Source: Vicinamibacteria bacterium (lineage in GTDB: Bacteria; Acidobacteriota; Vicinamibacteria; Vicinamibacterales; UBA8438). From it: a DNA stretch of 64,000 nt. The translations under genes and the position numbers were made by a program. Shown in pieces: positions 1 to 64,000 of this stretch. Numbering within the stretch: position 1 is the stretch's first letter; every line of letters begins with the position of its first letter. The notes under the pieces were generated by a model. It made no database searches. It saw only the letters and a program-made list of their open reading frames with translations, and was not told where the DNA came from. The stretch is from assembly GCA_022820825.1 (NCBI GenBank), contig JAJEEU010000034.1, positions 5,030-69,029 of the forward strand, written 5' to 3'.

Positions 1-107
1 CCCAAGGCGCAGGTGAACGGCAGCGCCAGCGCCCACCAGGGCGGCAAGCGCTCGATAGTCGCCGCGACCGGCCCGTCCCAGCTCGTCCGCCCCCGGGTTT
101 CCTGCAT
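1..107 (-). CDS. possible 5' end of an unidentified CDS running off the left edge (partial)
   Basis: ATG at 107-105 (minus) opens MQETRGRTSWDGPVAATIERLPPWWALALPFTCALG. About 33 of 35 codons end in G/C, like the confirmed genes. No homology recognised and no stop within the window. Confidence 0.3.
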   Translation of the reverse strand, partial: MQETRGRTSWDGPVAATIERLPPWWALALPFTCAL

Positions 108-122
108 GGCTGCCGCTGTAAT

Positions 123-161
123 CGTTGCATTTCTGCCGCTGGCGGCGTTGCATTTCTGCCG
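123..161. repeat. 16-bp direct repeat CGTTGCATTTCTGCCG x2 (123-138 and 146-161, 23-bp period) in a divergent intergenic region
   Basis: Read directly from the sequence. It lies between the putative minus-strand start at 107 and the VOC gene start at 188. This is a candidate operator or activator site. Confidence 0.5.
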
Positions 162-187
162 TTGGGAACGCGACAATCGTGCCCCTG

Positions 188-1195
188 ATGCTGTTGCGGG
201 TCGGCCGGCGCGACTTCTTGCGGGCTGCGGCGGTGGCGGCGGCCGGCGCCGGTCTTCGCGCGCAGCCGCGGGAGCACCCGTTCGCGGTCCTCGACCTGAA
301 CCACGTCTCGATCGGCGTGGCCGACGTGCCGCGCTCGCTCGACTTCTATCAGCGCCTCTTCGGCCTCACCGTCTACACGAGCCAGGCCGGCGGTAACCTG
401 CCCATCATGACCATCGGCGCCGGGCCGCAGTTCGTCGCGTTGAGCCCGGCCCGACCCGGACGGCCGCGCGGCGTGGGACACCACTTCAGCGTGCATATCG
501 ACGGCTTCGACCCCGAGCGGGTCACGCGCCAGCTCGCGGAGCTGGGCGTCGAGGCGCGCATCTTTCCGTGGACCTACGAGGGGCGGCGCTACGACCTGCG
601 GCCGGCCGCGGCGCAGCGGCCGGTGGTGGTGGACGCCGCGGACACGCCGGAGCTGGTGTTCGACGACCCGGACGGCGTGCTGCTGCAGATCCAGGATTCC
701 AGCTACTGCGGCGGGGTGGGCGCCCTCGGCGAGCTGTGCGGCATCCCCGCGTCACCCGCGCCAGGCGCGGGCGCGTTCGAGGCGCGCACTCTCAACCACG
801 TGTCGATCCCGGTATCGGACGTGGCGCGTTCGCTGGGGTACTACCGGCGGGTGTTCGGGTTCTCGCACAGGACGTCGCAGGCGCGCGGGGACATCCCGAT
901 CCTGACGGTCGGCGCGGGTCCGCAGTTCGTCGCCCTGCGGGCGGGAGAAGGCGGCGGCCATCACTTCTGCCTGGGCATCGACAACTTCAACCCGGAGCAG
1001 GTGATGGAGACGCTGGCCGAGAACGGCGTGGAAGGCCGCCTCCATGTGCGCCCCGCGGCCGACCAGCGCCCGGCCGCCCCGTCGGGCGCGGCCGATACCC
1101 CGGAGATCACGATTCAGGACCCGGACGGGATCACCGTGCAGATCCAGGACGTCAGGCACTGTGGAGGCGTGGGTGCTCTAGGCGAGATCTGTTAG
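188..1195 (+). CDS. tandem two-domain VOC (glyoxalase/bleomycin-resistance/dioxygenase) family protein with a Tat-type signal
   Basis: Start re-called to MLLRVGRRDFLRAAAVAAAGAGL (twin-arginine motif). Two internal repeats begin LNHVSIGVADVPRSLDFYQRLFG and LNHVSIPVSDVARSLGYYRRVFG, each ending IQDxxxCGGVGALGE. This is the typical VOC beta-alpha-beta-beta-beta signature. Confidence 0.8.
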   Translation: MLLRVGRRDFLRAAAVAAAGAGLRAQPREHPFAVLDLNHVSIGVADVPRSLDFYQRLFGLTVYTSQAGGNLPIMTIGAGPQFVALSPARPGRPRGVGHHFSVHIDGFDPERVTRQLAELGVEARIFPWTYEGRRYDLRPAAAQRPVVVDAADTPELVFDDPDGVLLQIQDSSYCGGVGALGELCGIPASPAPGAGAFEARTLNHVSIPVSDVARSLGYYRRVFGFSHRTSQARGDIPILTVGAGPQFVALRAGEGGGHHFCLGIDNFNPEQVMETLAENGVEGRLHVRPAADQRPAAPSGAADTPEITIQDPDGITVQIQDVRHCGGVGALGEIC

Positions 1196-1319
1196 ATGGG
1201 GCTGCGCCGAATAATTGTTAGATGGGGCTGCGCCCCAAGCCCCCGGCAAGCCCTAGCGGGGACCCCGTAGCCCCGCGCCGGGCTTGCCGAGCCGCGCTGT
1301 GCGCGGCTTGGGAACGGCC
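1190..1319 (+). repeat. structured GC-rich repeat, copy A (full copy about 1216-1319, preceded by a 19-bp partial duplicate at 1190-1208)
   Basis: TGTTAGATGGGGCTGCGCCCCAAGCCCCCGGCAAGCCCTAGCGGGGACCCCGTAGCCCCGCGCCGGGCTTGCCGAGCCGCGCTGTGCGCGGCTTGGGAACGGCC. Homologous copies are at 13985-14090(-), 52786-52885(-) and 54181-54275(+). The same element produces the spurious MGLRPKPPA... ORFs in the track. Confidence 0.85.
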
Positions 1320-1379
1320 GCTTCTATACTCGCCGTCCCCTTTCGTACCGCAGCACTACGCCAGGTGGCACGGCCTGGC

Positions 1380-2735
1380 TCAGACGCCCGAGAGGGCCTC
1401 GAGCGACACGCCGGGGATGCGGCCGGTGCTGTCGCCGAACTGCTCCACCGGCACGTCCAGCTTGTCCAGCATCGAGACGTACAGGTTGGTCAGCGGCGTG
1501 TCCTTCGGCAGCACCAGGTGCCGGTCGCCCTTGACGCGCCCGCCGCCGCCGCCGGCCAGCGCAATCGGCAGCTCGTCGTGCGAGTGCAGGTTCGCGTTGC
1601 CGATGCCGGCGCCGTAGACGATCAGCACGTTGTCGAGCAGGTTGGCGTCGCCGTCCGGCGTGGCGCGCAGCCGCTCCAGGAACTGGGCGAACAGCGACAC
1701 GTGGAATGCGTTGACCCTGGCGACGCTCTCCACTGCCTCGGGGTCGTTGATCAGGTGGCTGATCTGGTGGTGGGCGTCCGACACCCCGATCTCGGGGTAT
1801 GCGCGGACAGTGGTCTCGCGCGTGAACAGGAAGCTGAACACGCGCGTCAGGTCGGCCTGGAACGCCAGCGCCTGCAGCTCGTACAGCAGCCTTGCATGGT
1901 CGGCGAACGCCGGCGGGATGCCGCGCGGCTTCTCGACGAGCGGCAGCTCCCGGTCGCTCTGCTCCTCGGCGCGCTGGATGCGGTGCTCCACGCCGCGCAC
2001 CGCCTCCAGGTATTCGTCCATGCGCCGGCGGTCGCCCGGTCCGAGCGTGCTGTTGAGCCGGCGCGCCTCCGCGTTGACCACGTCCAGGACGCTGCGGTCC
2101 TGCTTGATGCGGGCCAGGCGGGCGTCGCGGTCCGTGGAGTCGCTGCCCCCGAACATCCGCTCGAACACCGCCCGCGGATCGCGCTCCATGGGCAGCGGCG
2201 TGGTGGGGTTGGACCACGAGATCGTGTTCATGTAGGCGCAGCTATAGCCCGAATCGCAGGCGCCCGAAATCTCGTTCGACTCCATGGCGAGCTGCAGCGA
2301 CCCGAGCTGCGTCTCGCGCCCGAGCACGTGCGCCGCGATCTGGTCGACGGTGGTGCCGGAGCGGATGTCGGACCCTTCGGTCTTCTTGATGGGCACGCCG
2401 CTCAGGAAAGTGCCGGCGCCGCGGGAGTGGTCTCCCACGCCTTCCGTTCCCCGGGCGTTGGCCACCAGGTTGGCGAGCCCGCTGAAGACGACCAGCCGGT
2501 CGCGGAACGGCTCCAGCGGCTGCAGCGTCGGCGACAGCGCGAACCCGGGCTCGCTCGTCTCCGGAAAGAAATGCGGCAGGGACATGCCGTTGGGGACGTA
2601 CACCGCGCCGAACCGGCGCACCGTCTGGGGCGAGGCGAACGCCGGCACCATGCCGTCGAGCAGCGGCAGCGCCAGCGAGGCGCCCATGCCGCGCAGCACC
2701 GTGCGCCGCGAGAGCCCGCGTCTTGTGACGATCAT
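1380..2735 (-). CDS. DUF1552 (HxxSHH) family protein, Tat-like signal (triad 1)
   Basis: Start re-called to MIVTRRGLSRRTVLRGMGASLALPLLDGM. It overlaps the upstream stop by 4 nt (ATGA at 2732-2735). It is paralogous over its full length to the CDSs at 12039, 27905 and 36076. The 874-aa track ORF (1380..4004) is an artefactual extension. Confidence 0.85.
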   Translation of the reverse strand: MIVTRRGLSRRTVLRGMGASLALPLLDGMVPAFASPQTVRRFGAVYVPNGMSLPHFFPETSEPGFALSPTLQPLEPFRDRLVVFSGLANLVANARGTEGVGDHSRGAGTFLSGVPIKKTEGSDIRSGTTVDQIAAHVLGRETQLGSLQLAMESNEISGACDSGYSCAYMNTISWSNPTTPLPMERDPRAVFERMFGGSDSTDRDARLARIKQDRSVLDVVNAEARRLNSTLGPGDRRRMDEYLEAVRGVEHRIQRAEEQSDRELPLVEKPRGIPPAFADHARLLYELQALAFQADLTRVFSFLFTRETTVRAYPEIGVSDAHHQISHLINDPEAVESVARVNAFHVSLFAQFLERLRATPDGDANLLDNVLIVYGAGIGNANLHSHDELPIALAGGGGGRVKGDRHLVLPKDTPLTNLYVSMLDKLDVPVEQFGDSTGRIPGVSLEALSGV

Positions 2736-5182
2736 TGAGCGCTCCTCATCCGAAACGGCGGACTGTCCACGATGGCCCCGACCAGCGCCGACCAGCGGTA
2801 GTCGTCCGCGGACGCGCGCCGCATGATCTCGCGCACCGCCGGCTGATCGTAATACTCGAGGCCGCGGCCCAGCGCGTAGGTCAGCAACTTGCGCGTGACT
2901 GTCGCGATGAACAGATCCTGGCGCGCGAGCAACGCCTGCCGCAACTCCACCGGCCCGTCGAACGTCGTGCCGTCGGCCGTGGTGCCGGACGCATCGACCG
3001 GCACCCCGTTGTCGGTCTCGCGCCAGCGGCCGATCGGGTCGAAGTTCTCCAGCGCGAAGCCGAGCGGGTCGATCTTCGCGTGGCAGGTCGCGCACGCAGG
3101 ATTCCGGCGGTGCTGCTCCAGCCGCGCGCGCGTCGACTGCGGCTGGCCGGCGGAGCCGTCCTCTTCCAACGCCGGCACGTCGGGCGGCGGGGGCGGCGGC
3201 GGAGCGCCCAGAATCGACTCGAGCACGAACTTGCCGCGCAGCACGGGCGACGTACGGTTGGCGTACGACGTGGCCGTCAGGATGCTGCCGTGGCCCAGCA
3301 GCCCGGCCCGCCGCCCGTCCGCCAGCTCCACGCGGCGGAAGTGGCTGCCGTACACGCCGGGCACGCCGTAGAAGCGGGCGAGGTGCTCGTTGAGGTACGT
3401 GTACGGCGCGCTCAGCAAATCCACGACGCTGGCATCCTCGCGCACCTGGCTGGCCAGGAACAGCCCGGTCTCGCGGCGGAAGGCATCGCGCAGCTTGTCG
3501 TCGAAAGCCGGGTACAGCTCCGCGTCCGGCTGCAGCCGGCCCAGGTTCCGCAGGTAGAGCCACTGGCCGAAGAAGTTGTCCACCAGCGCGGCGGCGCGCG
3601 GATCCGCCACCATCCGCCCGACCTGCGCTGCGAGGATGTCGGGCTCGGCCAGCTCGCCGCGCTCGGCCAGCGCGAGCAGCTCGTCGTCGGGGATGCTGCT
3701 CCATAGGAAAAACGACAGCCGCGAAGCCAGCTCCAGGCCGTCGATCTCGTAGGCATCTCCCGGGGCAAGACCTTCCGGGTCGCGCTCGACGCGGAAGAGG
3801 AAGTGCGGATTGACGAGCACGGCGGCCACGCCCGCCTGCACGCCGGCCTCGAAATCGGCGCCGGCCGTCCGCCGGTCGCGGTAGGCCGCAAGCAGCGGAT
3901 CGACGTCCGTGGCGGTCACGGACCGGCGGTAGGCGCGCTTGGCCAGCGCCGACAGGATGCTTGCGGCGCAGCGCTCCTCGTCGCTCGCGCCGGCCGGACG
4001 GCAAGTGAAGATCCGCTGGCGGCTCGGGGAATCCCCCACGCCCCTGACGTCGTACGGCCCGCCAATCGTGACCGCGCTGATGGCCGGCAGGCCGCTGGAA
4101 TCGTCGTTGTGGCTGAAGCTGCGCGTCGGCAGCGGCAGCCGCAGACCCTCCGGCGCGCCGCTCTGCCCGGGGAACGTCACGGTCACCGCATGCGGACCGG
4201 CCTCAACCGGCAGGCGGACGAACAACTCCTGATCGAGCTGTTGCGTCGCCTGCAGGCCGCCGCGCCGGTCGATGCCGCCGACGATGTCGGCCGGCCCCAC
4301 CGTGAAGCTCCTGACGAGCCTGCCGTTCAGCCGCACGTCGATCCGGTGCTCATCCTCCACGTCGGCCGCCCGATCACCGAGCCCCTTCAGCCGGCCCGAC
4401 ATGATGGCCCGCTGCAGCTCGATGCGGATGCCGTACTCGGCGTCGACGGGAAAGGTGTGGCGCACGCTGACGCCGCCGCGCGTGCCGAACGGCAGCTCCT
4501 CGCCCATCCGGTCGTCCTGGCGGAAGTTGCGCGATGCGTGGTAGATCACCTCTCCCGCGCCGATGTCGGCGTCGCCAACCGCCAGGCGGCTTATTCGCTG
4601 GGCGGCCGACAGGTAGCGCTCCAGCAGCGGCTGCGAAACCGTCAGCACGTCGCCGATGTTGTCGAAGCCGTAGCTCGCGTCGTCGGCCGGCAGCAGCGCT
4701 CGGCCGTCGATGTCGAGGGCCAGGAGATCGCGGACGGCGTTGGTGTACTCGGCGCGGTTCAGGCGATGCACCGCCGCCGACCGCCCGGGATTCACCCGCT
4801 CGGCCGCCGCCGCGTCCAGGTTCTCCGCGAGCCAGGCGGCGAACCCGGCGTAGGTGGCTTCATCCGGCCGCGGCCGGCCGGCCGGCGGCATCTCGCGCGC
4901 CTGCAGCTTCTGCAGCACCTTCTCCCACAACGGGGCGTCGGCCGCGACGTGCGCGAGATCCGCCTGGTCGAGCGTGAGATTCGCCGTGCGCAGCCGGTCG
5001 TTGTGGCAACCGGCGCAGTAGCGCTCGATGACCGCGCCGTAGTGGTCGGCGGACACGGCCGGGGCGTCCGCCCCGGGCTGGGCGGACACGGCCGCGGCCG
5101 AAACGACGCCGGCCACCGCTACCGCTGCAACCGCCGCGGCGATGCGGCCGGCGCGCCGCCATGGCGGCATCAGGAAAGGCAT
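2732..5182 (-). CDS. DUF1592/DUF1588/DUF1585-type (PSD/PSCyt) di-haem cytochrome c domain protein (triad 1)
   Basis: 816 aa with a signal peptide. N-terminal RYCAGCHNDRLRTANLTLD and C-terminal NPACATCHAKIDPLGFALENFDPIGRWR each carry a CxxCH motif. The poly-Pro linker GAPPPPPPPDVPAL is shared with three paralogs. Confidence 0.85.
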   Translation of the reverse strand: MPFLMPPWRRAGRIAAAVAAVAVAGVVSAAAVSAQPGADAPAVSADHYGAVIERYCAGCHNDRLRTANLTLDQADLAHVAADAPLWEKVLQKLQAREMPPAGRPRPDEATYAGFAAWLAENLDAAAAERVNPGRSAAVHRLNRAEYTNAVRDLLALDIDGRALLPADDASYGFDNIGDVLTVSQPLLERYLSAAQRISRLAVGDADIGAGEVIYHASRNFRQDDRMGEELPFGTRGGVSVRHTFPVDAEYGIRIELQRAIMSGRLKGLGDRAADVEDEHRIDVRLNGRLVRSFTVGPADIVGGIDRRGGLQATQQLDQELFVRLPVEAGPHAVTVTFPGQSGAPEGLRLPLPTRSFSHNDDSSGLPAISAVTIGGPYDVRGVGDSPSRQRIFTCRPAGASDEERCAASILSALAKRAYRRSVTATDVDPLLAAYRDRRTAGADFEAGVQAGVAAVLVNPHFLFRVERDPEGLAPGDAYEIDGLELASRLSFFLWSSIPDDELLALAERGELAEPDILAAQVGRMVADPRAAALVDNFFGQWLYLRNLGRLQPDAELYPAFDDKLRDAFRRETGLFLASQVREDASVVDLLSAPYTYLNEHLARFYGVPGVYGSHFRRVELADGRRAGLLGHGSILTATSYANRTSPVLRGKFVLESILGAPPPPPPPDVPALEEDGSAGQPQSTRARLEQHRRNPACATCHAKIDPLGFALENFDPIGRWRETDNGVPVDASGTTADGTTFDGPVELRQALLARQDLFIATVTRKLLTYALGRGLEYYDQPAVREIMRRASADDYRWSALVGAIVDSPPFRMRSAQ

Positions 5183-5189
5183 CGGCGAA

Positions 5190-6668
5190 TCAGTACCGCA
5201 GCCGCTTCTGCTCGTGCGAGGGCGGCGTGGGACGGGCGCCGTGGAGCTTCAGCAGCGCCATCGTGCTCTCGTGAACCGTCTTCGTCATCGTGGTCGTGTC
5301 GAAGAAGCCCGAGGCAATAGCCAGCGGCGTCCAGCCCACGATGTTCTCCGCGTCCACTTCCGCGCCGTGGTCCAGCAGCAGTTGCGCCACGCTGTCCCAG
5401 CCGGTGTAGGCCGCCGCGTGCAGCGCCGTCTCGCCGACGGTGTTCGCGCCGTTGACGTCAACCCCGGCGTCGATGATCAGGCGCGCCGCCTCCAGCGCGT
5501 CGCGCTCCGGATGGATGTCGGTGCCGATCGAGTACGCGTAGCCGGCCGCGGCGGTCAGCGCCGTCGTCTCGTCGTCGGTCTCCAGCAGGGGATCCGCGCC
5601 GGCCGCCAGCAGCGCGCGCATGATGTCGAGGTCGGCCGCCCGCGCCGCCACGATGAAGGGTGTCGCCCCCGCCATCGCCATGCGGCGAAAACCAAGGAAG
5701 CCTTGCGTGGGGGGATTGCTCCGCAGCCGGATGTTCGGGTCCGCGCCCGCGGCGAGGAGCGCCTCGACCAGCGCCAGCTTGCCCGGCCCGCGGCCCGCGT
5801 AGCGGTCCCAGCCGGTCGTGCCGCCGGCTTCCGTGGTCGTGAGCGCCGTCTCCCAGACCCCCGCCGCCCAGTGCAGCGCCGCGAAACCCGCGCCGTCGGC
5901 GTCGGGGTCGGCTCCGTGGTCGAGCAGCAGATGCGCGAGCGGCCAGCGGCCGTGCACCACCGCGACGACGAGCGCGGTCGTGCCGTCCGCCGCCTCGGCG
6001 TCGACGTCGGCCTGCCGCTCCAGCAGCAGCCGCACGGCGGCCTCATGGTCCTCGCGGACGGCGAACAGCAGGGGCGTGTAGCCGCCGGCCGAGCTCGCCT
6101 GCACATCGGCTCCAGCCGCGAGCAGACGCCGCAAGACCTCGGTGTGCCCGGCCGACGCGGCCCACATCAGCGCCGTCTGGCCGTGCGCGGCGTCATGGAC
6201 ATCGACCTCGGCGCCGGCGTCCAGGAGGGCGTTAATGACTGCCAGGCTGCCGGTGCGCGCCGCGAACATGAGCGGCGTGGCGCCGTGCTCGTCCGCGAGG
6301 TTCGGGTCGGCGCCCGCGGCGAGCAGCCGCTCGACCATGGCGAGGCTGCCGTTCGTGGACGCCAGCGCGAGCGGCGCCACGCCGTAGTCGTTCGCCGCGT
6401 CGACGCGGGCGCCCGCCGCGATAAGCAGCGCGGCGGTTTCCAGGTCGTCCCAGTGGGCCGCCCAGTGCAGCGGCGTCGCGCCGTCCGCCTGCGGCGCGTT
6501 GACGTCGACGCGCTCGTCTACAAGCGCACGGACAGCAGTCGGGTTGCGGTCCCTGACCGCCTCGACGAGGCGTTCGTCGTTCTCCGCGGCCCGCGGGAGA
6601 ACGGCCGTTGCGCCGAGAGACAGAACGACCGCCGCGGCGGCAAGACCGTGCCGGACCCTGGTGGTCAA
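5190..6668 (-). CDS. exported ankyrin-repeat protein (triad 1)
   Basis: TTG start re-called (LTTRVRHGLAAAAVVLSLGATAVLPRAAE), 16 nt after the upstream stop. It has many G-TPLH-AA..GH...V..LL..GAD repeats. The N-terminus aligns with the other three ankyrin genes. The start codon is uncertain. Confidence 0.8.
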   Translation of the reverse strand: MTTRVRHGLAAAAVVLSLGATAVLPRAAENDERLVEAVRDRNPTAVRALVDERVDVNAPQADGATPLHWAAHWDDLETAALLIAAGARVDAANDYGVAPLALASTNGSLAMVERLLAAGADPNLADEHGATPLMFAARTGSLAVINALLDAGAEVDVHDAAHGQTALMWAASAGHTEVLRRLLAAGADVQASSAGGYTPLLFAVREDHEAAVRLLLERQADVDAEAADGTTALVVAVVHGRWPLAHLLLDHGADPDADGAGFAALHWAAGVWETALTTTEAGGTTGWDRYAGRGPGKLALVEALLAAGADPNIRLRSNPPTQGFLGFRRMAMAGATPFIVAARAADLDIMRALLAAGADPLLETDDETTALTAAAGYAYSIGTDIHPERDALEAARLIIDAGVDVNGANTVGETALHAAAYTGWDSVAQLLLDHGAEVDAENIVGWTPLAIASGFFDTTTMTKTVHESTMALLKLHGARPTPPSHEQKRLRY

Positions 6669-6685
6669 CAGGCCCCTCGGGGGTC

Positions 6686-7777
6686 CTACTCCTCGGCCAG
6701 GTACGGCACGGCCGGCTCGCGGATGCCGGGGTGGCCGGCCTCCTTCCGCTGGCGGGACACCCGCGCGGCCGCCTCCAGCGCCTGCTGCTCGTCGGCGCGG
6801 CCGCCGCTGAGCAGGTTCGGCATGCCGTGGTTCCCCTCGTGGCACGCGTACTCGAAAAGATGGTTGAGCGGGTTGCCGCCGGTGTCGCGCCGCGTCATCG
6901 GGATGGACAGCGTGTACGGCCGCGTATAGATCTCCGGATCCTCGATCGTGAGCTCGTAGTCGATCGAGTTGGCGTCGCGCAGCGTGAACCGCTCCACCAC
7001 GCGCAGCGTGCCGCCGGGTCCGCGGTGCCCCGTCTGAATGATGTGCGACGGCTGGTAGTCGCCGCCGTCCAGCCGGTTGTTGAAGCGCTCGGTCTCGACG
7101 ACGAGCGTATCGCCCTCCCAGCGGCCGCGGCTGTCGCCCAGCCACTGCCGCACGCCGTCGGCGACGTGGGGCCGCCCGTCGAGCGGAATGATGCGCGCTT
7201 CGTGGATCATCTCGATGACGATGGCCACGTAGTCCTGCGTCTGCAGGATCTGGTAGTTCGCGTTGTAGCCATTGGGGATCATCGCGACCGGCATGGTCCG
7301 CGAGATGCAGCGCTCCCAACTGTTGCGGTCGAGCCAGGAATCGGCCTCGCCGCGCCCGTCGCGCGCGTTCTCGCGCTCTATCAGCCGCTGCTTCGCCGCC
7401 GGCAGCAATTCGGGGATCCGCCCGTCCGGCGGGTCGACGATGAGCGATTCCCGGATCATCGTCCCCGACCGCTCGATCCACGCGGCGCCGGTGCCCTGCG
7501 TGGCGGCGATCACGGCCTGCTGCGCGAGCTGGCCGCGCTCCTTCTCCGCTTCGGTCAGGCGCTCCATCGGGGTGTCGGTGGAGTTGTTCCACACGCCGCG
7601 CAGGTCGGGGTCGCCCCACGCGGTGCGCGGCAGCTCGCCGTCCGCGGGCGGCAACAGCCCGTCCAGGCTGGTCGGCGCCCCCGAATACAACCGGTCGCCC
7701 TGCCCCGCCGCGGGCGCGGCGAAGGCGGCGAGCAGGATGATGAACGCCCCGGTGACCGACAGGTATCGATAGCTCAT
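6686..7777 (-). CDS. secreted 'YACHEGN' family protein, paralog 1 of 7 (function unknown)
   Basis: Start at MSYRYLSVTGAFIILLAAFAAPAAG (signal peptide). Family motifs: PRTAWGDPDLRGVW, SLIVDPPDGRIP, ERCI, EMIHEARIIPLDGRP, SRGRWEGDTLVVET, VERFT, FEYACHEGNHG. Confidence 0.8.
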   Translation of the reverse strand: MSYRYLSVTGAFIILLAAFAAPAAGQGDRLYSGAPTSLDGLLPPADGELPRTAWGDPDLRGVWNNSTDTPMERLTEAEKERGQLAQQAVIAATQGTGAAWIERSGTMIRESLIVDPPDGRIPELLPAAKQRLIERENARDGRGEADSWLDRNSWERCISRTMPVAMIPNGYNANYQILQTQDYVAIVIEMIHEARIIPLDGRPHVADGVRQWLGDSRGRWEGDTLVVETERFNNRLDGGDYQPSHIIQTGHRGPGGTLRVVERFTLRDANSIDYELTIEDPEIYTRPYTLSIPMTRRDTGGNPLNHLFEYACHEGNHGMPNLLSGGRADEQQALEAAARVSRQRKEAGHPGIREPAVPYLAEE

Positions 7778-7864
7778 GCAACCCTCCATTGCTCACTGCG
7801 CAATACACCATCCCGCGCGGCCGTTGTCAACCGGCGCGGGCGGTTGCGCGGCGGCTGCCATTGG

Positions 7865-7893
7865 TTGACGACCTCCCGGCGCGCGGGTAGACT
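7865..7893 (+). promoter_or_regulatory. candidate sigma70-like promoter TTGACG-17 nt-TAGACT upstream of the ankyrin gene at 7921
   Basis: Hexamers are at 7865-7870 and 7888-7893 in the 143-bp divergent intergenic region. The -35 overlaps the right arm of the inverted repeat GTCAACC (7826-7832) / GGTTGAC (7863-7869). Promoter rules for this lineage are unknown. Confidence 0.3.
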
Positions 7894-7920
7894 GCGATAT
7901 TCGCTTCTTTCAACCCGAGA

Positions 7921-9570
7921 ATGGCCTCCATGCGCAATCGTGATGCGTTGAGCGGGATTTCCCGTTTCATGCTCCTCGTTCTTGTGCTGGCGACTACGGC
8001 GGTGGGGGCCGGCGCCGCCGACCTGCCGCTCGTCAGCGCCGCCGCGCAGCAGGACTGGCCGCAGGTACGCACGCTGCTGGCGGAAGGCGCCGACGTCAAC
8101 GAACGCCGCGCCGACGGCGTCTCGGCGCTGCTGTGGGCCGCCCACTGGGACCACGTCGAAACGGTCGAGGCGCTGCTCGCGGCGGGCGCGAACCCCAACG
8201 CCGCCACCGACCACGGCGTGACGCCGCTCATGCGGGCGAGCGAGAACGCCAGCGTCGCGGCAGCCGAAGCGCTGCTGGCCGCCGGCGCGGACCCCGACGC
8301 CGCGCAGACCAGCGGGCTCACGGCGCTCATGATCGCCGCCGACACCGGCGACCGCGACGTGGTGCGCGCCCTGCTCGCCAGCGGGGCCAACGTCAACGCG
8401 GTGACGCCGAGCACCGGGGCAACGGCGCTGATGTGGGCCGTGGAGGCGCCGCATCCTGCTGTCGCGCACATCCTCCTGGAGAGCGCGGCCGACGTGAGCG
8501 TGTCGTCGAAGAAAGGTTTCACGCCGCTGCTGCTCGCGGCGCGCAACGGGGACGTCGAGCTGGCGCGGCTGCTGATCGCGGCGGGCGCCGACGTTAACGA
8601 GCCCGGCTCGGACGGCAGCCACGCGCTGCCGCTGGCCATCATCAGCGGCCACGATGCGTTCGCGATGTTCCTGCTGGAGCAGGGCGCCGATCCGCGCGGC
8701 ACGATCGACGGCGTACCCGCGATCCATGCCGCCGCCGGCGATGTCACTACCTGGCTCGTGGACTGGTACCGGGAACACGGCGGACGCCGGGCGGTGGACG
8801 CCGGCGGGCGCGGGATAAGCGGGCTGAGTCCCGCGCGGCGGCTGCCGCTGGTCGAGGCGCTGCTGGCGCGCGGCGCCGACCCCAATGCGCGGATCGACAA
8901 GTCGGCGGTCGTGCTGAGCTACATCGGAACCACGCGCTACGGCGTATTCGAGCAGAACTCGGTCGGCACCGGGGACGTCCGCGGCGCGACGCCGCTCTGG
9001 GTGGCCGCCAAGTCGTCCAACGGCGGCGGCCTGCAGGGAGAGCAGGGCCCGCCCTCGCAGTACCGCTACGACAGCAGCGCGGACATCATCCGCGCGCTCG
9101 TCGCGGCCGGCGCCGACCCGAACCTCACGACGGACGACGGCACGACCCCGCTCATGATGGCGGCCGGGCTGGGCGTGCGGTCGCACCAGCCGCTCATGCC
9201 GCGCGGCAGGCCGTCGCCCCCGGCCGAGGCAGCCGTGCGGGCGCTGGTCGAAGCGGGCGCGGAGGTCAACGCCAGCAACAACGGAGAATTCACGGCGCTG
9301 CACGGCGCCACGTTCCGCGGCCTCAACGAGGTGATTCAGTACCTCGTAGAGCAGGGCGCCGACATCGACGCGCGCGACTACCGCGGCCGCACTGCGTACC
9401 GGATGGCGGAAGGCGCCAAGCAGTCGTTCCAGTACCAGGCGTTTCCCGAAACCGCGGAGTTCCTCGTGCAGCTCGGAGCCAACCCGCGCCTGGGCATACC
9501 GGGAACCATTCACGAGCGCGCGGACCGGGAAGCGCTCGCCGAGACCGTCGGCGGCTCCGACAGCCGCTGA
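7921..9570 (+). CDS. exported ankyrin-repeat protein (triad 2)
   Basis: 549 aa. Hydrophobic signal FMLLVLVLATTAVGAGAA is followed by DLPLVSAAAQQDWPQVRTLLAEGADVNERRADGVSALLWAAHWDHVE and more than 10 ankyrin repeats. Confidence 0.85.
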   Translation: MASMRNRDALSGISRFMLLVLVLATTAVGAGAADLPLVSAAAQQDWPQVRTLLAEGADVNERRADGVSALLWAAHWDHVETVEALLAAGANPNAATDHGVTPLMRASENASVAAAEALLAAGADPDAAQTSGLTALMIAADTGDRDVVRALLASGANVNAVTPSTGATALMWAVEAPHPAVAHILLESAADVSVSSKKGFTPLLLAARNGDVELARLLIAAGADVNEPGSDGSHALPLAIISGHDAFAMFLLEQGADPRGTIDGVPAIHAAAGDVTTWLVDWYREHGGRRAVDAGGRGISGLSPARRLPLVEALLARGADPNARIDKSAVVLSYIGTTRYGVFEQNSVGTGDVRGATPLWVAAKSSNGGGLQGEQGPPSQYRYDSSADIIRALVAAGADPNLTTDDGTTPLMMAAGLGVRSHQPLMPRGRPSPPAEAAVRALVEAGAEVNASNNGEFTALHGATFRGLNEVIQYLVEQGADIDARDYRGRTAYRMAEGAKQSFQYQAFPETAEFLVQLGANPRLGIPGTIHERADREALAETVGGSDSR

Positions 9571-9585
9571 GCCACGGGCCGCCAT

Positions 9586-12009
9586 ATGCCGCCGCGCATC
9601 GCGATCGTCATCGGCGGCACGCTGGCCTTCGTGGCCGGCGCCGCCGCGGAGACCGCCGCCCAGGCGCCCTCGCGCGCGCTCCTCGACCGCTACTGCATCA
9701 CCTGCCACAACGAGCGGCTGCAGACCGCGAACCTGGTGCTGGATCGCGTCGATCTCGACAGGGTCGGCGACCATGCCGAAGCCCTCGAAAAGGTCGTGCG
9801 CAAGCTGCGCGCCGGGCAGATGCCGCCGGAGGGCCGTCCGCGGCCCGCGCGCGAGGATGTCGAGACGTTCGTCGCGGCGCTGGAGACGGCGCTCGATCGC
9901 GAGGCCGCGGGCCGGGTCGCGCCGGGCCGCGTCGCGTCGCGGCGGTTGAACCGGGTCGAGTACGTCAACGCCATCGAGGATCTGCTGGATCTGCAGGTCG
10001 ACGGGAACGAGCTCCTCCCGAGCGACATGGCGGGGTTCGGGTTCGACAACAACGCGGAAGTGCTGGCGATGACGCCGTCGCTCATGGCGCGCTACATCGC
10101 GGCCGCGACGAAGATCAGCCGGATGGCCGTGGGGAGCCCGGACAACAGCCCCGACGGCCGTCTCTATACGCTCGGCTTCGAGCAGCAGGACGAGCGCATG
10201 CACGAGGACATGCCGTTCGGCACCCACGGCGGACTCGCCGCGCGGCACATCTTTCCGCTCGACGGCGAGTACCTCTTCTCGATTCGCATGGAGCGCGGCC
10301 TGGGCGATACCAGCGGCCGTGTCAGGGGCATCGCCGAGGACGCCCACGACATCGAGCTGCGGATCGACCATGCGCTGGTCGAGCGCTGGAGCATCGGTGG
10401 CAGGTTCCCCGGGCAGATACCGGGGCTCGCCATCGCCGACGACGACGTCAGGTCGCTCCGGACCCATGAATACCGCATGACGGCGGACCACGGCATGGAC
10501 ATCCGCCTGCAGGTGGAGGCCGGCCAGCGGCTGGTGAGCGTGGCCTTCACCGATTCGAACCCCTCGCCCGTGGACGGGGTCTACGGCCGGCCGGGGATCT
10601 ACAGCCTGTTCATCGCCGGCCCCTACGACGGGACCGTTCCCGACGAGACGCCGAGCCGCGCGCGGATCTTCATCTGCCGGCCGGCCGGCGCCGCAGCGGA
10701 AGACGAGGCGGACTGCGCGCGCGAGATCCTGGGCACGCTGGCGCGGCGGGCCTACCGGCGGCCGGTGACGGAGCGCGATCTGGACGTCCTGCTGCCGTTC
10801 TACGAGGACGGCCGGCAGGAGCGCGACTTCGAGTACGGGATCGAACGCGGGCTCGAGGCGATACTGTCGATGCCGGAGTTCCTGCTGCGGGCGGAGCGGC
10901 AGCCGGCCGGCGTCGCCGCGGGCGAGCCGTACCGCCTGTCGGACCTGGAGCTGGCCTCCCGCCTCTCGTTCTTCCTGTGGCGCAGCATTCCGGACGACGA
11001 GCTGCTGGATGTCGCCGCGGCGGGCCGGTTGAACGATCCGGACGTGCTCGACCGGCAGGTGCGGCGGATGCTGGCCGATCGGAAGGCCGTCCGCTTCATG
11101 AACGACTTCGTCGGCCAGTGGCTGCAGGTGCGCAACATCAACGAGCAGTCGCCGGACGGCGGCCTGTTCGCGCAGTTCAACGACACGCTCCGCAAGGCCA
11201 TGGTCAGCGAGACGGAGCTGTTCTTCCGGAGCCAGGTGCGCGACGACCGGCCGATCCCCGAGCTGCTGCGGGCCGACTACACCTATCTGAACGCGCAGCT
11301 CGCGGGGCACTACGGCATCGACGGCGTGTACGGCAGCCGCTTCCGCCGCGTCGAGCTCGACGACGACCGGCGCCACGGCCTGCTGGGGCACGCCAGCATC
11401 CTGACCATCACCTCGTATGCGAACCGCACGTCGGTCGTGCTGCGCGGCAAGTGGATGCTGGAGAACATCCTCGGCGCCCCGCCGCCGGCGCCGCCGCCCA
11501 ACGTCCCGCCCCTGGAAGAGAACGACCCCGCCGGCGAGCCGACCTCGCTGCGCGCGAAGATGGAGCAGCACCGCGACAACCCGGTATGCGCGAGCTGCCA
11601 CGCGATGATCGACCCGCTGGGGTTCGCGCTGGAGCACTACGACGCGATCGGCCGCTGGCGCGAGACGGACCGGGGCGCACCCATCAACGCGACGATCGAC
11701 TGGCGCGGGCAGACCATCGACAGTCCGCGCGCCTTTCGCGAAGCGCTGCTGGGCCGGGGCGCCACCTTCGTGGATACGGTCGCCGAGAAGCTGCTTACCT
11801 ATGCGCTGGGGCGCGGCCTGAGCTACCGGGACGCGCCGACAGTCCGGCAGCTCGTGCGCGACATCGCACGGGACGGGCAGCGCTGGTCGTCGCTGATCAA
11901 CGGCATTGTCGCCAGCACGCCGTTCCGGATGCGGCAGGCACCACCTGCCGCCGGGCTCGTCGCCTCCGCGGAGGTTGCGGATTCGGCGCGGCGGAGCGAT
12001 AATCGCTAG
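9586..12009 (+). CDS. DUF1592/DUF1588/DUF1585-type di-haem cytochrome c domain protein (triad 2)
   Basis: 807 aa. RYCITCHNERLQTANLVLD and NPVCASCHAMIDPLGFALEHYDAIGRWR carry the two CxxCH motifs. It is collinear with the paralogs at 2732, 25449 and 36073. Confidence 0.85.
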   Translation: MPPRIAIVIGGTLAFVAGAAAETAAQAPSRALLDRYCITCHNERLQTANLVLDRVDLDRVGDHAEALEKVVRKLRAGQMPPEGRPRPAREDVETFVAALETALDREAAGRVAPGRVASRRLNRVEYVNAIEDLLDLQVDGNELLPSDMAGFGFDNNAEVLAMTPSLMARYIAAATKISRMAVGSPDNSPDGRLYTLGFEQQDERMHEDMPFGTHGGLAARHIFPLDGEYLFSIRMERGLGDTSGRVRGIAEDAHDIELRIDHALVERWSIGGRFPGQIPGLAIADDDVRSLRTHEYRMTADHGMDIRLQVEAGQRLVSVAFTDSNPSPVDGVYGRPGIYSLFIAGPYDGTVPDETPSRARIFICRPAGAAAEDEADCAREILGTLARRAYRRPVTERDLDVLLPFYEDGRQERDFEYGIERGLEAILSMPEFLLRAERQPAGVAAGEPYRLSDLELASRLSFFLWRSIPDDELLDVAAAGRLNDPDVLDRQVRRMLADRKAVRFMNDFVGQWLQVRNINEQSPDGGLFAQFNDTLRKAMVSETELFFRSQVRDDRPIPELLRADYTYLNAQLAGHYGIDGVYGSRFRRVELDDDRRHGLLGHASILTITSYANRTSVVLRGKWMLENILGAPPPAPPPNVPPLEENDPAGEPTSLRAKMEQHRDNPVCASCHAMIDPLGFALEHYDAIGRWRETDRGAPINATIDWRGQTIDSPRAFREALLGRGATFVDTVAEKLLTYALGRGLSYRDAPTVRQLVRDIARDGQRWSSLINGIVASTPFRMRQAPPAAGLVASAEVADSARRSDNR

Positions 12010-12038
12010 TCGACGGTCGCTTGGAGAGGAAGCGCCCC

Positions 12039-13385
12039 ATGTTTATCGCCAGGAAGCACTTGCCGCGGCGCACGGTGTTGAGAGGTTTGGGAACGGCGCT
12101 TGCGCTGCCCTTCCTCGACAGCATGGTGCCGGCCCTGACGGCACTTAGCAAGACCGCGGCCGCCCCGGTGAGACGGTTCGGGGTCTTCTACGTGCCCAAC
12201 GGCATGTCGATGCCGTTCTGGTCGCCCGAGCGCGAGGGCCCGCTCGACGAGCTGCCGCCCATCCTGCGCTCGCTCAACGACCTCAAGGAGCACGTGCTCA
12301 TGTGCGGCGGCCTCGACGACGAGGCGGCCAACATGGTGAAGGGCGGCGGCGACCACTCGCGCTCGGCCGGGACCTTCCTGACCTGCGTGCCGTACAAGCT
12401 CACCGCCGGCGCCGACGTGTACGCCGCGGTGTCGATGGACCAGATCGCGGCGCGCGAGCTCGGCAAGCAGACGCAGTTGACCTCGCTGGAGCTCGGCATC
12501 GAGTCGAACTCGATGCTCGGGTCGTGCGACGGCGGCGCAAGCTGCGCGTACACGAACACGGTGGCCTGGCGCACGCCGACCACGCCGCTGCCGATCGAGA
12601 ACAATCCGCGCGCCGTCTTCGAGCGGCTGTTCGGCGCGAGCGGCACGACCGACCCCGAAGCGCGGCAGGCACGCATGCGCCGGGACCGCAGCCTGCTCGA
12701 CGCGGTAAACGGCGAGCTGAAGCACCTCGGCCTGTCCCTCGGAGCGGGCGACCAGGTCAAGCTGGACGAGTATCTCGAGGCGGTGCGCGACGCCGAGCGC
12801 CGGATCCAGTTGGCGGAACGCCAGAGCGCGACGGAGCTTCCCGTTGTGGACCGGCCGATCGGCACGCCGAGCGATTACGCCGAGCATGCGAAGCTGCTGA
12901 TGGACCTGCTGGCCCTGGCGTATCAGACGGACATGACGCGCATCAGCACCTTCATGCTGGCGCGCGAGGTGAGCTCGCGGGCGTATCCCGAGATCGGCGT
13001 CTCGGATTCGCACCATCCGCTGTCCCACCACCAGGACCGCCCGATCAACCTCCAGCGGCTGGGCGTGCTCAACGAGTACCACTTCCGGCAGTTCGCCCAC
13101 CTCGTCAAGCGGCTTGCGGAGACGCCTGAAGGCGACGGGACGATGCTCGACTCCACGCTGTTCCTGTACGGGACGGGGATCAGCGACAGCAACACCCACT
13201 TCCACGAGGATCTGCCGATTGCCCTGATCGGCGGCAGGTCGACGGGGATCACCGGCGGGCGCTACGTGCGCTATGCGGAGGGCACGCCGCTGGCGAACCT
13301 GCACACGACCGTCCTCGAGATGCTGGGCACACCCGTCGAGAGCTTCGGGGACAGCACCGGCAGACTCAAGCGCCTGTCGGTGTAG
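12039..13385 (+). CDS. DUF1552 (HxxSHH) family protein (triad 2)
   Basis: Start re-called to MFIARKHLPRRTVLRGLGTALALPFLDSM, with GGAGAGGA 8 nt upstream. Motif SDSHHPLSHHQD is present. It is paralogous to the other three DUF1552 genes. Confidence 0.85.
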   Translation: MFIARKHLPRRTVLRGLGTALALPFLDSMVPALTALSKTAAAPVRRFGVFYVPNGMSMPFWSPEREGPLDELPPILRSLNDLKEHVLMCGGLDDEAANMVKGGGDHSRSAGTFLTCVPYKLTAGADVYAAVSMDQIAARELGKQTQLTSLELGIESNSMLGSCDGGASCAYTNTVAWRTPTTPLPIENNPRAVFERLFGASGTTDPEARQARMRRDRSLLDAVNGELKHLGLSLGAGDQVKLDEYLEAVRDAERRIQLAERQSATELPVVDRPIGTPSDYAEHAKLLMDLLALAYQTDMTRISTFMLAREVSSRAYPEIGVSDSHHPLSHHQDRPINLQRLGVLNEYHFRQFAHLVKRLAETPEGDGTMLDSTLFLYGTGISDSNTHFHEDLPIALIGGRSTGITGGRYVRYAEGTPLANLHTTVLEMLGTPVESFGDSTGRLKRLSV

Positions 13386-13397
13386 GGCCGGGACCGG

Positions 13398-13766
13398 TCA
13401 CCTGCACGCCGCGCAGCGGCCAAAGAGAATCAGCTCGTGGCCGTCGACCTCGAAGCCCTCGGGCGCCAGCTCCTTGACTCCATCGGGACACCGCAGGACA
13501 TCGAACGCCTGATCGCAGCAGCGACACAGGAAGTGGTGGTGATGCGGGCGCGCGGCCAACTCGTACCGCAGCCCGCCGCCGGGAAGATCCACTTCCGATA
13601 ACCACCCCTCGCCAGCCAGGGCCTTCACGTTCCGGTAGACGGTCGCCAACCCGAGCGACGGCACGATCCGCTGGCCGTGCTCGAGGACCTCGTCCGGCGT
13701 CAGGGGACGCTCGACGCTCATGAACACGCGGCGGATCGCCGTGCGCTGACGGGTGTCTCGTTGCAT
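13398..13766 (-). CDS. Fur family transcriptional regulator (Fur/Zur/PerR-like)
   Basis: 122 aa. TRQRTAIRRVF...GLATVYRNVKAL forms the winged helix. HHHHFLCRCC and GRCAAC give two CxxC pairs typical of the Fur structural Zn site. Confidence 0.85.
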   Translation of the reverse strand: MQRDTRQRTAIRRVFMSVERPLTPDEVLEHGQRIVPSLGLATVYRNVKALAGEGWLSEVDLPGGGLRYELAARPHHHHFLCRCCDQAFDVLRCPDGVKELAPEGFEVDGHELILFGRCAACR

Positions 13767-13822
13767 TGCGGCGGGCGATCAAGGGACGGTTGCGAGGGAA
13801 TCATTCATGGTGTCGCGTCGAC

Positions 13823-13840
13823 ATGATAATGCATTCTCAT
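13823..13840. promoter_or_regulatory. Fur-box-like imperfect palindrome ATGATAAT-GC-ATTCTCAT
   Basis: It sits in an AT-rich patch between the divergent Fur-family gene (start 13766) and the RND gene (start 14091). There is one mismatch between the arms. It resembles the GATAATGATAATCATTATC-type Fur operator. Confidence 0.5.
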
Positions 13841-13984
13841 GCCAGTGTCACGCCCCCTGCGCCTGGCCCCCGCGGCGACGAATCCGCCATAATGAGAAGT
13901 TACGTCGCGCGGACTGCGCGCGGTATGGCAAGCACGTCTGAACCGCCCTGCCGGTTGCATGTGGAAGGGGACGGTGTGCACCGA

Positions 13985-14090
13985 GCAGCCGTCCCCAGGC
14001 CGCGCACAGCGCGGCCCGGCGGCAGCGGCGCGGGGCTATGGGGTCCCCGCTAGCAGCCGCCGGGGGTTTGGGGCGCAGCCCCATCTAACA
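13985..14090 (-). repeat. structured GC-rich repeat, copy B
   Basis: The reverse complement reads TGTTAGATGGGGCTGCGCCCCAAACCCCCGGCGGCTGCTAGCGGGGACCCCATAGCCCCGCGCCGCTGCCGCCGGGCCGCGCTGTGCGCGGCCTGGGGACGGC. Its terminus CCATCTAACA directly abuts the RND ATG at 14091. Confidence 0.85.
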
Positions 14091-17282
<3,192 letters not shown>

Positions 17283-17370
17283 ATTGGCCCTCGACTGCGG
17301 GCCTGGACCGGCCGTATCATGGACCAGTCGCACCGTGTGGGAGCATGCGCAGCGTGAAGGAGGGACGCAG

Positions 17371-18351
17371 ATGACTGGACGATTCTTCGCAGCCGTGTTC
17401 GTCGTATTCGCCGTCCTGCTGCTCGCGGCGGGCGCTGCCCGCGCCCAATCCGACGCGGCGCCGAGGACCGCGTGGGGGGCGCCGGACCTGCAGGGCGTCT
17501 GGGACTTCCGCAGCCTGACGCCGATGCAGCGTCCGGAGGAGTACGCCGCCGGCGAAGTGCTCACCGCCGAGGAGGCCGCGGCTTTCTCGCAGGAGGTCAT
17601 CGCGAGCCGCAGCCGCGACTCGGAGACCTCGGACCGCGCCGCGCGGGCCGCGCAGGGCGACATCATTCCCTACAACGACTTCTGGTTCGACGAAGGCACG
17701 TCGGTCACGCGGGACCGGCCGTCGCTCATCGTGGACCCGCCCGACGGACGGCTGCCGGCCTATACGGCGGCCAAGCGCCGGGAGCTCGACGAGCTGGCGC
17801 GCGCCCGCCGGGGCGTGTCGAGCCACGAGCCGACGCCGGGCGGCTTCGTCGAGGACCTGGGACCGGGCGGCTTGCAGGTGCGCTGCATCCTCGGCTTCAA
17901 CTCCGGACCGCCGATGGAACCGAGCGGCTACAACACCAACGTGCAGCTCTTCCAGACCGAGGACCACGTGGTGCTGCTCACCGAGATGGTCCACGACGCG
18001 CGCATCGTGCCGCTCGACGAGCGTCCCACCCTGCCCGCGGCGTTGCGCCAATGGCGGGGAGACTCGCGCGGCTACTGGGACGGCGACGCGCTGGTCGTGG
18101 AAACCACGAACTTCCTGCGCGAGACGAACTTCCTGCAGGATGAAGCCGGCCGGCACCTCAAGCTGACCGAGCGCTTCACGCGCGCCGACGCCGACACCCT
18201 GCTCTACCGCGTCACGGTCGACGATCCCACCACGTGGGTCAGACCCTGGACCTACGAGGTGCCGATGCAGCGGAATCCGCACCCGCTGTACGAGTACGCC
18301 TGCCACGAAGGCAACTACGGGCTGTACAACATCCTTTCCGGCGCGCCGTAG
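17371..18351 (+). CDS. secreted 'YACHEGN' family protein, paralog 2 of 7
   Basis: RBS GAAGGAGGG precedes the start MTGRFFAAVFVVFAVLLLAAGAARA. Motifs: PRTAWGAPDLQGVW, SLIVDPPDGRLP, VRCI, EMVHDARIVPLDERP, SRGYWDGDALVVET, YEYACHEGNYG. Confidence 0.85.
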   Translation: MTGRFFAAVFVVFAVLLLAAGAARAQSDAAPRTAWGAPDLQGVWDFRSLTPMQRPEEYAAGEVLTAEEAAAFSQEVIASRSRDSETSDRAARAAQGDIIPYNDFWFDEGTSVTRDRPSLIVDPPDGRLPAYTAAKRRELDELARARRGVSSHEPTPGGFVEDLGPGGLQVRCILGFNSGPPMEPSGYNTNVQLFQTEDHVVLLTEMVHDARIVPLDERPTLPAALRQWRGDSRGYWDGDALVVETTNFLRETNFLQDEAGRHLKLTERFTRADADTLLYRVTVDDPTTWVRPWTYEVPMQRNPHPLYEYACHEGNYGLYNILSGAP

Positions 18352-18507
18352 CTCGCTGCGCCGGTGGCGGTCGGCGAGCAGGCTCTATCGCGATAGCGAC
18401 AGATTACGACCGTGAGCCGTCAGTCTTGAAGGGTCCACCCGTCCGTGGTAGAGTGGTTTCAATCCGTGATCGCGGAGGGGGATGGCCCGTGCGGGCCAGC
18501 GTGGGGG

Positions 18508-18530
18508 AAGCCGGCCTTGGCCGGCTTTTT
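18508..18530 (+). terminator. intrinsic terminator-like hairpin AAGCCGGC-CTTG-GCCGGCTT followed by a T-run
   Basis: 8-bp GC-rich stem, tetraloop and TTTTT on the plus strand, 157 nt after the stop of the CDS ending at 18351. A second hairpin GGCCCG-TG-CGGGCC lies at 18484-18497. Confidence 0.6.
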
Positions 18531-18535
18531 CCATT

Positions 18536-19345
18536 TCAGGTGAGCAAGACCCTCCCATAGCCACGGATTCTGCCGTCGTAGCGCTTGCGGTTGTACTTCG
18601 CTGTCGCAACCGCGATGAGCCGCTCGGCGAATGGTCCGCCGAGCGAGTCGATTCTATCCCGCTCCCGCAGGACGTCCCTCTTCACCGGATGGGCCAGGAT
18701 GTCGGCGACCTGCAGACCCGCGATGTTGAGCATCTTGGGCTTGACCTTAAGCTCTCTCGACGTCAGCGTGGTCTGCGCCTGACTGCTCGACAGGTAGACC
18801 GTCCCATTATTCCAGATGGACCGGAATTCATCCTCCAGCGTCCTGTCTTCCCTCTTGCCTCTGGCCTCGACCAAGACATCGCCGGCCGCACCGAGGAATT
18901 CGAGCAGACCGCAGTAGCGCTCAAGCATGGCCGTCAGGCAGTAGTGGTAGGCATGAGTCAAGTGCCCGTACCCCCTTCCGCCATGCGTGAACTTGTCGAT
19001 GACGACGCCGAAAACGGTGATGGGAGCAGCCTCAACCAGTTCGATCAGAGCGTCGTCGAACGCCGCGCCGGCATCGTCATCGCGAAGGACATGGAACGGC
19101 CCGCGCCGGTGGACAATATCCTCGCGATGCAGGATCGGCGGCGTATCGGGGTCGTATGGAAGATACGCCCGCTTGACTTGCTCCACGGAGAACTGCAGGC
19201 GAGCGTAGTCCTCCCCCATTCGCACCATCACGCCGAGCAGGCACATGTAGCGGCGGCCCACCGGGTCGGTCTCCAACCTGGACCGCGCATGGTCGCCAGC
19301 TTCGTCGATGTAGAGCCGATAACGGTCGCTTGGCGCTGGCCTCAA
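18536..19345 (-). CDS. DUF3800-like protein
   Basis: 269 aa. The N-terminal YRLYIDEAGD and C-terminal GLQVADILAHP resemble the DUF3800 signature (YIDESG ... ADxxA). GC content is visibly lower than in the flanks. Confidence 0.55.
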   Translation of the reverse strand: MRPAPSDRYRLYIDEAGDHARSRLETDPVGRRYMCLLGVMVRMGEDYARLQFSVEQVKRAYLPYDPDTPPILHREDIVHRRGPFHVLRDDDAGAAFDDALIELVEAAPITVFGVVIDKFTHGGRGYGHLTHAYHYCLTAMLERYCGLLEFLGAAGDVLVEARGKREDRTLEDEFRSIWNNGTVYLSSSQAQTTLTSRELKVKPKMLNIAGLQVADILAHPVKRDVLRERDRIDSLGGPFAERLIAVATAKYNRKRYDGRIRGYGRVLLT

Positions 19346-19720
19346 GGCGAGAGGATTGTACCGTCCTTCCTCGCGCCATCGGCGCAGCCTGTCTTGTTCT
19401 TCGGCGACACACCGAACGAGTGCCGATCCGAGTTCCTGCGCGGCCCAGACGGCGAACTACCGATCCGGTTCGTCCTCGGCTGCGCTGCGGCGTAACGCTG
19501 TCTCCGCCCTCTTCGCGCAACACTCGGGTCCCGTGTTGCGCGCCCCTCAGTATCAGTCCCGCGAAAAAAGCAACAATCTACAATTTCATCCGCCGCATGT
19601 CAGAAGTGCTTCCGAATGCGATCGTCGAAGATGAAGCCGCGGCGCACCACGCTAAGGGTGTCGGTGCCGGACTTCTGGTAGAGCAGCATCAGGTTCGGAT
19701 GTTCGGATCGTGCCCAGGGC

Positions 19721-20005
19721 TCACCTATCGGCGTGTACAAGGCCGACGGTGAGCCGTGTGCCGGTCGCTTCGGCGTACCGGCGCAAGGTCTTGAAGGACG
19801 GCGACACCCGGCCGCCCTCCAGGCGTGCGATGGCGGATTGGGTTGTGCCGAGCCGTCGGGCGAGTTCCACCTGCGTGAGCTTCGCCGTCATGCGGGCACG
19901 AACCAGAGCCTCGATGAGCGTGAACTCGTCATCGACCCGAGCGTACTCCTCCCGAAATTCAGGATCCTCCAAGAGGCGGTTCTTCAGGTCCTTCAGTTTC
20001 GTCAT
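19721..20005 (-). CDS. XRE-family helix-turn-helix protein (HigA-like antitoxin), with no intact partner toxin
   Basis: Start re-called to MTKLKDLKNRLLEDPEFREEYARVDDEF. The HTH is MTAKLTQVELARRLGTTQSAIARLEGG. The upstream gap is only 28 nt, and downstream there is only a short degenerate frame. Confidence 0.7.
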   Translation of the reverse strand: MTKLKDLKNRLLEDPEFREEYARVDDEFTLIEALVRARMTAKLTQVELARRLGTTQSAIARLEGGRVSPSFKTLRRYAEATGTRLTVGLVHADR

Positions 20006-20033
20006 GGCATTACCGCAGAAGCCGCAGGAGGCG

Positions 20034-20972
20034 TCAGGGCGCTTCGGCCCGTTCCACCGCGCGGGCGCCGCTGAGCGAGTTCGGCAGGCCGTAATTGCCC
20101 TCGTGGCACGCATACTCGAAGAGGTCGTAGTCCGGGGAGCGGTTGAGCGGCATCGACGCCGTCCAGGGTTGCTCGAACGCGTTCGGATCGCCCACCGTCA
20201 CGTCGTAGCGGATGGTGTCCCGATCGACCCGCGTGAAACGCTCCACGACGCGTAGTGCCTCGCTCTGCGGGATCCCCCGCAGGCGCAGCGTCGTCAGGTT
20301 CGTGCCTACCGTGCCCTTGTCGTTGTAGTTGGCCGTTTCGACGACGAGGGTAGCGCCCTCCCAGCGCCCGCGCGAGCTGCCTTCCCACTGCCGGATGCGT
20401 GCCGGGAGCGCGGCCCGATTGTCACCCAGCGGGATGATGCGCGCCGCGTGAATCATCTCGGACAGGATCACCACGTAGCCGGGGACCTGCAGGATCAGGT
20501 GGCCGGCGTTGTAGGTCGGGAACATGGCGCCCGGCACGCCGCGCGTGATGCAGCGCTCCCACGGAGTGTGGAACAGCCACGAATCGGTCAGGCGCTCGAG
20601 CCGGTCGTCGCGCACCGCGGCCGCCGCCGGCAGAATCGGCAGCCGCCCGTCCGGGGGATCCACGACCATGGAGCGCCGCACGGCGCTCGGCGCGGCCGCC
20701 ACCTCGCCGCTGAAGTCCGGCGATGGATTCGGTCCCGTGATGCCTCCACCGGAACGGTTGATGCCCGGAAACCAGAGAGCCAGGGCATCGAGATCCCGCC
20801 ACGCTTCAACGCTCGCTGCCTCGAGCGGCGTGCGGTCGAAGTTGGTCCAGACTCCCTGGATGTCCGGCTGGCCATCGGGCGTGCGGGCCGGTGACGGCTG
20901 CTGCGCACCGGCCGCCAACGCCGTTGCGAGGATCGCGGTCGCGATGGCCGGCGCCGCGAGGTAACGCCTCAC
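20034..20972 (-). CDS. secreted 'YACHEGN' family protein, paralog 3 of 7
   Basis: GTG start at 20972 (VRRYLAAPAIATAILATALAAGA); an alternative ATG is at 21011. Motifs: PDGQPDIQGVW, SMVVDPPDGRLP, ERCI, EMIHAARIIPL, SRGRWEGATLVVET, FEYACHEGNYG. Confidence 0.8.
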   Translation of the reverse strand: MRRYLAAPAIATAILATALAAGAQQPSPARTPDGQPDIQGVWTNFDRTPLEAASVEAWRDLDALALWFPGINRSGGGITGPNPSPDFSGEVAAAPSAVRRSMVVDPPDGRLPILPAAAAVRDDRLERLTDSWLFHTPWERCITRGVPGAMFPTYNAGHLILQVPGYVVILSEMIHAARIIPLGDNRAALPARIRQWEGSSRGRWEGATLVVETANYNDKGTVGTNLTTLRLRGIPQSEALRVVERFTRVDRDTIRYDVTVGDPNAFEQPWTASMPLNRSPDYDLFEYACHEGNYGLPNSLSGARAVERAEAP

Positions 20973-21000
20973 ACGGCCGCCCGCCGCGGCGGGGCCGCTG

Positions 21001-21900
21001 TCACGGACCACCGGAGACCGCCCCCGTCACGACGAAGGTGACGTCGCCCGTCGTCGCGAGCCCGCCGTCGTGGGCCTGTGCACGCAGCACGTAGGTTCCC
21101 GGCGCGCTGAAGGTCGCGCGCGCCTTCCAATTGTTCCCGGGTGGGGGATCGGGCGTGACCCAGCCGGGACCCCAGGGGGAGTTGGAGTCCTCCCGCGTGT
21201 CTTCCCACACCTTGACCTGCGGCGGATCGAAGGCGACCGCGCCGGCGCCGCGGTAGACGAACCACGAGAACCGCAGACCCGTCGCGGCGACGGGCGCCCC
21301 TGCGCCCGTCGGACGGCGGTGGCGCGCCTTGGGCGCCGGCATGCCGTCGGGATCACGCACGACGGCCGACAACGCTACCGCGTCTCCGACCGTCGCGTGC
21401 CGGGTCGGGGCGCCGTCCACGCTGAGCGTCGGCGCGACGTTCTTGTGGAGCTGGCCGATGATGCCGGCCCCGTTGTTGGCGATGATCACGCTGTTGTCGA
21501 CGAAGTAGTCGGGCTTCAGGGTGGCGTAGGCGCGCTTCGTTTCCCCATTGGGGCTGGTGAGCGTCCAGACGACCTCCTGCGCGCCGAAGTCCGCCGCGAC
21601 GCGCACGCGGAACAGGAAGCGGTTGCGCCGCGGGAGAAACCAGGTCGGCTGTCCGCGGTCGGGTCCGCCCGGTTCGATGTGGTTGTCGGGTCCGACCGGA
21701 ATATGCAGCTCCTGCTTCCAGTTGCGGTTCATCGTGCCGAATACGAGGTTGAACGAACCGTCCGCGTTCCGCTCCCATCCTTCGTATACCGGCACCACCT
21801 CCTGGCCGCTGTCGTAGGAGCGCTGGCTGCGCTGGGCGCCGGGCTCCGCGGCCCAGCCGGCAGTCAGGATCAGCGCCAGCAGCCAGCCGGCGCGCTTCAC
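21001..21900 (-). CDS. exported hypothetical protein with a C-terminal Ig/PKD-like region
   Basis: GTG start at 21900 overlaps the upstream TGA (GTGA), giving VKRAGWLLALILTAGWAA. The C-terminus LSAVVRDPDG...TFSAPGTYVLRAQAHDGGLATTGDVTFVV looks PKD/Ig-like. No named family recognised. Confidence 0.6.
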   Translation of the reverse strand: MKRAGWLLALILTAGWAAEPGAQRSQRSYDSGQEVVPVYEGWERNADGSFNLVFGTMNRNWKQELHIPVGPDNHIEPGGPDRGQPTWFLPRRNRFLFRVRVAADFGAQEVVWTLTSPNGETKRAYATLKPDYFVDNSVIIANNGAGIIGQLHKNVAPTLSVDGAPTRHATVGDAVALSAVVRDPDGMPAPKARHRRPTGAGAPVAATGLRFSWFVYRGAGAVAFDPPQVKVWEDTREDSNSPWGPGWVTPDPPPGNNWKARATFSAPGTYVLRAQAHDGGLATTGDVTFVVTGAVSGGP

Positions 21901-23303
21901 TGCTGGGCTCCCAGCACGTCCAGCGGCCGCTCCGAGCCGCACAGCGGACACCCGACGACGATGTCGCCCGGCTGGATGCCGTGCGCTTCGCGCCGCCTGG
22001 ACATTTCCTCCGCGAACTCCTCGTCCGTGAGGTAGGCCCCGCGCATCAGGTTGATGAACATCTGATCAACGGACCGCTGGCCCCCGCCCGTCCAGTTGCG
22101 CGGATCGGGCACGTTCGGATTCGAGGGCGAGTTGTTGAAGTAGCCGGTCATGCGCAGCGTCGTGCCCCTGGGCAACAGCGGTGCGACGTCGTCGGCGTAC
22201 GTGTACACGCGCACCCAACTGTGGTCGTAGCCGGCGCAGTTGAGCGTCTGCACGGTATGCCGCCAGATCGCGTCCAGACACATCCGCACGCCGACCGCGT
22301 GCATGTGAGGCTCGAATATGCTGACCTTCATGTTCTGCGGCAGCGTGAAGAACGCGACCGCCGTCTGGTCGGGCTCCATCGCCTCGATGTCGAGGTCCAC
22401 GCCGTTGCCGAAGAAGACCGACTCGGTCTGCCGCGTCGGCTGGTAGCCGACCGGGTGGAACTTGAGGCCGACGTCGAGGCGCGCCCGCGTATGCGCGCCG
22501 TTGGCATGGAGGTGCATGGAGAGCCAGGTGAGGCGCGACCCGGCCCTGGCGAGCTTGCCTGCCTCGGGCGCGAAGAAGTCGGCGTTCCTGCCGACCTCGT
22601 GCACCGGCCAGGTGCCCCGGCCGGCCGCGGGGTCGGTTTCGTCGGCGTCGATGATCGTGATGGTCCCGTGGTGGAAGACGAACAGCCCGCCGACGGTGCC
22701 GCGGCCGGGACCCTCGCGTGACTCCGTGACCTCCCTGAACTCGATCGCCGAGACGTAGCGGTCCTCCGTCAGGCCGAGCGGGGTCTCGCCAATCGTGCCC
22801 CACCAGTCGGCGGCATCGGCCGCCACCTCGACCGTGGGCGACGACACGACGAGGTCGGGCTCGCCAATCTCCCATTCGCCCGCAGCGCGAAACTCGAGCG
22901 GCGGCGGCAGGTCGGCCGGATCGCCTTCCGGCGCGCCGCTGTCGACCCAGGCGGCGATCAGCGAGACCTCTTCATCCGAAAGCGACGGGTCGTCCTTGAA
23001 CTCCTGGATGCCGATGTCCTTCTCTATGAACCAGGGGGGCATGGTGCCCGGCTTGTCCCGCAGCGCCGTGCGGTTCCTGATCGACCGCGCCCACGGGCGC
23101 GCCTCGTCGTAGGTGAGCAGCGACATCGGGGCGATGGAGTCGGGGCGGTGGCAGGTCTGGCAACTGCGCTGCAGTATGGGCGCGATGTCCCTGCTGAAGG
23201 TAACCTCACCAGGAGCATCCCCGGATGCGCCGGGCTGGGCATGCGCTGCCGCCGGAGCCAGCAGACAGGCAACCAGCAGGCCGATATGGCAGGCGAGCTT
23301 CAT
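21897..23303 (-). CDS. cytochrome c domain protein fused to a putative copper type II monooxygenase (PHM/DBH)-like domain
   Basis: RBS GAAGGAG precedes the signal peptide MKLACHIGLLVACLLAPAAAHA. FSRDIAPILQRSCQTCHRPDSIAPMSLLTYDEARPW is a Planctomycete-type cytochrome c module. His/Met pattern: FVFHHG, then MHLHANG about 53 aa later, then EPHMHAVG about 69 aa later, then LRMTGY about 50 aa later. This resembles the PHM CuH (HH..H) and CuM (HxH..M) sites. Confidence 0.5.
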   Translation of the reverse strand: MKLACHIGLLVACLLAPAAAHAQPGASGDAPGEVTFSRDIAPILQRSCQTCHRPDSIAPMSLLTYDEARPWARSIRNRTALRDKPGTMPPWFIEKDIGIQEFKDDPSLSDEEVSLIAAWVDSGAPEGDPADLPPPLEFRAAGEWEIGEPDLVVSSPTVEVAADAADWWGTIGETPLGLTEDRYVSAIEFREVTESREGPGRGTVGGLFVFHHGTITIIDADETDPAAGRGTWPVHEVGRNADFFAPEAGKLARAGSRLTWLSMHLHANGAHTRARLDVGLKFHPVGYQPTRQTESVFFGNGVDLDIEAMEPDQTAVAFFTLPQNMKVSIFEPHMHAVGVRMCLDAIWRHTVQTLNCAGYDHSWVRVYTYADDVAPLLPRGTTLRMTGYFNNSPSNPNVPDPRNWTGGGQRSVDQMFINLMRGAYLTDEEFAEEMSRRREAHGIQPGDIVVGCPLCGSERPLDVLGAQQ

Positions 23304-23393
23304 CGGACCGACTCCTTCGGGATTGGCCGGCAGCACGATCCGTGAGCCGGCGTTGCGCCGTTCCCGCCGCCGCGCGCCGGAGCGAGCGCGGCC

Positions 23394-24383
23394 TCAGTGG
23401 CTCGCCGCGGCCTCCTCGGCGCGCGCGCCTTCGAGGATGTTCATCAGACCGTAGTTACCTTCGTGACAGGCGTACTCGAAGACGGCGTTGTCCGTGCTGC
23501 GCAGCGGAATCGACACCGAGAACGTGCTGGAGTACACCTCCGCGTCGTCGTAGGTGTACTCGTAGAGCAGGTACTCGTCGTTGAGGCGCGAGAGACGCTC
23601 GGTAAGCAGCATCTTGTCACTGGGCCCGGGGGAGCGCCCGCCGATGGTCATGCCGCGATCGGCCCTGAAGTTCTCCGTCTCGATCACCAGCGTGTCGCCC
23701 TCCCAGCGGCCGCGGCCGTCGCCGAGCCACTGCGGAATGCTGCGCGACAGGTGGTTGCGGCCGTCCAGCGGCACTATGCGCGCCTCGTGCACCATCTCGG
23801 TGAGGATCACCACGTAGTCCTCGGTCTGGAACACCTGCATGTAGTTGTTGTAGGCGCTCGGCATGAGCGGCGGACCCGAGTTGAATCCGAGCAGGCACCG
23901 TTCGCCCAGCCCGCGGTCTTCCGGACCGTCGACGCCGATCCCGCCGAAGTGCATCCGCGCCGGACGTCCGCCCGCGGCGCGCTCCGCCTCGAACCTGCGC
24001 TCCTGCTGCTCCGTGAAGGCGGGCACCCGCCCGTCGGGGGGATCCACGACGAGGGACGACTGCTGGGTGGGCAGGACGCCCGATCCGTTGTCGAACCAGA
24101 AGTTGTTGTAGTTGGGCGGCGTCAGGTTCTCGGTGTTCAGCCCCTCGGCGAACTGCGCCGCGTTGATCTGCTCCTGGACGGCGGCTTCCTCGGCCGTGAA
24201 CGTGGTTCGGCCGGCGAGCTCGGCGGGACGCTGGAACGGCGTCGCGGTGCCGAAGTCGTAGATGCCCTGGAGATCCGGCGCCCCCCAGGCCGTGCGCGGG
24301 ATCTCATCCGACGCCGATTGCGCGCCGGCGGCCAGCGGCAGCAGAACGATCAGGCAGACGGGGAGAGCGAGCTTGAACGACAT
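23394..24383 (-). CDS. secreted 'YACHEGN' family protein, paralog 4 of 7
   Basis: Signal peptide MSFKLALPVCLIVLLPLAAGA. Motifs: PRTAWGAPDLQGIY, SLVVDPPDGRVP, ERCL, EMVHEARIVPLDGRN, GRGRWEGDTLVIET, FEYACHEGNYG. Confidence 0.85.
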   Translation of the reverse strand: MSFKLALPVCLIVLLPLAAGAQSASDEIPRTAWGAPDLQGIYDFGTATPFQRPAELAGRTTFTAEEAAVQEQINAAQFAEGLNTENLTPPNYNNFWFDNGSGVLPTQQSSLVVDPPDGRVPAFTEQQERRFEAERAAGGRPARMHFGGIGVDGPEDRGLGERCLLGFNSGPPLMPSAYNNYMQVFQTEDYVVILTEMVHEARIVPLDGRNHLSRSIPQWLGDGRGRWEGDTLVIETENFRADRGMTIGGRSPGPSDKMLLTERLSRLNDEYLLYEYTYDDAEVYSSTFSVSIPLRSTDNAVFEYACHEGNYGLMNILEGARAEEAAASH

Positions 24384-24395
24384 GGTTTTCTCCTC

Positions 24396-25316
24396 TCAAT
24401 CAAGACCCAGCAACCGCGCCGGGTTGGTGCGGGCCAGCAGGTCTATCTCTTCCCCGGAGACGCCCGCGTCCTGCAGCGCCGCGATGAACGCGCGCAACCC
24501 TTCGACGTGGGTCGGATTGCCCCGCTGGCCGAAATCGGACGTTATGAGGTAGTGCTCGGCGCCGACCTCCCGGATGGCGTCCACGTAGAGCTGGACGTCG
24601 TAGCTGCCGCGGTGCACGGCGAACCAGTCGAGCTCCATGACCGCGCCCTCCGCGGCCAACTGGTGCATCTGCTCGATCGTGGCGTGCTGGTGGAACGGGT
24701 GCGTGACCAGGACGTGGCGGACGCCGCGCGCCTTCGCAGCCGGGAGCATGGCCAGCACCTCGTCCGGCAACACGTGGCCGGTGGCCAGCACGAGGTCGTG
24801 CTCGCCGATCAGCGAGAACACCTCGAGCAGCGGCGCGACCGGCTCGCCGTCCTCCAGCACGCGCACGACCGGGTCGTCGGGGGTCGGCTGCGCCATGCCG
24901 CCGTCCGGGCCGACGCGGTACTCGTTGTGCTCGGCATCGAACGTCGGCAGCCAGACCACCTTGCCCCGTCCGCCCTCGAAGGCCACCATCTGCCGCACCA
25001 TCTCGGGGTTGATGCCCCCGACCGAGCGGTTCAGCACGACCCCGCCGAAGATCTCCAGCCCGTCCACCTGCGCCATGGCCAGCTCGGCGCGGTCGCCGGT
25101 CATGGTGAAGTGGTTCTTGAGCACCATTCCGCGCAACCCGGCCTCCCTGAACTGCTGCGCCGCCTCGATGTCGTCCATCGAGCGCGGACGGGAGTCGGGC
25201 CCCGCGTGCGTATGGAAGTCGATGACGCCCGCCAGGGAGACGTCTTCGTCCTGGGCCGCGGCCGGCGGGACCAGGATTAACAGGGCGAGTCCGGCGCAGA
25301 ACATGTGTCGCAGCAT
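24396..25316 (-). CDS. exported metal-dependent amidohydrolase-fold (TIM-barrel) protein
   Basis: Start re-called to MLRHMFCAGLALLILVPPAAAQ. The IDFHTHAGPD metal-binding start motif, VLATGHV and ITSDFG match an amidohydrolase-type His/Asp pattern. The 1145-aa track ORF is an artefactual extension. Confidence 0.65.
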   Translation of the reverse strand: MLRHMFCAGLALLILVPPAAAQDEDVSLAGVIDFHTHAGPDSRPRSMDDIEAAQQFREAGLRGMVLKNHFTMTGDRAELAMAQVDGLEIFGGVVLNRSVGGINPEMVRQMVAFEGGRGKVVWLPTFDAEHNEYRVGPDGGMAQPTPDDPVVRVLEDGEPVAPLLEVFSLIGEHDLVLATGHVLPDEVLAMLPAAKARGVRHVLVTHPFHQHATIEQMHQLAAEGAVMELDWFAVHRGSYDVQLYVDAIREVGAEHYLITSDFGQRGNPTHVEGLRAFIAALQDAGVSGEEIDLLARTNPARLLGLD

Positions 25317-25448
25317 GCGGAACCACTTGTACATCAACGGGCGGAGGAAGTCACGCTGGAATTCGGCAAGTAGTAGTAGAATATGGAGCATCTTGGGGGC
25401 GGTGTACGTACGCACCGGGCAGCGTCCCCGGCCCTGAAAGAAGCCACT

Positions 25449-27908
25449 ATGCTTCGCAGCAGGATCGCGGCGGCCTGGGCGGCAGGGTTGGTCGTCGCGG
25501 CGACCGGCGCGTACGCGCAACCGGGCGCTGCCGCGGCGCAGGCGCCGAGCCCAACCGCTGACGCCGGCGGGGCGGCCCAGGTCCGGGCGGTCCTGGACCG
25601 CTACTGCCTGACCTGCCACAACGACCGTCTCAGGACGGCCGGACTCACGCTCGAGGCGCTGGACGTCGAGCACGCCGCCGAGCACGCCGAGGCCTGGGAG
25701 AAGGTGGTCCGCAAGCTGCGGACGCGGGCGATGCCGCCGGCCGGCCGGCCGCGGCCCGACCGGGCCACCTACAACGCCACGGCCGCGGTGCTCGAGACGG
25801 CGCTCGACCGCGCCGCCGCCGCCGATCCGAATCCGGGCCGGACCACCGCCCACCGCCTCAACCGCACGGAATACGCCAACGCCGTCCGGGATCTGCTGGG
25901 ACTGGAGGTCGACGGCCGCGCGCTGCTGCCGGCCGACGATGCCGACCTGGGCTTCGACAACATGGCGGACATCCTGTCGGTCTCGCCGGCGTTGCTGGAG
26001 CGCTACCTGTCCGCGGCGCGCAAGATCAGCCGCCAGGCCCTCGGTGATCCGAGCCTGGAGCCCGCCACCGACACGTACGTCGTGCCCACGATGCGCTTCC
26101 AGGACCATCGCATGAGCGAGGACCTGCCCTTCGGCTCGCGCGGCGGGGTCGCGTTCCGCCACCACTTCCCGCTGGACGCCGACTACGACATCCGCATCCA
26201 GTTGCGGCGCCAGCTCTACGGCTACGTCCGCGGGCTCCAGAAGGAGCAGCAGATCGAGGTCCGCCTGGACGGCCGGCGCGTCGCGCTGTTCACCGTCGGC
26301 GGCGCGCCGGGAACGGCGCCCCCGCAGACGTTCACGGGGACTGTTCTCGGCGACCGCCTGTGGGAGGAGTACACGCTGCACGCCGACGGCGACCTGCAGT
26401 TCCGCCTCTCCGTGCCGGCCGGCCCGCGCGTGATTGGCGTCGCGTTCATCCAGGCCCGTTCCGAGCGCGACGGGGTGCTGCAACCGCGCGCCACCGCCAA
26501 GACGCTCGCCATTGCCGAGCGGTGGAGCTCGCCCTCCGAGGCGCCCGAAGCGTCGGTCGAGCAGGTCACCATCGCCGGTCCGTTCGACGCCACCGGACCC
26601 GGCGACACGCCGACGCGGCGGCGGATCCTGCGCTGCCAGCCCGCAGGCGCGGCGGATGAAGAGCCATGCGCGAGAGAGATCCTCTCGACGCTCGCCCGGC
26701 GCGCGTTCCGGCGGCCGTTGACTACCGGCGACGCGGACGCGCTGATGGCGTTCTACGCGGCCGGGCGCCGCGACGGCAGCTTCGAGACCGGGATTCAGCG
26801 GGGTCTGGAGAGCATCCTCGTCGACCCCGAGTTCCTGTTCCGCATCGAGCGCGATCCGGACGAGCCGACGGCGTCCGCCGCCGTTCCGATCAGCGACCTG
26901 GAGCTGGCGTCCCGCCTGTCGTTCTTCCTGTGGAGCAGCATTCCCGACGACGAGCTGCTGGACGCGGCCGCCGCCGGGCGGCTGCGCGAACCGGAGGTAT
27001 TGGAGCGGCAGGTGCGGCGGATGCTGGCCGATGCGCGCGCGCAGGCGCTCGTCGACGGCTTCGCCATGCAGTGGCTGGGCCTGCGCCGCCTGCAGAGCGT
27101 CGTGCCCGCGCCGGACCTGTTCCCCGAGTTCGACGACAACCTGCGCGAGGCGTTCGAGCAGGAAACGCGGATCTTCGTCGGCAACCAGTTGCGCGAAGAC
27201 CGCAGCGTGCTGGACCTGCTGCGCGCGGACTATACGTACGTCAACGAGCGGCTCGCGCGGCATTACGGAATTCCGAACGTGTACGGCAGCCGGTTCCGGA
27301 AGGTCACCTTCGACGACGGCATCCGCGGAGGCCTGTTGGGGCACGGCGGCATTCTGACGGTCACGTCGTACCCCACGCGCACGTCGCCCGTGCTGCGCGG
27401 CAACTGGGTGCTGGAGCACATCCTCGGCGCGCCGCCGCCGCCGCCGCCGCCCGACGTGCCGGCGCTGCCGGATCAGGGCGAGGGCGGGCGGCTGGCCTCG
27501 GTGCGCGAGCGCCTGGAGCTGCACCGCGAGAGCCCCGTATGCGCGAGCTGCCACGCCCGCATGGACCCGCTGGGATTCGCGCTGGAGCACTTCGATCCCA
27601 TCGGCAAGTGGCGCGCGACCAGCGAAGCGGGCACCGCCATCGACGCGTCGGGCGTCTTTCCGGACGGGACCGAGTTCGACGGCCTGGCTGGCCTCAAGAC
27701 CGTCGTGCTGAACGAGCCCGAGCAGTTCGTGCAGACGGTCGCCGAGAAGCTCACGACGTACGCCCTCGGACGCGGCGTGCAGTACCACGACATGCCCGCC
27801 ATACGGCGTATCATGCGGGAGGCCGCCTCGCACGACTACACCTGGTCGTCGCTCGTGCTGGAGATCGCCCGGAGCACGCCGTTCCAGATGCGCAGGACAG
27901 AATCATGA
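25449..27908 (+). CDS. DUF1592/DUF1588/DUF1585-type di-haem cytochrome c domain protein (triad 3)
   Basis: Start re-called to MLRSRIAAAWAAGLVVAATGAYA. RYCLTCHNDRLRTAGLTLE and SPVCASCHARMDPLGFALEHFDPIGKWR carry the CxxCH motifs. The stop overlaps the next start (ATGA at 27905-27908). Confidence 0.85.
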   Translation: MLRSRIAAAWAAGLVVAATGAYAQPGAAAAQAPSPTADAGGAAQVRAVLDRYCLTCHNDRLRTAGLTLEALDVEHAAEHAEAWEKVVRKLRTRAMPPAGRPRPDRATYNATAAVLETALDRAAAADPNPGRTTAHRLNRTEYANAVRDLLGLEVDGRALLPADDADLGFDNMADILSVSPALLERYLSAARKISRQALGDPSLEPATDTYVVPTMRFQDHRMSEDLPFGSRGGVAFRHHFPLDADYDIRIQLRRQLYGYVRGLQKEQQIEVRLDGRRVALFTVGGAPGTAPPQTFTGTVLGDRLWEEYTLHADGDLQFRLSVPAGPRVIGVAFIQARSERDGVLQPRATAKTLAIAERWSSPSEAPEASVEQVTIAGPFDATGPGDTPTRRRILRCQPAGAADEEPCAREILSTLARRAFRRPLTTGDADALMAFYAAGRRDGSFETGIQRGLESILVDPEFLFRIERDPDEPTASAAVPISDLELASRLSFFLWSSIPDDELLDAAAAGRLREPEVLERQVRRMLADARAQALVDGFAMQWLGLRRLQSVVPAPDLFPEFDDNLREAFEQETRIFVGNQLREDRSVLDLLRADYTYVNERLARHYGIPNVYGSRFRKVTFDDGIRGGLLGHGGILTVTSYPTRTSPVLRGNWVLEHILGAPPPPPPPDVPALPDQGEGGRLASVRERLELHRESPVCASCHARMDPLGFALEHFDPIGKWRATSEAGTAIDASGVFPDGTEFDGLAGLKTVVLNEPEQFVQTVAEKLTTYALGRGVQYHDMPAIRRIMREAASHDYTWSSLVLEIARSTPFQMRRTES

Positions 27909-29239
27909 TCATTACCAGGAAGGCCATCTCGCGCCGCACGGTGCTGCGTGGACTCGGCACGACGCTCGCGCTGCCCCTGCTGGACAGCATGGCGCCTGCG
28001 CTGACCGCCGCCGGCAAGACTGCCGCCGGCACGACGCACCGCCTCGGCATCGTCTACGTGCCGAACGGGATCGTGATGGAGCAGTGGACGCCGGCGACCG
28101 AGGGCGCCGGGTTCGAGCTCACGCCGACCCTCAAGCCGCTCGAGCGGTTCCGGGAGCGCATGACCGTGGTGACGGGCCTCAGCAACAGGGGTCCCGACTT
28201 TGCCCACGAGACCGGCTCCACGAGCTTTCTGACCGGTGTATCCCCCAAGCGCACGCAGGGCGCCGACCTGCAGGCCAGCGTGTCGATGGACCAGCAGGTG
28301 GCCAAGGCGCTGGGACAGCACACGCAGCTCGCGTCGCTGGAGCTCGCGCTGGAGTCCGGCGACGAAGTCGGCACGTGCGGGGCGGGCTACACGTGCGCCT
28401 ACACGAACACCATCAGTTGGCGCAGCGCGACAACGCCGCTGCCGATGGAAATCAACCCGCGCGCGGTCTTCGAACGGCTGCTGGGCGACGTCCGCAGCAC
28501 CGATCCGGCCGCGCGGCTCGCCCGCATCGAGCAGGACCGCAGCCTGCTCGACGCCGTGACCGACAAGATCGCGCGGCTGCGGCGCGATCTCGGAGCGCGC
28601 GACCGCAACAAGCTCGGCGAGTACCTGGACGCCGTGCGGGACATCGAGCGGCGCATCCAGATGGCCGAGGCGCAGGTCGACCAGCCGCTCCCGGAGATGG
28701 CGCCGCCGGTGGGCATCCCGGCCACCTTCGACGAGCACGCGAAGCTGATGTTCGACCTGCAGGTGCTGGCGTACCAGGCCGACCTGACGCGCGTCATCAC
28801 GTTCATGGTGAGCCGCGAGTTCAGCAGCCGGACCTATCCGGAGATCGGCGTGCCCGAGGCGCACCACCCGACCTCCCATCACCGCAACGATCCGGAGAAG
28901 ATCGCGAAGCTCGCCAGGGTCAACGCGTATCACACCACCCTGCTGGCGTACTACCTCGACCGGCTGCAGGCGACGTCCGACGGGGAGGGCTCGCTGCTCG
29001 ATCAGATGACGCTGCTGTACGGCTGCGGGCTGAGCGACGGCCAGCGGCATTCCTCGGATAATCTGCCCGTCCTGGTGGTAGGCGGTGCGGGCGGCCGGCT
29101 CGGCGGCGGGCGCCACCTGCGGTACCCCGGAACGACTCCCATGTCGAACCTGCACCTGACCCTGATGGACTCGGTCGGCGTGCCCGTCGACAACTTCGGC
29201 AACAGCACCGGACCGCTCGACGCGGCGTTGAGCCTCTGA
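27905..29239 (+). CDS. DUF1552 (HxxSHH) family protein (triad 3)
   Basis: MIITRKAISRRTVLRGLGTTLALPLLDSM, with motif PEAHHPTSHHRND. In the track it is hidden inside a longer ORF (26666..29239). Confidence 0.85.
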   Translation: MIITRKAISRRTVLRGLGTTLALPLLDSMAPALTAAGKTAAGTTHRLGIVYVPNGIVMEQWTPATEGAGFELTPTLKPLERFRERMTVVTGLSNRGPDFAHETGSTSFLTGVSPKRTQGADLQASVSMDQQVAKALGQHTQLASLELALESGDEVGTCGAGYTCAYTNTISWRSATTPLPMEINPRAVFERLLGDVRSTDPAARLARIEQDRSLLDAVTDKIARLRRDLGARDRNKLGEYLDAVRDIERRIQMAEAQVDQPLPEMAPPVGIPATFDEHAKLMFDLQVLAYQADLTRVITFMVSREFSSRTYPEIGVPEAHHPTSHHRNDPEKIAKLARVNAYHTTLLAYYLDRLQATSDGEGSLLDQMTLLYGCGLSDGQRHSSDNLPVLVVGGAGGRLGGGRHLRYPGTTPMSNLHLTLMDSVGVPVDNFGNSTGPLDAALSL

Positions 29240-29264
29240 GCGGCGCGGCAGCACGGAGACCCGA

Positions 29265-30770
29265 ATGCGTGCTTGCGCCGCGCGCCTGGTTCCTGCGGCT
29301 TTCATCCTGACACTGGTAATCCCGATCCGGGCCGAGGAGCCCGACCTGCGGCTGGTGGAGGCCGTCCGCGCCGGCGATACGGCAGCCGTTCAGGCGCTGG
29401 TGCTGGACGGGGCGGACACGAACGCGCGCCAACCCGACGGGGCGACCGCGCTGCACTGGGCGGCCTACCTGGACGACCTCGAAGCGGCCGACTTGCTGCT
29501 CGGCGCCGGCGCTGGGGCGGACGCGGTCAACGAGCTGGGTGTCACGCCGCTCTACCTGGCGTGCGAGAACGCCAACGCGGCGTTGGTGCGGCTACTGCTG
29601 GAAGCCGGCGCGAAGCCGGACGCCGCGCTGCCCAGCGGCGAAACCGCGCTCATGACCGCCGCGCGCACCGGAAGCGCCGGTGCGGCGGCGGCGCTGGTCG
29701 CGCACGGCGCGGACGTCGACGCCCGCGAGACGACCGAAGACCAGACGGCGCTGATGTGGGCCGTCGCACAGCGGCACCCTGACGTCGTACGCGTGCTGAT
29801 CGGGGCGGGAGCGGACATCCACTTCCGATCGCGCGTCCGTCCGGTGGCCACCGCCAGCTCGCCGCGCACCGGCGCGGCGGAGGGCGTGTCGGTCATCGAC
29901 GAGGGCGGGTTCACGCCGCTGCTGTTCGCGGCGCGCCATGGGGATCTCGCGTCGGCGCGCATGCTCGTGGCGGCCGGTGCGGATCCGAACGACACGGCCC
30001 CCTCGGGCACCAGCGCGCTCGTCGTCGCGGCCCACAGCGGTCACGGTGAGCTTGCCGCCTGGCTGCTGGACCAGGGCGCCGACCCTAACGCCGCCGGGGC
30101 GGGCTACACGCCGCTGCACGCGGCGATCCTGCGCGGCGAGACCGCTCTCGCGGGCGCCCTGCTGGACAACGGCGCCGATCCGCACACCCGCTTGAAGAAC
30201 GGCAGCCCGCATGCGCGCTACGGCAAGTTCTACGCGCTGGAAACGCGGCTGACCGGCGCCACGCCGTTCTTTCTCGCAGCCAAGTACGCCCGGGCCGGCA
30301 TCATGCGGAAGCTGGCCGCGGCAGGCGCCGACACGCTGGCGCGTCACGACGGCGTGACGCCGCTCATGGCCGCGGCGGGCATGCTCACGCCGGGGTTCAT
30401 TCAGGCCGGAAACGATCGCCTCGGCCGATCCATCGACACGGCCGAGATGGAGCTCGCCCTCCGGCAGGACCCGGACGGGCGCACGCTCATGAACAGCGGC
30501 ATCGAAGCCGTGAAGGCGGCGGTCGAGCTGGGCGCGGACGTCAACGCCGTCAACGGCAACGGCGACACCGCCCTGCATGCCGCGGCGCTGCACGGCTTCA
30601 ACACCGTCGTCCGCTACCTGGTAGGCCGGGGCGCCGACCTGCACGCGGCGAACGCCCGCGGCGAGACGCCGCTCGCCACCGCGATGCGAGTCGGCCGCGT
30701 GCCGGCAAAGAGCCTGGTCTACGCAACCTCTACCGCGGATCTGCTGCGCGAGCTCGGCGCGCGGGAATAG
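29265..30770 (+). CDS. exported ankyrin-repeat protein (triad 3)
   Basis: 501 aa. The signal-like N-terminus is followed by DLRLVEAVRAGDTAAVQALVLDGADTNARQPDGATALHWAAYLDDLE and multiple ankyrin repeats. Confidence 0.85.
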   Translation: MRACAARLVPAAFILTLVIPIRAEEPDLRLVEAVRAGDTAAVQALVLDGADTNARQPDGATALHWAAYLDDLEAADLLLGAGAGADAVNELGVTPLYLACENANAALVRLLLEAGAKPDAALPSGETALMTAARTGSAGAAAALVAHGADVDARETTEDQTALMWAVAQRHPDVVRVLIGAGADIHFRSRVRPVATASSPRTGAAEGVSVIDEGGFTPLLFAARHGDLASARMLVAAGADPNDTAPSGTSALVVAAHSGHGELAAWLLDQGADPNAAGAGYTPLHAAILRGETALAGALLDNGADPHTRLKNGSPHARYGKFYALETRLTGATPFFLAAKYARAGIMRKLAAAGADTLARHDGVTPLMAAAGMLTPGFIQAGNDRLGRSIDTAEMELALRQDPDGRTLMNSGIEAVKAAVELGADVNAVNGNGDTALHAAALHGFNTVVRYLVGRGADLHAANARGETPLATAMRVGRVPAKSLVYATSTADLLRELGARE

Positions 30771-30773
30771 CCG

Positions 30774-31244
30774 CTAACGCTCCTCGCACTCGCCGTAGTA
30801 CTGCTCCGGGCGCGACGTGAAGCCGCGCCGCTGCACGTCCTGGTATTCGTGCCGACTGTGGACGGCCAGCAGCTTCCCGTCGGGCGTCTCCCGGTTGAAG
30901 ACCGTGGTGCTGTAGAGCGGCCCCTCGGCCAGCACCTGTATGAAATGCAGGTAGTCCCCTGTCGCTTGCGCCACGACGGGGGATGAGCCGAAACGCCCCA
31001 GCACGTCGGCGCTTGCCTCGTCCGCGTTGATCGACTCGAAGCGGAACGCCAGCGTCGAGCTCTCGACCGCCACGGCGGGTCCGTCGTCCGCCCACGATCC
31101 CTTCGCCTGCACCGTGAACGTGCAGGCCAGGGTGCGGACCGTCCTTAGTCGATCGTCTTGCGGGCGGCCCTCCACGAGCGGCGGCTGGACATTCAGGAGG
31201 CAGCCGAGTGCGGCCCACACCGCAGCCTGCCGCGTCAATCCCAT
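30774..31244 (-). CDS. hypothetical protein
   Basis: 156 aa with high GC3, last in the minus-strand gene string. No family recognised. Confidence 0.5.
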   Translation of the reverse strand: MGLTRQAAVWAALGCLLNVQPPLVEGRPQDDRLRTVRTLACTFTVQAKGSWADDGPAVAVESSTLAFRFESINADEASADVLGRFGSSPVVAQATGDYLHFIQVLAEGPLYSTTVFNRETPDGKLLAVHSRHEYQDVQRRGFTSRPEQYYGECEER

Positions 31245-31266
31245 ATGCCCTCCCCGTACGGCCGCT

Positions 31267-31671
31267 TCACCTGCCGGTTTCGATTTCCGCCGCGGAACCG
31301 CCCAGGAACAGCCGCTTGCCGTCGGCGAGCGTGAAGTCCCTGCCCACGCCCTTGTTCGTGCCGTCCTTGGCCTGGTAGCCGTCGACGACGAGCTCCGTGC
31401 CGATCGCCAGCGTATTCTTCGTCACGCCCAGCCTGATGAGCTGGTTGGGACTGCCGCCCTCGATCATCCACGTGGTGACGCTCCCGTCCACGTCCTCCAC
31501 GTCGATGTGGAACCACGAGTGCGGATTGATCATCTCCCACTTGACGAGCTTGCCGCGGAGCTGCAGGGGGCGGTCGACGTCGAACTCGGCCGAAAAGGCG
31601 TGGTGCGCCCAGCCGGGCGCCGCAAGCTGCAAGCCCGCGGCGGCCAGTGCGGCCACTCTCAGCATTCGCAT
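31267..31671 (-). CDS. small exported protein, DUF6152-like (HHxxxAEFD N-terminus)
   Basis: Start re-called to MRMLRVAALAAAGLQLAAPGWA, with GGAG upstream. The mature N-terminus is HHAFSAEFDVDRPLQLRGKLVKWEMINPHSWF. The family assignment is from memory only. Confidence 0.55.
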   Translation of the reverse strand: MRMLRVAALAAAGLQLAAPGWAHHAFSAEFDVDRPLQLRGKLVKWEMINPHSWFHIDVEDVDGSVTTWMIEGGSPNQLIRLGVTKNTLAIGTELVVDGYQAKDGTNKGVGRDFTLADGKRLFLGGSAAEIETGR

Positions 31672-31682
31672 GGCATCCGCTC

Positions 31683-32765
31683 CTATCTCACTTCCAGCTT
31701 CGCGGCATCCTCGGCGGCCTGGTCCTCGTCGGCGCGGGCGCCGCGGAGCGCGTTGTACATGCTGTAGTTGCCCTCGTGGCAGGCGAACTCGACGACCGGG
31801 CCGAGCGTCGTCTGCATGGGCACCTCGGCGGTCCACGGCCGGGCCCAGGTCTCCGGGTCCTCGGCAGTGAAAGCGTAGAGCAGCGTGTCCTCGGCAACGC
31901 GCGTGAAGCGTTCCACGATGCGCAGGCCGCTGCCGGAGCCGCGGAAGGCCGTCTTGTCCGTGAAGTTCGTGGTTTCGACGACGAGCGTGTCACCCTCCCA
32001 GCGGCCGCGTGAATTCCCCATCCACTGGCGGATCCCGTCCGAGATCGGCGGGCGCCCGTCGAGGGGAATGACGCGTACGTCGTGGATCATCTCCACCAGA
32101 ATCGCCACGTAGTCCGGCCCCTGCACGATCTGGTAGGTGTTGTTGTAGCCGCCGGGCAGAACCGGCGGCCCGGCGTTCATCATGATGCAGCGGTCGTCGA
32201 GCTCGTTGTTCTGCGCCGCGTCCCAGCGGCCGCCCATTTGCCGCTGCGTCTCGGCGCGCTCGGCCGCGCGCCGCCGCCCCTGCTCCGTCAGCGGCGGGAT
32301 CCTCCCGTCCGGCGGATCGACAACCAGCGACGTGCGCAGGCTCTCCACGACGGTGGACTGGTTGCGGGCCAGTCCGAACTGGCCGAAGTCGTAGTGGACA
32401 TCGGCCACGCTGCCGGGCTCGGGTGCATCGGCCTCGTCACCGGTTGCCAGCCACCGCCCCAGCCGCGCGTTCGGATTCGCCGACTCGCGGCCGCTCGTGG
32501 ATCCATACGTGCGGAGGTTGAAGTACTCCTCTTCCGTGTAGAACTCCTTGTCGACGTCCCGCGGCCGCTCCATGGGCGTGTAGGTGGCGTTGGTCCAGTA
32601 ACCCTGCAGGTCCGGTTGTCCGTCGGGCGTGCGCGGCAGGGTCCACGCCGATTCGCCTTGCGGCCTGGTCTCCGGCGCGGCGTCCTGCTGCCCCGCGCCG
32701 GCCGCCGGCACCACGACCAAGCCACCGACAGCGAGCGCCAGCACAGCCGCGTTGAAAGCTCTCAT
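31683..32765 (-). CDS. secreted 'YACHEGN' family protein, paralog 5 of 7
   Basis: Start re-called to MRAFNAAVLALAVGGLVVVPAAGA. Motifs: PRTPDGQPDLQGYW, SLVVDPPDGRIP, DRCI, EMIHDVRVIPLDGRP, SRGRWEGDTLVVET, VEFACHEGNYS. Confidence 0.85.
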   Translation of the reverse strand: MRAFNAAVLALAVGGLVVVPAAGAGQQDAAPETRPQGESAWTLPRTPDGQPDLQGYWTNATYTPMERPRDVDKEFYTEEEYFNLRTYGSTSGRESANPNARLGRWLATGDEADAPEPGSVADVHYDFGQFGLARNQSTVVESLRTSLVVDPPDGRIPPLTEQGRRRAAERAETQRQMGGRWDAAQNNELDDRCIMMNAGPPVLPGGYNNTYQIVQGPDYVAILVEMIHDVRVIPLDGRPPISDGIRQWMGNSRGRWEGDTLVVETTNFTDKTAFRGSGSGLRIVERFTRVAEDTLLYAFTAEDPETWARPWTAEVPMQTTLGPVVEFACHEGNYSMYNALRGARADEDQAAEDAAKLEVR

Positions 32766-32785
32766 TGGCAGCCTGCCTTCCCGTG

Positions 32786-33310
32786 TCAATACCTGATGAA
32801 CTCCACGAGGTTCCGATCCGGATCGCGCACGTAGACGCTCGTCCCGGTCGTCGTGCCGCCGCTGCGCCCACCGACGCGCTCGGCCGGCCCCTCGATGACC
32901 TCCGCCCCCGCACGGTCGAGGGCAGCCTGCAGCGACTCCGGCGTGCCGTCCCACACGAAGCAGAAGTCGCCGCATCCCGGCAACGCCGTCGGCCCACGCA
33001 GGGTGAAGGACTCGCGCCGCCACATGTGCGGCTGGTGGAAATGGATCTTCTGGTCGCCGAACCGGAGGTGGCAGCGCCTGTCGTCATGGAGCACGTCCAT
33101 CCCGAGAGCGCGGTAGAACGCCACCATCGCCTGCGTGTTCTCCATGGGAAACGAGACGTGGTCGATGCTGCGGATCCCGGCGGATGGCTGCGCGGCCAGG
33201 GAACCGTCGATTCGCGAGGCGCCCGCCGAGGCCAGCGCGCCCGCGGCAACGACGCGCTTGATGAAGGCGCGTCGCGTGCGGCCGGCCGGCTGCGGTCCGC
33301 CAGTAGCCAC
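32786..33310 (-). CDS. single-domain VOC (glyoxalase-like) protein with a Tat-type signal
   Basis: GTG start at 33310 gives VATGGPQPAGRTRRAFIKRVVAAGALASAGA. The VOC-like core is IDHVSFPMENTQAMVAFYRALGMDV ... VYVRDPDRNLVEF. The start codon is uncertain. Confidence 0.7.
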   Translation of the reverse strand: MATGGPQPAGRTRRAFIKRVVAAGALASAGASRIDGSLAAQPSAGIRSIDHVSFPMENTQAMVAFYRALGMDVLHDDRRCHLRFGDQKIHFHQPHMWRRESFTLRGPTALPGCGDFCFVWDGTPESLQAALDRAGAEVIEGPAERVGGRSGGTTTGTSVYVRDPDRNLVEFIRY

Positions 33311-33318
33311 GGCGCAGC

Positions 33319-34764
33319 CTATTCCGTCGCTCCCAGGCGCCGCAGGAGCTCCGCCGTACGCTCGGGGTCGCGCCCCCCGCGGCGCCAGCGCGTCGTGGTC
33401 ATCGCCAGCGGCGTCCGGCCGTCGGCGTTCTCCAGGTCCAGGCCGGCGCCCCGGCCAACGAGATACTCCACCACCGAGTCGAACGCACTGGCGGCCGCGT
33501 AGTGCAGGGCCGTGTTGCCGGCGGCATTGGCCGCATGGATGTCGACGCCCAGCTCCGCCGCCGTTCTGACGGCTTCCAGCGTGCCGGCCTCCACCGCGGC
33601 CCGATCGGAACCGGGTCTCCGATGCCGCCTGGCAAGCGGCGCCATGAGGGACGTCGTCCCGTCCTCCAATGTCGCGTCCGGCTGCCCGCCGGCCGCGGCC
33701 AGCGCGCGCATCATCGCGGCGTCGCCGAACATCGCGGCCATCCAGAACGGCGTCGCGCCGACCCAGGTGTAGTCCATGGCCCAATCGCGGCTCAGGCGCC
33801 GGAACGGCGTGGGGCGCGCGAGCCGCACGTTCGGATCCGCTCCGTGATCGAGGAGCGCGCTCAGCATTTCGCCATCGCCCCGGAGCACCGCCGCGTGCAC
33901 CGCTGCATAACCTGCGCCGGCCGCGTGTGGATCCGCGCCTCGTTCCAGCAGGAACCGCGCGAGCGCGGTATGGCCGCCATGAGCCGCCACGACGAGAGCG
34001 CTGGCGCCAGTCGGCGCCGTGTCGTTGACGTCCGCGCCGGCGTCGAGCAGCAGCCGGGCCGACTCGACCTCCCCGTGCCTCGCGGCGAACAGCAGCGGCG
34101 TATAGCCGCCGCGGTCTTCCGGCACCACCATGCTGCCGCCGTCGAACTCCGCATCGCCGCCCGCGGTGCCGACGTTGACGACCACGCGCCGCACGGCCGA
34201 GCGCGCGCGGACGTCGGCGCCCTGCTCGATCAGCAACCGCACGACGCCGGGATGCCGCTGCGCCACCGCCCACATGAGCGCCGTCTGCTCTCTCGAGCCT
34301 TCCTTCGCGTTGGGGTCGGCGCCGTGGCGCAGCAGGACCTCCACGGCGTCCACCATGCCCGTGCGCGCGGCCGTCATCAGCGGCGTTTCGCCGCTGGGCA
34401 GCGCCGCGTTGGCATCCGCCCCGGCCCGCAGCAGCAGCCCGATCATCGACGCGCTGCCGTGCACGCAGGCCAGCCACAGCGGCGTGGCGCCGAGCTCGTT
34501 GACGGCGTCGACGTCCGCGGCGGCGCGGATCAGCAGGTCGGCCGTCTCGTGCTCGTCCCAATGCGCGGCCCAGTGGAGGGCGGTGGTGCCGTCGGGCTGC
34601 GTCGCGTTGACGTCGGCGCCCTCCTCGAGAAGGGCGCGCACGGCGGCGTGGTCGCGCTCCCTGGCGGCCTGCACGAGTTGCAGGTCGCTGTTGGCGGCGG
34701 CGACGCCGGCAACTGCCAGCAACACTACCGCGCAAGCACTACACGAGGCTGAGCGGTTCGACAT
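33319..34764 (-). CDS. exported ankyrin-repeat protein (triad 4)
   Basis: 481 aa. MSNRSASCSACAVVLLAVAGVAAA is followed by DLQLVQAARERDHAAVRALLEEGADVNATQPDGTTALHWAAHWDEHE and ankyrin repeats. It overlaps the upstream gene end by 26 nt. Confidence 0.85.
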   Translation of the reverse strand: MSNRSASCSACAVVLLAVAGVAAANSDLQLVQAARERDHAAVRALLEEGADVNATQPDGTTALHWAAHWDEHETADLLIRAAADVDAVNELGATPLWLACVHGSASMIGLLLRAGADANAALPSGETPLMTAARTGMVDAVEVLLRHGADPNAKEGSREQTALMWAVAQRHPGVVRLLIEQGADVRARSAVRRVVVNVGTAGGDAEFDGGSMVVPEDRGGYTPLLFAARHGEVESARLLLDAGADVNDTAPTGASALVVAAHGGHTALARFLLERGADPHAAGAGYAAVHAAVLRGDGEMLSALLDHGADPNVRLARPTPFRRLSRDWAMDYTWVGATPFWMAAMFGDAAMMRALAAAGGQPDATLEDGTTSLMAPLARRHRRPGSDRAAVEAGTLEAVRTAAELGVDIHAANAAGNTALHYAAASAFDSVVEYLVGRGAGLDLENADGRTPLAMTTTRWRRGGRDPERTAELLRRLGATE

Positions 34765-36076
34765 CCAGCGCCCCGGTGCTGACGCCGAGCTGTTCGCGGT
34801 GCACGCCGAACATCTCCAGCAGCGCCAGGTTCAGATTGGCCATCGGCGTGTCCGCGTAGGTGAGATGGCGGCCGCCCCTGACCCCTTCGCCGCCGCCGCC
34901 GGCCAGCAGCAGCGGCAGGTTGGTCCGCGCATGCGCATTGGAATCGGACATGCCGGCGCCGTAGAGAATCACCATGTGGTCGAGCAGCGATCCGTCGCCG
35001 TCCGGCGTCGAACCCAGCTTGTCCAGGTAATAGGCGAACAGGCTCACGTGATGGGTGTTGATCTTCGCCAGCTTCTCGTACAGCACGGGGTCGTGGCGGT
35101 GGTGCGAGCACGGGTGGTGCGAGTCGGGGACGCCGATTTCGTTGTAGGTGCGCCCGCTCAGCTCGCGGCCCATCATCATGGTGCTCACGCGCGTCAGGTC
35201 GGTCTGGTAGGCGAGCACCTGCAGATCGAACATCAGCCGGGCGTGATCGGCGTACGACGCCGGAATGCCGGGCGGCTGGTCGACGACCGGCAGCGCCTCG
35301 GCGCCCTGCTCCTCCGCCCGCTGGATGCGGCGCTCGACGTCGCGCACCGCGTCGAGGTACTCGTCGATCCGCGTGCGGTCGCCCGTTCCGAGCTCGCGCG
35401 TAAGGTCGGACACCGTCTCGGTCACCGAGTCGAGAATGCTGCGCTGCTCGGCGATGCGCTGCAGCCGCACCCCCGCGTCGGTGCTCCCGCTGTCGCCGAA
35501 CAGCCGCTCGAACAACGCGCGCGGGTTGTTCTCCATCGGCAGCGGGGTGGTCGGCGTGCGCCACGCGATCGTGTTCGAGTAGGCGCAGGCGAAACCGACG
35601 TCGCAGGAACCGGAGACGTCCCGGCTGTCGAGGCTGACCTCAATGGACGCGAGCTGCGTCTGCTGCCCCAGCGACCGCGCGATGTACTGGTCGATCGAAA
35701 CGCCCGCCTGCAGCTCGTACTCCGACGGCATGGCGCTCAGGCCCGTCAGGAACCGCGTGGAGGCATTCGCATGAAAGCCGCCGTTGGGCTCCGGGCCGTG
35801 CATCCCGGAGAGGACGAGCAGGCGATCGTGGAACTGCTCCAGGGGTTCGAGGATGCGCGTGAGCTCGAAGCCCGCGCCTTCGGTGGCCGGTGTCCAGTGG
35901 CTCATCGCAATCCCGTTCGGCACATAGACGACGCCAAACCGCCGCGGCGCGCTGGCCGGCGTCTTCCGCAACGCCGCAAACGCGGGCACCATGCCGTCCA
36001 GCAACGGCAGCGCCAGCGATACGCCCAACCCCCGCAGCACGGTACGCCGGTGGACGGCCTTCCTGGTGACGATCAT
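34739..36076 (-). CDS. DUF1552 (HxxSHH) family protein (triad 4)
   Basis: MIVTRKAVHRRTVLRGLGVSLALPLLDGM, with motif PDSHHPCSHHRHD. The start overlaps the upstream stop (ATGA at 36073-36076). Confidence 0.85.
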   Translation of the reverse strand: MIVTRKAVHRRTVLRGLGVSLALPLLDGMVPAFAALRKTPASAPRRFGVVYVPNGIAMSHWTPATEGAGFELTRILEPLEQFHDRLLVLSGMHGPEPNGGFHANASTRFLTGLSAMPSEYELQAGVSIDQYIARSLGQQTQLASIEVSLDSRDVSGSCDVGFACAYSNTIAWRTPTTPLPMENNPRALFERLFGDSGSTDAGVRLQRIAEQRSILDSVTETVSDLTRELGTGDRTRIDEYLDAVRDVERRIQRAEEQGAEALPVVDQPPGIPASYADHARLMFDLQVLAYQTDLTRVSTMMMGRELSGRTYNEIGVPDSHHPCSHHRHDPVLYEKLAKINTHHVSLFAYYLDKLGSTPDGDGSLLDHMVILYGAGMSDSNAHARTNLPLLLAGGGGEGVRGGRHLTYADTPMANLNLALLEMFGVHREQLGVSTGALDVEPLSLV

Positions 36077-38628
36077 GACTGTGAGCTCCTCATCTGAAAC
36101 GGCGCGCTCCTGGCGATTCCCAGGACGATCGCGGACCAACGATAGTCGTTTTCGGCGGCCTCGCGCACTATGCCTCGAACGGCAGGCATGTCGTAGTGCT
36201 CTATGCCACGGCCGAGCGCGTAGGTCAACAACTTCTCGGTAACCGTGCGCACGAACTGCTCGCGGCGGTCGTGCAGCAGATCCCGCAGCCCCGCCAGCCC
36301 GGCGATGCGCGTGCCGTCCGGCAGCACCGCCGACGGATCGATGGCGGCGCCCTCGTCGACCGCGCGCCAGGCGCCGGTTGCGTCGAACGACTCGAGCGTG
36401 AACCCCAGCGGATCGATCGACGCGTGGCAGCCGGCGCACGCGGGACTCCGCCGATGCGCCTCCAGGCGCTCGCGCACGGTGGCGTGCTCCCCGTCCGCGC
36501 CACGCTCTGGCAGCGCCGGCACGTCCGCCGGGGGCGGCGGCGGGGGCGTGCCGAAGATGTTCTCGAGCAGCCACTTGCCGCGCAGCACGGGCGACGTGCG
36601 GTTGGGATACGAGGTGACGGTCAGCACGCTGCCGTGGCCGAGCAGTCCCCCGCGCCGCCCGTCGCTCCAGGCCACGCGGCGGAAGCGGTTGCCGTACACG
36701 TTCGGCACGCCGTAGTGCCGCGCCAGCCTCTCATTGAGATACGTGTAGTCGGCGCTCAGCAGCTCCGGTACGCCGCGATCCTCGCGAATCTGGCTCTCGA
36801 TGAAGAGCCGCGTCTCCTGCAGGAGCGCTGCGCGCAGGTTGTCGTCGAAGTCGGGAAACTCGGCGGGGTCCGGATACACGGTCTCGACGTTGCGCACGTG
36901 GAGCCATTGGCCCGCGAATCCGTCGACCAACGTCGCCGCCCGCGGATCCGCCAGCATGCGCCGCACCTGGCGTTCCAGCACGCCGGCGTCCCGCAGCTCG
37001 CCCCGCGCCGCCGCCTCCAGCAGCTCGTCGTCCGGGATGCTGCTCCACAGGAAGAACGACAGCCGCGAGGCCAGCTCCAGGTCGCTGACCCGATAGGGCG
37101 CGCCCGGCGCCGCGTGCGGCGCGTCGCGCTCGATGCGGAACAGGAAGTTCGGGTCGACCAGCAGCCGTTCGAGCGCCAACTGGATGCCCGCGTCGAAGCT
37201 GCCCTTCTCCCGGCCCGCGGCATAGAACTCCAGCAGGGTCTGCAGTTGCCGGTCCGTGGCGGGCCGGCGGTACGCCGCAGTCGCGATCCGGGTGAGGATC
37301 CTGATGGCGCAGGCCTGCTCGTCCGCGGCGCGCAGCGGGCGGCAACCGAAAATCGCGTTGCGGCTGGGCGTCTCCCCCACCCCTTCCTGCGCGTAGGGGC
37401 CGCTGATGACGACGCTGCCCACCGCCGGGAAGCCGTCCGGCATGGCGTCGATGGCCAGGGCGAAACCGTACGGACGGGGCTGGAGCACGCCGTCGGGCTC
37501 CCAGAGCTGCCGCAGGAACGCCACGACCACCCGGCGGGGCCCGGCCTGCACCGGCAGGCGCAGCACCAGATCCTCGTCCGCATGCTGCATGTAGTGCTCC
37601 CATTCGAGGCTGCCCAGGATGTTGCCCTCGTAGCTCTCCGGGGCGGCGCCCGGCGCGCGGTACTGCGTGCGCTGCCCGGCTACCCCGAATGCGAGCTGAC
37701 CCCGCGCCGGCGCCGGCGCCGCCGTCGTGTCGCGCGGCGTGCCGGGCGCTGCCGCGTCCGCGTCGGCCGCGGGGGCGTCTCCGCCCACGGTGAACAGCTC
37801 GACGCGCTGTCCGTCCAGGCGGACCTCGACCTGATGCGCCGAGTTCAGGCCGCGAATGTAGTCGACGTAGTTGGTCTGCAGATCGACCCTGATGACGTAT
37901 TCGCCGTCGACGGGAAAGTTGTGGGTGAAGGCGGCGCCGCCGCGCGAGCCGAGCGGAAAGTCCTCGCTCAGGCGATCCTCCTGCACCAGGTTGATGGGGA
38001 CGTCGTAGGTCTCGACGACCGGCTGCTGCGGCAGTCCCACGGCAAGCCGGCTGACCTTCCGCGCGGCCGACAGGTAGCGCTCCATCAGCGCCGGCGAGAC
38101 CGTCAGCACGCCGGCCATGTTGTCGAATGCGTAGCCCGGCGCGTCGGCCGGCAGCAGCTCGGCGACGTCGACGTCGAGCGCCAGCAGGTCGCGGACGGCG
38201 TTCTGGTACTGCCCCCGGCTGAGGCGGTGGAACGCGGCGCTGCGCCCCGGGTTGGGGCTGGCGGCGGCCGCCTGATCGAGCGACGCTTCAAGCTGCGTGA
38301 CGAAGGCGTCGAACGCGGCCTGATCGGGCCGTGGACGACCAGGTGGCGGCATCGCGCCCATCCGGATTTTCCGGATTACCCGCTCCCACACCTCGGCTCC
38401 GGCGCCCACGCTCGCCGTGTCGATCGTGTCGAGCGCCAGGCCGCCGGTCCGCAACCTGTCGTTGTGGCAGGTCACGCAGTACCGATCGAGGAGCGGCCGC
38501 AACTGCGAGGCTGGAGGGGAATTCGAAACCGTGGACGCCTGCTGCGGGCTGCCGGCATGCAAGGGCGCCGCACACAGCACCGCAACGCCCGCTGCGAAGG
38601 CCGCCGTCCCACCCTGGCCCCGGCGCAT
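36073..38628 (-). CDS. DUF1592/DUF1588/DUF1585-type di-haem cytochrome c domain protein (triad 4)
   Basis: RYCVTCHNDRLRTGGLALD and SPACAGCHASIDPLGFTLESFDATGAWR carry the CxxCH motifs. Start is taken at MRRGQGGTAAFAAGVAVLCAAPLHA (38628); an alternative ATG is at 38673. Confidence 0.8.
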   Translation of the reverse strand: MRRGQGGTAAFAAGVAVLCAAPLHAGSPQQASTVSNSPPASQLRPLLDRYCVTCHNDRLRTGGLALDTIDTASVGAGAEVWERVIRKIRMGAMPPPGRPRPDQAAFDAFVTQLEASLDQAAAASPNPGRSAAFHRLSRGQYQNAVRDLLALDVDVAELLPADAPGYAFDNMAGVLTVSPALMERYLSAARKVSRLAVGLPQQPVVETYDVPINLVQEDRLSEDFPLGSRGGAAFTHNFPVDGEYVIRVDLQTNYVDYIRGLNSAHQVEVRLDGQRVELFTVGGDAPAADADAAAPGTPRDTTAAPAPARGQLAFGVAGQRTQYRAPGAAPESYEGNILGSLEWEHYMQHADEDLVLRLPVQAGPRRVVVAFLRQLWEPDGVLQPRPYGFALAIDAMPDGFPAVGSVVISGPYAQEGVGETPSRNAIFGCRPLRAADEQACAIRILTRIATAAYRRPATDRQLQTLLEFYAAGREKGSFDAGIQLALERLLVDPNFLFRIERDAPHAAPGAPYRVSDLELASRLSFFLWSSIPDDELLEAAARGELRDAGVLERQVRRMLADPRAATLVDGFAGQWLHVRNVETVYPDPAEFPDFDDNLRAALLQETRLFIESQIREDRGVPELLSADYTYLNERLARHYGVPNVYGNRFRRVAWSDGRRGGLLGHGSVLTVTSYPNRTSPVLRGKWLLENIFGTPPPPPPADVPALPERGADGEHATVRERLEAHRRSPACAGCHASIDPLGFTLESFDATGAWRAVDEGAAIDPSAVLPDGTRIAGLAGLRDLLHDRREQFVRTVTEKLLTYALGRGIEHYDMPAVRGIVREAAENDYRWSAIVLGIARSAPFQMRSSQS

Positions 38629-38636
38629 CGGCTGCT

Positions 38637-39218
38637 CTATTTCACTTCCGCTTTGCGCATGCCGGGCTTCCACGGCGGCGGGGGCACGTACCCGTCCCGG
38701 TTCGGCATCTCGATTTCGCGCAGCGCCCTGGCGTCGATCAGGTCGGTCTCGCCGACGATGCCGTTGAGGTACAGCAGGTAGCCCGTCAGGCTGTAGATCT
38801 CGTCATCCGTGAGATAGCCGCGCTGGTTGAGCGGCATCGCCTTGTTGATGAAGCTCCAGATGAGGGGCGCGAAGGGAAAGTTCGAGATGCCGCGTCCCGG
38901 GAAGTTCTGGCCGGCGTGTCCCGCCGTGCCAGCCGGGTAGGTTTCCATCTGCAGGGGTCCGACGAAGCGCGGCGCCGGACCCTCGGCGCCCGTGGGGCCG
39001 TGGCACTCGCCGCAGCGGCGGCGCTGGTAAATCACCGCGCCCTGCTCGGCCGTGCCGCTGCCCGGCGGCAGCCCCTCGCCCATCGGCCCGATGGCCTCGT
39101 CCCAGGGGTGCAGCTCCTCGTCGGTGGGCGTGCGGCCCAGGCCGTAGGTCGACCCCTGCGCCTCCGCCGCGCCGGTCCACGCCAGCACCAGCACGGCCGC
39201 GAGCAGGCTAAAACGCAT
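38637..39218 (-). CDS. mono-haem cytochrome c subunit (SoxD/SorB-like partner of the molybdoenzyme)
   Basis: Start re-called to MRFSLLAAVLVLAWTGAAEA. Haem motif RRCGECHGP. It lies immediately downstream of, and overlaps by 11 nt, the sulfite-oxidase-family gene. Confidence 0.7.
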   Translation of the reverse strand: MRFSLLAAVLVLAWTGAAEAQGSTYGLGRTPTDEELHPWDEAIGPMGEGLPPGSGTAEQGAVIYQRRRCGECHGPTGAEGPAPRFVGPLQMETYPAGTAGHAGQNFPGRGISNFPFAPLIWSFINKAMPLNQRGYLTDDEIYSLTGYLLYLNGIVGETDLIDARALREIEMPNRDGYVPPPPWKPGMRKAEVK

Positions 39219-40458
39219 TGTGGATGCGCCCGTCACTGGTGATCCTCCAGGGCTGTATCGGGTTGCCGTGCGGCGGCCGGGCATGGGCCCAGAACGCACT
39301 GTGCTCTTCCGCCGTCGGCTGGACCTGGTCCTGGTCGTCGATGCACCGCGACAGCAGGACCGTCTCCTGGCCGTCCCAGGTCCACGGGAGCTGGAACCGC
39401 GTGAACGCCACCCGCAGGGCCGGCCCCTCGATCTCGGCGTCCTTCCAGGTCTGGCCGCCGTCGGTGGACACCTCCACGCGGCTGACGGCCCCGCACCCCG
39501 ACCACGCCAACCCGCTGATCATGTTGAACCCGCGCTCGAGGGGGTCCCTGCCCGCGGCCGGGAAGGTGATGACCGACTTCGGCCCCTGCTCCAGGTAGTA
39601 GCTGAGCGGCCCCCGGTGCGGATAGTTCGTGAAGTGGCTCTGCTCCCAGTACGTCGGATACGGCCGGTCCAGCGCCCGGACCTGCTTCAGCCACTTCACG
39701 TGGTACTTGCCCTCGAAGCCCGGCACGACGAGGCGCAGCGGAAAGCCCTGGTGCGGCCGCACCGGCTCGCCGTTCTGGCCGTACGCCACGATCACGTCGT
39801 CCATTGCCTTGGGGAAGGGGATGTTGGTGCCGAGCCCGACCTTGTCGGCGCTCTCGCCGAGGACCCAGGTAACCCCGTCCTGCACGCCCGCCTCCTCCAG
39901 GAGCACGGACAGCAGCACCCCCGTCCACTCGCTGCACGCGACCATCCCGCACACCTGGTTCAGCGTCTGGTCGCGGGCACTCGGCCGGTTGGCGATGCAC
40001 TCGATGTAGTGAATCCGGGACACCGACGGCAGGCGCTTCAGCTCGTCGAGCGTGAAGATCAGGGGCCGGTCCACCATGCCCGAGATCAGCAGGCGGTGCT
40101 TGCGCGGGTCGATGTCCTCGGGCGCATTCTGGTGCTGCGACACGTAGTGCAGGTCGGCCGGCGTGATGGTGCCGGTCAACTGGTCGATAGGCGTCATGGC
40201 GTCATAGCCGTTGGGATCGCCGTGCATGTCGGCGTGCCCGACCTGGGTGATGGGAATGCGCCGCGCCCTGACGAACCGCGAGCGCTCGCCGAACTCCAGC
40301 GGATGCTCGGCCTGCCCGTGCGGCCCGCCCGGCACGTGCGTCCGGCTGCTGCCGGACACGAGCGTCTGGGCGCCGACCGCGGGCGCGGCGGCAGCCAATC
40401 CCGCGAGCGCGGCGCCCTCCTTGATGAAACGTCTGCGACCCGCCTGTCTTGCACTCAT
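39208..40458 (-). CDS. sulfite-oxidase-family molybdopterin oxidoreductase (SoxC/SorA-like), Tat-exported
   Basis: 416 aa. Twin-arginine signal MSARQAGRRRFIKEGAALAGLAAAAPAVGA. HYIECIANRP...VCGMVACSEWTGVLLSVLLEEAG is the Mo-binding region with a conserved Cys. The C-terminal Ig-like dimerisation part includes VEVSTDGGQTWKDAEI. Confidence 0.8.
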   Translation of the reverse strand: MSARQAGRRRFIKEGAALAGLAAAAPAVGAQTLVSGSSRTHVPGGPHGQAEHPLEFGERSRFVRARRIPITQVGHADMHGDPNGYDAMTPIDQLTGTITPADLHYVSQHQNAPEDIDPRKHRLLISGMVDRPLIFTLDELKRLPSVSRIHYIECIANRPSARDQTLNQVCGMVACSEWTGVLLSVLLEEAGVQDGVTWVLGESADKVGLGTNIPFPKAMDDVIVAYGQNGEPVRPHQGFPLRLVVPGFEGKYHVKWLKQVRALDRPYPTYWEQSHFTNYPHRGPLSYYLEQGPKSVITFPAAGRDPLERGFNMISGLAWSGCGAVSRVEVSTDGGQTWKDAEIEGPALRVAFTRFQLPWTWDGQETVLLSRCIDDQDQVQPTAEEHSAFWAHARPPHGNPIQPWRITSDGRIHNAF

Positions 40459-40469
40459 CTGCTACTCCA

Positions 40470-43400
40470 TCAGAAATCGATCTGGAACGCGAACTTGGCC
40501 AGCCTGCCCGGCATGATGGCGGTCGGCGCCAGCCACGTCGGTCCGAACGTGGGATCCTCGACCGTCACGGCGTTCGCGTTGAGCACGTTGAAGACATCGA
40601 ACATCGCCCGGAATCGGGCAGTCCCGCCTAGCGAGAAGATCTTCGTCACGCGGAAATCGAGTTGAGTAAACCGCTCGCCGTAGAATGTCCCCGGCTCCAC
40701 GAGATTGAGCTCGACCGCGCTCGGATAGAGAACGAGCGGGCGCCCCAGGTTGGTGGCGGCCGCCGTGAAGTTCGCCAGCGCCTGCCGCTCCGGCCCGGGC
40801 TGGTTCTGCAGCGTCGCGGCGAGCTGGATTTCGTAGGGCAGCGTGTACGAGCCCATGAGCTTGAGCTGCGTCAGCCAGTTCTCGCTGCGGCTGCAGTGCT
40901 CGATCGTGCCGGTGTCGGCGTCCCCGCCGCGTCCGGCGGCCGATTCGGGCACCTGGGACATGAGGTCGCAATAGTCGCGCGACGCCCGCCCGGTGCTCAA
41001 CCCTCCCTGGAGCAGGAAATTCTCGACCCGCGCGTCCAGCGTGACGTCGATGCCGTTCCAGGTCTGGCTCTCGCCGCCGAAGCTGCCCGCGCCGGTCCTG
41101 ACCACGTCGGGCAGGCGGACGGAACCCGGGTTGAGATCGTAGAAGCTGAGCGTGCCGCCGCCGCCGTCCGGCAGGCGGGAATCCGTCGGGACGCTGACCG
41201 TCGCTACGTCGAAGTCGGCCGTCCCGAGCGCCCGGTTGTCGGCAAGAGCGTGATTGAGCCAAATGCGCCGGAAGTAGCCGACGTCCAGCGACACGCCGGG
41301 AAACAGCTCCTGCTGGATGCTCCCGGTGATCTCCCAGTTCGAGTGGCGTTTGCCCCAGCCGAACGCCCACTCCGGATCGAAGAAGGTGGTGACCACCGGA
41401 ATCCCGAACGCCGGCGTGACATTGGGACTGACGATCTCGCCGTTGGGCAACGGGTTGGTCGGATCACCCTGCACGACGCCGTCGCCGGGAATGCAGGCCA
41501 CCGGCCCGATGCACGAAGGCAGCGACGGAGCGAAGAAATGGCTCGTGGCGCCGTCGAACCAGGACCGGTTCATGCTGAGGTTGCTCGCCCCGGGATTGAC
41601 GCTTCGCGACAACTCGGTGGAATTGCGCTTGCCATAGCGGCTGGCGGAGAACTTGAGCGCGGTCCGGCCGTCGCCGCGGAGGTCGTAGGCCAGTCCTATG
41701 CGCGGCTGGAAGTCCTTCCAGGTCGCCACGGTCTGGCCGTCGACGGTGAACGCTTCCCGCACCCAGAGGTTCGTCGGGCGGTCCTGCGTGGGGTAGTACG
41801 TGTCGAAGTAGTCCCACCGCAGGCCGGCGTTCACGGTCAGGCGGTCGAGCGTCCACTGTTCCTGAGCGTAGATGCCGAGCGTGTTGGCCTTGTCGGTCTG
41901 GTCGACGGCCCCATAGAACGTCGCCCGGTACGGCGCGCCGCGGAACGTGAAGAACCGCTGCCAGCCGCCGTCGTGCTGGCTCTGCACGAACGTGCCCTGC
42001 TGCTGGAACGTGAAGCCGACCTTCAGGTTGTGGCTGCCGGTGACGTACGACACCGACCCGCGGTAGAACTCCACGCGCTTGGGGCTGTTGCGGGTCGTCT
42101 GGCCCAGGAACGACGATGCGTTGCGGAGGCCCGTGAGAGGCGCGACCTCCAGGATGCCCGGCAGGGTGGTTACGGCTTCGTCGGTCGGCGCGTTCAACGA
42201 CCCGGTCGGCAGGTGCGACACGCCGGCCTCGAACAGCAGCCGGTTGGTGTGCGGCCGCGTCCACGTCAACTGGTAGACGTTGGTCCGCGTCGTCGCGGCA
42301 AACGCCGCGTCGGGCTGGAGAAAGAGCGCGCCCAGCGCGCGTCCTTGCAGGCGGTACGGATTGCCGGAGGCGCTGTTCGTCCAGTAGGCCTTGACCTTGT
42401 CTTTCGCCGACAGTTGAAAGGTGAGATTCAGCGACTGCTCGTACGCGTACGTCGAGTCGTTCGACGGCCGGCTCGTGTCCGGTTGGAAGAAGAACGAGGA
42501 CGGGTCCACGGAAAAGAACACGCCGGGCGACTGCAGGCTGGCCTTCTGCGAGGATTGCGTCACGAAGAACCAGATGCGGTCGCGGACGATGGGCCCGCCG
42601 AACGCCGGGGCGATCGTCCAGGTCTCGTCCAGCTCCGTGCCGCTCAGCAGGCCGCGGTCCATAAGGTCCTGATCGAGGTTGTTGGCCAGCAGGGCCGGGA
42701 AGCTGAACGTGGTGAACAAGCTGCCGCTGAAGCTGTTCGACCCTTCCCTGGGAATCATGCCGATCGACACCCCGCCCGTCTCGATCTCGGCCGAGTTGCC
42801 CGAGTAACTGAAAGACATCTCCTCGAAGGCGGTGTCCGGGAAGTAGGCCCGCGCGGCGCCCTGCAGGAACGTGTCGCCGACATCCATCCCGTTGAGGGTC
42901 ATCATCTGGTCGGACTGGTCGCCGCCGTGAATGGACATCGTCCCGAGCGTCTGCAGGGTCAGCCCGCCGGCGTCCTGCGTGAGGCTCGAGCCGAACGAGT
43001 TCTCGCCGACCATGCCCGGGATGAGCAGCCCGTAGCTGTTGATAGACTTGCCGGTCGGGATGCTGTCGATGATCTCGCGGTCGATCACCGCGACCTGCTC
43101 GACGTTCTGGATGTCCACGACCGGCGTGGCGCCGGAAACCGTGATCGATTCCTGGATGTCGCCGACCGTCATCTGGACGTCGATGCTGGCCGTGAACCCG
43201 CTCGTGAGCTCGATCCCCTCGCGCACGAACGTGGTGAACCCGGGGAGCGAGTAGGTCACCGTGTAGGTGCCGGGCTCGAGCGCGACGATCAGGTACTGTC
43301 CGGAGCCGTCGGTGACGGCCGTGCGGACCTGCTCGATAAGGGTCGGGCTGCGCGCTTCGACGGTCACGCCGGGCAGGACGCCCGCCGTGGTGTCCGTGAC

Positions 43401-43529
43401 CGTGCCCCCGATCTCCTGGGCGCCGGCCAGGCCGGGCAGCAGCACAATGCAGGCTGCCAGCCCTGTCAATCCGATTCGACCAACACCATTCCAGTCCTTC
43501 GACCGCCGCTGTCTGCCGCCGTTGCGCAT
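40470..43529 (-). CDS. TonB-dependent receptor-like outer membrane protein with an N-terminal carboxypeptidase-regulatory-like domain
   Basis: RBS AGGAGG precedes the start MRNGGRQRRSKDW...LPGLAGA. GTVTDTTAGVLPGVTVEARS...GSGQYLIVALEPGTYTVTYSLPGF is a CarboxypepD_reg-like fold. About 1019 aa with a beta-barrel-like alternating sequence and a terminal ...AKFAFQIDF. The 1635-aa track ORF is an artefactual extension. Confidence 0.8.
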   Translation of the reverse strand: MRNGGRQRRSKDWNGVGRIGLTGLAACIVLLPGLAGAQEIGGTVTDTTAGVLPGVTVEARSPTLIEQVRTAVTDGSGQYLIVALEPGTYTVTYSLPGFTTFVREGIELTSGFTASIDVQMTVGDIQESITVSGATPVVDIQNVEQVAVIDREIIDSIPTGKSINSYGLLIPGMVGENSFGSSLTQDAGGLTLQTLGTMSIHGGDQSDQMMTLNGMDVGDTFLQGAARAYFPDTAFEEMSFSYSGNSAEIETGGVSIGMIPREGSNSFSGSLFTTFSFPALLANNLDQDLMDRGLLSGTELDETWTIAPAFGGPIVRDRIWFFVTQSSQKASLQSPGVFFSVDPSSFFFQPDTSRPSNDSTYAYEQSLNLTFQLSAKDKVKAYWTNSASGNPYRLQGRALGALFLQPDAAFAATTRTNVYQLTWTRPHTNRLLFEAGVSHLPTGSLNAPTDEAVTTLPGILEVAPLTGLRNASSFLGQTTRNSPKRVEFYRGSVSYVTGSHNLKVGFTFQQQGTFVQSQHDGGWQRFFTFRGAPYRATFYGAVDQTDKANTLGIYAQEQWTLDRLTVNAGLRWDYFDTYYPTQDRPTNLWVREAFTVDGQTVATWKDFQPRIGLAYDLRGDGRTALKFSASRYGKRNSTELSRSVNPGASNLSMNRSWFDGATSHFFAPSLPSCIGPVACIPGDGVVQGDPTNPLPNGEIVSPNVTPAFGIPVVTTFFDPEWAFGWGKRHSNWEITGSIQQELFPGVSLDVGYFRRIWLNHALADNRALGTADFDVATVSVPTDSRLPDGGGGTLSFYDLNPGSVRLPDVVRTGAGSFGGESQTWNGIDVTLDARVENFLLQGGLSTGRASRDYCDLMSQVPESAAGRGGDADTGTIEHCSRSENWLTQLKLMGSYTLPYEIQLAATLQNQPGPERQALANFTAAATNLGRPLVLYPSAVELNLVEPGTFYGERFTQLDFRVTKIFSLGGTARFRAMFDVFNVLNANAVTVEDPTFGPTWLAPTAIMPGRLAKFAFQIDF

Positions 43530-43679
43530 GTCGCCCTCCTGCAGCAAATCCGCCGAGCTGGTGTGTCTATCGCATTTCGGGAGTGAGCCATGTTGGCACA
43601 AACATTCGGCAACCAACAAGTGAAAACGGCGGGAAAGTCCGCGGTATGCTGTCCAGGGTGAACAACAGCGGGAGGTGCC

Positions 43680-45418
<1,739 letters not shown>

Positions 45419-45422
<4 letters not shown>

Positions 45423-45649
45423 CCGCCGCCGCGGGCGCGGAGGGCGGCGATGATCTCGTCGTGCTCGGGGAAGCGTTGCTCGTCGTGCTTGGAGAAGATC
45501 AGGTCGCCGTCGGCCACGACGTCGAACACGCCGTTGTCCCCTTCTATCAGCTCGGCATCGACGCCGAGCGCGCTGCTGATGGCGGCCGCCAGACCGGAGG
45601 CCCTGGGCAGGTACTTTCAGCGGGTGCAGTAGGTTATCGACAGCGTCAT
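45419..45649 (-). CDS. SelW/Rdx-family selenoprotein (CxxU), in-frame TGA at 45619-45617 read as selenocysteine
   Basis: Not in the ORF track. GGAGGA lies 5 nt before the ATG at 45649. Translation: MTLSITYCTR-U-KYLPRASGLAAAISSALGVDAELIEGDNGVFDVVADGDLIFSKHDEQRFPEHDEIIAALRARGGG. This matches the Rdx-family pattern (YCxxU.Y..RA......L ... G.F.V..dG.liFSK....rFPe..ei). GC3 stays high across the TGA. Confidence 0.75.
45586..45610 (-). promoter_or_regulatory. candidate bacterial SECIS-like hairpin downstream of the UGA
   Basis: RNA after the UGA: AAGUAC-CUG-C-CCAGG-GCCUCCGG-UCUGG-CGG. Stems are CUG/CGG (one G-U) and CCAGG/UCUGG, with a bulged C and an 8-nt loop containing GG. It starts 7 nt after the UGA. 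Hand-folded only. Confidence 0.4.
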
Positions 45650-45705
45650 CCGGTTCCTCCCGTGACCTGTATGTTACGCCCCCTGCGCGGCGGCGTCGAC
45701 CGTTT

Positions 45706-46890
45706 CTATGCGATGCCGGCGGCGCGCCACCCGGCGACGGTCGCGGCGTCGTAGCCGAGCTCCCGCAGGATCGACTCGGTATGCGCGCCCAGCTCCGGAA
45801 CTCCCTCCATGCGCGGCGCTACTCCATCGATGGTGGCGGGCGGGATCAGCGAACGCACCGGACCGGCGCTGGTCGCCACCTCGCGCCAGCGGTCGCGCGC
45901 GGCGAGCTGCGGATGGTCCGCGAACTGCTCCACCGTGTTGAGGCGGGCGTTGGCGATGCCGGCCGCGTCGAGGCGCTCGGTCGCCTCCTCGGCGCTCAGC
46001 GCCGAGAACACGCCGTCGATTTCCCGGTCGAGCGCCTCCCGATTGGCCGGACGCCGGGTGCTGGAATCGAAGCGCGGATCCGCTGCCAGCTCCGGGCGGC
46101 GCAGCACCTCCGCGCAGAAGCGCGCCCACTCGCGCTCGTTCTGGATGCCGAGCAGCACCGCTTCCCCGCCGGCGCACGCGTACGGCCCGTACGGGGCGAT
46201 GGTGGCGTGGTGCGCGCCGCTGCGCGGCGGCGGCGATCCTCCGTACACCGTGTAGTGGAGCGGAAAGCCCATCCATTCGCCGAGGGCTTCGAGCATCGAG
46301 ACCTCGATGGCCGCGCCCTGCCCGCTCCGCTCCCGCGCGTAGAGCGCCGTCAGCACCCCGGTGTAGACGTACATGCCGGCCGCGAGGTCGGCCACCGGGA
46401 TGGCCAGCTTCACGCACTCGTCCGGCGTGCCGGTGATCGACATGACGCCCGACTCGGCCTGCACCAGCAGGTCGTACGCCTTGCGGTCGCGGTACGGCCC
46501 GCTATTGCCGTAGCCGGACAGGCCGCACACGACGAGCCGCGGATGCGCGGCGCGCAGCGCGTCGCCCCCCAGGCCCAGGCGCTCCGCCGCGCCTGGCGCG
46601 AGATTCTGGACGAACACGTCGGCGCGGCCGATCAGCCGCCGCAGCGCGTCCGCCGCCTCTGGCCGCTTGAGGTCGAGCGTGAGCGACTCCTTCGAGCGGT
46701 TCAACCAGACGAAGTGGCTCGACAGCCCGTGCACGGTGTCATCGTACGCCCGGGCGAAGTCGCCGGTCCCGGGGCGCTCGATCTTGATCACCCGCGCCCC
46801 GAGGTCGGCGAGCTGGCGGGTGGCGAACGGAGCGGCCACCGCCTGCTCCAGCGACACCACGGTGACGCCGTCGAGCGGCCGCGCGCCCAT
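45706..46890 (-). CDS. family III CoA-transferase (CaiB/BaiF-like)
   Basis: Start re-called to MGARPLDGVTVVSLEQAVAAPFATRQLADLGARVIKIERPGTGDFAR, overlapping the upstream stop by 1 nt (TGATG). The fold is typical: ..NRSKESLTLDLK...DVFVQNLAPG. Confidence 0.85.
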   Translation of the reverse strand: MGARPLDGVTVVSLEQAVAAPFATRQLADLGARVIKIERPGTGDFARAYDDTVHGLSSHFVWLNRSKESLTLDLKRPEAADALRRLIGRADVFVQNLAPGAAERLGLGGDALRAAHPRLVVCGLSGYGNSGPYRDRKAYDLLVQAESGVMSITGTPDECVKLAIPVADLAAGMYVYTGVLTALYARERSGQGAAIEVSMLEALGEWMGFPLHYTVYGGSPPPRSGAHHATIAPYGPYACAGGEAVLLGIQNEREWARFCAEVLRRPELAADPRFDSSTRRPANREALDREIDGVFSALSAEEATERLDAAGIANARLNTVEQFADHPQLAARDRWREVATSAGPVRSLIPPATIDGVAPRMEGVPELGAHTESILRELGYDAATVAGWRAAGIA

Positions 46891-48056
46891 CAGAACGACC
46901 GCGGCAGGCCGAGCACGTGCTGGCCGATGTAGGACAGGATGAGATTGGTGGATATCGGCGCCACCTGGTAGAGGCGGCACTCGCGGAACTTGCGCTCCAC
47001 GTCGTACTCCGCGGCGAAGCCATACCCGCCGAACGTCTGCACGGCCGCGTTGGCCGCCTCCCAGGCGGCGTCGGCGGCCAGCAGCTTGGCCATGTTCGAC
47101 TCCGCGCCGCACGGGCGGCCCGCGTCGAACAGCTCCGCGGCCTTGATGCGCATCAGGTCCGCGCTCTCGACGTTGACGTGCGCGCGCGCCAGCGGGAACT
47201 GGACGCCCTGGTTCTTGCCGATCGGCCGGTCGAACACCACGCGCTCGTTGGCGTAGCTCACGGCCCGCTCGATGAACCAGCGCCCGTCGCCGATGCACTC
47301 GGCGGCAATCAGGATGCGCTCCGCATTCAGCCCGTCGAGCAGGCAGCGGAAGCCGCCGCCCTCGGGTCCGATCAGATTCGCCGCCGGCACTTCGAGGTTG
47401 TCGAAGAACATCTCCGTCGTCGCGTGGTTCATCATCGCCCGCAGCGGACGGATGGTGAGGCCGTTGCCCACGGCCGTCCGGAGGTCCACGAGCAGTACCG
47501 ACAGCCCCTGGGTCTTCTTCTCCACCTGCTCCAGCGGCGTGGTGCGGACGACCAGCAGCAGCAGGTCGGAATGCTCGGCGCGGGAGGTCCAGACCTTCTG
47601 GCCGTTGACGACGTAGCGGTCGCCGTCCCGCACCGCGGACGTCCTGATCCTGGTCGTGTCGGTGCCGCTGGTCGGCTCGGTCACGCCGAACGCCTGCAGG
47701 CGCAGCTCGCCGCTTGCGATGCGCGGCAGGTATTCGCGCTTCTGCGCCTCCGAGCCGTGCCGCAGCAGCGTGCCCATGATGTACATCTGCGCGTGGCAGG
47801 CGGCCGCGTTACCGCCAGAGCGGTTGATCTCCTCCAGGATGATCGACGCCTCCTGCACGCCGAGCCCCGATCCGCCGAACTCGGCCGGGATCAGGGCGGC
47901 GAGGTAGCCGGCCCCGGTCAGCGTTTCGACGAACTCGCTGGGGTATGCCTCCCGGCGATCGAGGTCCCTCCAGTAGCTGCCGGGAAAGCGGCCGCACAGG
48001 TCGGCTACCTCGCGGCGGAGATCACGGTGGAGATCGGTGTTCGATGCGGCTGACAA
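46890..48056 (-). CDS. acyl-CoA dehydrogenase
   Basis: 388 aa. Motifs: GVTEPTSGTDTTRIRTSA, GQKVWTSRAEHSDLLLLVVRT, QTFGGYGFAAEYDVERKFRECRLYQVAPISTNL. Confidence 0.9.
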   Translation of the reverse strand: MSAASNTDLHRDLRREVADLCGRFPGSYWRDLDRREAYPSEFVETLTGAGYLAALIPAEFGGSGLGVQEASIILEEINRSGGNAAACHAQMYIMGTLLRHGSEAQKREYLPRIASGELRLQAFGVTEPTSGTDTTRIRTSAVRDGDRYVVNGQKVWTSRAEHSDLLLLVVRTTPLEQVEKKTQGLSVLLVDLRTAVGNGLTIRPLRAMMNHATTEMFFDNLEVPAANLIGPEGGGFRCLLDGLNAERILIAAECIGDGRWFIERAVSYANERVVFDRPIGKNQGVQFPLARAHVNVESADLMRIKAAELFDAGRPCGAESNMAKLLAADAAWEAANAAVQTFGGYGFAAEYDVERKFRECRLYQVAPISTNLILSYIGQHVLGLPRSF

Positions 48057-48085
48057 GCGGGCCTCCGGGCTGCAATACTATCGCG

Positions 48086-48565
48086 ATGCGCTTGCGGGAA
48101 GATTTCTCGGCGTGGCGATGCGCCCTCGCGTCAGGCGCCGCGGCGGCGGCCGTCGTGGCCGTGGCGGGCGCGGTGGACGAGAAGCCGACCGAAGAGTACG
48201 CCGGCGCCATGCGCGCGCTGGACACCGCCGCCCGCGGCCTGGCCGAGGCGCTCGAAGCCCGCGATCACGCGACGATGAACGAGCACGTCATCGATGCGCG
48301 GCCCGCCATCGAGTTGGTGCAGCAGTACTGGCGCGAGCGGGAGGCGGCCGGCGACGAGGACGTGGAAGAGGCCGTCGAGGCGATCCGCGCGGTCTCCAAG
48401 TCGGTCTCGGAGATCAGCGTCGCCGTCCACCTCATGACCCTGTCGCCCAACCCCGTAGCCGTCGACGGCGCCGAGTTGGCGCTCGGCAACATGCGCGCCG
48501 CCTGCGCGGCGTGCCACGCCGCGCACCGCGTCGAGCAGCCGGACGGCAGCTACCTGATCAGATAG
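48086..48565 (+). CDS. class II cytochrome c (cytochrome c'/c556-like, C-terminal CxxCH)
   Basis: Start re-called to MRLREDFSAWRCALASGAAAAAVVAVAG. The sequence is predicted helical, with a single haem motif near the C-terminus (MRAACAACHAAHR). Confidence 0.6.
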   Translation: MRLREDFSAWRCALASGAAAAAVVAVAGAVDEKPTEEYAGAMRALDTAARGLAEALEARDHATMNEHVIDARPAIELVQQYWREREAAGDEDVEEAVEAIRAVSKSVSEISVAVHLMTLSPNPVAVDGAELALGNMRAACAACHAAHRVEQPDGSYLIR

Positions 48566-48570
48566 CCGCC

Positions 48571-49602
48571 CTACCGGGAGGCGGCTTCCGCCGCCTCGCG
48601 CGCCCGCTCGCCCGCCAGCATGTTCGGCATGCTGTAGTTCCCCTCGTGGCAGGCGTATTCGAACATGGCATCGTCGGTGCGCAGCATCGGAATCGATACC
48701 GTCCAGGGCCGGCTCCAGATGCCGGGGTCGTCAATCGTGGCCACGTACTCGAGCGTGTCGGCGTCGATGCGCCTGAACCGCTCCACGAGCCGCAGGTCGC
48801 CGGTCGTCCGCAACCGGCCCATCGGGTTGGCCGTGGTCCACAATCGTTCGGCGACGAAGTTCGCCGTCTCGACAACCAGGGTGTCGCCGTCCCAGCGGCC
48901 GCGCGCGTCCCCGGCCCACTGCCGCATGTGGGCCGGCAGCGCGGGACGGCCGTCCAGCGGAATGACGCGCACCGTATGGATCATCTCGGCCACCAGCAGC
49001 ACCCAGTCCTCGTTCTGCACCACGAGCAGGTTCTGGTTGTAGGCTGCCGGGAGGATGGGCGGGCCGTTGTTGACGCCGATCAGGCAACGGTCGGTGCCGT
49101 CGAAGTCGAGCCACGAGTCGGCCGGATGCTCCCGTTGATATTCCCTGTCGCGCTCGACCTTGCGCCGGCCGGCGTCCGAGTATGCCGGCAGCCGCCCGTT
49201 CGGCGGATCGACGACCAGCGACGTGCGCCGCGTGCCGACCGTGCGCGTGCCGGTGTCCAGCCAGAAGTTGTTGTAGAACCCCGGCGTGCCGTCGGCGCGC
49301 TGGTCCACGCTGCCGCCGGCGGCGGTCGTCTCGGGCGGCCGGGTCAGCAGGTACTCGTTGCGGTCGATGACCGCCTGCTCCTGGCTCGCGGCCTCCTCCT
49401 CCGTGAGGAATTCCCTGTCGCCCAGCTCCTCGGGCCGCTCCAGGGGCGTGATCGTGCGGTGGTCCCACATGCCCTGCAGGTCGGGATGGCCCCAGGGCGT
49501 GCGCAGCGCGTCACTCTGGGCGAACGCCGGCCCGCCGGCGAGCGCGACCGCGCCGGCAAACAGGGCCGCGCAGGCTACCCGCGTTCGAATCGGTCGAGTC
49601 AT
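48571..49602 (-). CDS. secreted 'YACHEGN' family protein, paralog 6 of 7
   Basis: RBS AAGGAGG precedes MTRPIRTRVACAALFAGAVALAGGPAFA. Motifs: LRTPWGHPDLQGMW, SLVVDPPNGRLP, DRCL, EMIHTVRVIPLDGRP, ARGRWDGDTLVVET, FEYACHEGNYS. Confidence 0.85.
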   Translation of the reverse strand: MTRPIRTRVACAALFAGAVALAGGPAFAQSDALRTPWGHPDLQGMWDHRTITPLERPEELGDREFLTEEEAASQEQAVIDRNEYLLTRPPETTAAGGSVDQRADGTPGFYNNFWLDTGTRTVGTRRTSLVVDPPNGRLPAYSDAGRRKVERDREYQREHPADSWLDFDGTDRCLIGVNNGPPILPAAYNQNLLVVQNEDWVLLVAEMIHTVRVIPLDGRPALPAHMRQWAGDARGRWDGDTLVVETANFVAERLWTTANPMGRLRTTGDLRLVERFRRIDADTLEYVATIDDPGIWSRPWTVSIPMLRTDDAMFEYACHEGNYSMPNMLAGERAREAAEAASR

Positions 49603-49651
49603 CTCGGTCCTCCTTCTCGTCGGCGCGTCACGGCGCCGTCCGCGGCCACGG

Positions 49652-50689
49652 CTACTCGCGCGCCTCTTCCGCACGTGCGCCCGCCAGGATGTTGAACAGG
49701 CCGTAATTGCCCTCGTGGCACGCGTACTCGTACAGCGGCAGGTCACTGCGGCTCATCGGCAGGCGGCCGGTCAGCGTGCGCGTGAACGTTTGCGGATCGT
49801 TGATCGTGAACTCGTACTCCAGCGTGCCGGCGTCCGTGCGCGTGAAGCGCTCCGTCAGGTGCAGGGAGCCGCCGGTGCCGAACGCCATCGAACGGAAGCC
49901 GCCCAGCTCGGAATCGAACGCCATCGGGCTGAAGCTGGCAACCTTGTCGGTGAAGTTCGTCGTCTCCACGACCAGCGTATCGCCTTCCCACCGGCCGCGC
50001 GAGCTGCCCAGCCACTGGCGGATGCCGGACGGCAGGGCCGGGCGCCCGTCCACCGGGACGACGCGCACGTCGTGGACCATCTCGGCGAGCAGCACGACGT
50101 AGCCCTCCGCCTGGAAGATCTGGATGTTGTTGTTGTAGCCGCCGGGCAGCATCGGCGGACCCGTGCTGAAGCCGACGATGCAGCGCTCGGCCAGGCCGCG
50201 GTCCTCCGGGCCGTCCGACCCGACGCCGGTGGCGCGCAGACGGACCGGTCGCTCGCCGGCGTCGCGGTGCGCCGCCGCCCGGCGCTGCTCCGCCTCCGTC
50301 CGCGGCGGGATGCGGCCGTCCGGGGGATCGACGAGCAGCGACGGCTGCGTCAGCGCCTCGGCCCGCGAACGCTCGGTCCAGAACGACTGGTTGTAGCCGC
50401 CGGTCTGCCCTTCTGGCGGGCGCGTATCGTCCCGGCCGACCGCCTCGTCGCTGAGGCGCTGCGCGATGACGGCCGCCTCCTCCTCGGTAAGCACATCCCG
50501 GCCCGCCAGCTCGGCCGGCTTCTCGAGCGGCGTGAACGTCCAGTACTCCCACACGCCCTGCAGGTCCGGATCGCCCCACGGCGTCCGCGGCGCCGCGCCG
50601 GAGGCGCCGCCCTGCGCGGCCAGCGGCGCGACAGCCAGCGCCACGAGCATGGCAGCCAGCGCCGCCGTGCCGATCGATACAAGCTTCAT
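49652..50689 (-). CDS. secreted 'YACHEGN' family protein, paralog 7 of 7 (tandem with paralog 6)
   Basis: RBS GGGGAGG precedes MKLVSIGTAALAAMLVALAVAPLAA. Motifs: PRTPWGDPDLQGVW, SLLVDPPDGRIP, ERCI, EMVHDVRVVPVDGRP, SRGRWEGDTLVVET, YEYACHEGNYG. Confidence 0.85.
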   Translation of the reverse strand: MKLVSIGTAALAAMLVALAVAPLAAQGGASGAAPRTPWGDPDLQGVWEYWTFTPLEKPAELAGRDVLTEEEAAVIAQRLSDEAVGRDDTRPPEGQTGGYNQSFWTERSRAEALTQPSLLVDPPDGRIPPRTEAEQRRAAAHRDAGERPVRLRATGVGSDGPEDRGLAERCIVGFSTGPPMLPGGYNNNIQIFQAEGYVVLLAEMVHDVRVVPVDGRPALPSGIRQWLGSSRGRWEGDTLVVETTNFTDKVASFSPMAFDSELGGFRSMAFGTGGSLHLTERFTRTDAGTLEYEFTINDPQTFTRTLTGRLPMSRSDLPLYEYACHEGNYGLFNILAGARAEEARE

Positions 50690-50731
50690 TTGACGCCTCC
50701 CCTTCCGTTGCACGGTCCGTACTCGATGCGC

Positions 50732-51379
50732 CTAACCGGTTACCGCGCGCGGCTCCAGCCCTGCGCCGAGACCGTCGCCTCCCTGGACCAGCAGCCGCCG
50801 GTACAGGTCCAGGTTGTACACGCCGAACCATGCAAAGAACACCAGGCCGCTGATGCCGGTCGTCGGGTCGGTGAGCGAGAACGATTCGTTCAGCAGCCGA
50901 TACACGCCGACGGCGTATCCGGCCAGAAGACCGGCCTGCACGAACGCCCCGAGCGCATAGTCGAGCGACTTGCGCCGGTTGCGGGCGATCAGCCACAGGT
51001 AGGCAAGCGCCACGGCGGTAATGTAGAAGTGCAGCGGCCCGACGTAAGCCTCGAACCAGACGCGGCCGGTGTAGTCCAGCTCTTCGACGATCAGCGTCTT
51101 GAAGGCGACGGCCAGGGAGTTGGCCGCCAGGAAGCAGAGGGCGTAACAGACGCCCAGCCAGACCACCCGCGACAGGCGCGACCTGCGCAGCATGCGGTTG
51201 CGGTCGAACGTACCGTAGAGCCGCCAGAACAGAACGACCGAGGCGGCCGTCATCAGCGGTATGTAGACGTACGCCTCGAAGAACCCCAGCCCGCGGAGCC
51301 AGAGCAGTAGCGGGGCCAGCGCCGCGCCCAATCCGTTGGCGTAGGTGACAGGCTCGCTCAGGCTGTCCGCGAACGACAC
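50732..51379 (-). CDS. integral membrane protein, unknown family (about 6 hydrophobic segments)
   Basis: GTG start at 51379 is preceded by GGGGAGGGAG. Hydrophobic stretches include LGAALAPLLLWLRGLGFF, IPLMTAASVVLFW, VVWLGVCYALCFLAANSLAV, FYITAVALAYLWLIA, GAFVQAGLLAGYAVGVY and GLVFFAWFGVY. Confidence 0.6.
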   Translation of the reverse strand: MSFADSLSEPVTYANGLGAALAPLLLWLRGLGFFEAYVYIPLMTAASVVLFWRLYGTFDRNRMLRRSRLSRVVWLGVCYALCFLAANSLAVAFKTLIVEELDYTGRVWFEAYVGPLHFYITAVALAYLWLIARNRRKSLDYALGAFVQAGLLAGYAVGVYRLLNESFSLTDPTTGISGLVFFAWFGVYNLDLYRRLLVQGGDGLGAGLEPRAVTG

Positions 51380-51405
51380 GCTGCTCCCTCCCCCGGCCGT
51401 CGGGA

Positions 51406-52665
51406 TTACTGCGCCTGCTCCTCCACCGGCTCGATACGCAGAAGCGCGCCGTCGTCCTCGTCGGTCAGGGCGTAGATCAGGCCGTCCGGCCCCTGCTTCA
51501 CCTCGCGGATCCGCTGCTTCAGCTCGCGCAGCAGCGACTGCTGCCGGACCAGCAGGCCGCGGTCGTTGAAGATGAGCCGCTGGATCTCGGCGCCGCGCAG
51601 AGCACCGACGAACAGGTCGCCCCGCCAGTTGGGGAACTTGTCGCCCGTGTAGAAAAACATGCCGGCCGGCGAGATCGAGGGATTCCAGAAAAAGATCGGG
51701 TCCTCGATCCCCTCGGCCTGCCGCGCGGTCTGCTGCGGCCCGGAATGCGTCCCGGTCAACTCTCCCGAGTAGGCCCGGCCATAGGAGACGACGGGCCAGC
51801 CGTAGTTCGCGCCGGCGCGGATGATGTTGACCTCGTCGCCGCCCTGCGGCCCGTTCTCGGTCTCCCACAGCTCGCCGGTCTCGGGGTGGAACGCGAGGCT
51901 GTTCGCATTGCGAATGCCCAGGGCATAGATCTCCGGACGGTGGCCCGGCGTGTCGACGAACGGATTGTCGTCGGGCACGCTGCCGTCGTCGTTGAGCCGC
52001 AGCATCTTGCCGGCGTGGTTGGACGGATCCTGCGCGTAGTCGGCCGAGCCCACCTCGTAGCGGGCGGGCTGGCCGACCACCATGAACAGCTTGCCGTCCG
52101 GGGCGAAGATGATGCGCGAGGTCTGCGCCGCGCCCATGTAGTCGGCGTCCGCCACGAACAGGTCGCGCGTCTCCACCAGCGCGCCGCGGCCGTCGAACTT
52201 GCCGCGCGCGAGGACCGTCGTGGCGGCCAGCCGGTGCCTGGGGCTGGCCCGGTGGTACGTGAAGTAGACGAACTGGTTCTCCTCGTAGCGCGGGTGGAGC
52301 GCGATGTCCATCAACCCCTTGCGGCGCGGCGTGAACACCTCCGGGATGCCGGCGAGCGGTTCGGGGTCGAGCACGCCGTCGCGCACGATGCGGAGCTGGC
52401 CGCCGTGCTCGGTGATCAGGATGTCGCCGTTCGGCAGGAAGGCGAGCGACCAGGGCCGGTTTAGCCCCTTCATGGGCACGACCCGGAACGTCTGCTCCTG
52501 CGTGTGGAATACCTGCGGCTCGGGCGACAGCGCGCCCGACAGCGGGCAGTCGGGACAGTCCGTTCGCCGCTCCGTCTCCTGCGCCCCGGCCGGCGCGAGC
52601 GGCGCAGCCAGCATGGCGAGGACGGCGACGGCGACGAATCCGCGAGGCGCGGTCAGATTCAGCAT
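51406..52665 (-). CDS. PQQ-dependent sugar dehydrogenase (soluble glucose/sorbosone dehydrogenase family), copy 1
   Basis: RBS AGGAG precedes MLNLTAPRGFVAVAVLAMLAAPLAPAGA. Motifs: LNRPWSLAFLPNGDILITEHGGQLRIV, GLMDIALHP, YALGIRNANSLAFHPETGELWETENGPQGGDEVNII..GANYGWP. Confidence 0.85.
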   Translation of the reverse strand: MLNLTAPRGFVAVAVLAMLAAPLAPAGAQETERRTDCPDCPLSGALSPEPQVFHTQEQTFRVVPMKGLNRPWSLAFLPNGDILITEHGGQLRIVRDGVLDPEPLAGIPEVFTPRRKGLMDIALHPRYEENQFVYFTYHRASPRHRLAATTVLARGKFDGRGALVETRDLFVADADYMGAAQTSRIIFAPDGKLFMVVGQPARYEVGSADYAQDPSNHAGKMLRLNDDGSVPDDNPFVDTPGHRPEIYALGIRNANSLAFHPETGELWETENGPQGGDEVNIIRAGANYGWPVVSYGRAYSGELTGTHSGPQQTARQAEGIEDPIFFWNPSISPAGMFFYTGDKFPNWRGDLFVGALRGAEIQRLIFNDRGLLVRQQSLLRELKQRIREVKQGPDGLIYALTDEDDGALLRIEPVEEQAQ

Positions 52666-52785
52666 CGGAATCTCCTGTCCGTGAACACGATCTGCCATTT
52701 TATGGTAGCCCGAAACCTGGCGTTGCACCGAGACCGGTCACCCCCAAGAGGTTGCATCTGCGAGGGGACGACGCGCGTGAGCGCG

Positions 52786-52885
52786 GAGTCCCCAGCCGCG
52801 CACAGCGCGGCTCGGCAAGCGCGGCGCGGGGCAACGGGGTCCCCGCTAGCGCTGGCCGGGGGCTTGGGGCGCAGCCCCATCTAAC
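52786..52885 (-). repeat. structured GC-rich repeat, copy C
   Basis: The reverse complement reads CGTTAGATGGGGCTGCGCCCCAAGCCCCCGGCCAGCGCTAGCGGGGACCCCGTTGCCCCGCGCCGCGCTTGCCGAGCCGCGCTGTGCGCGGCTGGGGACTC. It overlaps the last ~13 codons and the stop of the CDS ending at 52846. Confidence 0.85.
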
Positions 52886-54123
52886 GAAGGCTCGATGCGC
52901 AGCAACGCGCCGTCTTCCTCGTCCGTCAAGGCGTAGATGAGCCCGTCCGGCCCCTGCTTCACGTCGCGGATGCGCTGCTTGAGCTCGCGCAGCAGCGTCT
53001 GCTGGCGCACCAGCAGGCCGCGGTCGTTGAAGATGAGCCGCTGGATCTCGCGCGAGCGCAGCGCGCCGACGAACAGGTCGCCCTTCCAGTTCGGGAAGCG
53101 GTCGCCCGTGTAGAACAACATGCCCGCCGGGGAGATCGACGGATTCCAGAAGAAGAACGGATCCTCGATCCCCTCGGCCCATACCTGCGGCCTCTGCGGC
53201 CCGGAGTCGGTGCCGGTCAGATCGCCCGAGTACGCCCGGCCGTACGACACGACCGGCCAGCCGTAGTTGCGGCCGGCGCGGATGATGTTGACCTCGTCGC
53301 CGCCCTGCGGACCGTTCTCCGTCTCCCACAACTCGCCGGTCTCGGGGTGGAACGTCAGCCCGTTCGAGTTGCGGATGCCGAGCGCGTAGATCTCCGGCCG
53401 GTGGCCCGGCGTGTCGACGAACGGATTGTCGTCGGGCACGGTCCCGTCCTCGTTGAGCCGCAGGATCTTGCCGGCGTGGTCCGCCGGGTCCTGCGCGCTC
53501 TCGGCCACGCCGACGAGGTTGCGCAGCGGCACGCCGATGACCATGTACACCTTGCCGTCCGGCCCGAACAGAACGCGCGCCGTCTGCGCCGTTCCGGAGT
53601 AGGCCGCGTCCGAGACGAACAGGTCGCGCATCTCCATGACCGCGCCGCGGCCGTCGAACTTGCCGCGCGCGAGGACCGGCGTGCCGGCCATCCGGTGCTC
53701 GGGGCTCGCCTTGTGGTAGGTGAAGTAGACGAACTGGTTCTCCTCGTAGCGGGGGTGCAGCGCGATGTCCATCAGTCCCTTGCGCCGCTGGTAGAACACC
53801 TCGGGCATGCCGTCGAGGGGCTCCGGATCGAGCACGCCGTCGCGCACGATGCGGAGCCGGCCGGCATGCTCCGTGATCAGGATGTCGCCATTCGGCAGGA
53901 ATTCAAGCGCCCAGGGCCGGACCAGGCCCCGCATCGGCACCACGCGGAACGTCTGCTCCTGGGTGTGGAACACCTGGGGCTCCCACGACATCGTTTCCGG
54001 CGGCGGGCAGTCGCCGCAGTCGGTCCGCGGCTCGGGGTCCTGGGCCGCTGCCGGCGCCGCCAGGAGGGCGACCGCCGCGAATGCAAGCGCAAGCGTTCCG
54101 TTCGGCATCTTTGCCTTCGACAT
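52846..54123 (-). CDS. PQQ-dependent sugar dehydrogenase, copy 2 (tandem paralog)
   Basis: RBS AGGAG precedes MSKAKMPNGTLALAFAAVALLAAPAAA. It is collinear with copy 1 (LVRPWALEFLPNGDILITEHAGRLRIV ... YALGIRNSNGLTFHPETGELWETENGPQGGDEVNII..GRNYGWP). The C-terminal tail ...SLDGAAPQAPGQR is encoded by repeat copy C. Confidence 0.85.
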   Translation of the reverse strand: MSKAKMPNGTLALAFAAVALLAAPAAAQDPEPRTDCGDCPPPETMSWEPQVFHTQEQTFRVVPMRGLVRPWALEFLPNGDILITEHAGRLRIVRDGVLDPEPLDGMPEVFYQRRKGLMDIALHPRYEENQFVYFTYHKASPEHRMAGTPVLARGKFDGRGAVMEMRDLFVSDAAYSGTAQTARVLFGPDGKVYMVIGVPLRNLVGVAESAQDPADHAGKILRLNEDGTVPDDNPFVDTPGHRPEIYALGIRNSNGLTFHPETGELWETENGPQGGDEVNIIRAGRNYGWPVVSYGRAYSGDLTGTDSGPQRPQVWAEGIEDPFFFWNPSISPAGMLFYTGDRFPNWKGDLFVGALRSREIQRLIFNDRGLLVRQQTLLRELKQRIRDVKQGPDGLIYALTDEEDGALLRIEPSLDGAAPQAPGQR

Positions 54124-54180
54124 CTACATCTCCTGACGACAAGACGAGGCTGCGCTACAGCATAGCGCGCATCTTGTACT

Positions 54181-54275
54181 TGGGGCTGCGCCCCAAACCC
54201 CCGGCGGCTGCTAGCGGGGACCCCGTTGCCCCGCGCCGCTGCCGCCGAGCCGCGCCGTGCGCGTCTTGGGGACAG
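54181..54275 (+). repeat. structured GC-rich repeat, copy D
   Basis: TTGGGGCTGCGCCCCAAACCCCCGGCGGCTGCTAGCGGGGACCCCGTTGCCCCGCGCCGCTGCCGCCGAGCCGCGCCGTGCGCGTCTTGGGGACAGCCATGCTGTCCCC. It lies in the divergent intergenic region between the starts at 54123 and 54372. Confidence 0.85.
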
Positions 54276-54371
54276 CCATGCTGTCCCCTGCCGCGTTCCA
54301 TCTTCCTGGCTGGAGCCGAGTCGTGAATCGCCGGGCTTGACAACGCCGGCGCGAGCACCCATCGTGTTGGA

Positions 54372-55496
54372 GTGATGACCAAGCTGCACGCAACCCTCGC
54401 CGTCGCCTTGCTGTTGCTCCTGCCGGCGTCCGCCGCCGCGCAACGCGGCGCGACCGGCCCGCCGGAGCACGCGGAAGTCGATCCGGTCAACGACGGGCGG
54501 AACCCGTACGCAACCATTCGGGACTGGGGCACGCTGCCCGACGGCCGCACCTGGGGGTCGGTGAGCGCCGTCAACGTCGACGTCGACGGCGTGCACATCT
54601 GGGCCGCGGACCGCTGCGGCGTCAACTCGTGCGCCGAGTCCGACCTCGATCCGATCGTCAAGCTCGATGCGGCGGGCAACGTCGTGACGGCCTTCGGCGG
54701 CGGGCTGATCCACTGGCCGCACGGCATGGACGTGGATCGCGAAGGCAACGTCTGGATCGCCGACGCCGTCAGCGCGGCGGACCTGGGAGAGAATCCCACG
54801 GCTTCGGGCCGGGGACATACGGTCATCAAGTTCAGCCCGGAAGGCGAGGTGCTGCTGACCCTGGGCACGGCCGGCGAGGCGGGCGACCCGCCCACGCACC
54901 TGACCCAGCCGAGCGACGTGCAGATCGGCACCGACGGCAGCATCTTCGTCGCCGAGGCCCACGGCGCGCAGTTCCTGGACGAGGACAGTGCAGCCGACGC
55001 CGGGCCGCCGCGGGTGGGGCGCATTTCGAAGTTCGCTCCCGACGGAACCTTCATCCGGAGCTGGGGCTCGTGGGGCTATGGCGACGGCCAGTTTCGGGGC
55101 CCGCACTCGTTCGCCATGGACTCGCAGGGACGGCTGTTCGTCGCCGACCGCGGGAACCGGCGGATCCAGATCTTCGACCAGGAGGGCGCGCACCTCGACA
55201 CCTGGTACCAGTTCAGCCGCAACAGCGGAATCTTCATCGACGCGAACGACGTGCTCTACGCCGTCGACTCCGAGTCCGACGACAACTACAACCCGGGGTG
55301 GATCAAGGGACTCCGCGTCGGCAGCGCCCGCACGGGCGAGGTGCGCTACTTCATCCCGGCGCACGAGTCCGAGCGGCCCTCCGGGATGGGCGGCGTCGGT
55401 GCAATCGGCGAAGGCGTGACCGCCGACGCGAACGGCAACGTCATCGTCGGCGAGGTGGGCCCCGTCCAGGGGCTCACGAAGTTCGTACCGCACTAG
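54372..55496 (+). CDS. exported NHL-repeat beta-propeller protein (peptidyl-alpha-hydroxyglycine amidating lyase-like family)
   Basis: Signal peptide MMTKLHATLAVALLLLLPASAAA. NHL-type repeats: IHWPHGMDVDREGNVWIADA, LTQPSDVQIGTDGSIFVAEA, FRGPHSFAMDSQGRLFVADRGNRRIQIFDQEG, GIFIDANDVLYAVD. Confidence 0.7.
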   Translation: MMTKLHATLAVALLLLLPASAAAQRGATGPPEHAEVDPVNDGRNPYATIRDWGTLPDGRTWGSVSAVNVDVDGVHIWAADRCGVNSCAESDLDPIVKLDAAGNVVTAFGGGLIHWPHGMDVDREGNVWIADAVSAADLGENPTASGRGHTVIKFSPEGEVLLTLGTAGEAGDPPTHLTQPSDVQIGTDGSIFVAEAHGAQFLDEDSAADAGPPRVGRISKFAPDGTFIRSWGSWGYGDGQFRGPHSFAMDSQGRLFVADRGNRRIQIFDQEGAHLDTWYQFSRNSGIFIDANDVLYAVDSESDDNYNPGWIKGLRVGSARTGEVRYFIPAHESERPSGMGGVGAIGEGVTADANGNVIVGEVGPVQGLTKFVPH

Positions 55497-55520
55497 CGCG
55501 CGCTGACAGGCCGGAGACGC

Positions 55521-56531
55521 ATGCGCGCGATGGTGCTCCGGCGGATCGTGTCGCTGGACGACGTCGACACGCCGCTGGAGCCGGTCGAACTGCCGGCGCC
55601 CGAACCGGCCCCCGGTGAAGTCCTCATCCACGTCGCGGCGTGCGGCGTCTGCCACACCGAGCTCGACGAGATCGAGGGGCGCACGCCGCCGCCACGCCTG
55701 CCGGTAGTCCCCGGGCACCAGGTGATCGGCCGCGTCGCCCGCGCGGGTCCGGGCGTCGGCAAGCTGGCGGTCGGCGACCGGGTGGGCGTCGGCTGGATCC
55801 ACGCTTCGTCGGGGGCGCCCGACGAGAACCTGAGCCCGGCGTTTCGGGCCACCGGCCGGGATGTCGACGGCGGCTACGCCGAGCTCATGACCGTGGGCGA
55901 GGACTACGCCTACCCCATCCCCGATGTGTTCACGGACGTCGAGGCGGCCCCTCTTCTCTGCGCCGGCGCCATCGGTTATCGCGCGCTCATGCTGGCCGGG
56001 CTGCAGGACGGCGAACTGCTCGGACTCACCGGCTTCGGCGGGTCGGCGCATCTCGTCCTGCAGCTTGCGCGGCACCTGTATCCACGCAGCGGGATCCACG
56101 TCTTCGCGCGCGACGCCGCGGCGCGGCGCTTCGCGGCCGAGCTGGGCGCGGACTGGACCGGCGCCACGACCGACCGCGCGCCCGAGCGTCTCCACGCGAT
56201 CATCGACACCACGCCCGCGTGGACGCCGGTCGTCGAAGCGCTGGCCAACCTCCGGCCCGGCGGCCGGCTCGTGATCAACGCGATCCGGAAGGAAGACCGC
56301 GACCGCAACGTCCTGGGCGGCCTCAGTTACGCCGAGCACCTGTGGATGGAAAGGGAGATCAAGTCGGTCGCCAACATCACGCAGCACGACATCCGCACGT
56401 TCCTGCCGCTGGCGGCCGCTGCGGGCATCCGGCCGGAGGTGGAGGTCTACCCGCTGGAGGAAGCGAACCGCGCCCTCGTCGACCTCAAGCGGCGCAGTGT
56501 CAAGGGGGCCAAGGTGCTGCGCGTGGGCTAA
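55521..56531 (+). CDS. zinc-dependent alcohol dehydrogenase (MDR superfamily)
   Basis: 336 aa. Motifs: GEVLIHVAACGVCHTELDEIEG, PVVPGHQVIGRV, and GLTGFGGSAH as the Rossmann glycine motif. Confidence 0.85.
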   Translation: MRAMVLRRIVSLDDVDTPLEPVELPAPEPAPGEVLIHVAACGVCHTELDEIEGRTPPPRLPVVPGHQVIGRVARAGPGVGKLAVGDRVGVGWIHASSGAPDENLSPAFRATGRDVDGGYAELMTVGEDYAYPIPDVFTDVEAAPLLCAGAIGYRALMLAGLQDGELLGLTGFGGSAHLVLQLARHLYPRSGIHVFARDAAARRFAAELGADWTGATTDRAPERLHAIIDTTPAWTPVVEALANLRPGGRLVINAIRKEDRDRNVLGGLSYAEHLWMEREIKSVANITQHDIRTFLPLAAAAGIRPEVEVYPLEEANRALVDLKRRSVKGAKVLRVG

Positions 56532-56567
56532 TAGCAGCCTGTGGCGAGATGAAATCGACGTGGCGGG

Positions 56568-56867
56568 CTACCTGATCTTGACGATCATCGCCGCGGCCAC
56601 CGGCTCGTCAGTCCGGGCCAGCTCGGACTCCAGGTGCTGGTATTCCTTGAACGCCACCCACTGCTCGTCGCTCCACTGCTTCCGGTGCGAGCGCGGCTGG
56701 ACGGCCAGCTCCGGGCCTTCCGTCCCCGCGTAGAAGGGGACCTCGTCCCGCGGCGACCGGCGGCGTACGCGGCGGGCGTCGATGGGGACCGCCTCGGTCA
56801 CCTCGTGCGTCGGCAGCGGGACCGACACGTACTCCACGCCGTGCTCGTCGCGGTATACGACACCCAC
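56568..56867 (-). CDS. hypothetical small protein downstream of the Rieske gene
   Basis: 99 aa with a GTG start 4 nt after the Rieske stop. GC3 is high throughout. No family recognised. Confidence 0.5.
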   Translation of the reverse strand: MGVVYRDEHGVEYVSVPLPTHEVTEAVPIDARRVRRRSPRDEVPFYAGTEGPELAVQPRSHRKQWSDEQWVAFKEYQHLESELARTDEPVAAAMIVKIR

Positions 56868-56871
56868 GCGA

Positions 56872-58011
56872 CTATTCTACGGGCATCCCCGGCGGAACCA
56901 CGTTGCCGCTCCGGGCCGCGGACGATTGGCCGCCGGCTGCCAGCTCGGGAAAGAACTGCCGGTACCAGCGCCGCAGACGCATCATCGGCCCGTCGTCCCG
57001 GCACAGCGTGGGCGGCGCCGCAAAGCCCTTGCCTTCCCAGATACGCACATCGTGGCGCCACTGGGAGACCCAGCCCCCGACCGCATACCAGACCAGAAGT
57101 CGGGGGACGCTGCGTTCCGCGAACCAGTGAAAGGCGACCTGCTGGTCGAGCGGCCCGACCGGAAGATAGGTCTGGACGATCTGCACGACGCCCACGACGG
57201 GCAACGTGATCCTCAGGTTCATGATGCTGCCGACTCCCGTGAACGTGACGCGGGTCTTCGTCCGGATACGCTCCATGCGACGGCCGAAGACGTTGAACAC
57301 GGTCTCGACGAGGAGCGGCATGCTGTAGGACTCCCGGGCGGCGTCGAAATCCAGGCGCGTCGTGTAATCGAGCGCCGCGCCGGGAATCGGGATTCGCGTC
57401 CAGGGCACGGTCAGCCGGTTGTGGAGGTACCCGAAGTGCGCGGAGTCGGCCGCATTCTCGAGAGGCTCGACTATGTGCATCCGGGCGCGGCCGGCGTCGT
57501 AGTGCCCGCGGAAGACGAAGGTCCCGTCATCGATTTCCGGGATGCGGGGGACCGGGTATGGGACCTCTTCGCCGGCCTGTTGCCGGGCTCCGCCGCCCCG
57601 GTGATACATGAAGATCTGCCCGTGCACCTCCTGTACGGGGAAGCTCTCGGTTGCGACGCCGGTGGGCACGGTGTCGCTGTAGGGCGCGCTGGCCGCCCGT
57701 CCGTCGCCCGTGAATTGCCAGGCGTGAAAGGGACACTCGATGCGATTCCCGCAGACGCGGCCGTCCGCGAGGTTTCCGCCAAGGTGAGGGCAGAACGCCG
57801 ACATCACGAATACGTCATCCGCGTCCTCGCTGCGCCAGATGACCAGCGCGCGGCCCAGACACTCGAGGTAGCGCACCTGCCCGCGCCGAAGCGATTTCGA
57901 GCTGAGCAGCCGGTACCAGCCGTCGGGATAGGGCGGGGGGTAGTTGGCCAGACGCAGATCGTCGGAGTACTGCGGCTCCCGGCGCTGCGAACGGCGAGTC
58001 AGGACACCCAT
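56872..58011 (-). CDS. Rieske [2Fe-2S] non-haem iron oxygenase (KshA / cholesterol 7-desaturase-like)
   Basis: Start re-called to MGVLTRRSQRREPQ. The Rieske motif is CPHLGGNL...CPFHAWQF. The catalytic-domain His pattern is NAADSAHFGYLH. Confidence 0.8.
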   Translation of the reverse strand: MGVLTRRSQRREPQYSDDLRLANYPPPYPDGWYRLLSSKSLRRGQVRYLECLGRALVIWRSEDADDVFVMSAFCPHLGGNLADGRVCGNRIECPFHAWQFTGDGRAASAPYSDTVPTGVATESFPVQEVHGQIFMYHRGGGARQQAGEEVPYPVPRIPEIDDGTFVFRGHYDAGRARMHIVEPLENAADSAHFGYLHNRLTVPWTRIPIPGAALDYTTRLDFDAARESYSMPLLVETVFNVFGRRMERIRTKTRVTFTGVGSIMNLRITLPVVGVVQIVQTYLPVGPLDQQVAFHWFAERSVPRLLVWYAVGGWVSQWRHDVRIWEGKGFAAPPTLCRDDGPMMRLRRWYRQFFPELAAGGQSSAARSGNVVPPGMPVE

Positions 58012-58339
58012 ACGGGCAACTCTACACCGTTGCGGAGGGATTGAGGCTGACGGCGTCCGGCTCCAGGACCGCGTCGGCCTACGTCTTACGGCGCGAAACG
58101 CGCGGCCACGGCATCCGCAATTCTCACCTAGTCCGTCCACAAGCCTGCTTGCGGGCCGCGACTACGTCATCTTCCGGCCGAAGTTTTCTGCAAGCGTGGT
58201 CGTCGCTTTCGGGCAGTGACGTTCTGCCTGTGGGCGGATTCTCTACTGAAACAGCCACGTGCACCTCATGGAGCCACCATGGGGGCCTGATGCGCGACGG
58301 CCTCTTGCAACGTGAGCACGATGGTCGTAACCTGAACGC

Positions 58340-58540
58340 ATGTCTGGCAGCAAGGAGATCGAGACGGCCGTTGCTCAGCTCTCGGCCAAAGAACTCGCCG
58401 CGTTCAGGGAGTGGTTCTTGGAATTCGATGCAGCGGAATGGGACACACAGTTCGAGCAGGATGCGTCAGCCGGCCGGCTGGACGCGCTGGCAGATGAAGC
58501 CCTTGACGACCTCCGGCAGGGACGTACTCGCGATCGGTGA
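58340..58540 (+). CDS. type II antitoxin (putative addiction-module component)
   Basis: 66 aa and acidic (AQLSAKELAAFREWFLEFDAAEWDTQFEQD). It overlaps the toxin start by 4 nt (ATGA). Confidence 0.7.
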   Translation: MSGSKEIETAVAQLSAKELAAFREWFLEFDAAEWDTQFEQDASAGRLDALADEALDDLRQGRTRDR

Positions 58541-58797
58541 AACATCGCGCGTCTCCAAGATTCTGGCGTTGCTATCGGGAGTTGCCGGAGCAAGTCCAAC
58601 GCCTCGCGGACAAGTGTTTCGATCGGCTTCGTGACAATCCGCGGCATTCCTCGTTGCACCTCAAGAAAGTCGCTCGTTTCTGGTCTGTTCGCATCGGTCG
58701 CCGCCATCGCGCTCTCGGGGTCGAAGAGGGTGACGGCATCGTGTGGTTCTGGATTGGCACGCACACGCAGTACGACCGGCTCGTCGATCGAAGTTGA
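58537..58797 (+). CDS. type II toxin, RelE/ParE superfamily
   Basis: 86 aa. FWRCYRELPEQVQRLADKCFDRLRDNPRHSSLHLKKV...WSVRIGRRHRALGVEEGDGIVWFWIGTHTQYDRL is the characteristic WFWIGTH..YD ending. Confidence 0.8.
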   Translation: MKHRASPRFWRCYRELPEQVQRLADKCFDRLRDNPRHSSLHLKKVARFWSVRIGRRHRALGVEEGDGIVWFWIGTHTQYDRLVDRS

Positions 58798-58931
58798 CCG
58801 TGGAATTGATGAGAGCCGTTCCTCAGCCGGTCCGGCCGAGATCATCCTTGGGTGTCGAAAGCTTCGCGCCAGAGCTTGGCACGCCGGCGGCCGCCGTCCT
58901 CCCGGACCGTGACGCCCCACCCTAGCGGGCT

Positions 58932-59687
58932 TCAACGGACGCGCAGCACGAGGAAATCGTAGCCGTAGAAGTCCGAGCAGGCGCGCCAGATGTCTATTTC
59001 GTGCTGGCACTGGTCCGCCAGCGCTTGTGCATCCGGCGCGTCGCGATGACGCTTGCGGAATGCGGCCACGTTGTCCTGCAGCGGCCGGTAGAAGTCGTCC
59101 CACCACGCCGACGCGGGTAGCGGAAAGTGCGCCACGGTCTCGTAGCCGCACCCCTCGACGGCTTCCAGGAGCGCGGAGGTGTCGCGGATTGCCGGGTACT
59201 CCCGCTTCCAGAACGCAGCGCATTCGGCCGGCGGCGCGGGCTTCCGCCAGCACACTTCGGTCAACGCGACGTGTCCGTTGCGCCGCAGCAACCGGCGCCA
59301 GTCGCGCAGGCCCGCTTCGACACCCATGATGTAGATGGCTCCTTCGCACCAGATCAGATCGAAGGAACCGTCCGCGAAGTCGAGACTGCGCATGTCCGCC
59401 ACGCGCGCTTCCAGCCGGTCCGTGATGCCCAGCCTGCGTGCCTCGCGGTTCAGGGCGTCTATGAATGGTGGATGGTTGTCGACGGCTACGATGCGCGACG
59501 GCGAGCTGTCCGCCAGCACCAGAGTCTGGGCGCCGGTCCCGCAGCCGATGTCGAGCACGCGCGTCCGCGGCCCGACGCCGGGCACGAGCCCGAGGGCTCG
59601 TCGGGTGCTCGCCGTGCTTCCCGGTCCCTGCCGGGGCAGTCCACTGAACAGCTCGAAGAACAGCGCGGCGGCTCGATCTCGCGGCAT
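58932..59687 (-). CDS. class I SAM-dependent methyltransferase
   Basis: 251 aa. SAM motif I is VLDIGCGTGAQTLVLA. Motifs FDLIWCEGAIY and LLRRNGHVAL are also present. Confidence 0.85.
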   Translation of the reverse strand: MPRDRAAALFFELFSGLPRQGPGSTASTRRALGLVPGVGPRTRVLDIGCGTGAQTLVLADSSPSRIVAVDNHPPFIDALNREARRLGITDRLEARVADMRSLDFADGSFDLIWCEGAIYIMGVEAGLRDWRRLLRRNGHVALTEVCWRKPAPPAECAAFWKREYPAIRDTSALLEAVEGCGYETVAHFPLPASAWWDDFYRPLQDNVAAFRKRHRDAPDAQALADQCQHEIDIWRACSDFYGYDFLVLRVR

Positions 59688-59731
59688 GACCCCTATTGTC
59701 GACGGTTTACTCGGCGTCGGCAGCTCGCGCG

Positions 59732-60127
59732 TTATTCCTTACCTGGTTCTTCGTCAGTCGGCCGCCACGCCTCGAACTTCTCCAGCTCATCCCTGACGGC
59801 GGCCACCACCCAGGCGATCACCGCGGCGTCGTCCACGAGTCCCAATCCCGCAATGAAGTCCGGAACGAGATCGGTCGGCATGAGGAAATACACGACCGCG
59901 CCGACGATGAGCACCAGATTGACGTTCGAGACGCCGGAGTACGCGCCCCCCGCCCACGCCTGCACCAGGTGGAGCATCGTCTTCAGCTCCGCAAGTACCC
60001 GCTTGAGACGACGCGCCGTCCCGGCAGATGCCTGCTTGCGCCGTGCCTGCTCGACGATGCGCAGCAGCTCCTGCGGCGACTCGATGAGGCGCCGCGCCCG
60101 GACCCGTGCGAAGCGTGGCAGCTTCAT
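59732..60127 (-). CDS. YkvA/DUF1232 family membrane protein
   Basis: Start re-called to MKLPRFARVRARRL. The motif is VVYFLMPTDLVPDFIAGLGLVDDAAVIAWV. Confidence 0.75.
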   Translation of the reverse strand: MKLPRFARVRARRLIESPQELLRIVEQARRKQASAGTARRLKRVLAELKTMLHLVQAWAGGAYSGVSNVNLVLIVGAVVYFLMPTDLVPDFIAGLGLVDDAAVIAWVVAAVRDELEKFEAWRPTDEEPGKE

Positions 60128-60132
60128 GATCT

Positions 60133-60787
60133 CTAAGGTGAGGTGGCCCCGATTTCGTGGAGCGGTGTGGAGCCGGCGCGCAGGCGCTGCAGCGCGGCCC
60201 GGCCGCGTGGCGACAGCTCGTAACCGACGGGCAGGCTGACGGTCAGCCCGAGGTTCTTGAGCTTGCGGACCTGGGGCTTCAGCCAGTCCTTCTCGCAACC
60301 CAGCCCCTGCGCCATTACCCGGGCAGCCACCCCCGGGCGGGCCTCGATCTGGGCCAGCACGCGCAGCGTCCACGAACCGGTCGCCGACCTCGCGTCGAGC
60401 CGGCCCAGCCGTCGCAGGAGCTCGTCGGCGTCCGCTTCCGAGAGCTCGTCCTGTCGCCGTAGTGCGACGCGCGGATCGGGCCCTCCGTACTCCACGACGA
60501 TGCGATAGAGCTGCCCCGCGCGCGCCGAGATCGTCGAGCAACGCGGCCCGCGAGGCATATCCCGCTGCCGTCGCCTCCGCATCGGAGACGTCCGAATCCT
60601 GCACGGCTGTGACTTCGAGAATGCGGAGCACCCCGACGGCAGTGCGCAGGCTGCCGCCGGTGCGGACCGTGGGCCTTCGCCAGCGGCGAAAAACCAGCGA
60701 GACCTCTCTCCGCACGATGCGCTCGAGCACGGCGGTCCGCAGCAGCACGGGTGTCCTCAGTCTTCCGTCGTCAGCGGGTACGTTCAA
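60133..60787 (-). pseudogene. frameshifted gene (ASCH-like N-terminus plus winged-helix-like C-terminus), or an assembly indel
   Basis: Frame A runs 60787 to about 60520: ...VLLRTAVLERIVRREVSLVFRRWRRPTVRTGGSLRTAVGVLRI...AAGYASRAALLDDLGARG. Frame B runs from about 60520 to 60133: QLYRIVVEYGGPDPRVALRRQDELSEADADELLRRLGRLD...KDWLKPQVRKLKNLGLTVSLPVGYELSPRGRAAL. They join if one base is removed in GGCGCGCGCGGGGCAG (plus-strand 60511-60526). Confidence 0.6.
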
Positions 60788-60821
60788 CGCACCCGACCGT
60801 TCATGAGGAGCGTTGAGCCGC

Positions 60822-62609
60822 TCACTCCGGCAATGCGAACACGAACAACGTGTTGCTGCCGCTCGGGGTGCTCAGCTCCGGGGTGATCTCCAGGAACCTG
60901 GTGCCCTGCGTGACGCCGCCGGCGCCGATCGCCACGTACTGGCGGCCGCCGACGCTGTAGGTCATGGGGCGGGCGCTGACCGGCCCGTTCAGGATGGTCT
61001 GCCAGAGCACGTCGCCGGTTTCGGCGTCGAAGGCCCTGAAGCGGCGCACGATGTCGCCCGAGAAGATCAGGTTGCCGCCCGTGGCGAGCAGCGAGCCGTA
61101 GATCGCGGCGCGCTGCTTGTAGCTCCAGAGCGTCTCGCCGGTCGACGCCGACACGGCTTCGATGTGCCCGACGGGCGCGGTATCGGGATCGGCGCCGGGC
61201 GCGTGCCGCATCTCGGTGCGGATGTCGTAGCTGTCGCTCGGCCCCGCCACCTCCACCGACATCCACAGATCCATGCAAGCGTTGTTGAGCGGCATGTACA
61301 GCGCGCCGGTGTCCGGGCTGTAGACCCCCGACGGCTGGTTCTTGCCACCCAGGATGTAGGGGCAGGCCAGTACGGATTCCGTTACGGAATACGGGGCCGT
61401 CGACTCGTCGATGATCGGCCGGCCGGTGTCGGGCTCGAGGCCGGTCATGATGTTCTGGTAGATGGTGGGCCGCGCCCACAGGAACTGCCCGGTGGCCGCG
61501 TCGAGCGTCCAGATGAAGCCGGTCTTGCCCGGAATGCCGGTGATGACCTTGCGCCGCTCGCCCGGACGCAGGTCCGGGTGGATCCAGGGCACCTCGGCCG
61601 GATTCGGCGCCACCTCGGTCTCCACGATGATCCGGTCGTAGGGGTGGTCGTAGTCCCAGTTGTCGCGCGGCAGGTGCTGGAAGTACCACTTCATCTCGCC
61701 GGTGTCCGGGTCGAGAGCCAGCGTGGAGTTCGTGTAGAGCAGGTCGGCCTTGCCGGAACCGCGCAGCTTCTCGGGCAGCGGCGACGGCGGTCCGGTGCCC
61801 CAGTAGGTGAGGTTGAGCTCGGGATCGTAGCTGCCGACCATCCAGGCCGACGCGTGCCGGCGGGCCGACAGCGGCAGGCCGCCCCACGTGTCGCCGCCCG
61901 GCTGGTCGGGCGTCGCCGCCGTGTTGATGCGCCACAGCTCCTCCCCGTTGCCGGCGTCGTGGCCCGTGATGAAGCAGCCGCCGGGCCGCGGGCTCTGCGG
62001 ATTGCAGCGCGAGCCGGTGACGACCTTGCCCTTCACGATGGTGGGTCCCGCCGTCTGGGCCACCTGCTCGCGGTAGTCGGCCCGCTGCGTCTCCCACACC
62101 ACCGCGCCGGTCCTCGCGTCGAGGGCGACGAGGTAGGCATCGTTGGTGGCCACGAAGATCTTGTCGTCGTAGAGCGCGACGTTGCGGTAGCGGGCGCGCG
62201 TGCCGGTCACGTTCCAGGGGTTGTCCGGCACGTTACGGTTGTATTCCCACAGCAGATCGCCCGTGGTGGCGTCCAGCGCCTGCACGATGTCCTCGACGTT
62301 GGGCAGGAACATGATGCCGTCGTAGACGAGCGGCTCCACCTCCTGGTAGCCCTCGCGCATCGCCCGCGACCAGACCAGGCGCAGCTCGCCGACGTTCCTG
62401 GAGTTGATCTGGTCCAGCTCGCTGTAGCCCCAGAGGCTGTAGCCGTTGCGGAAGCTGATCCAGTTCTCCGGCTTCGGCTGCAGCAGCATCTCGTCGGTGA
62501 CCGGCACGAAGCTCCGCAGCGGCTCGGGCACCTCCTGCGCGGCCGCACCGGGCGCCAGGAGCGACAGGCCCGCGGCCACTGCCAACGCCGTCGCCAATCG
62601 ACTTGCCAT
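60822..62609 (-). CDS. PQQ-dependent dehydrogenase (quinoprotein alcohol dehydrogenase family, 8-bladed propeller)
   Basis: Start re-called to MASRLATALAVAAGLSLLAPGAAA. Motifs: NWISFRNGYSLWGYSELDQIN..NVGELRLVW, PLVYDGIMF, ALDATTGDLLWEY, ALDARTGAVVWE, TWGGLP, AFDAETGDVLWQ. Confidence 0.85.
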   Translation of the reverse strand: MASRLATALAVAAGLSLLAPGAAAQEVPEPLRSFVPVTDEMLLQPKPENWISFRNGYSLWGYSELDQINSRNVGELRLVWSRAMREGYQEVEPLVYDGIMFLPNVEDIVQALDATTGDLLWEYNRNVPDNPWNVTGTRARYRNVALYDDKIFVATNDAYLVALDARTGAVVWETQRADYREQVAQTAGPTIVKGKVVTGSRCNPQSPRPGGCFITGHDAGNGEELWRINTAATPDQPGGDTWGGLPLSARRHASAWMVGSYDPELNLTYWGTGPPSPLPEKLRGSGKADLLYTNSTLALDPDTGEMKWYFQHLPRDNWDYDHPYDRIIVETEVAPNPAEVPWIHPDLRPGERRKVITGIPGKTGFIWTLDAATGQFLWARPTIYQNIMTGLEPDTGRPIIDESTAPYSVTESVLACPYILGGKNQPSGVYSPDTGALYMPLNNACMDLWMSVEVAGPSDSYDIRTEMRHAPGADPDTAPVGHIEAVSASTGETLWSYKQRAAIYGSLLATGGNLIFSGDIVRRFRAFDAETGDVLWQTILNGPVSARPMTYSVGGRQYVAIGAGGVTQGTRFLEITPELSTPSGSNTLFVFALPE

Positions 62610-62652
62610 CGTTCCGCCTTTCACAAGTCCCCGGCAGTCCATATGCGGGCTG

Positions 62653-63441
62653 CTAGCGGGTGAGGCTGTACATCATGTAGTTGATGCCCAGCTCGAACCC
62701 GACGCTCATCGGCTCGATAGGGAAATATCCCATCCCGCCCATCTGCCAGTACTCGGCCAGGTTCGTGTTGTAGTTGGCGACCGCCATCATGCGCCCGTTG
62801 GGGTCGTTGTCCTCGAACAGCCCGAAGTACTCCGGGATGCGGCCGAACAGGTGGTGGTAGCGCGGGTTCGGGATGTCGACCTTCTCGATGCGGAAGAACG
62901 CGTCGAATATTGGATGCGATATGTCCAGCGGGTGCCACTGCGAGCCGGGCAGCACGCGGTTCATCTGCGCCTCGAAATTCTCCCAGTGGTTTCCCTCGAA
63001 GTCGTTGAAGATCACGAAACCGCCCTTGAGCAGGTAGGCGCGCAGGCGGGCCGCCTGCTCGTCGGTCATCACCCAGAAGCCCGGCTCCTGCATGAGCGCT
63101 ATCGGATGCTTGAACAGGTGCGGGTCGTCGAGGGTCAGGATCAGGCTGGCCCGGGTGTTGGCGTCGACCAGCGTGAAGTCCTCGAGCATCGTCATCAGGT
63201 TCTGCTCGGCGCGCGGGAACTCGTGCAGCCACATGTTCCGACCGCCGCGGCCGGGGGTCCCGGCGCCGGAAGTACCTTCAGTCCAGCGCAGCCGGACGAA
63301 CGTGACGCCGCCGTCGTAGGGGATGTCGGGACGGCCCCAGTTGCCGAATCGGGACTGCGCCGAGACCGTGACGGCGCACCCCAGCACGGCGGCGACCACC
63401 ACCCGCCGCCATACCTTCGCGGTGTTCCTAGTTGGCGTCAT
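62653..63441 (-). CDS. DUF4159 domain protein (exported)
   Basis: 262 aa. Motifs: HEFPRAEQNLMTMLEDFT, LDDPHLFKHPIALMQEPGFWVMTDEQAARLRAYLLKGGFVIFNDF, ANYNTNLAEYWQ. Confidence 0.7.
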   Translation of the reverse strand: MTPTRNTAKVWRRVVVAAVLGCAVTVSAQSRFGNWGRPDIPYDGGVTFVRLRWTEGTSGAGTPGRGGRNMWLHEFPRAEQNLMTMLEDFTLVDANTRASLILTLDDPHLFKHPIALMQEPGFWVMTDEQAARLRAYLLKGGFVIFNDFEGNHWENFEAQMNRVLPGSQWHPLDISHPIFDAFFRIEKVDIPNPRYHHLFGRIPEYFGLFEDNDPNGRMMAVANYNTNLAEYWQMGGMGYFPIEPMSVGFELGINYMMYSLTR

Positions 63442-63649
63442 GCACCGTCACGGTGACATCCTGCGTGCGCCAGAGCACCCCGTCGAGCGCCATGGCCCGC
63501 AACACGAACCGGCCTGGCACGCTGGCGGACTGCCCATAGTGTCAAGAATGGCCCAGAACCCGCACCGGGTCAATCACATAAACTCCTTGCGGGGCGGGGA
63601 ATATCCGTGCGCGCGGCGCAGTCCCTACCGTTGCATACGGGAGGTGACC

Positions 63650-64000
63650 ATGCAGATGCGGACGAAACGAACGAGGATCGTCGCCGGCGTTGCGCTTGTC
63701 GCGGCCGCGTTTCTGGTGGCGGCCGCAGGCGTGACGGCACAGGGACGCGGCGGTCGGGGCCCTTTCGGCGGGGCGCTGCGCCACCTGGACCTGTCCGATG
63801 ACCAGCGCGCAGCGATCCGCGCCGTCGTACGGGAGCACCGCGAGAACGGCGCTGCGCAGCAGCGAGAGTTCAGAGCGGCGCTGCGGGAGCTCCGCGCGGC
63901 GACGACGGGCGAGGTGGTCAACGAGACGACCATCCGCGCCCTGGCGGCCGCCGCGGCGCCGCTGCAGGCGGATGCCGCAGTGCGGCGCGCGCAGTTGAAC
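63650..64000 (+). CDS. Spy/CpxP-family periplasmic protein (LTxxQ-type), partial at the right edge
   Basis: Not in the ORF track because there is no stop in the window. GGGAGG precedes the ATG at 63650. Translation: MQMRTKRTRIVAGVALVAAAFLVAAAGVTAQGRGGRGPFGGALRHLDLSDDQRAAIRAVVREHRENG... Confidence 0.65.
   Translation, partial: MQMRTKRTRIVAGVALVAAAFLVAAAGVTAQGRGGRGPFGGALRHLDLSDDQRAAIRAVVREHRENGAAQQREFRAALRELRAATTGEVVNETTIRALAAAAAPLQADAAVRRAQLN

Follow-up and report, generated by a model that had tools for sequence, protein, structure and literature searches.

The window, namely the whole 64 kb stretch of DNA analysed here, carries exactly four copies (A to D) of a GC-rich unit made of several hairpins. 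They were recovered at 104-118 bits in a scan with a covariance model that was trained on 106 copies of the family, while the best other matches reached at most 19 bits and are either the reverse strands of the same four copies or noise. The initial annotation had already placed the four copies at these positions and on these strands. In addition, GGGGCTGCGCCCCAA has 4 exact matches in the window against 0.43 expected and GCGGGGACCCCRTWGCCCCGC has 4 matches against 0.04 expected, and in neither case did any shuffle reach 4. Minimum free energy (MFE) folding gives the same architecture for all four copies, with z-scores from -3.5 to -5.8.

Upstream of copy A, the stop codon (TAG, 1193-1195) of a glyoxalase-family gene (125-1195) falls inside a separate, internally deleted unit at 1190-1208; on the other side, a minus-strand DUF1552 gene ends at 1380, beyond the tail of the copy. 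Copy B lies antisense in the 5' untranslated region (5' UTR) of an RND pump gene (14091-17282), the ATG of which (14091-14093) is found within the leader of the copy with no Shine-Dalgarno (SD) sequence left, and the product of this gene is 81-82% identical to Vicinamibacterales proteins. Contigs of three sibling samples, all short-read assemblies, end inside copy B. Copy C sits between tandem GSDH paralogues and supplies the last 13 residues and the stop codon (52846-52848) of GSDH1 (52846-54123). Thus the view that all copies are intergenic or at gene ends needs one correction, as copy C is not purely intergenic and has 13 codons of a GSDH gene inside it. The homology between GSDH1 and GSDH2 breaks off exactly at the start of the leader, and this paralogue comparison shows that the leader belongs to what was inserted. 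On the other side of GSDH1 (start 54123), copy D occupies the spacer that separates it from a divergently transcribed NHL-repeat gene (start 54372).

Table 1. Positions of the four copies and of their parts in the 64 kb window
Feature	Position	Strand	Sequence or parts	Basis or remark
Internally deleted unit	1190..1208	+	TGTTAGATGGGGCTGCGCC	leader TGTTAGAT + GGGGCTGCGCC
Copy A	1210-1365	+		covariance-model match
Copy A leader	1210..1223	+	AATAATTGTTAGAT	family alignments
Copy A H1	1223..1237	+	T-GGGGC TGC GCCCC-A	MFE fold, RNAalifold
Copy A H2, 5' arm	1244..1253	+	CGGCAAGCCC	family covariation
Copy A H3	1256..1276	+	GCGGGG-ACCCCGTAG-CCCCGC	family alignment
Copy A H2, 3' arm	1280..1289	+	GGGCTTGCCG	MFE fold
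Copy A H4	1291..1307	+	GCCGCGC-TGT-GCGCGGC	family covariation, RNAalifold
Copy A H5	1310..1340	+	GGGAACGGC...GCCGTCCCC	MFE fold, compensatory variants
Copy A 3' tail	1341..1365	+	family consensus YYCCNNNTTCAACCG..	weakly conserved
Copy B	13947-14096	-	leader 14096-14083, H1 14083-14069, H4 to 13999	complete
Copy B, 3' part		-	H5 13996-13967, tail 13966-13947	
Copy C	52744-52892	-	leader 52892-52879, H1 52879-52865, H4 to 52795	complete
Copy C, 3' part		-	H5 52793-52764, tail to 52744	
Copy D	54168-54309	+	leader (TACTT type) 54168-54181, H1 54181-54195	complete
Copy D, 3' part		+	H4 54249-54265 (one mismatch), H5 54268-54288, tail to 54309	

Architecture of the unit

Reading from the 5' end, the unit consists of a leader of 12-14 nt ending in TYAGAY, a hairpin H1, a long-range stem H2 which encloses a hairpin H3, a hairpin H4, and optional 3' modules which are specific to subfamilies. 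For the window-type subfamily the 3' module is a further hairpin H5 (GGGGACGG..CCGTCCCC) followed by a tail of about 20 nt. Across the family the unit measures 115-170 nt (at least 114 nt) and has 4-5 hairpins. In the window it is about 140-155 nt long rather than about 100 nt as originally estimated, the difference being the 5' leader together with H5 and the tail, and H5 was absent from that earlier description.

The leader has the family consensus GCTTCAATCAGAC or ..TTAGAT, that is, a TYAGAY tag adjoining H1; it reads ATCAGAC in the dominant subfamily and GTTAGAT in the window type, and in most copies its reverse complement is GTCTGA or ATCTAA. The final base of the leader pairs with the base directly after H1, and this closing pair of H1 covaries across the family, being C-G in 69 copies and U-A in 30. 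Unpaired CCCC(C) motifs, located between H1 and H2 and in the loop of H3, are nearly invariant, while the three bases preceding the final G of the H3 loop are hypervariable; more generally, the linkers and loops between the stems are conserved or hypervariable position by position in the family alignment. Pairs 2 and 4 of H4 covary between GC and CG, and the 3' hairpin said to be shared by all four copies is indeed present in each of them, with a C-T mismatch in copy D. H5 carries GGGGACAG in copy D and GGGGACGG or GGGGACCC in the other copies. An alternative coding view, based on the ATG at the start of H1 in TAGAT-type copies, was rejected, for the main subfamily reads CAGAC-GGGG and has no ATG there.

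Compensatory change and conservation of the fold

The H2 arms quoted for the four copies in the initial annotation are correct: all 10 pairs form in copy A (CGGCAAGCCC/GGGCTTGCCG), 9 of 10 in copies B and D (CGGCGGCTGC/GCTGCCGCCG, with a T-T mismatch) and 9 of 10 in copy C (CGGCCAGCGC/GCGCTTGCCG), and four pairs are swapped on both arms between A and B/D just as had been noted. Family-wide, double changes occur in 7 of the 10 pairs of H2, and at least 8 different H2 haplotypes are perfectly complementary. H5 shows the same behaviour within its subfamily, with the compensatory variants CGG/CCG, CGA/TCG, CAG/CTG and GGGAAC/GTTCCC.

A test on 106 copies from many genomes supports the claim that the fold is conserved through compensatory change. 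Double changes were found in 10 of 30 pairs and amounted to 121 cells against 38 in shuffles, a value which none of 500 shuffles reached, with the reservation that copies inside one subfamily are not independent of each other in these counts. Paired cells made up 91% in the real structure and 34-56% in controls with slid partners, and H1, H2, H3 and H4 were recovered independently by RNAalifold. The invariance of H1 and of the 5' half of H3 is partly by construction, because the pattern used to retrieve the loci fixed both; the extra copies found by the covariance model brought only changes in the loops and one compensatory change in H1. H2 is only 77% paired overall because about half of the copies, those of the commonest subfamily, leave three positions unpaired there, forming a 3x3 internal loop, and therefore the H2 stem is not universally required. 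As for the strand, the reverse complement folds equally well or better than the forward strand. C-A mismatches exceed G-U pairs, but this excess is traced to two or three shared variants and therefore does not mark one strand as RNA.

Distribution, arrays and orientation of the family

The family is abundant in at least 19 metagenome-assembled genomes (MAGs) of Vicinamibacterales, from which more than 136 copies were retrieved. A sequence-pattern search gave more than 114 matching stretches, nearly all of them in MAGs of Vicinamibacterales or Vicinamibacteraceae, and the covariance model found 136 matches in 100 of the loci retrieved by the pattern; the two non-acidobacterial pattern matches were not confirmed by the model. 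Complete chromosomes rich in the element include OY760136.1, OZ253664.1, OY762226.1 and CBDCCO010000007.1. The distribution is patchy: the element was not detected in most other related Vicinamibacterales genomes sampled, and among 80 loci (627 kb) selected for an RND gene copies occur at a single one, L119, which has three. A scan of viral contigs gave 0 matches. At L119 the element constitutes the whole 111 nt spacer upstream of the RND gene, whereas the orthologous spacers at four other loci with the same upstream gene are 40-70 nt long, contain an SD sequence and have no element. Two comparisons speak for insertion polymorphism, one at this cross-species locus and one between paralogues, the latter being that of the GSDH genes.

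Of 127 sites, 114 hold a single unit and 13 hold head-to-tail arrays with a period of about 95 nt and a fixed junction; tail-to-tail pairs are few and were seen at two loci. Truncated units are common, and remnants of internal deletion include, besides the one at 1190-1208 of the window, H1/H4-junction remnants (GGGGCTGCGC joined to GGC..) ahead of full copies at five loci. The flanks of different copies are unrelated to each other.

With respect to the neighbouring genes, the orientation is close to random, the 5' neighbour being co-oriented in 43 cases and opposed in 39. Convergent and co-directional spacers are favoured: 21 spacers are convergent and 6 divergent, and 8 sense plus 18 antisense copies are in co-directional ones. 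The gene ends facing the element are 99 3' ends and 62 5' ends. The distance to H1 is 2-28 nt for stop codons and 5-12 nt for start codons. Reverse-complemented, the leader contains TGA or TAA in 85% of copies against 15% in the background, and GGAAG or GAAGC in 35% of copies. TAG is not significantly enriched where the element begins on its 5' side (p = 0.058), because TAG accounts for 44% of stops in these genomes.

Searches for transposition marks, a mobilising enzyme and known families

Neither terminal inverted repeats (TIRs) nor target site duplications (TSDs) were found. In local alignment, the 5' end scored 5.84 +/- 1.1 against the reverse-complemented 3' region, with shuffles at 5.96 +/- 1.2. 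The longest word common to both flanks follows the distribution of permuted pairs, except in arrays and in a single 12 nt case (locus L106).

No RAYT/TIRYT homologue was found when E. coli RayT and 10 RAYT/TIRYT sequences were compared by tblastn with the window and 194 loci, together 1.5 Mb, a sample in which a single-copy gene would rarely be included. All-against-all clustering of 598 open reading frames (ORFs) near the copies revealed no recurrent transposase-like gene family, and the clusters obtained are ordinary paralogue families, e.g. glyoxalase and DUF1552/1592. A genome scan seeded with four aligned acidobacterial TIRYTs returned 80 loci of Terriglobia and none of Vicinamibacterales. 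The IS110 bridge RNA, the TnpB/IscB omega-RNA and the retron ncRNA were considered as identities and rejected, as no cognate protein gene adjoins any copy.

No Rfam 15 family, Acido-1, Acido-Lenti-1 and sX13 included, matches the 64 kb window at its gathering threshold, in agreement with the earlier remark that the element was not recognised as a known Rfam family; the best matches below threshold, both on copy A, scored 16.7 and 16.1 bits where 100 and 50 are required. No account of the element turned up in the literature searched. Among short motifs of known repeat systems, GTAG is present only in the hypervariable H3 loop of copy A, CGTC only within H2 of one subfamily, and GGGGWSAS fits only H5 of copy D (GGGGACAG).

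Relation to known interspersed repeats

In behaviour the family resembles the REP/BIME/REPIN elements of Proteobacteria, which are moved by RAYT, an IS200-like HUH tyrosine transposase. Those elements too are high-copy, GC-rich and extragenic, occur in both orientations and as arrays or mosaics, consist of palindromes kept by compensatory change with a conserved short tag 5' of the hairpin, are enriched at gene 3' ends and in convergent spacers, and have no TIRs or TSDs. They differ in that a REP is a single palindrome of 20-40 nt, while the unit described here has 115-170 nt, 4-5 different hairpins and a long-range stem; the REP tag is GTAG or CGTC instead of TYAGAY; REPs form inverted doublets or alternating clusters whereas head-to-tail arrays prevail here and inverted doublets are rare; and REPs have a cognate RAYT, of which none was seen in the 1.5 Mb searched. 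ERIC/IRU elements of Enterobacteria resemble the family in size (about 127 nt), in their imperfect palindromes, in lying in transcribed intergenic regions in either orientation, in having no known transposase, in their internally deleted or expanded variants and in being confined to certain lineages; however, there is no sequence relationship, and ERIC is one long imperfect palindrome rather than a set of independent hairpins plus a nested one. The BOX elements of Streptococcus pneumoniae (boxA-boxB(n)-boxC) likewise have a conserved 5' module, a tandem-repeatable unit, alternative 3' modules, stable predicted folds, an intergenic location and no known mobilisation mechanism, but they belong to an unrelated AT-rich organism and have another sequence and module structure. 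Correia elements (CREE/NEMIS) and other bacterial miniature inverted-repeat transposable elements (MITEs) are alike in size, copy number, insertion at gene boundaries and the ability to alter gene ends and expression signals, while Correia elements have TIRs of 26 nt and a TA target duplication, neither of which occurs in the Vicinamibacterales repeat.

Within the phylum itself there is a precedent: Acidobacteria have genes for RAYT-like transposases, the TIRYTs, with which repeat families are associated (Di Nocera et al. 2013, PMC3733652). The TIR repeats described there are thought to be propagated by these RAYT-like tyrosine transposases, and some are self-complementary and arranged in dimers or clusters; they come from Terriglobia, not from Vicinamibacteria, and they flank a TIRYT gene and carry the GGGGWSAS motif (PMC3733652). 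For the present family, no TIRYT gene was found in the 1.5 Mb searched.

Discussion

The best explanation, to which we assign a probability of roughly 0.7, is that the family is a new, lineage-restricted, non-coding interspersed repeat of Vicinamibacterales (Acidobacteriota) belonging to the class of REP/BIME, ERIC and BOX. The family is previously undescribed. Copies of the unit have reached many gene boundaries that are not related to one another, and they point either way. Often the entire spacer has given way to the element, in some cases together with the first or last codons of a gene. The units decay by internal deletion, and their stems stay complementary through double changes on both strands. 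From the three identities initially proposed, the REP/BIME-like repeat is the one favoured, while the lack of TIRs and TSDs excludes a classical MITE, and a strand-specific sRNA gene is unlikely because of the occurrence in both orientations, the arrays and the truncated forms.

As for propagation, the unit was probably copied as a folded single strand. A trans-acting enzyme encoded elsewhere would recognise and copy the folded single DNA strand, with H1 and its 5' TYAGAY tag in the role which GTAG and a hairpin play for the RAYT/IS200-type HUH tyrosine transposases. The inserted hairpins, which are predicted to be very stable, would then end up in 5' or 3' UTRs or between cistrons, and may passively block exonucleases, read-through or ribosomes by analogy with the REPs of E. 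coli; REPs that lie no more than about 15 nt from a stop codon reportedly affect the upstream gene. The four invariant tracts of C4-5 (G4-5 on the other strand) could conceivably form an i-motif or a G-quadruplex. It is improbable, though worth stating, that the element is structure-recognised mobile DNA of a new type, i.e. a TYAGAY-tagged hairpin with no TIR or TSD and with an enzyme not linked to any repeat family. In that case it would insert directly against start and stop codons and supply the signals of a gene boundary itself, namely stable hairpins, a stop codon and, in antisense, a TGA with an SD-like GGAAG behind it, and would act as a portable intercistronic junction replacing native spacers, including ribosome-binding sites, while the neighbour genes are not killed.

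Some of these properties would also suit a module selected by the host at gene boundaries and not a selfish repeat, serving for bidirectional termination or as mRNA-stabilising hairpins and, in antisense, offering a stop codon and an SD-like GGAAG beside the start codon of the neighbour. The excess of convergent and the depletion of divergent spacers, the tight spacing of stops and starts from H1, the frequent stop and GGAAG/GAAGC words in the reversed leader, and the replacement of a native SD-containing spacer in front of an intact-looking RND gene, both in the window and at L119, are all in line with it. Yet no hairpin of copies A-D has the T-run behind it that would make it a canonical intrinsic terminator; most related genomes sampled have no detected element and the orthologous genes manage without one; arrayed and truncated copies are not expected; purifying selection against promoter insertions gives the same spacer bias; and the TAG enrichment falls short of significance, so that we consider such a module unlikely. 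A strand-specific structured RNA, either a multi-copy sRNA whose unpaired C-rich motifs would pair with G-rich ribosome-binding sites or a cis-regulatory leader, is very unlikely. The fold is very stable, conserved and covarying, the unpaired CCCC(C) motifs hardly vary, and there is a weak likeness (16 bits) to sX13, an sRNA with three hairpins and C-rich loops. This match is nevertheless far under the gathering score of 50 with no other Rfam match beside it, the orientation to neighbour genes is near random, copies lie flush with or inside coding ends, in tandem arrays and in many truncated forms, the reverse strand folds no worse, and, after correction for shared ancestry, wobble pairs and A-C mismatches do not clearly set one strand apart from the other.

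A further alternative concerns why the stems covary and not what the element is. Templated repair or strand-switching occurs in DNA palindromes and copies one arm from the other, and such correction of quasi-palindromes can produce compensatory change without selection on RNA. Every stem of the unit is a DNA palindrome, pairing is kept equally on both strands, and the 3x3 internal loop tolerated by the dominant subfamily implies that perfect pairing is not essential. On the other hand, five separate helices stay paired, among them a 10 bp stem with arms 26 nt apart which encloses another hairpin; this, the variety of perfect H2 haplotypes and the position-specific pattern of loops and linkers therefore indicate a constraint on the folded form, and we regard a purely mutational by-product as quite unlikely. 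There remain a classical MITE, in the sense of an IS reduced by deletion and moved via its TIRs, and an integron attC site, a pair of readings that is already largely refuted and scarcely credible. Size, copy number and intergenic location would fit the former, and the leader GTTAGAT of the window type fits the GTTRRRY of attC while some tails (ATTCAAC) fit RYYYAAC. However, the ends show no more inverted similarity than shuffles do (5.8 +/- 1.1 and 6.0 +/- 1.2), and direct repeats in the flanks are no longer than in permuted controls, bar the 12 nt case; the attC heptamers are in the wrong order, with GTTRRRY at the 5' end, and belong to the window-type subfamily only, as the dominant subfamily has ATCAGAC in this place; and the copies are scattered in both orientations with no unidirectional cassette array.

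Vicinamibacterales are abundant and rarely cultured soil bacteria, the non-coding DNA of which was not described before. In some of their genomes the present family, read as an interspersed repeat, makes up whole intergenic spacers, and it rewrites gene ends, as in the window both the C-terminus of a GSDH dehydrogenase and the region around the start codon of an RND pump gene are derived from it. It also breaks short-read assemblies, as seen at copy B, and the covariance model lets annotators mask spurious ORFs and flag contig ends induced by the repeat. For those who hunt RNA motifs there is a warning in it, since strong covariation here belongs to a DNA repeat and not to a riboswitch or an sRNA. 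Finally, the spread of interspersed hairpin repeats beyond the Proteobacteria, whether through RAYT-like enzymes or through other movers, has a clean test case in this family.

Copies in the window and anatomy of the family

The initial annotation had reported four copies of about 100 nt in the window, which is a metagenome scaffold (ENA ERZ23491296, KELL22-1 series) with a G+C content of 70%. All four were found where it had placed them, and its stem sequences and pairing counts were correct. For both the 15 nt motif of the 5' hairpin and the 21 nt motif of the central hairpin, exactly four occurrences were counted in the window, versus 0.43 and 0.04 expected respectively, and this number was reached in no shuffle. 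R1, a covariance model of the element built from 106 family members, scores copies A-D at 104-118 bits and, with filters off, gives no further match above 19 bits in the 64 kb window. The unit length had been given too short: alignment of the copies and their flanks extends the unit on the 5' side by a leader of 12-14 nt ending in TTAGAT (in copy D, TACTT in its place), and on the 3' side by a fifth hairpin GGGGACGG...CCGTCCCC whose interior varies, followed by a weakly conserved tail (..TTCAACCG..). The short stretch ahead of copy A, covered by the coordinates that had been given for the repeat, is a separate unit with an internal deletion from the TGCGC of H1 to the TGCGC of H4, and such remnants stand before full copies in several other genomes. 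Single-sequence folding gives one five-hairpin architecture in all four copies (z-scores -3.5 to -5.8); folds of the complementary strand are equally good or better.

Coordinates of the repeat copies and other features in the window
Feature	Position (strand)	Context or description
Copy A	1210-1365(+)	with the remnant fills a convergent spacer, glyoxalase-family gene (stop 1195) / DUF1552 gene (stop 1380)
Remnant	1190-1208	internally deleted unit
C4-5 tracts, example copy	1233-1244, 1263-1266, 1271-1274	G tracts on the other strand
Copy B	13947-14096(-)	antisense, between Fur-family gene and RND pump; flush with pump ATG, which lies inside the leader
Fur/RND region	13398-14093	Fur-family regulator gene divergent from RND efflux pump gene
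AT-rich palindromic boxes	~13824, ~13890	TGATAATGCATTCTCA, ATAATGAGAAGTTAC; Fur/RND spacer
Copy C	52744-52892(-)	between two tandem GSDH paralogues
GSDH tandem duplication	51406-54123(-)	PQQ-type glucose/sorbosone dehydrogenase gene; 88% DNA identity
Copy D	54168-54309(+)	divergent spacer
Six paralogous genes	6686-7792(-), 20034-21026(-), 23394-24395(-), ~31700-32340, 48571-49752(-), 49652-50731(-)	~330-390 aa
Two-gene unit, four copies	1380-5182(-), 9571-13385(+), 25380-~29100(+), ~34860-38802(-)	both orientations
Large ankyrin-repeat proteins	7891-9570(+), 29232-30770(+), 33319-34830(-)	third inferred from repeat similarity

In the family as a whole, the common core consists of a leader (GCTTCAATCAGAC in the main subfamily; ..GTTAGAT, ..TACTT or ..CCTC elsewhere), H1 (GGGGC-TGC-GCCCC), a conserved linker A/G-A-CCCCC, the 10 bp long-range stem H2, which encloses H3 (GCGGGG-ACCCC-NNN-G-CCCCGC, with NNN hypervariable), and finally H4 (GGCGCGC-YGT-GCGCGCC). 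What follows 3' of H4 depends on the subfamily, namely nothing, a hairpin GGAGTCTGC..GCAGACTCC, or H5 with the tail as in the window. Head-to-tail arrays have a period of about 95 nt (for example loci L087, L090, L094 and L062) or 116 nt (L035), with a constant junction at which the following leader overlaps the last two bases of H4. Many units are truncated or internally deleted. Terminal inverted repeats were sought by comparing the 5' end with the reverse complement of the 3' region, which scores as shuffled controls do, and no target-site duplication was found save one 12 nt case, the only one resembling it among 130 copies. In this case (L106, ~540-690) the copy lies between perfect direct repeats TTAGGCGGACGC that include the stop codon of the upstream gene.

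Each unit carries four nearly invariant C4-5 tracts, in the 3' arm of H1, the linker, the loop of H3 and the 3' arm of H3; judged from their spacing, an i-motif or a G-quadruplex with a long central loop could in principle form. A second short repeat, ~CCTAGCAGCCYGTGGCAASAGCCCCGCTGCATTCGACC, adjoins copies at L009, L058 and L070 in two different genomes, which suggests that these spacers are mosaics containing further repeat families.

Among the other features of the window, the six paralogues share 60-85% DNA identity in blocks, and the five scanned have no Pfam match at 1e-5. The two-gene unit encodes a DUF1552 (HXXSHH) protein and a DUF1592/1588/1585/1587/1595 'PSD' cytochrome-domain protein. 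The ankyrin-repeat genes contain 99 nt periodic DNA repeats, and their abundance is unusual for a bacterial stretch of 64 kb.

Covariation of the stems

Pairs were counted in 106 distinct copies with a specified structure. The proposal that the fold is kept by compensatory change was supported: both-sided changes occur in 10 of 30 pairs, comprising 121 cells versus 38 +/- 4 in shuffled alignments (0 of 500 shuffles reach the observed value), where cells are not independent events because the copies have common ancestry. The proportion of paired cells is 91%, and falls to 34-56% in a control with the 3' partners slid by 1-3 columns. The ascertainment pattern fixes H1 and the 5' arm of H3 but leaves the pair closing H1 free; 69 copies have C-G there and 30 have U-A. 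In H4, GC<->CG swaps occur at one position in 21 copies and at another in 7, and RNAalifold adds a further A-U/G-C/G-U pair to the base of this hairpin. Seven pairs of H2 covary, and its different haplotypes with perfect complementarity number at least eight, including AAGCCC/GGGCTT, AAGCGC/GCGCTT, AGGCCC/GGGCCT, GGCCAC/GTGGCC, GGCCGC/GCGGCC, GACCGC/GCGGTC, GGGCGC/GCGCCC and GGTTGC/GCAACC. Nevertheless, H2 is only 77% paired overall, because its three middle positions are unpaired in the subfamily CGGCGTCCGC/GCTCCCGCCG, which makes up about half of the copies. Variants of H5 are CGG/CCG, CGA/TCG, CAG/CTG and GGGAAC/GTTCCC. The 28 extra copies contributed by the covariance model differ mostly in loops, with one compensatory change in H1 (GGGGT/ACCCC, L070).

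Distribution among genomes

A degenerate pattern (H1, then 10-34 nt, then the 5' half of H3) matched at least 114 stretches in a species-representative genome collection, and among the matches listed nearly all come from Vicinamibacterales, Vicinamibacteraceae or unclassified Acidobacteria MAGs; at least 19 assemblies were counted in the first 80 loci. R1 confirmed 136 copies in 100 of the pattern loci, and gave no confirmation for matches in one proteobacterial and one actinomycete MAG. The RND pump of the window is 81-82% identical to Vicinamibacterales MAG proteins, and in an independent sample selected solely for encoding a relative of this pump (80 loci, 627 kb, about 60 genomes) three copies were found in the locus L119 and none in the others. 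The distribution across genomes is thus patchy. A viral contig collection contained zero copies. In line with the initial annotation, which had not recognised a known Rfam family, Rfam searches gave no matching family, and the element was described in none of the texts found by searching for the motifs or for repeats of this lineage.

Gene context and insertion

Neighbouring genes were compared at 127 sites in other genomes. Those 5' of the element run in its direction in 43 cases and against it in 39; on the 3' side the element is faced by a gene end 56 times and by a gene start 23 times. Convergent spacers number 21 versus 6 divergent ones, and in co-directional spacers the element is antisense 18 times and sense 8 times. 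Co-oriented upstream genes have their stop codon ending 2-28 nt 5' of H1 in about 30 cases; opposed genes have the start codon 5-12 nt from H1 in several cases, or right after a native Shine-Dalgarno (SD) sequence abutting the leader. This pattern is that expected of a repeat landing in short spacers and purged from promoters, rather than of a gene with its own strand.

Insertion is supported by three lines of evidence, from the GSDH paralogues, the spacer in L119 and contig ends in sibling samples. Homology between the two GSDH genes stops at ..ATCGAGC, beyond which GSDH2 has six codons and then a stop. GSDH1, the upstream copy, runs on through the leader and H1 to a TAG between H2 and H3; therefore its last 13 residues are encoded by the element, SLDGAAPQAPGQR replacing the native C-terminus VEEQAQ. 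Copy B occupies the whole 5' UTR of the RND pump up to the ATG, with no SD sequence left 5' of it, and lies downstream of the AT-rich boxes, which in sequence look like Fur-type operators. L119 repeats this arrangement at a different RND gene: its 111 nt spacer is almost all antisense element, except for five bases by the upstream stop. Four further genomes have these two genes with spacers 40-70 nt long, with SD present and the element absent. In three sibling samples, contigs with the identical Fur protein end inside copy B, at H2, H5 and the tail, as expected if that genome contains many repeats of this sequence. In sibling sample ERZ23491334 (L278) the gene for the identical Fur protein has different DNA upstream, with the divergence 14 nt ahead of its start codon, which indicates that the locus has been rearranged or that the sample series includes a second strain.

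Discussion

The element is a dispersed, lineage-restricted, non-coding repeat with hairpins maintained on both strands. Its copies have spread to gene boundaries unrelated to one another, its arrays join units at a fixed junction, and it is degraded by deletions. In view of the orientations, the arrays, the truncations and the missing Rfam match, it is unlikely to be a strand-specific sRNA or leader. A module selected by the host at gene boundaries is possible as a secondary role, but as the primary explanation it is opposed by the decay products and by the relatives sampled, in most of which the element was undetected. Some of the double changes could also arise without selection by templated quasi-palindrome correction, which leaves the identity of the element unchanged. 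An integron attC site and a classical MITE both fail the defining tests, the latter because the element has neither TIR nor TSD.

As to the spread of this repeat, we infer that a trans-acting enzyme would recognise the unit as a folded single strand. A TYAGAY tag lies 5' of H1, and its final base pairs with the one 3' of H1; hairpin and tag together may be the analogue of the GTAG-hairpin of RAYT/IS200-type HUH transposases. RAYT-like TIRYT enzymes are encoded in Acidobacteria and associated with repeat families (PMC3733652). No RAYT/TIRYT-type gene was found in 1.5 Mb of Vicinamibacterales sequence, none of the ORF families neighbouring copies is transposase-like, and a TIRYT-seeded genome scan returned Terriglobia only. 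At the RNA level, by analogy with REPs, the element may plausibly protect from exonucleases, attenuate read-through and interfere with ribosomes where a stop or start codon is near; the hairpins are not canonical intrinsic terminators because a T-run follows none of them.

The element works like REP/BIME, ERIC and BOX elements. It differs from REP/REPIN sequences in being too long and multi-hairpinned, without the GTAG or CGTC tag and without inverted doublets. It fits best as a new family among the interspersed hairpin repeats of bacteria, a broad and well-known class, and is the first such family found for Vicinamibacteria within the literature searched. Although not surprising in kind, it is useful for annotation and assembly, and is a reasonable choice for studying how such repeats are mobilised.

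Follow-up and report, generated by a model that had tools for sequence, protein, structure and literature searches.

A gene pair encoding a DUF1592-type cytochrome and a DUF1552 protein is accompanied by a third gene, encoding an ankyrin-repeat protein of a specific, collinear subfamily, in Acidobacteriota, Gemmatimonadota, and Alpha- and Gammaproteobacteria, and this adjacency is kept despite rearrangements. The trio occurs four times in the window (the whole stretch of 64,000 nucleotides that was analysed), and it was found again as 109 non-redundant complete triads in other genomes, far beyond chance. An ankyrin partner of the DUF1592/DUF1552 pair was not found described in the searchable literature, in line with what the first-pass annotation of this DNA had stated. 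The same annotation had seen the pair as typical of Planctomycetota-like genomes. This setting does not apply, as the host belongs to the Vicinamibacterales (Acidobacteriota) and has a soil-type acidobacterial genome, and the ankyrin is found in 0/80 loci of the Planctomycetota/Verrucomicrobiota type.

The triads are here designated T1 to T4. T1 is encoded on the minus strand as a four-gene string. Its first gene (6686..7789) is an unannotated member of what we call family X; the product has a signal-peptide-like N-terminus, and the gene, which ends 17 nt upstream of the T1 ankyrin start, is regarded as accessory and not as part of the core triad. The ankyrin gene (5190..6668) has a TTG start and encodes 492 aa with a hydrophobic, Sec-like N-terminal signal (Pfam Ank_2/Ank, E 1e-57 to 1e-61). 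It is separated by 7 nt from the gene for the 816-aa cytochrome (2732..5182), which is followed by that for the 451-aa DUF1552 protein (1380..2735; PF07586, E 2.6e-95). T2, on the plus strand, consists of the genes for a 549-aa ankyrin (7921..9570; Pfam Ank, E 5e-62), an 807-aa cytochrome (9586..12009), and a 448-aa DUF1552 protein (12039..13385; PF07586, E 1.3e-93), with 15 nt between the first two. A promoter-like site is found at 7865-7893, upstream of the T2 ankyrin gene. In T3, also on the plus strand, the genes for the 819-aa cytochrome (25449..27908) and the 444-aa DUF1552 protein (27905..29239; PF07586, E 5e-102) come first, and that for the 501-aa ankyrin (29265..30770) follows after 25 nt. 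T4 has the same order on the minus strand, with an 851-aa cytochrome (36073..38628), a 445-aa DUF1552 protein (34739..36076; PF07586, E 1e-96), and a 481-aa ankyrin (33319..34764), the start of the ankyrin gene overlapping the 3' end of the DUF1552 gene by 26 nt. Stop and start codons at the DUF1592/DUF1552 junction overlap as ATGA in T1, T3, and T4, so that the proposed signature of translational coupling can be read directly from the sequence; in T2 there is a 29-nt spacer. All 12 reading frames translate without internal stops, and a six-frame HMM scan found exactly four copies of each triad family in the whole window.

The family assignments proposed for the 12 proteins agree with Pfam. 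All four large proteins contain PSCyt1, PSD3/DUF1587, PSD5/DUF1595, PSD4/DUF1592, PSCyt3/DUF1588, and PSD2/DUF1585. The five PSD/PSCyt3 domains exceed the gathering score in 4/4 cytochromes, while PSCyt1 exceeds its cutoff of 22 bits in T1 (25.5 bits), T3, and T4, and scores 20.6 bits in T2. Each protein has exactly two CxxCH motifs, as first reported, at residues 56 and 697 (T1), 37 and 668 (T2), 53 and 698 (T3), and 51 and 731 (T4). C53/C56/H57/M95 and C698/C701/H702 of the T3 cytochrome are invariant among 39 homologs, and these motifs suggest that the DUF1592 proteins bind two haems covalently. The AF2 model of the T3 protein is poor (pLDDT 63), and a search with it gave no significant fold match. 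The median length of the cytochrome is 836 aa in the ankyrin clade and 858 aa in the sphingomonads, compared with 1430 aa in the PVC clade, as represented by one PVC subfamily; the gap between ankyrin-clade and PVC proteins corresponds to about 780 residues between PSD3 and PSD5.

The four proteins of about 445 aa belong to HXXSHH/DUF1552 (Pfam, E 1e-93 to 5e-102). The HxxSHH motif noted for them earlier is present as HPxSHH in T2-T4, but T1 has HQISHL. An N-terminal twin-arginine motif, xRRTVLRG (SRRTVLRG in T1), is found in every DUF1552 protein of the window. The AF2 model of the T3 protein is of moderate quality (pLDDT 72.7, pTM 0.75). It matches about 50 chains of the alkaline-phosphatase superfamily with a Foldseek probability of 1.0 (E 5e-6 to 3e-4), but with TM-scores against the PDB of only 0.35-0.48. 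The matches, which include sulfatases, PMH, LtaS, and YejM, are all hydrolases or transferases of this superfamily, and at the level of the model the fold is shown to be of the alkaline-phosphatase/sulfatase type. N54, H101, H320, H321, H325, D366, and H382, together with R10/R11, are at least 97% conserved both in the ankyrin clade and in the controls. The sulfatase signature C/S-x-P-x-R was looked for in DUF1552 and is absent, while an invariant His cluster is present. Asn54, and not an Asp, is invariant after the first β-strand, and the invariant His101 is placed at the putative nucleophile position when positions are matched to the sulfatases by motif spacing and the order of secondary structure in the model. 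For a protein with this type of fold, a role of the His cluster as a catalytic metal site seems more likely than one in relaying electrons, and the motifs suggest that DUF1552 binds metal.

The third proteins, of about 480-550 aa, are multi-repeat ankyrins according to Pfam, and they can be aligned collinearly over their whole length with 42-56% identity. The N-terminal motif quoted for them earlier holds approximately; T1 deviates from it (DERLV..., ERVDVN). At least 120 homologs of the T3 ankyrin exist, with 51-96% identity among the matches listed. By motif heuristics, a Sec-like N-terminus is present in 110/120 homologs of the ankyrin and in 108/120 of DUF1592, and 115/120 DUF1552 homologs have a twin-arginine motif. 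These would be the respective export routes, and an extracytoplasmic location of the triad proteins is plausible.

The linkage was studied in locus sets of the 80 best matches each, which partly overlap one another. The ankyrin gene is located at most 600 nt from DUF1552 in 70/80 of the closest DUF1552-anchored loci (about 88%), and the pair lies within the same distance of the ankyrin in 68/79 ankyrin-anchored loci and within about 3 kb in five more. The claim of a conserved ankyrin partner is thereby borne out, but "obligate", as the first-pass annotation had it, is too strong, since three pairs within the clade lack the ankyrin (L038, L057, L073), and orphans exist both of DUF1552 (three genes) and of this ankyrin subfamily (four to six; L105, L118, L131, L158). 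All of the 18 Sphingomonadaceae loci carry the ankyrin, type strains included. The triad is also present on a megaplasmid of Novosphingobium KACC 22771, and the same trio is found on Tara/JGI contigs annotated by an independent gene caller and Pfam. No ankyrin was found beside the pairs of Planctomyces, Chondrinema, or the Sphingobium herbicidovorans plasmid; the S. herbicidovorans DUF1592 protein is short (536 aa). In a neighbour-joining tree all ankyrin-associated DUF1552 proteins fall in one clade, which does not include any control. The ankyrin gene is divergently transcribed in 25/80 loci and is thus not always in the same operon as the pair. That it may be downstream, upstream, or divergent and still be adjacent speaks for selection that maintains its link to the whole pair. 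PVC pairs work without an ankyrin, which indicates that it is dispensable for the core chemistry.

The three families co-diverge. Their pairwise distance matrices are congruent (Mantel r 0.90, 0.87, and 0.78; p = 0.001; 113 triads), the nearest neighbour is the same locus in 68-75 of the 113 triads, about 65 times chance, and in each family the T3 and T4 members are closest to each other, all as expected from the earlier suggestion that the genes are duplicated and inherited as a unit. Ankyrin divergence follows that of the cytochrome (partial Mantel r(ank,1592|1552) = 0.62, p = 0.001) but not that of DUF1552 (r(ank,1552|1592) = -0.03, p = 0.73); this type of mirror-tree signal is indirect, and differing rates and shared history can shape the r values.

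Family X, for which no Pfam or NCBIfam match was found with the gene at 6686..7789, has seven copies in the window, and this gene shares 43-47% identity with four other open reading frames there. The family is found in 48/159 triad loci and in 0/80 control loci. Genes for family X, PQQ dehydrogenase, NHL, and VOC proteins recur near the triads, often beside the ankyrin gene. These neighbours are linked loosely and variably, with a median distance of about 2 kb, and none of them is universal.

The reading that we favour, with a probability of roughly 0.55, is that the three proteins of each triad together form a periplasmic redox module, the ankyrin being bound to the cytochrome and serving it as a scaffold or as an assembly/stability factor. 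The cytochrome would be a modular, Sec-exported protein with two c-type haems, built from an N-terminal class-I-like haem domain, a short central β-sandwich, and a C-terminal PSD5-PSD4-PSCyt3-PSD2 block. DUF1552 would be a Tat-exported subunit of a catalytic type, synthesized in step with the cytochrome through the start/stop overlap; it would have the fold of the alkaline-phosphatase/sulfatase superfamily, with the nucleophile and Asp ligands normally seen there replaced by an invariant Asn/His/Asp cluster. The third component would be a Sec-exported solenoid of about a dozen ankyrin repeats, devoid of cofactor motifs and dedicated to the cytochrome. Its gene was probably acquired once, in a lineage of the pair with a cytochrome whose central module is minimal, and may then have been inherited and duplicated together with the pair. 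We infer from these data a physical association of the three proteins, an ankyrin-cytochrome contact, and a redox role. A complex for electron transfer or substrate capture, as hypothesized in the first-pass annotation, would be compatible with the data.

There is a smaller chance that the ankyrin acts as an adaptor in trans, replacing the large central module fused into the PVC cytochromes and recruiting a third party, such as a substrate polymer, a periplasmic dehydrogenase, the family X protein, or a membrane partner, to the cytochrome/DUF1552 core and not acting on the cytochrome itself. The region missing between PSD3 and PSD5 in the ankyrin clade would fit this, as would the recurrent accessory genes and the protein-interaction or carbohydrate-binding domains reported as fused to PVC PSCyt proteins (PMC5615132; PMC3542564). 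However, the length contrast concerns a single PVC subfamily, the accessory genes are only loosely linked, and the tight tracking of the cytochrome by ankyrin divergence suggests that it is the cytochrome that the ankyrin binds. It is unlikely that the module is hydrolytic and not redox-active, with a phosphatase-, sulfatase-, or phosphotransferase-like DUF1552 and a structural, sensing, or targeting role for the cytochrome-like partner. The Foldseek matches are as this would predict, and Verrucomicrobia are reported to have sulfatase genes close to PSCyt genes (PMC5615132), but the sulfatase signature is lacking, Asn and His take the places described above in the inferred alignment, and the invariance of both CxxCH motifs and of the Met in the MPP motif argues for functional haems.

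Variable position and strand, orphan ankyrins, and in-clade pairs lacking the ankyrin are also what would be seen if the latter had a periplasmic function of its own and were no more than a co-regulated neighbour or a hitch-hiker. This is very unlikely, as the association is reciprocal and near-complete, has been kept across the phyla named above, and is mirrored in congruent trees. Ankyrin proteins further occur in anti-phage defence systems and among secreted effectors, and the triad ankyrins match PADLOC PDC-M72A, Ankyrin, and MzaA as well as NCBIfam Legionella Ank effector models. All these matches, which can be put down to generic repeats, score far below the curated cut-offs (e.g., 113 bits versus 800). 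PADLOC gives no match for DUF1592, DUF1552, or family X, genes for secretion systems, nucleases, ATPases, and mobile elements are absent from the loci, and all three proteins carry heuristic periplasmic export signals, making a defence or effector cassette a disfavoured and highly improbable explanation.

The closest known system is the two-gene module of PSCyt3 (DUF1592/DUF1588) and DUF1552 in Planctomycetota and Verrucomicrobiota (Studholme, 2004; He et al., 2017, PMC5615132), which has the same set and order of cytochrome Pfam domains, DUF1552 immediately downstream, and several paralogous copies per genome. The triads differ by a dedicated, putatively exported ankyrin, absent from 80/80 PVC-type loci, by a cytochrome that is about 600 aa shorter, with a minimal central module, and by their hosts, which are Acidobacteriota, Gemmatimonadota, and Proteobacteria. 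In the DUF1501 and PSCyt1/PSCyt2/PSD1 module of the PVC superphylum a Tat-signal sulfatase-like protein is likewise paired with a modular c-type cytochrome, and in some clusters proteins for protein-protein interaction (WD40, Big_2) are encoded separately in addition (Kamneva et al., 2012, PMC3542564). The Pfam families are different on both sides, however, and the extra partners are WD40/Big_2-containing cytochromes and not ankyrins. The overall fold of the DUF1552 model is that of type I sulfatases and the alkaline-phosphatase superfamily (9hh2, 7aj0, 4upk, 4uoo, 6vat; Foldseek), and both groups would be exported enzymes, export and catalysis being predicted for DUF1552. No sequence similarity between them was detectable, and DUF1552 differs by the lack of C/S-x-P-x-R, by Asn54/His101 in place of the Asp ligand and nucleophile, and by a long helical insertion (residues ~185-256) and an HHxxSHH cluster.

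A precedent comes from Cellvibrio japonicus, where the c-type cytochrome domain of Cbp2D/CjX183 reduces a His-ligated copper enzyme (LPMO) (Branch et al., 2021, PMC8981238). Like the triad cytochrome, Cbp2D is modular and extracytoplasmic, with c-type cytochrome domains and DUF1587/PSD3, and it also has binding modules (PMC8981238); its partner is the copper LPMO and not DUF1552, and there is neither an ankyrin nor a PSD4/PSCyt3/PSD2 block. AnkB of Pseudomonas aeruginosa is described as a periplasmic ankyrin needed for full KatB activity (Howell et al., 2000, J Bacteriol 182:4545, as cited in PMC12754779), and katB-ankB is also found in Myxococcus (PMC12754779). This exported ankyrin-repeat protein, encoded beside a haem enzyme, is a precedent for an ankyrin in an accessory role to a bacterial haem protein; KatB is a b-type haem catalase, and a third subunit of the alkaline-phosphatase fold is absent there. 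AnkB is also a much smaller ankyrin-repeat protein than those of the triads. A long-known and unexplained gene pair thus gains an undescribed third partner, which is open to experiment in bacteria that are in culture.

The 12 ORFs that make up the four triads (triad 1 at 1380-6668 on the minus strand, triads 2 and 3 at 7921-13385 and 25449-30770 on the plus strand, and triad 4 at 33319-38628 on the minus strand) all translate cleanly at the coordinates proposed in the first-pass annotation, and Pfam upheld the assignment of their products to the DUF1592, DUF1552, and ankyrin families. A six-frame HMM scan of the 64-kb window put the copy number of each family at exactly four. The gene junctions are also as first described: the DUF1592 stop and the DUF1552 start overlap as ATGA in triads 1, 3, and 4, and the ankyrin gene is at most about 26 nt from its neighbor (7 nt in triad 1, 15 nt in triad 2, 25 nt in triad 3, and a 26-nt overlap with the DUF1552 gene in triad 4). 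In triad 2 a 29-nt spacer, without overlap, separates the DUF1592 and DUF1552 genes. The DUF1552 gene is found directly 3' of the cytochrome gene in all four triads and in 109 non-redundant triads of other genomes. The GC content is around 70% along the whole window, so many of the long antisense ORFs are spurious, and real genes were told from these by third-position GC (GC3). A promoter and terminator scan of the window was uninformative at 70% GC, except for one promoter-like site before triad 2.

The window is acidobacterial, not planctomycetal, since the closest relatives of its DUF1552 and ankyrin proteins are found in Vicinamibacterales MAGs, with identities of up to 83 and 71%, respectively. 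HMMs trained on the window's own four paralogs of each family were run on six-frame ORFs of homologous loci fetched from other genomes. The locus sets were taken as the 80 best matches and are thus biased to relatives, and some loci are shared between the DUF1552- and ankyrin-anchored sets. Within them the suggested co-occurrence of the three genes was confirmed: a triad ankyrin gene lies within 600 nt in 70 of the 80 closest DUF1552 loci, and DUF1592 or DUF1552 lies within 600 nt in 68 of 79 ankyrin-anchored loci. Five more of these 79 have the pair within about 3 kb, and four with sufficient flanking DNA are without it. When it comes to gene arrangement, the 70 positive DUF1552-anchored loci have the ankyrin gene downstream on the same strand (38), upstream and divergent (25), upstream on the same strand (six), or downstream on the opposite strand (one).

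Triads are found in Vicinamibacterales, Bryobacterales, Terriglobia, Longimicrobiales (Gemmatimonadota), Pseudohongiella/Pseudomonadales, Caulobacterales, and one Acidimicrobiia MAG. The same trio is present on Tara/JGI contigs, which come with an independent gene caller and precomputed Pfam matches. A triad is also carried by a megaplasmid of Novosphingobium KACC 22771 (48% identity), and when the DUF1552 protein of this strain was used to fetch Sphingomonadaceae loci, all 18 contained the triad. Six of the 18 are from named cultured strains; cultured bearers include Sphingobium xenophagum NBRC 107872, Novosphingobium sediminicola DSM 27057, and N. taihuense CGMCC 1.3432. As controls, 80 loci of the Planctomycetota/Verrucomicrobiota (PVC) type were fetched with a plasmid-encoded protein of Planctomyces SH-PL62. 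The HMM scan of six-frame ORFs found an adjoining ankyrin in none of these 80, and two have weak generic Ank matches more than 5 kb away. The plasmid-borne pairs of Planctomyces SH-PL62, Chondrinema litorale, and Sphingobium herbicidovorans consist of DUF1592 and DUF1552 without ankyrin, at 27-35% identity. In a neighbor-joining tree of DUF1552, which has no support values, all the ankyrin-associated sequences form one clade without any control. Six ankyrin-less DUF1552 sequences of the same taxa nest within this clade, as would be expected if the ankyrin gene had secondarily been lost or relocated.

The idea that the three genes were duplicated as a unit is borne out, in that triads 3 and 4 resemble each other most in each of the three families (60, 58, and 56% identity); for the other window pairs the values, with the families in the same order, are about 50-55, 51-53, and 42-49%. 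The orthologs of triad 3 in other genomes are 75-83% identical to it, far more than the 50-60% between the window paralogs, and the paralogs are therefore old and not recent tandem copies. Among 113 non-redundant complete triads the three families proved congruent, with Mantel correlations of 0.90 (DUF1592/DUF1552), 0.87 (DUF1592/ankyrin), and 0.78 (DUF1552/ankyrin), each with p = 0.001. The same locus is the nearest neighbor for two families in 68-75 of the 113 triads, vs. about one by chance, and within cytochrome clusters the ankyrin subclusters track the arrangement type. In partial Mantel tests the ankyrin correlates with DUF1592 given DUF1552 (r 0.62, p = 0.001; rank-based 0.56), and with DUF1552 given DUF1592 the coefficient is −0.03 (p = 0.73; rank-based −0.04). 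Indirectly, these values point to the cytochrome as the evolutionary partner of the ankyrin.

The four ankyrin proteins, of about 480-550 amino acids, each match the Pfam families Ank, Ank_2, Ank_3, Ank_4, and Ank_5 (E 1e-34 to 1e-63) and are multi-repeat ankyrins. By a heuristic search, all four, like 110 of the 120 homologs listed, have a hydrophobic N-terminus of the Sec-like kind. These 120 contain no CxxCH motif and a median of two cysteines, and seven of the 120 listed acidobacterial-type homologs have a lipobox-like motif. The triad ankyrin of S. xenophagum NBRC 107872 (7271-8701 of locus L252) is collinear with that of triad 3, with 33% identity over residues 22-371, and the two thus belong to the same subfamily. 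Its lipobox-like N-terminus, LLALMAGCG, suggests that the sphingomonad triad ankyrin may be anchored as a lipoprotein.

All four large proteins display the Pfam domain order PSCyt1-PSD3(DUF1587)-PSD5(DUF1595)-PSD4(DUF1592)-PSCyt3(DUF1588)-PSD2(DUF1585). The five PSD/PSCyt3 domains score above the gathering score in canonical order in each of them (PSD4 142-166, PSCyt3 122-126, PSD2 71-92, PSD3 74-84, and PSD5 60-75 bits). As had been noticed, each cytochrome has exactly two CxxCH motifs, one in the N-terminal PSCyt1 region and one in PSCyt3, where hemes are predicted to be attached; the same number is found in 110 of the 120 DUF1592 homologs listed. Among 39 aligned homologs there is no variation at C53/C56/H57, in the M95-P-P motif, or at C698/C701/H702 (residue numbers here and below are those of the triad 3 proteins). 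The AF2 model of the cytochrome was poor (pLDDT 63) and gave no significant whole-fold match, and a single-sequence search of the PDB returned nothing meaningful. In the model, the central β-sandwich (approximately residues 205-380) bears a weak likeness to CBM35/CBM6-type modules, which is a hint only. The N-terminal (HMM 1-200) and C-terminal (HMM 405-807) modules of the PVC control cytochromes align, and between them is a central region that exceeds that of the ankyrin clade by about 780 residues and is for the most part unannotated. The median stop-to-stop ORF of the PVC controls is 1430 aa long, that of the ankyrin clade 836 aa, and that of the sphingomonads 858 aa, a contrast that rests on the single subfamily making up the control.

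The four DUF1552 proteins, of about 445 amino acids, match HXXSHH/DUF1552 (PF07586) with E 1e-93 to 5e-102 and 314-342 bits against a cutoff of 30, over profile positions 1-307. The histidine motif proposed for them reads HPxSHH in triads 2-4, but HQISHL in triad 1; HH..SH is found in 119 of the 120 homologs listed. Read as a motif, a twin-arginine N-terminus, xRRTVLRG, is present in all four. R10, R11, L14, G16, G18, L23, and P24 are at least 97% conserved, R10 and R11 both in the ankyrin clade and in the controls. Indeed, the putative Tat signal region at residues 10-32 (RRTVLRGLGxxLALPLLDxMxPA), with an unusually conserved h-region LALPLLDxM after the twin arginines, hardly varies, even when the ankyrin clade is compared with the PVC controls. 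This would be unusual for a cleaved signal peptide, and the region may be retained or may serve as an interaction segment.

An AF2 model of DUF1552, calculated from an alignment of 49 sequences, reached a pLDDT of 72.7 and a pTM of 0.75. Foldseek found 65 matches in the PDB at E ≤ 0.001, and the best 50 of these all belong to the alkaline-phosphatase superfamily with a probability of 0.97-1.0. They include sulfatases, phosphonate monoester hydrolases, LtaS, and YejM, with E-values of 5e-6 to 3e-4 and TM-scores of only 0.35-0.48. DUF1552 is thus predicted, from a model of moderate quality, to have the core α/β fold of this superfamily. Comparison with the PDB by sequence, using both a single sequence and a profile, gave no link, and the Pfam Sulfatase model does not match the window proteins. 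The type I sulfatase signature C/S-x-P-x-R is absent from what appears to be the corresponding place, where DUF1552 has H101-x9-TG, and the first strand ends VPN54G. Judged from motif spacing and secondary-structure order, the invariant His101 probably takes the place of the nucleophile, and the invariant Asn54, at the end of the first strand, that of the usual metal-binding Asp. N54, H101, H320, H321, H325, D366, and H382, at least 97% conserved in ankyrin clade and controls alike, are candidates for the active site of the whole DUF1552 family.

Family X, a fourth protein family, has seven copies in the window: 17284-18351 on the plus strand and 6686-7789, 20034-21011, 23394-24383, 31683-33023, 48574-49752, and 49655-50731 on the minus strand. 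One copy heads the gene string of triad 1. Five aligned paralogs are 43-47% identical. The family is of a presumably exported type and has the invariant motifs SLVVDPPDGRxP, RQWxGDSRGRWEGDTLVVET, and EYACHEGNYG. No match was found in Pfam, NCBIfam, PADLOC, or the PDB, the last searched with a profile. The family is nevertheless large: a 50%-clustered library contains 12,268 representatives at E ≤ 1e-3, of which 993 reach ≤ 1e-30. It is found in 48 of 159 triad loci vs. none of the 80 PVC control loci, and 16 of 75 copies have a triad gene, in most cases that for the ankyrin, at 400 nt or less. Three Vicinamibacterales chromosomes (loci L067, L070, and L071) encode a DUF1552 protein 57-58% identical to that of triad 3 that nests inside the ankyrin-positive clade; within ± 8 kb they have no DUF1592 or ankyrin gene, only copies of family X.

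Other genes recur near triads. A two-domain VOC/glyoxalase-family homolog is encoded at 125-1195 on the plus strand, convergent with the DUF1552 gene of triad 1. In 10 proteobacterial loci such a gene is directly upstream of DUF1592 on the same strand, and the median distance to the nearest triad gene is 84 nt (11 copies). The loci include L012, L015, L019, L023, L050, L132, L136, and L148, with Pseudohongiella, Pseudomonadales, and further Proteobacteria as hosts; a twin-arginine N-terminus is present in the L015 copy. The gene pair 21001-21951 and 21897-23336, both on the minus strand, has no Pfam match in the window copies; relatives of the 21897-23336 product contain a cytochrome c domain and CxxCH (represented by L073), and the pair recurs together near triads in 8-12 loci (among them L044, L047, L049, L098, and L158). 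The window also encodes two soluble glucose/sorbosone dehydrogenases (GSDH; 51406-52737 and 52846-54123) and one PQQ β-propeller dehydrogenase (60822-62672), all on the minus strand. PQQ enzymes reduce c-type cytochromes. Of the 159 triad loci, 49 have a gene for a PQQ-dependent dehydrogenase no more than a few kb away, and of the 64 copies 19 are at a distance of up to 600 nt, mostly beside the ankyrin gene; this could be a functional link, or the family could merely be abundant in these genomes. The PQQ dehydrogenase, NHL, and 519-aa cytochrome c neighbors were not retained as components, being recurrent but loosely linked and perhaps just abundant families.

Triad 2 is followed, before the next copy of family X, by a FUR-family regulator gene (13398-13778, minus strand), with a promoter-like site upstream at 13851-13823, and an AcrB-type RND transporter gene (13959-17282, plus strand). 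The former was rejected as a part of the system, being near triads elsewhere in one locus only, and the latter is not conserved there either. Directly upstream of triad 4 and on the same, minus, strand (38637-43445), three genes encode a TonB-dependent-receptor-like protein (CarboxypepD_reg plus outer-membrane barrel), a sulfite-oxidase-type molybdopterin oxidoreductase, and a mono-heme cytochrome c, whose gene ends 8 nt before the triad 4 cytochrome gene. These at first looked like a clue to function, but they were rejected as parts of the system because triads in other genomes do not share this context: genes for the cytochrome c and the Mo-enzyme are near triads in 0-2 loci. In the closest relatives, L001 and L002, a γ-glutamyltranspeptidase gene directly follows the triad 3-type ankyrin gene. 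The window copy is at 43701-45422, and about 13 kb (30771-43700) containing DUF6152, a family X copy, triad 4, and the Mo-enzyme cluster separate it from the triad 3 ankyrin gene. This displacement points to an insertion or rearrangement that placed triad 4 beside triad 3. The ORF 24400-25326 has no Pfam match and aligns poorly with family X (24% identity); it has matches in L001 and L002 (227-237 bits).

The pairing of PSCyt3 with DUF1552 and its paralog expansion have been published, with no function assigned (PMC5615132), as has an analogous DUF1501-PSCyt2 module (PMC3542564). Full-text literature searches on all the DUF names gave no paper tying them to ankyrin, in agreement with the first-pass annotation, and NCBIfam covers neither the three specific families nor family X. 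The triad is therefore rated as a new, ankyrin-bearing version of a known but functionally uncharacterized pair. Among described proteins, AnkB is cited as a protein without which KatB is not fully active (Howell 2000, as given in PMC12754779); like AnkB, the triad ankyrin is predicted to be exported and is encoded beside a heme protein gene, here that of a di-heme cytochrome. The cytochrome domain of Cbp2D, a protein that carries a DUF1587 domain, reduces an LPMO (PMC8981238).

On the favored reading, each triad would form a periplasmic three-component module. The di-heme modular cytochrome would be joined by a Tat-exported subunit of alkaline-phosphatase fold, with a metal site in its His cluster and with its synthesis coupled to that of the cytochrome, and by an exported ankyrin solenoid that would bind the cytochrome as a scaffold or as an assembly or stability factor. 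The ankyrin would have been acquired once, in a lineage with a minimal cytochrome. Taken further, and with a probability of only about 0.2, the triad would be a novel class of periplasmic oxidoreductase, widespread in soil and marine bacteria, in which a His-cluster redox metal center replaces the hydrolytic nucleophile and Asp ligands and is fed by the cytochrome, the ankyrin is an obligate structural subunit, and family X, with its CHEGN motif, provides substrates or a fourth component.

The ankyrin might instead be a trans-acting adaptor for a third party, which is possible but doubtful; its co-evolution with the cytochrome points to a contact between these two. A hydrolytic rather than redox module is somewhat less probable still: the modeled DUF1552 fold is like that of type I sulfatases, but their signature is missing. 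That the ankyrin is merely a neighbor of the pair is improbable in view of the congruent family distances. A defense or effector cassette is hardly credible and was rejected. Ankyrin matches to PADLOC and to the Legionella-type Ank effector models of NCBIfam were obtained, but all are below curated thresholds and driven by the repeats, and no partner gene matched; PADLOC gave nothing for DUF1592, DUF1552, or family X.

If the oxidoreductase reading is true, the triad would be the first case of an ankyrin scaffold at the core of a bacterial enzyme complex. The PSCyt/DUF domains were named in 2004, and the role of the pairs has been a standing question since. In Planctomycetota, Verrucomicrobiota, and now Acidobacteriota, the PSCyt/DUF1552 and PSCyt/DUF1501 pairs belong to the largest families of paralogs, and the exported ankyrin partner defines a distinct three-gene version, giving a handle on complex assembly. 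The predicted DUF1552 fold and the seven invariant residues provide targets for mutation. Genetic tools are in common use for Sphingomonadaceae, and the presence of the triad in cultured members makes knock-outs and pull-downs feasible, unlike in the uncultured Vicinamibacterales. To our knowledge, exported bacterial ankyrins with a housekeeping rather than an effector role are rare, and a conserved triad ankyrin is therefore of wider interest.

Follow-up and report, generated by a model that had tools for sequence, protein, structure and literature searches.

The seven paralogs that recur along the 64-kb window (the whole stretch of 64,000 nucleotides that was analyzed) belong to a widespread family of exported proteins whose close relatives are fused to a cytochrome c, making a periplasmic redox role likely on sequence grounds. 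Our preferred but still tentative reading is that the family serves as a catalytic or cofactor-holding module of cytochrome c-linked periplasmic oxidoreductase systems, and not as a passive carrier. The family members in the window and the neighboring genes that bear on this reading are as follows, a triad being a set of genes for an ankyrin protein, a DUF1592-type protein and a DUF1552 protein.

1380-6689, minus strand: triad 1, with genes for DUF1552 (1380-2735), a DUF1592-type PSD/PSCyt protein (2732-5182) and an ankyrin protein (5190-6689).
6686-7777, minus strand: par1, family member of 363 aa, heading the triad 1 operon and abutting the ankyrin gene at 5190-6689.
7921-13385, plus strand: triad 2, with ankyrin, DUF1592-type protein and DUF1552.
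17371-18351, plus strand: par2, family member of 326 aa, 88 nt downstream of an RND permease gene; source of the AlphaFold model.
20034-20972, minus strand: par3, family member of 312 aa, final gene of the cassette par4, 21897-23336, 21001-21951, par3.
21001-23336, minus strand: two unannotated exported genes between par4 and par3; the cassette recurs in other genomes.
23394-24383, minus strand: par4, family member of 329 aa, downstream of a DUF6282/amidohydrolase-like gene and divergent from triad 3.
25383-30770, plus strand: triad 3, with DUF1592-type protein, DUF1552 and ankyrin.
31267-31671, minus strand: DUF6152 gene, 11 nt downstream of par5, with a His-His mature N-terminus.
31683-32765, minus strand: par5, family member of 360 aa, in the same-strand run triad 4, VOC, par5, DUF6152, 30774-31244.
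33319-38673, minus strand: triad 4, with DUF1592-type protein, DUF1552 and ankyrin.
48571-49602, minus strand: par6, family member of 343 aa, second gene of a tandem pair.
49652-50689, minus strand: par7, family member of 345 aa, first gene of the tandem pair.

All seven genes lie at the coordinates and on the strands first assigned to them by a sequence-only reading of the window. Translation gave proteins of 312-363 aa free of internal stops, and the codon-position GC phase (GC3 about 0.9) confirmed the coding frame on these strands. The public gene call for par3 on a syntenic contig begins 13 codons earlier. Compared with a genome 96-97% identical (L083), dN/dS was 0.10 for par2, 0.07 for par3, 0.15 for par4 and 0.23 for par5, the four of the seven copies covered. 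The signal peptides proposed earlier were also recovered heuristically, each copy having a hydrophobic N-terminal h-region (12-14 of 14 residues) that leads to A-x-A/G and then Q, while the same kind of sequence heuristic detected neither a lipobox Cys at the cleavage site nor a consistent twin-Arg motif in the seven copies. The signal peptides appear to be of the Sec type, not the Tat type, and the proteins to be exported.

The family profile recovered at least 8000 proteins from the database, the lowest E-value being 1e-234, which rules out chance as the source of the likeness among the seven copies. Clustering at 50% identity gave 26,759 clusters at E<=1e-3, 14,512 at E<=1e-10 and 3,198 at E<=1e-30. 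Members are abundant and multicopy among Acidobacteriota from soils and marine settings (Vicinamibacterales, Bryobacterales), as well as among oligotrophic Gammaproteobacteria (Pseudohongiella, Porticoccaceae). For six of the seven copies the nearest relative lies outside the window, with par4 a near-tie, and judged by these comparisons the copies are old and diverged, and the family is ancient and widespread as opposed to the product of recent local duplication. The inability of the sequence-only reading to name a characterized family was borne out, as Pfam-A (2025 copy) gave zero matches for the seven copies at E<=1, NCBIfam 20.0 gave only noise for them (10-13 bits), a PDB sequence search with the family gave no match, and 143 of 144 diverse members lacked a consistent weak Pfam match. 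Database homologs carry '-' in their precomputed Pfam field and only the label 'hypothetical protein'. Neither a confident match to a characterized enzyme family nor a recent duplication lacking homologs elsewhere was found, the two outcomes that had been named as counting against a distinct family. Comprising tens of thousands of sequence clusters and having no Pfam or NCBIfam entry or solved relative, the family deserves a definition, by which thousands of 'hypothetical proteins' would gain a common label.

A MAFFT alignment of the seven copies (42-46% identity to par1, 42-50% overall) contains 58 invariant columns, which cover every motif listed from the sequence alone and keep their order. 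The motif patterns themselves match most copies literally, but par3, par4 and par6 each miss two or three of them by a single residue (e.g., ARTPDGQPDIQG, SMVVDPP, ERL); the patterns are, as far as the alignment indicates, slightly over-specified yet homologous. Across 144 diverse members at about 40% identity (par2 numbering), R171, C172, E267, E308, C311 and E313 are 100% conserved and E205, R211 and N315 are conserved in at least 99%, making the family-wide invariant residues two Cys, four Glu, two Arg and one Asn. Two Cys and two His had been proposed as invariant from the seven copies; both Cys are indeed present in 144 of 144 members, but the EMxH His is only 83% conserved and the CHEGN His 95%. 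In divergent relatives, both Cys and the acidic positions are kept while the CHEGN His and Asn are lost, leaving the remnant [E/D]-x-x-C-x-[E/D]. Thus, a His-based metal or heme site cannot define the family, given the variability of the His residues and their loss in divergent relatives; from the conservation pattern, the constant core is the acidic residues, the Arg residues and the Cys pair. A c-type cytochrome identity for par1-par7 was likewise rejected: the CXXCH heme-attachment motif is absent from all seven mature sequences, and the A-C-H-E motif has a single Cys, with the second invariant Cys about 140 residues upstream, within R-C.

AlphaFold modeling of par2 (pLDDT 87.5, pTM 0.85; pLDDT >90 over most of the barrel) predicted a helix/loop region at the N-terminus and, after it, an eight-stranded barrel at residues 190-302, with the appearance of a closed antiparallel up-and-down beta-barrel of the calycin (FABP/lipocalin) type. 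Foldseek, the search suggested by the sequence-only reading, was run on two independent models and retrieved only FABP, CRBP, SAHS, UnaG, NanoLuc and lipocalin barrels; the best matches (probability 1.0, E about 7e-4, target-normalized TM about 0.5) are weak and cover about 119 of 326 residues. The predicted barrel, of about 115 residues, would superpose on those of calycins (FABP, CRBP, CRABP, tardigrade SAHS, UnaG, NanoLuc, lipocalins), but the match spans about a third of the protein (TM about 0.5, E about 1e-3) and there is no detectable sequence relation. Neither the seven copies nor the 144 diverse members had a lipocalin or FABP match in Pfam, and hhalign against the Lipocalin_5 domain of P0224 returned a probability of 0.4%. 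Unlike calycins, these proteins, which are exported by bacteria, extend the barrel by about 160 residues at the N-terminus and by a conserved Cys-bearing C-terminal loop, and invariant charged side chains predominate in and near the barrel interior.

The paralogs might be passive periplasmic carriers of the FABP/lipocalin kind, which would pass hydrophobic or amphiphilic small molecules on to a transporter (outer-membrane or RND) or to the many different hydrolases and dehydrogenases encoded nearby, with ligand preference differing by paralog. Ligand-binding calycins are the sole structural relatives, one member is fused to a Lipocalin_5 domain, the neighbors are very heterogeneous, some copies adjoin RND or TonB-type outer-membrane genes, and the family is multicopy and tandem, as binding-protein families are. 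We nonetheless think this unlikely, as seven charged or polar side chains and two Cys are conserved in at least 99% of the 144 members, and binding-pocket residues normally diverge among paralogs at 40% identity. Moreover, no ABC, TRAP or TTT permease is a recurrent neighbor, and the conserved cytochrome c fusion would have no obvious purpose in a carrier.

This fusion is exemplified by the gene at 8971-10221 of locus L011, which encodes a PF13442 cytochrome c domain (E 4e-13) together with a family domain (hhalign 99.8%, E 4.5e-29). Its 120 best homologs all contain PF13442 (326-505 aa, 65-91% identity), and by sequence they constitute a highly conserved sister clade, new here, in which a monoheme cytochrome c is fused to the full family domain. 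P0413 (335 aa) has the full family motif set behind a CQLCH heme domain, and in P0153 a CxxCH-bearing N-terminal domain is fused to the family domain. Such fusions, whose sole annotation is 'cytochrome c553' or 'cytochrome c5' (e.g., P0413), share PDL.G.W, R-C, E-x-x-H..R, GDSRGxWEGDTLVV, ER, Y..T..DP and the second Cys with canonical members, match them at 99.8% in hhalign over the barrel part, and occur in the same genomes, adjoining canonical members and DUF6152. They differ in the N-terminal monoheme domain (CQLCH), in having D-Y-D-C-V-D in place of E-Y-A-C-H-E-G-N, in their degenerate DPPDGR and TPLERP motifs, and in being far more conserved (65-91% among the best 120); they are uncharacterized too. 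The best PDB match of the fused heme domain is the p-cresol methylhydroxylase subunit PchC. By analogy of working only, the sister clade resembles quinohemoprotein and flavocytochrome c dehydrogenases, in that it likewise joins a monoheme cytochrome c to a non-heme domain and stand-alone family copies adjoin dehydrogenases with cytochrome c, although the non-heme domain of the family is neither a PQQ propeller nor a flavoprotein.

In three separate cases (L165, the L166-L169 group, which is one contig found in several samples, and L011), the fused gene (cyt c-FAM) stands in an operon ahead of a family gene (FAM) and DUF6152, with a 4-nt overlap between cyt c-FAM and the family gene that follows. 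An ortholog of cyt c-FAM in L005 lies beside DUF6152 and more family copies in a different gene order, and no cyt c-FAM copy is present anywhere in the 64-kb window. DUF6152, whose mature form begins with an invariant His-His and which also carries an NPH.W.H motif, is the most consistent operon partner of the family in other genomes, where the two genes are separated by -4 to 16 nt. The compact invariant core, the conserved fusion and this small operon (cyt c-FAM, FAM, DUF6152) make the family tractable by experiment.

Fusion to a monoheme cytochrome c, together with exported neighbors that bear heme c (PQQ-cytochrome c, DUF1592/PSCyt and the 21897-23336 type), suggests a cytochrome c-linked oxidoreductase module. 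Under this reading, each paralog would be a soluble protein exported by Sec to the periplasm, its mature chain made up of the N-terminal helix/loop region (PDLQG, DPPDGR), the predicted eight-stranded calycin-type barrel and a C-terminal loop (E-Y-A-C-H-E-G-N) that a disulfide between the two invariant Cys may staple to the R-C loop. E205, R211, E267, E308, E313, R171 and N315, usually with H208 and H312, would form one polar site at or in the barrel (par2 numbering), whose constancy across thousands of paralogs would imply a single ligand or a single reaction shared by all. The site might hold a metal ion or small cofactor acquired in the periplasm, or the Cys pair might itself serve as a redox couple; flavin, Fe-S clusters, the molybdenum cofactor and other cofactors inserted in the cytoplasm are ruled out by Sec-type export. 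Specificity for substrate or partner would lie in the variable N-terminal loops, and the family domain would work with c-type cytochromes, the line between a catalytic and a binding role being one that we draw by inference. Against the module, most calycin barrels bind ligands and are not enzymes, the heterogeneous neighbors would be equally expected of an accessory binder or of exported-protein genes that simply cluster, and the fusion partner of a cytochrome c may also be a docking domain with no catalytic role. A bolder form of the proposal, which we regard as doubtful, would make the family the catalytic core of an unrecognized class of cytochrome c-linked periplasmic oxidoreductases built on a calycin barrel and relying on either a carboxylate/His metal center or a redox element derived from Cys (a disulfide that is redox-active, or a protein-derived cofactor formed by cross-linking). 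In that scheme DUF6152 would be a His-brace-type metal partner, and the catalysis or substrate recognition missing from PSCyt(DUF1592)/DUF1552/ankyrin systems and from acidobacterial quinoprotein-like dehydrogenases would come from stand-alone paralogs.

The triads are less common as neighbors of the family than are additional family copies, DUF6152, and PQQ dehydrogenases that carry a cytochrome c domain. PQQ dehydrogenase genes are the commonest non-self neighbor (22 of 65 loci, in Acidobacteriota and Gammaproteobacteria), and their products resemble the NCBIfam 'acido-empty-quinoprotein' group below the cut-off. A PQQ-cytochrome c, DUF1592 or 21897-type gene occurs in 30 of the 65 family-centered loci, and CxxCH in 5.8% of all genes called there, a figure with no proper genome-wide control for enrichment. 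Together with a core rich in Glu, Asn and Arg, the His-His and NPH.W.H motifs of DUF6152, and the position of par2 near FUR, RND and, on the syntenic contig, MerC, the PQQ dehydrogenases would suit a non-catalytic handler of metal or cofactor, whose acidic site binds a hard metal (Ca, Fe, Mn, lanthanide) or PQQ and delivers it to, or buffers it for, quinoprotein-type dehydrogenases or DUF6152. We find this quite unlikely, because dozens of diverged paralogs per neighborhood would be unexpected for one chaperone function, PQQ dehydrogenase genes are only about two times as frequent near the family as near DUF1552 genes (7 of 39 for the latter), and the putative metal site is read from residue types alone.

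Immediate neighbors are mostly heterogeneous single genes (hydrolases, a CoA transferase, amidohydrolases), about half of them unique to their own locus, as might be expected if each paralog were an independent exported protein (a cofactor-free hydrolase, isomerase or oxygenase, or a stress or structural protein) and its neighborhood simply an island of exported catabolic genes. Cofactor-free enzymes are known on the calycin fold, and NanoLuc is among the Foldseek matches, but the domain fusion with cytochrome c and the translationally coupled operons (the 4-nt overlap of cyt c-FAM and FAM, the -4 to 16-nt gaps to DUF6152) render such independence improbable. Family neighborhoods consist almost wholly of exported proteins of unknown function (PSCyt/DUF1552 pairs, exported ankyrins, DUF6152), and solving the family could reveal periplasmic activities of the host organisms, such as the oxidation of recalcitrant organic matter.

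Every triad in the window has a family member nearby, as had been noticed from the sequence: par1 heads the triad 1 operon, abutting its ankyrin gene, and is divergent from triad 2 at 143 nt, par4 is 999 nt from triad 3, and par5 is 553 nt from triad 4, with which it shares a strand and inter-gene gaps of 8-22 nt. The link to the triads thus holds in the window but is optional elsewhere, DUF1552 being present in 9 of 80 family-centered loci (the best 80 by similarity, not a random sample) and the family in 11 of 39 DUF1552-centered loci, compared with 34 of 39 for Ank and 35 of 39 for DUF1592. The PSCyt/PSD (DUF1592) and DUF1552 'Planctomycete-specific cytochrome c' pairs are, like the family, exported, multicopy and of unknown function (He et al.) and share neighborhoods and operons with it both within the window and at about 10-30% of related loci, but they have no homology to it. 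That the family is a dedicated fourth component of the Ank-DUF1592-DUF1552 system, as its 'interleaved' description implied, is very improbable on these counts, which lack the regular co-occurrence of a fixed component and whose 28% could approach chance if family copy number per genome is high, even though all four window triads have a copy within about 1 kb (two in the same operon), direct adjacency recurs in L010, L015, L048, L057, L060, L080, L120, L137 and L153, and two 665-aa database ORFs fuse an ankyrin protein to a family member, albeit without the family signal peptide and first motif and possibly as indel or gene-call artifacts.

Two paralogs had also been described as flanking 'Cu-monooxygenase-like' genes; par3 and par4 do flank 21001-23336, but the label given to 21897-23336 has no database support, and 21001-21951 has no database match. 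The 21897-23336 product contains a CQTCH heme motif and His-rich motifs. The tandem arrangement of par6 and par7 was confirmed, with a gap of 49 nt. Finally, par2 adjoins FUR and RND genes, and on the syntenic contig MerC lies beside it.

The seven genes that the sequence-only reading had assigned to one unnamed exported family all translate without interruption (312-363 aa) at the coordinates and on the strands listed below. Pfam annotation of the ~45 genes around them bears out the layout it had described, including four triads. Each triad encodes an ankyrin-repeat protein that is exported, a DUF1552 (HXXSHH) protein and a PSD/PSCyt protein of DUF1592 type, which is ~810-870 aa long and includes a cytochrome c domain.

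Family copies (par1-par7), triads and other genes of the window
6686-7777, minus strand: par1, first gene of the triad-1 operon, facing triad 2 at 143 nt
17371-18351, plus strand: par2, downstream of an RND permease gene, which adjoins a FUR gene
20034-20972, minus strand: par3
21001-21951 and 21897-23336, minus strand: two exported genes without Pfam, NCBIfam or PDB match, flanked by par3 and par4
23394-24383, minus strand: par4, downstream of a DUF6282 gene and divergent from triad 3
31683-32765, minus strand: par5, in a one-strand run of triad 4, VOC, par5, DUF6152 and an unknown gene
48571-49602 and 49652-50689, minus strand: par6 and par7, in tandem, with acyl-CoA dehydrogenase and CoA-transferase genes downstream
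1380-6689, 7921-13385, 25383-30770 and 33319-38673: triads 1 to 4
38637-40458, minus strand: SorAB-like gene pair for a sulfite-oxidase-like molybdoenzyme and a cytochrome c
Elsewhere: TonB-type outer-membrane protein, gamma-glutamyltranspeptidase, Rieske oxygenase, two soluble PQQ glucose/sorbosone dehydrogenases and one PQQ alcohol-dehydrogenase-type protein

The window has a GC content of ~70%, and codon-position GC phase (third-position GC ~0.9) marks exactly these strands and frames as coding, which makes shadows of the long antisense ORFs that overlap them. Typical Sec signal peptides were also recovered in all seven proteins by heuristic reading, with a short n-region, an h-region hydrophobic at 12-14 of 14 positions, and A-x-A/G followed by Q; inspection of the seven N-termini for motifs revealed neither a lipobox nor a consistent twin-Arg. 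Alignment of the seven proteins, which are 42-46% identical to par1, yielded 58 invariant columns. All of the motifs proposed earlier fall within these columns and in the proposed order, but in a few copies the literal patterns are off by a single residue. A contig from another assembly (JAJDXB010000141.1, GCA_022825285.1; L083) is collinear with the window, 96-97% identical, and carries orthologues of par2-par5, against which dN/dS is 0.07-0.23. The par genes are genuine and evolve under purifying selection.

The absence of a name for the family also held up. Pfam-A and NCBIfam models match none of the seven copies, weak Pfam signal at E<=1 across 144 diverse members pointed to no consistent family, and PDB sequence searches with 7-sequence and 144-sequence profiles were empty save for 2qgu (E 0.6, in the signal-peptide/PDLxG region), which we dismissed as chance. 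A profile search of a 5.8-billion-sequence collection returned at least 8000 proteins with E-values to 1e-234; among the matches listed, the Pfam field was "-" throughout and the only names were "hypothetical protein". Exhaustive HMMER searching of 50%-identity representatives found 26,759 clusters at E<=1e-3, 14,512 at 1e-10 and 3,198 at 1e-30. Vicinamibacterales and Bryobacterales (Acidobacteriota) predominate among genome matches, with further carriers in Pseudohongiella, Porticoccaceae, other Gammaproteobacteria and Holophagales. For six of the seven window copies the nearest relative in the representative set lies outside the window (par4 being a near-tie), indicating that the duplications are old. 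On both points that could have undone the earlier claim, then, the outcome was in its favor: no characterised family was matched, and homologues are widespread rather than recent local duplicates. No functional study came up in literature searches on the motif, DUF6152, DUF1552, DUF1592 or PSCyt. Judged at the sequence level, the family is outside all curated families.

AlphaFold models were obtained for par4 (60 sequences, pLDDT 74.5) and par2 (144 diverse sequences, pLDDT 87.5, pTM 0.85). Past the signal helix, the par2 model places the PDLQG motif in a short strand, followed by helices at 66-80, 88-94, 133-147 and 160-170, eight strands across residues 190-302, the E-Y-A-C-H-E-G-N coil and a last helix. 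Foldseek searches of the PDB with either model retrieved FABP, CRBP, CRABP, tardigrade SAHS, UnaG and NanoLuc, and more weakly lipocalins and nitrophorins, over ~119 aligned columns (E ~7e-4, target-normalised TM ~0.5). These matches are partial, with no whole-chain match in the PDB for either model, and they lead us to assign the C-terminal third of the chain, as modeled, to a calycin-type barrel, placing the predicted barrel with the calycins at the level of fold. The other two thirds have no structural relatives in the PDB or in the viral library BFVD, where nothing was found at E 0.03. An apparent kinship with Lipocalin_5 was rejected, since the 98% hhalign probability between family alignment A3 and the Lipocalin_5 domain of the database protein P0224 is an artefact of P0224 lying inside A3; a repeat with alignment A2 gave 0.4%. 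We regard the family as new and very large, built on a known type of barrel and distinctive in its architecture and partners.

Residue conservation was determined over 144 members at ~40% pairwise identity (par2 numbering). G126, R171, C172, G230, E267, E308, C311 and E313 are conserved in all members, and E205, R211 and N315 in at least 99%. The sequence-only reading had taken two Cys and two His as invariant; both Cys are, but the His are not (H208 of EMxH, 83%; H312 of CHEGN, 95%). In 87 of 94 full-length copies from the fetched loci the C-terminal motif has His after Cys, and R-C is present as well in 85 of the 87. The exceptions have E-Y-R-C-I-E-F, E-F-K-C-V-E-F or D-Y-D-C-V-D at this place, and hhalign identifies the first and last types as true relatives. 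From this conservation, the constant core is a pair of Cys, two Arg and several acidic residues rather than a His site. A family-wide haem or metal site on the two His was rejected at these frequencies, divergent relatives having I, V or W in place of the CHEGN His. Single-Cys haem attachment (XXXCH-type) was likewise judged unlikely with the His dispensable and both Cys invariant, and, lacking CXXCH, the family is not a c-type cytochrome. Disulfides are usual in exported proteins, and here one may link the C-terminal loop with that of R-C. There may also be a single conserved polar site.

In one divergent relative (L011:8971-10221), the N-terminal part is a monohaem cytochrome c domain (PF13442, E 4e-13), and the family domain comes after it, recognised by hhalign with a probability of 99.8% (E 4.5e-29). 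A search with this protein gave 7,504 matches at E<=1e-10; the best 120 of these all contain PF13442 (326-505 aa, 65-91% identity), and the only names among the matches listed were "cytochrome c553" and "cytochrome c5". One such fusion (P0413, 335 aa) reads, in order, signal peptide, CQLCH haem domain, GPRTPEGQPDLNGIW, RRC, YEFAHAVRII, GDSRGHWEGDTLVVDT, VERYT, YEVTIEDP and DYDCVD. PDB relatives of the fusion cover the haem domain only, the best being the cytochrome subunit of p-cresol methylhydroxylase. At three places (L011, L165 and the L166-L169 group) the gene order is fusion, canonical FEYACHEGN member and DUF6152. The fusion gene overlaps the next gene by 4 nt in L165 and L166-L169, where further family copies lie nearby, and L005 has the same gene types together in a different order. 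Other architectures include a CxxCH-bearing toroid-like domain joined to the family domain (P0153) and genuine two-copy tandem fusions (P0001 and P0002). P0003 and P0004 (463-482 aa) were discarded as read-through calls across tandem copies. Its large size, absence from databases and cytochrome c fusion make the family a good target.

Neighbourhoods were surveyed in 65 family-centred loci with GC sufficient for phase-based gene calling, drawn from the best 80 matches rather than at random, so that the counts, taken without a genome-wide background, are indications only. Within 8 kb on either side, 34 of the 65 hold two to four family copies, 22 a PQQ dehydrogenase with a cytochrome c domain, 10 DUF6152, 9 DUF1552, 8 DUF1592 and 6 an NHL repeat protein, with 7 each for homologues of 21897-23336, ankyrin, the metallo-beta-lactamase fold and the serine beta-lactamase fold. 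Haem-c-bearing exported proteins stand beside stand-alone copies in 30/65 loci, where CxxCH occurs in 5.8% of called genes. The commonest same-strand neighbour within 120 nt (n=77) is DUF6152 (10), then PQQ/cytochrome c (5-6), the rest being scattered hydrolases, CoA transferases and the like. Translational coupling between DUF6152 and a family member is frequent (gaps -4 to 16 nt). In 14 aligned copies (31267-31671, minus strand, in the window and 13 in loci L002-L076), the mature N-terminus, directly behind the signal-peptide A-x-A, is His-His-(A/S)-F-x-A-E-F-D, and W(I/V)NPH.W(I/L)H follows in 14/14. By analogy with His-brace proteins, these features resemble a histidine-brace site, which suggests that DUF6152 may bind metal.

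Based on these sequence patterns, the family may tentatively be read as a redox-coupled catalytic or cofactor-holding module, although we hold this short of probable. It is favored over the alternatives because the charged core is the same in thousands of paralogs with variable loops, because proteins of a conserved sister clade have cytochrome c in the same chain, because there are translationally coupled operons that also encode DUF6152 and a further family member, and because stand-alone copies adjoin haem-c-bearing exported proteins in the loci counted above. The Sec signal bears on function too, since it means that any cofactor must be acquired in the periplasm. A passive FABP-like carrier would suit the predicted barrel, but is unlikely beside so constant a charged core. 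That the family handles metal or PQQ, as its DUF6152 and PQQ dehydrogenase neighbours might suggest, is rather doubtful. The lack of any specific partnership is improbable in view of the fusions and coupled operons. Least probable is a fixed fourth triad subunit, an arrangement that the window itself might suggest and the reverse test speaks against.

In that reverse test on 39 DUF1552-centred metagenome loci of at least 7 kb (L085-L164), 35 had DUF1592, 34 had ankyrin and 11 had a family member, so that the triad is a tight unit and the family an optional neighbour. The proposed link to the triads thus stands within the window, but elsewhere it is optional, as the 9/65 family-centred loci with DUF1552 also indicate. 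The PSCyt/DUF1552 system is itself of unknown function (PMC5615132), and the family is not a constant part of it. Two 665-aa proteins from different contigs (P0138 and P0146) join an ankyrin-repeat protein to a par4-like member; as the junction removes the family signal peptide and PDLQG motif, they are probably indel or gene-call artefacts, and we counted them as adjacency only, not as a "Rosetta stone" fusion. In this lineage the DUF1592/DUF1552 pair is thus nearly always joined by a gene for an exported ankyrin-repeat protein, which lies directly downstream or, in divergent orientation, upstream.

Several further features of the window were observed. The 21897-23336 product, labelled Cu-monooxygenase-like in the sequence-only reading, has a CQTCH haem motif and HH, HxH and HxH...M motifs, and that of 21001-21951 has no recognisable feature; PDB sequence searches with these two and DUF6152 gave zero matches. 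The cassette of family, 21897-type, 21001-type and family genes recurs in L040 and L120 and partially in L029, and 21897/21001-type genes also occur in L006, L017, L068 and L080. PQQ-propeller dehydrogenases near family members (60822-62642, minus strand; L004 5726-7963) fall below the cut-offs for TIGR03075 (methanol/ethanol family) and NCBIfam TIGR04528 ("acido-empty-quinoprotein group A"); many such neighbours have an N-terminal cytochrome c domain, and the window contains no pqq biosynthesis genes. The SorAB-like pair recurs beside triads and family members elsewhere (L081/L082 2723-4577; L029), in L081/L082 within a run of MoOx, cyt c, PQQ, VOC, DUF6503, family, MBL and DUF6526.

An ORF without Pfam match at 47945-48565 (plus strand) ends in ...CAACHAAHR; four-helix cytochromes of the cytochrome c' type typically have their CXXCH near the C-terminus. 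The ORF overlaps the acyl-CoA dehydrogenase gene at its 5' end, so translation probably begins further downstream. Finally, a 1.68-kb segment at 18352-20029 with a lower GC content (62.8%), carrying a DUF3800 gene and an HTH gene, is missing from JAJDXB010000141.1, where 21 nt separate par2 and par3 and a MerC gene lies instead between the RND and FUR genes; the segment is probably a small mobile insertion.
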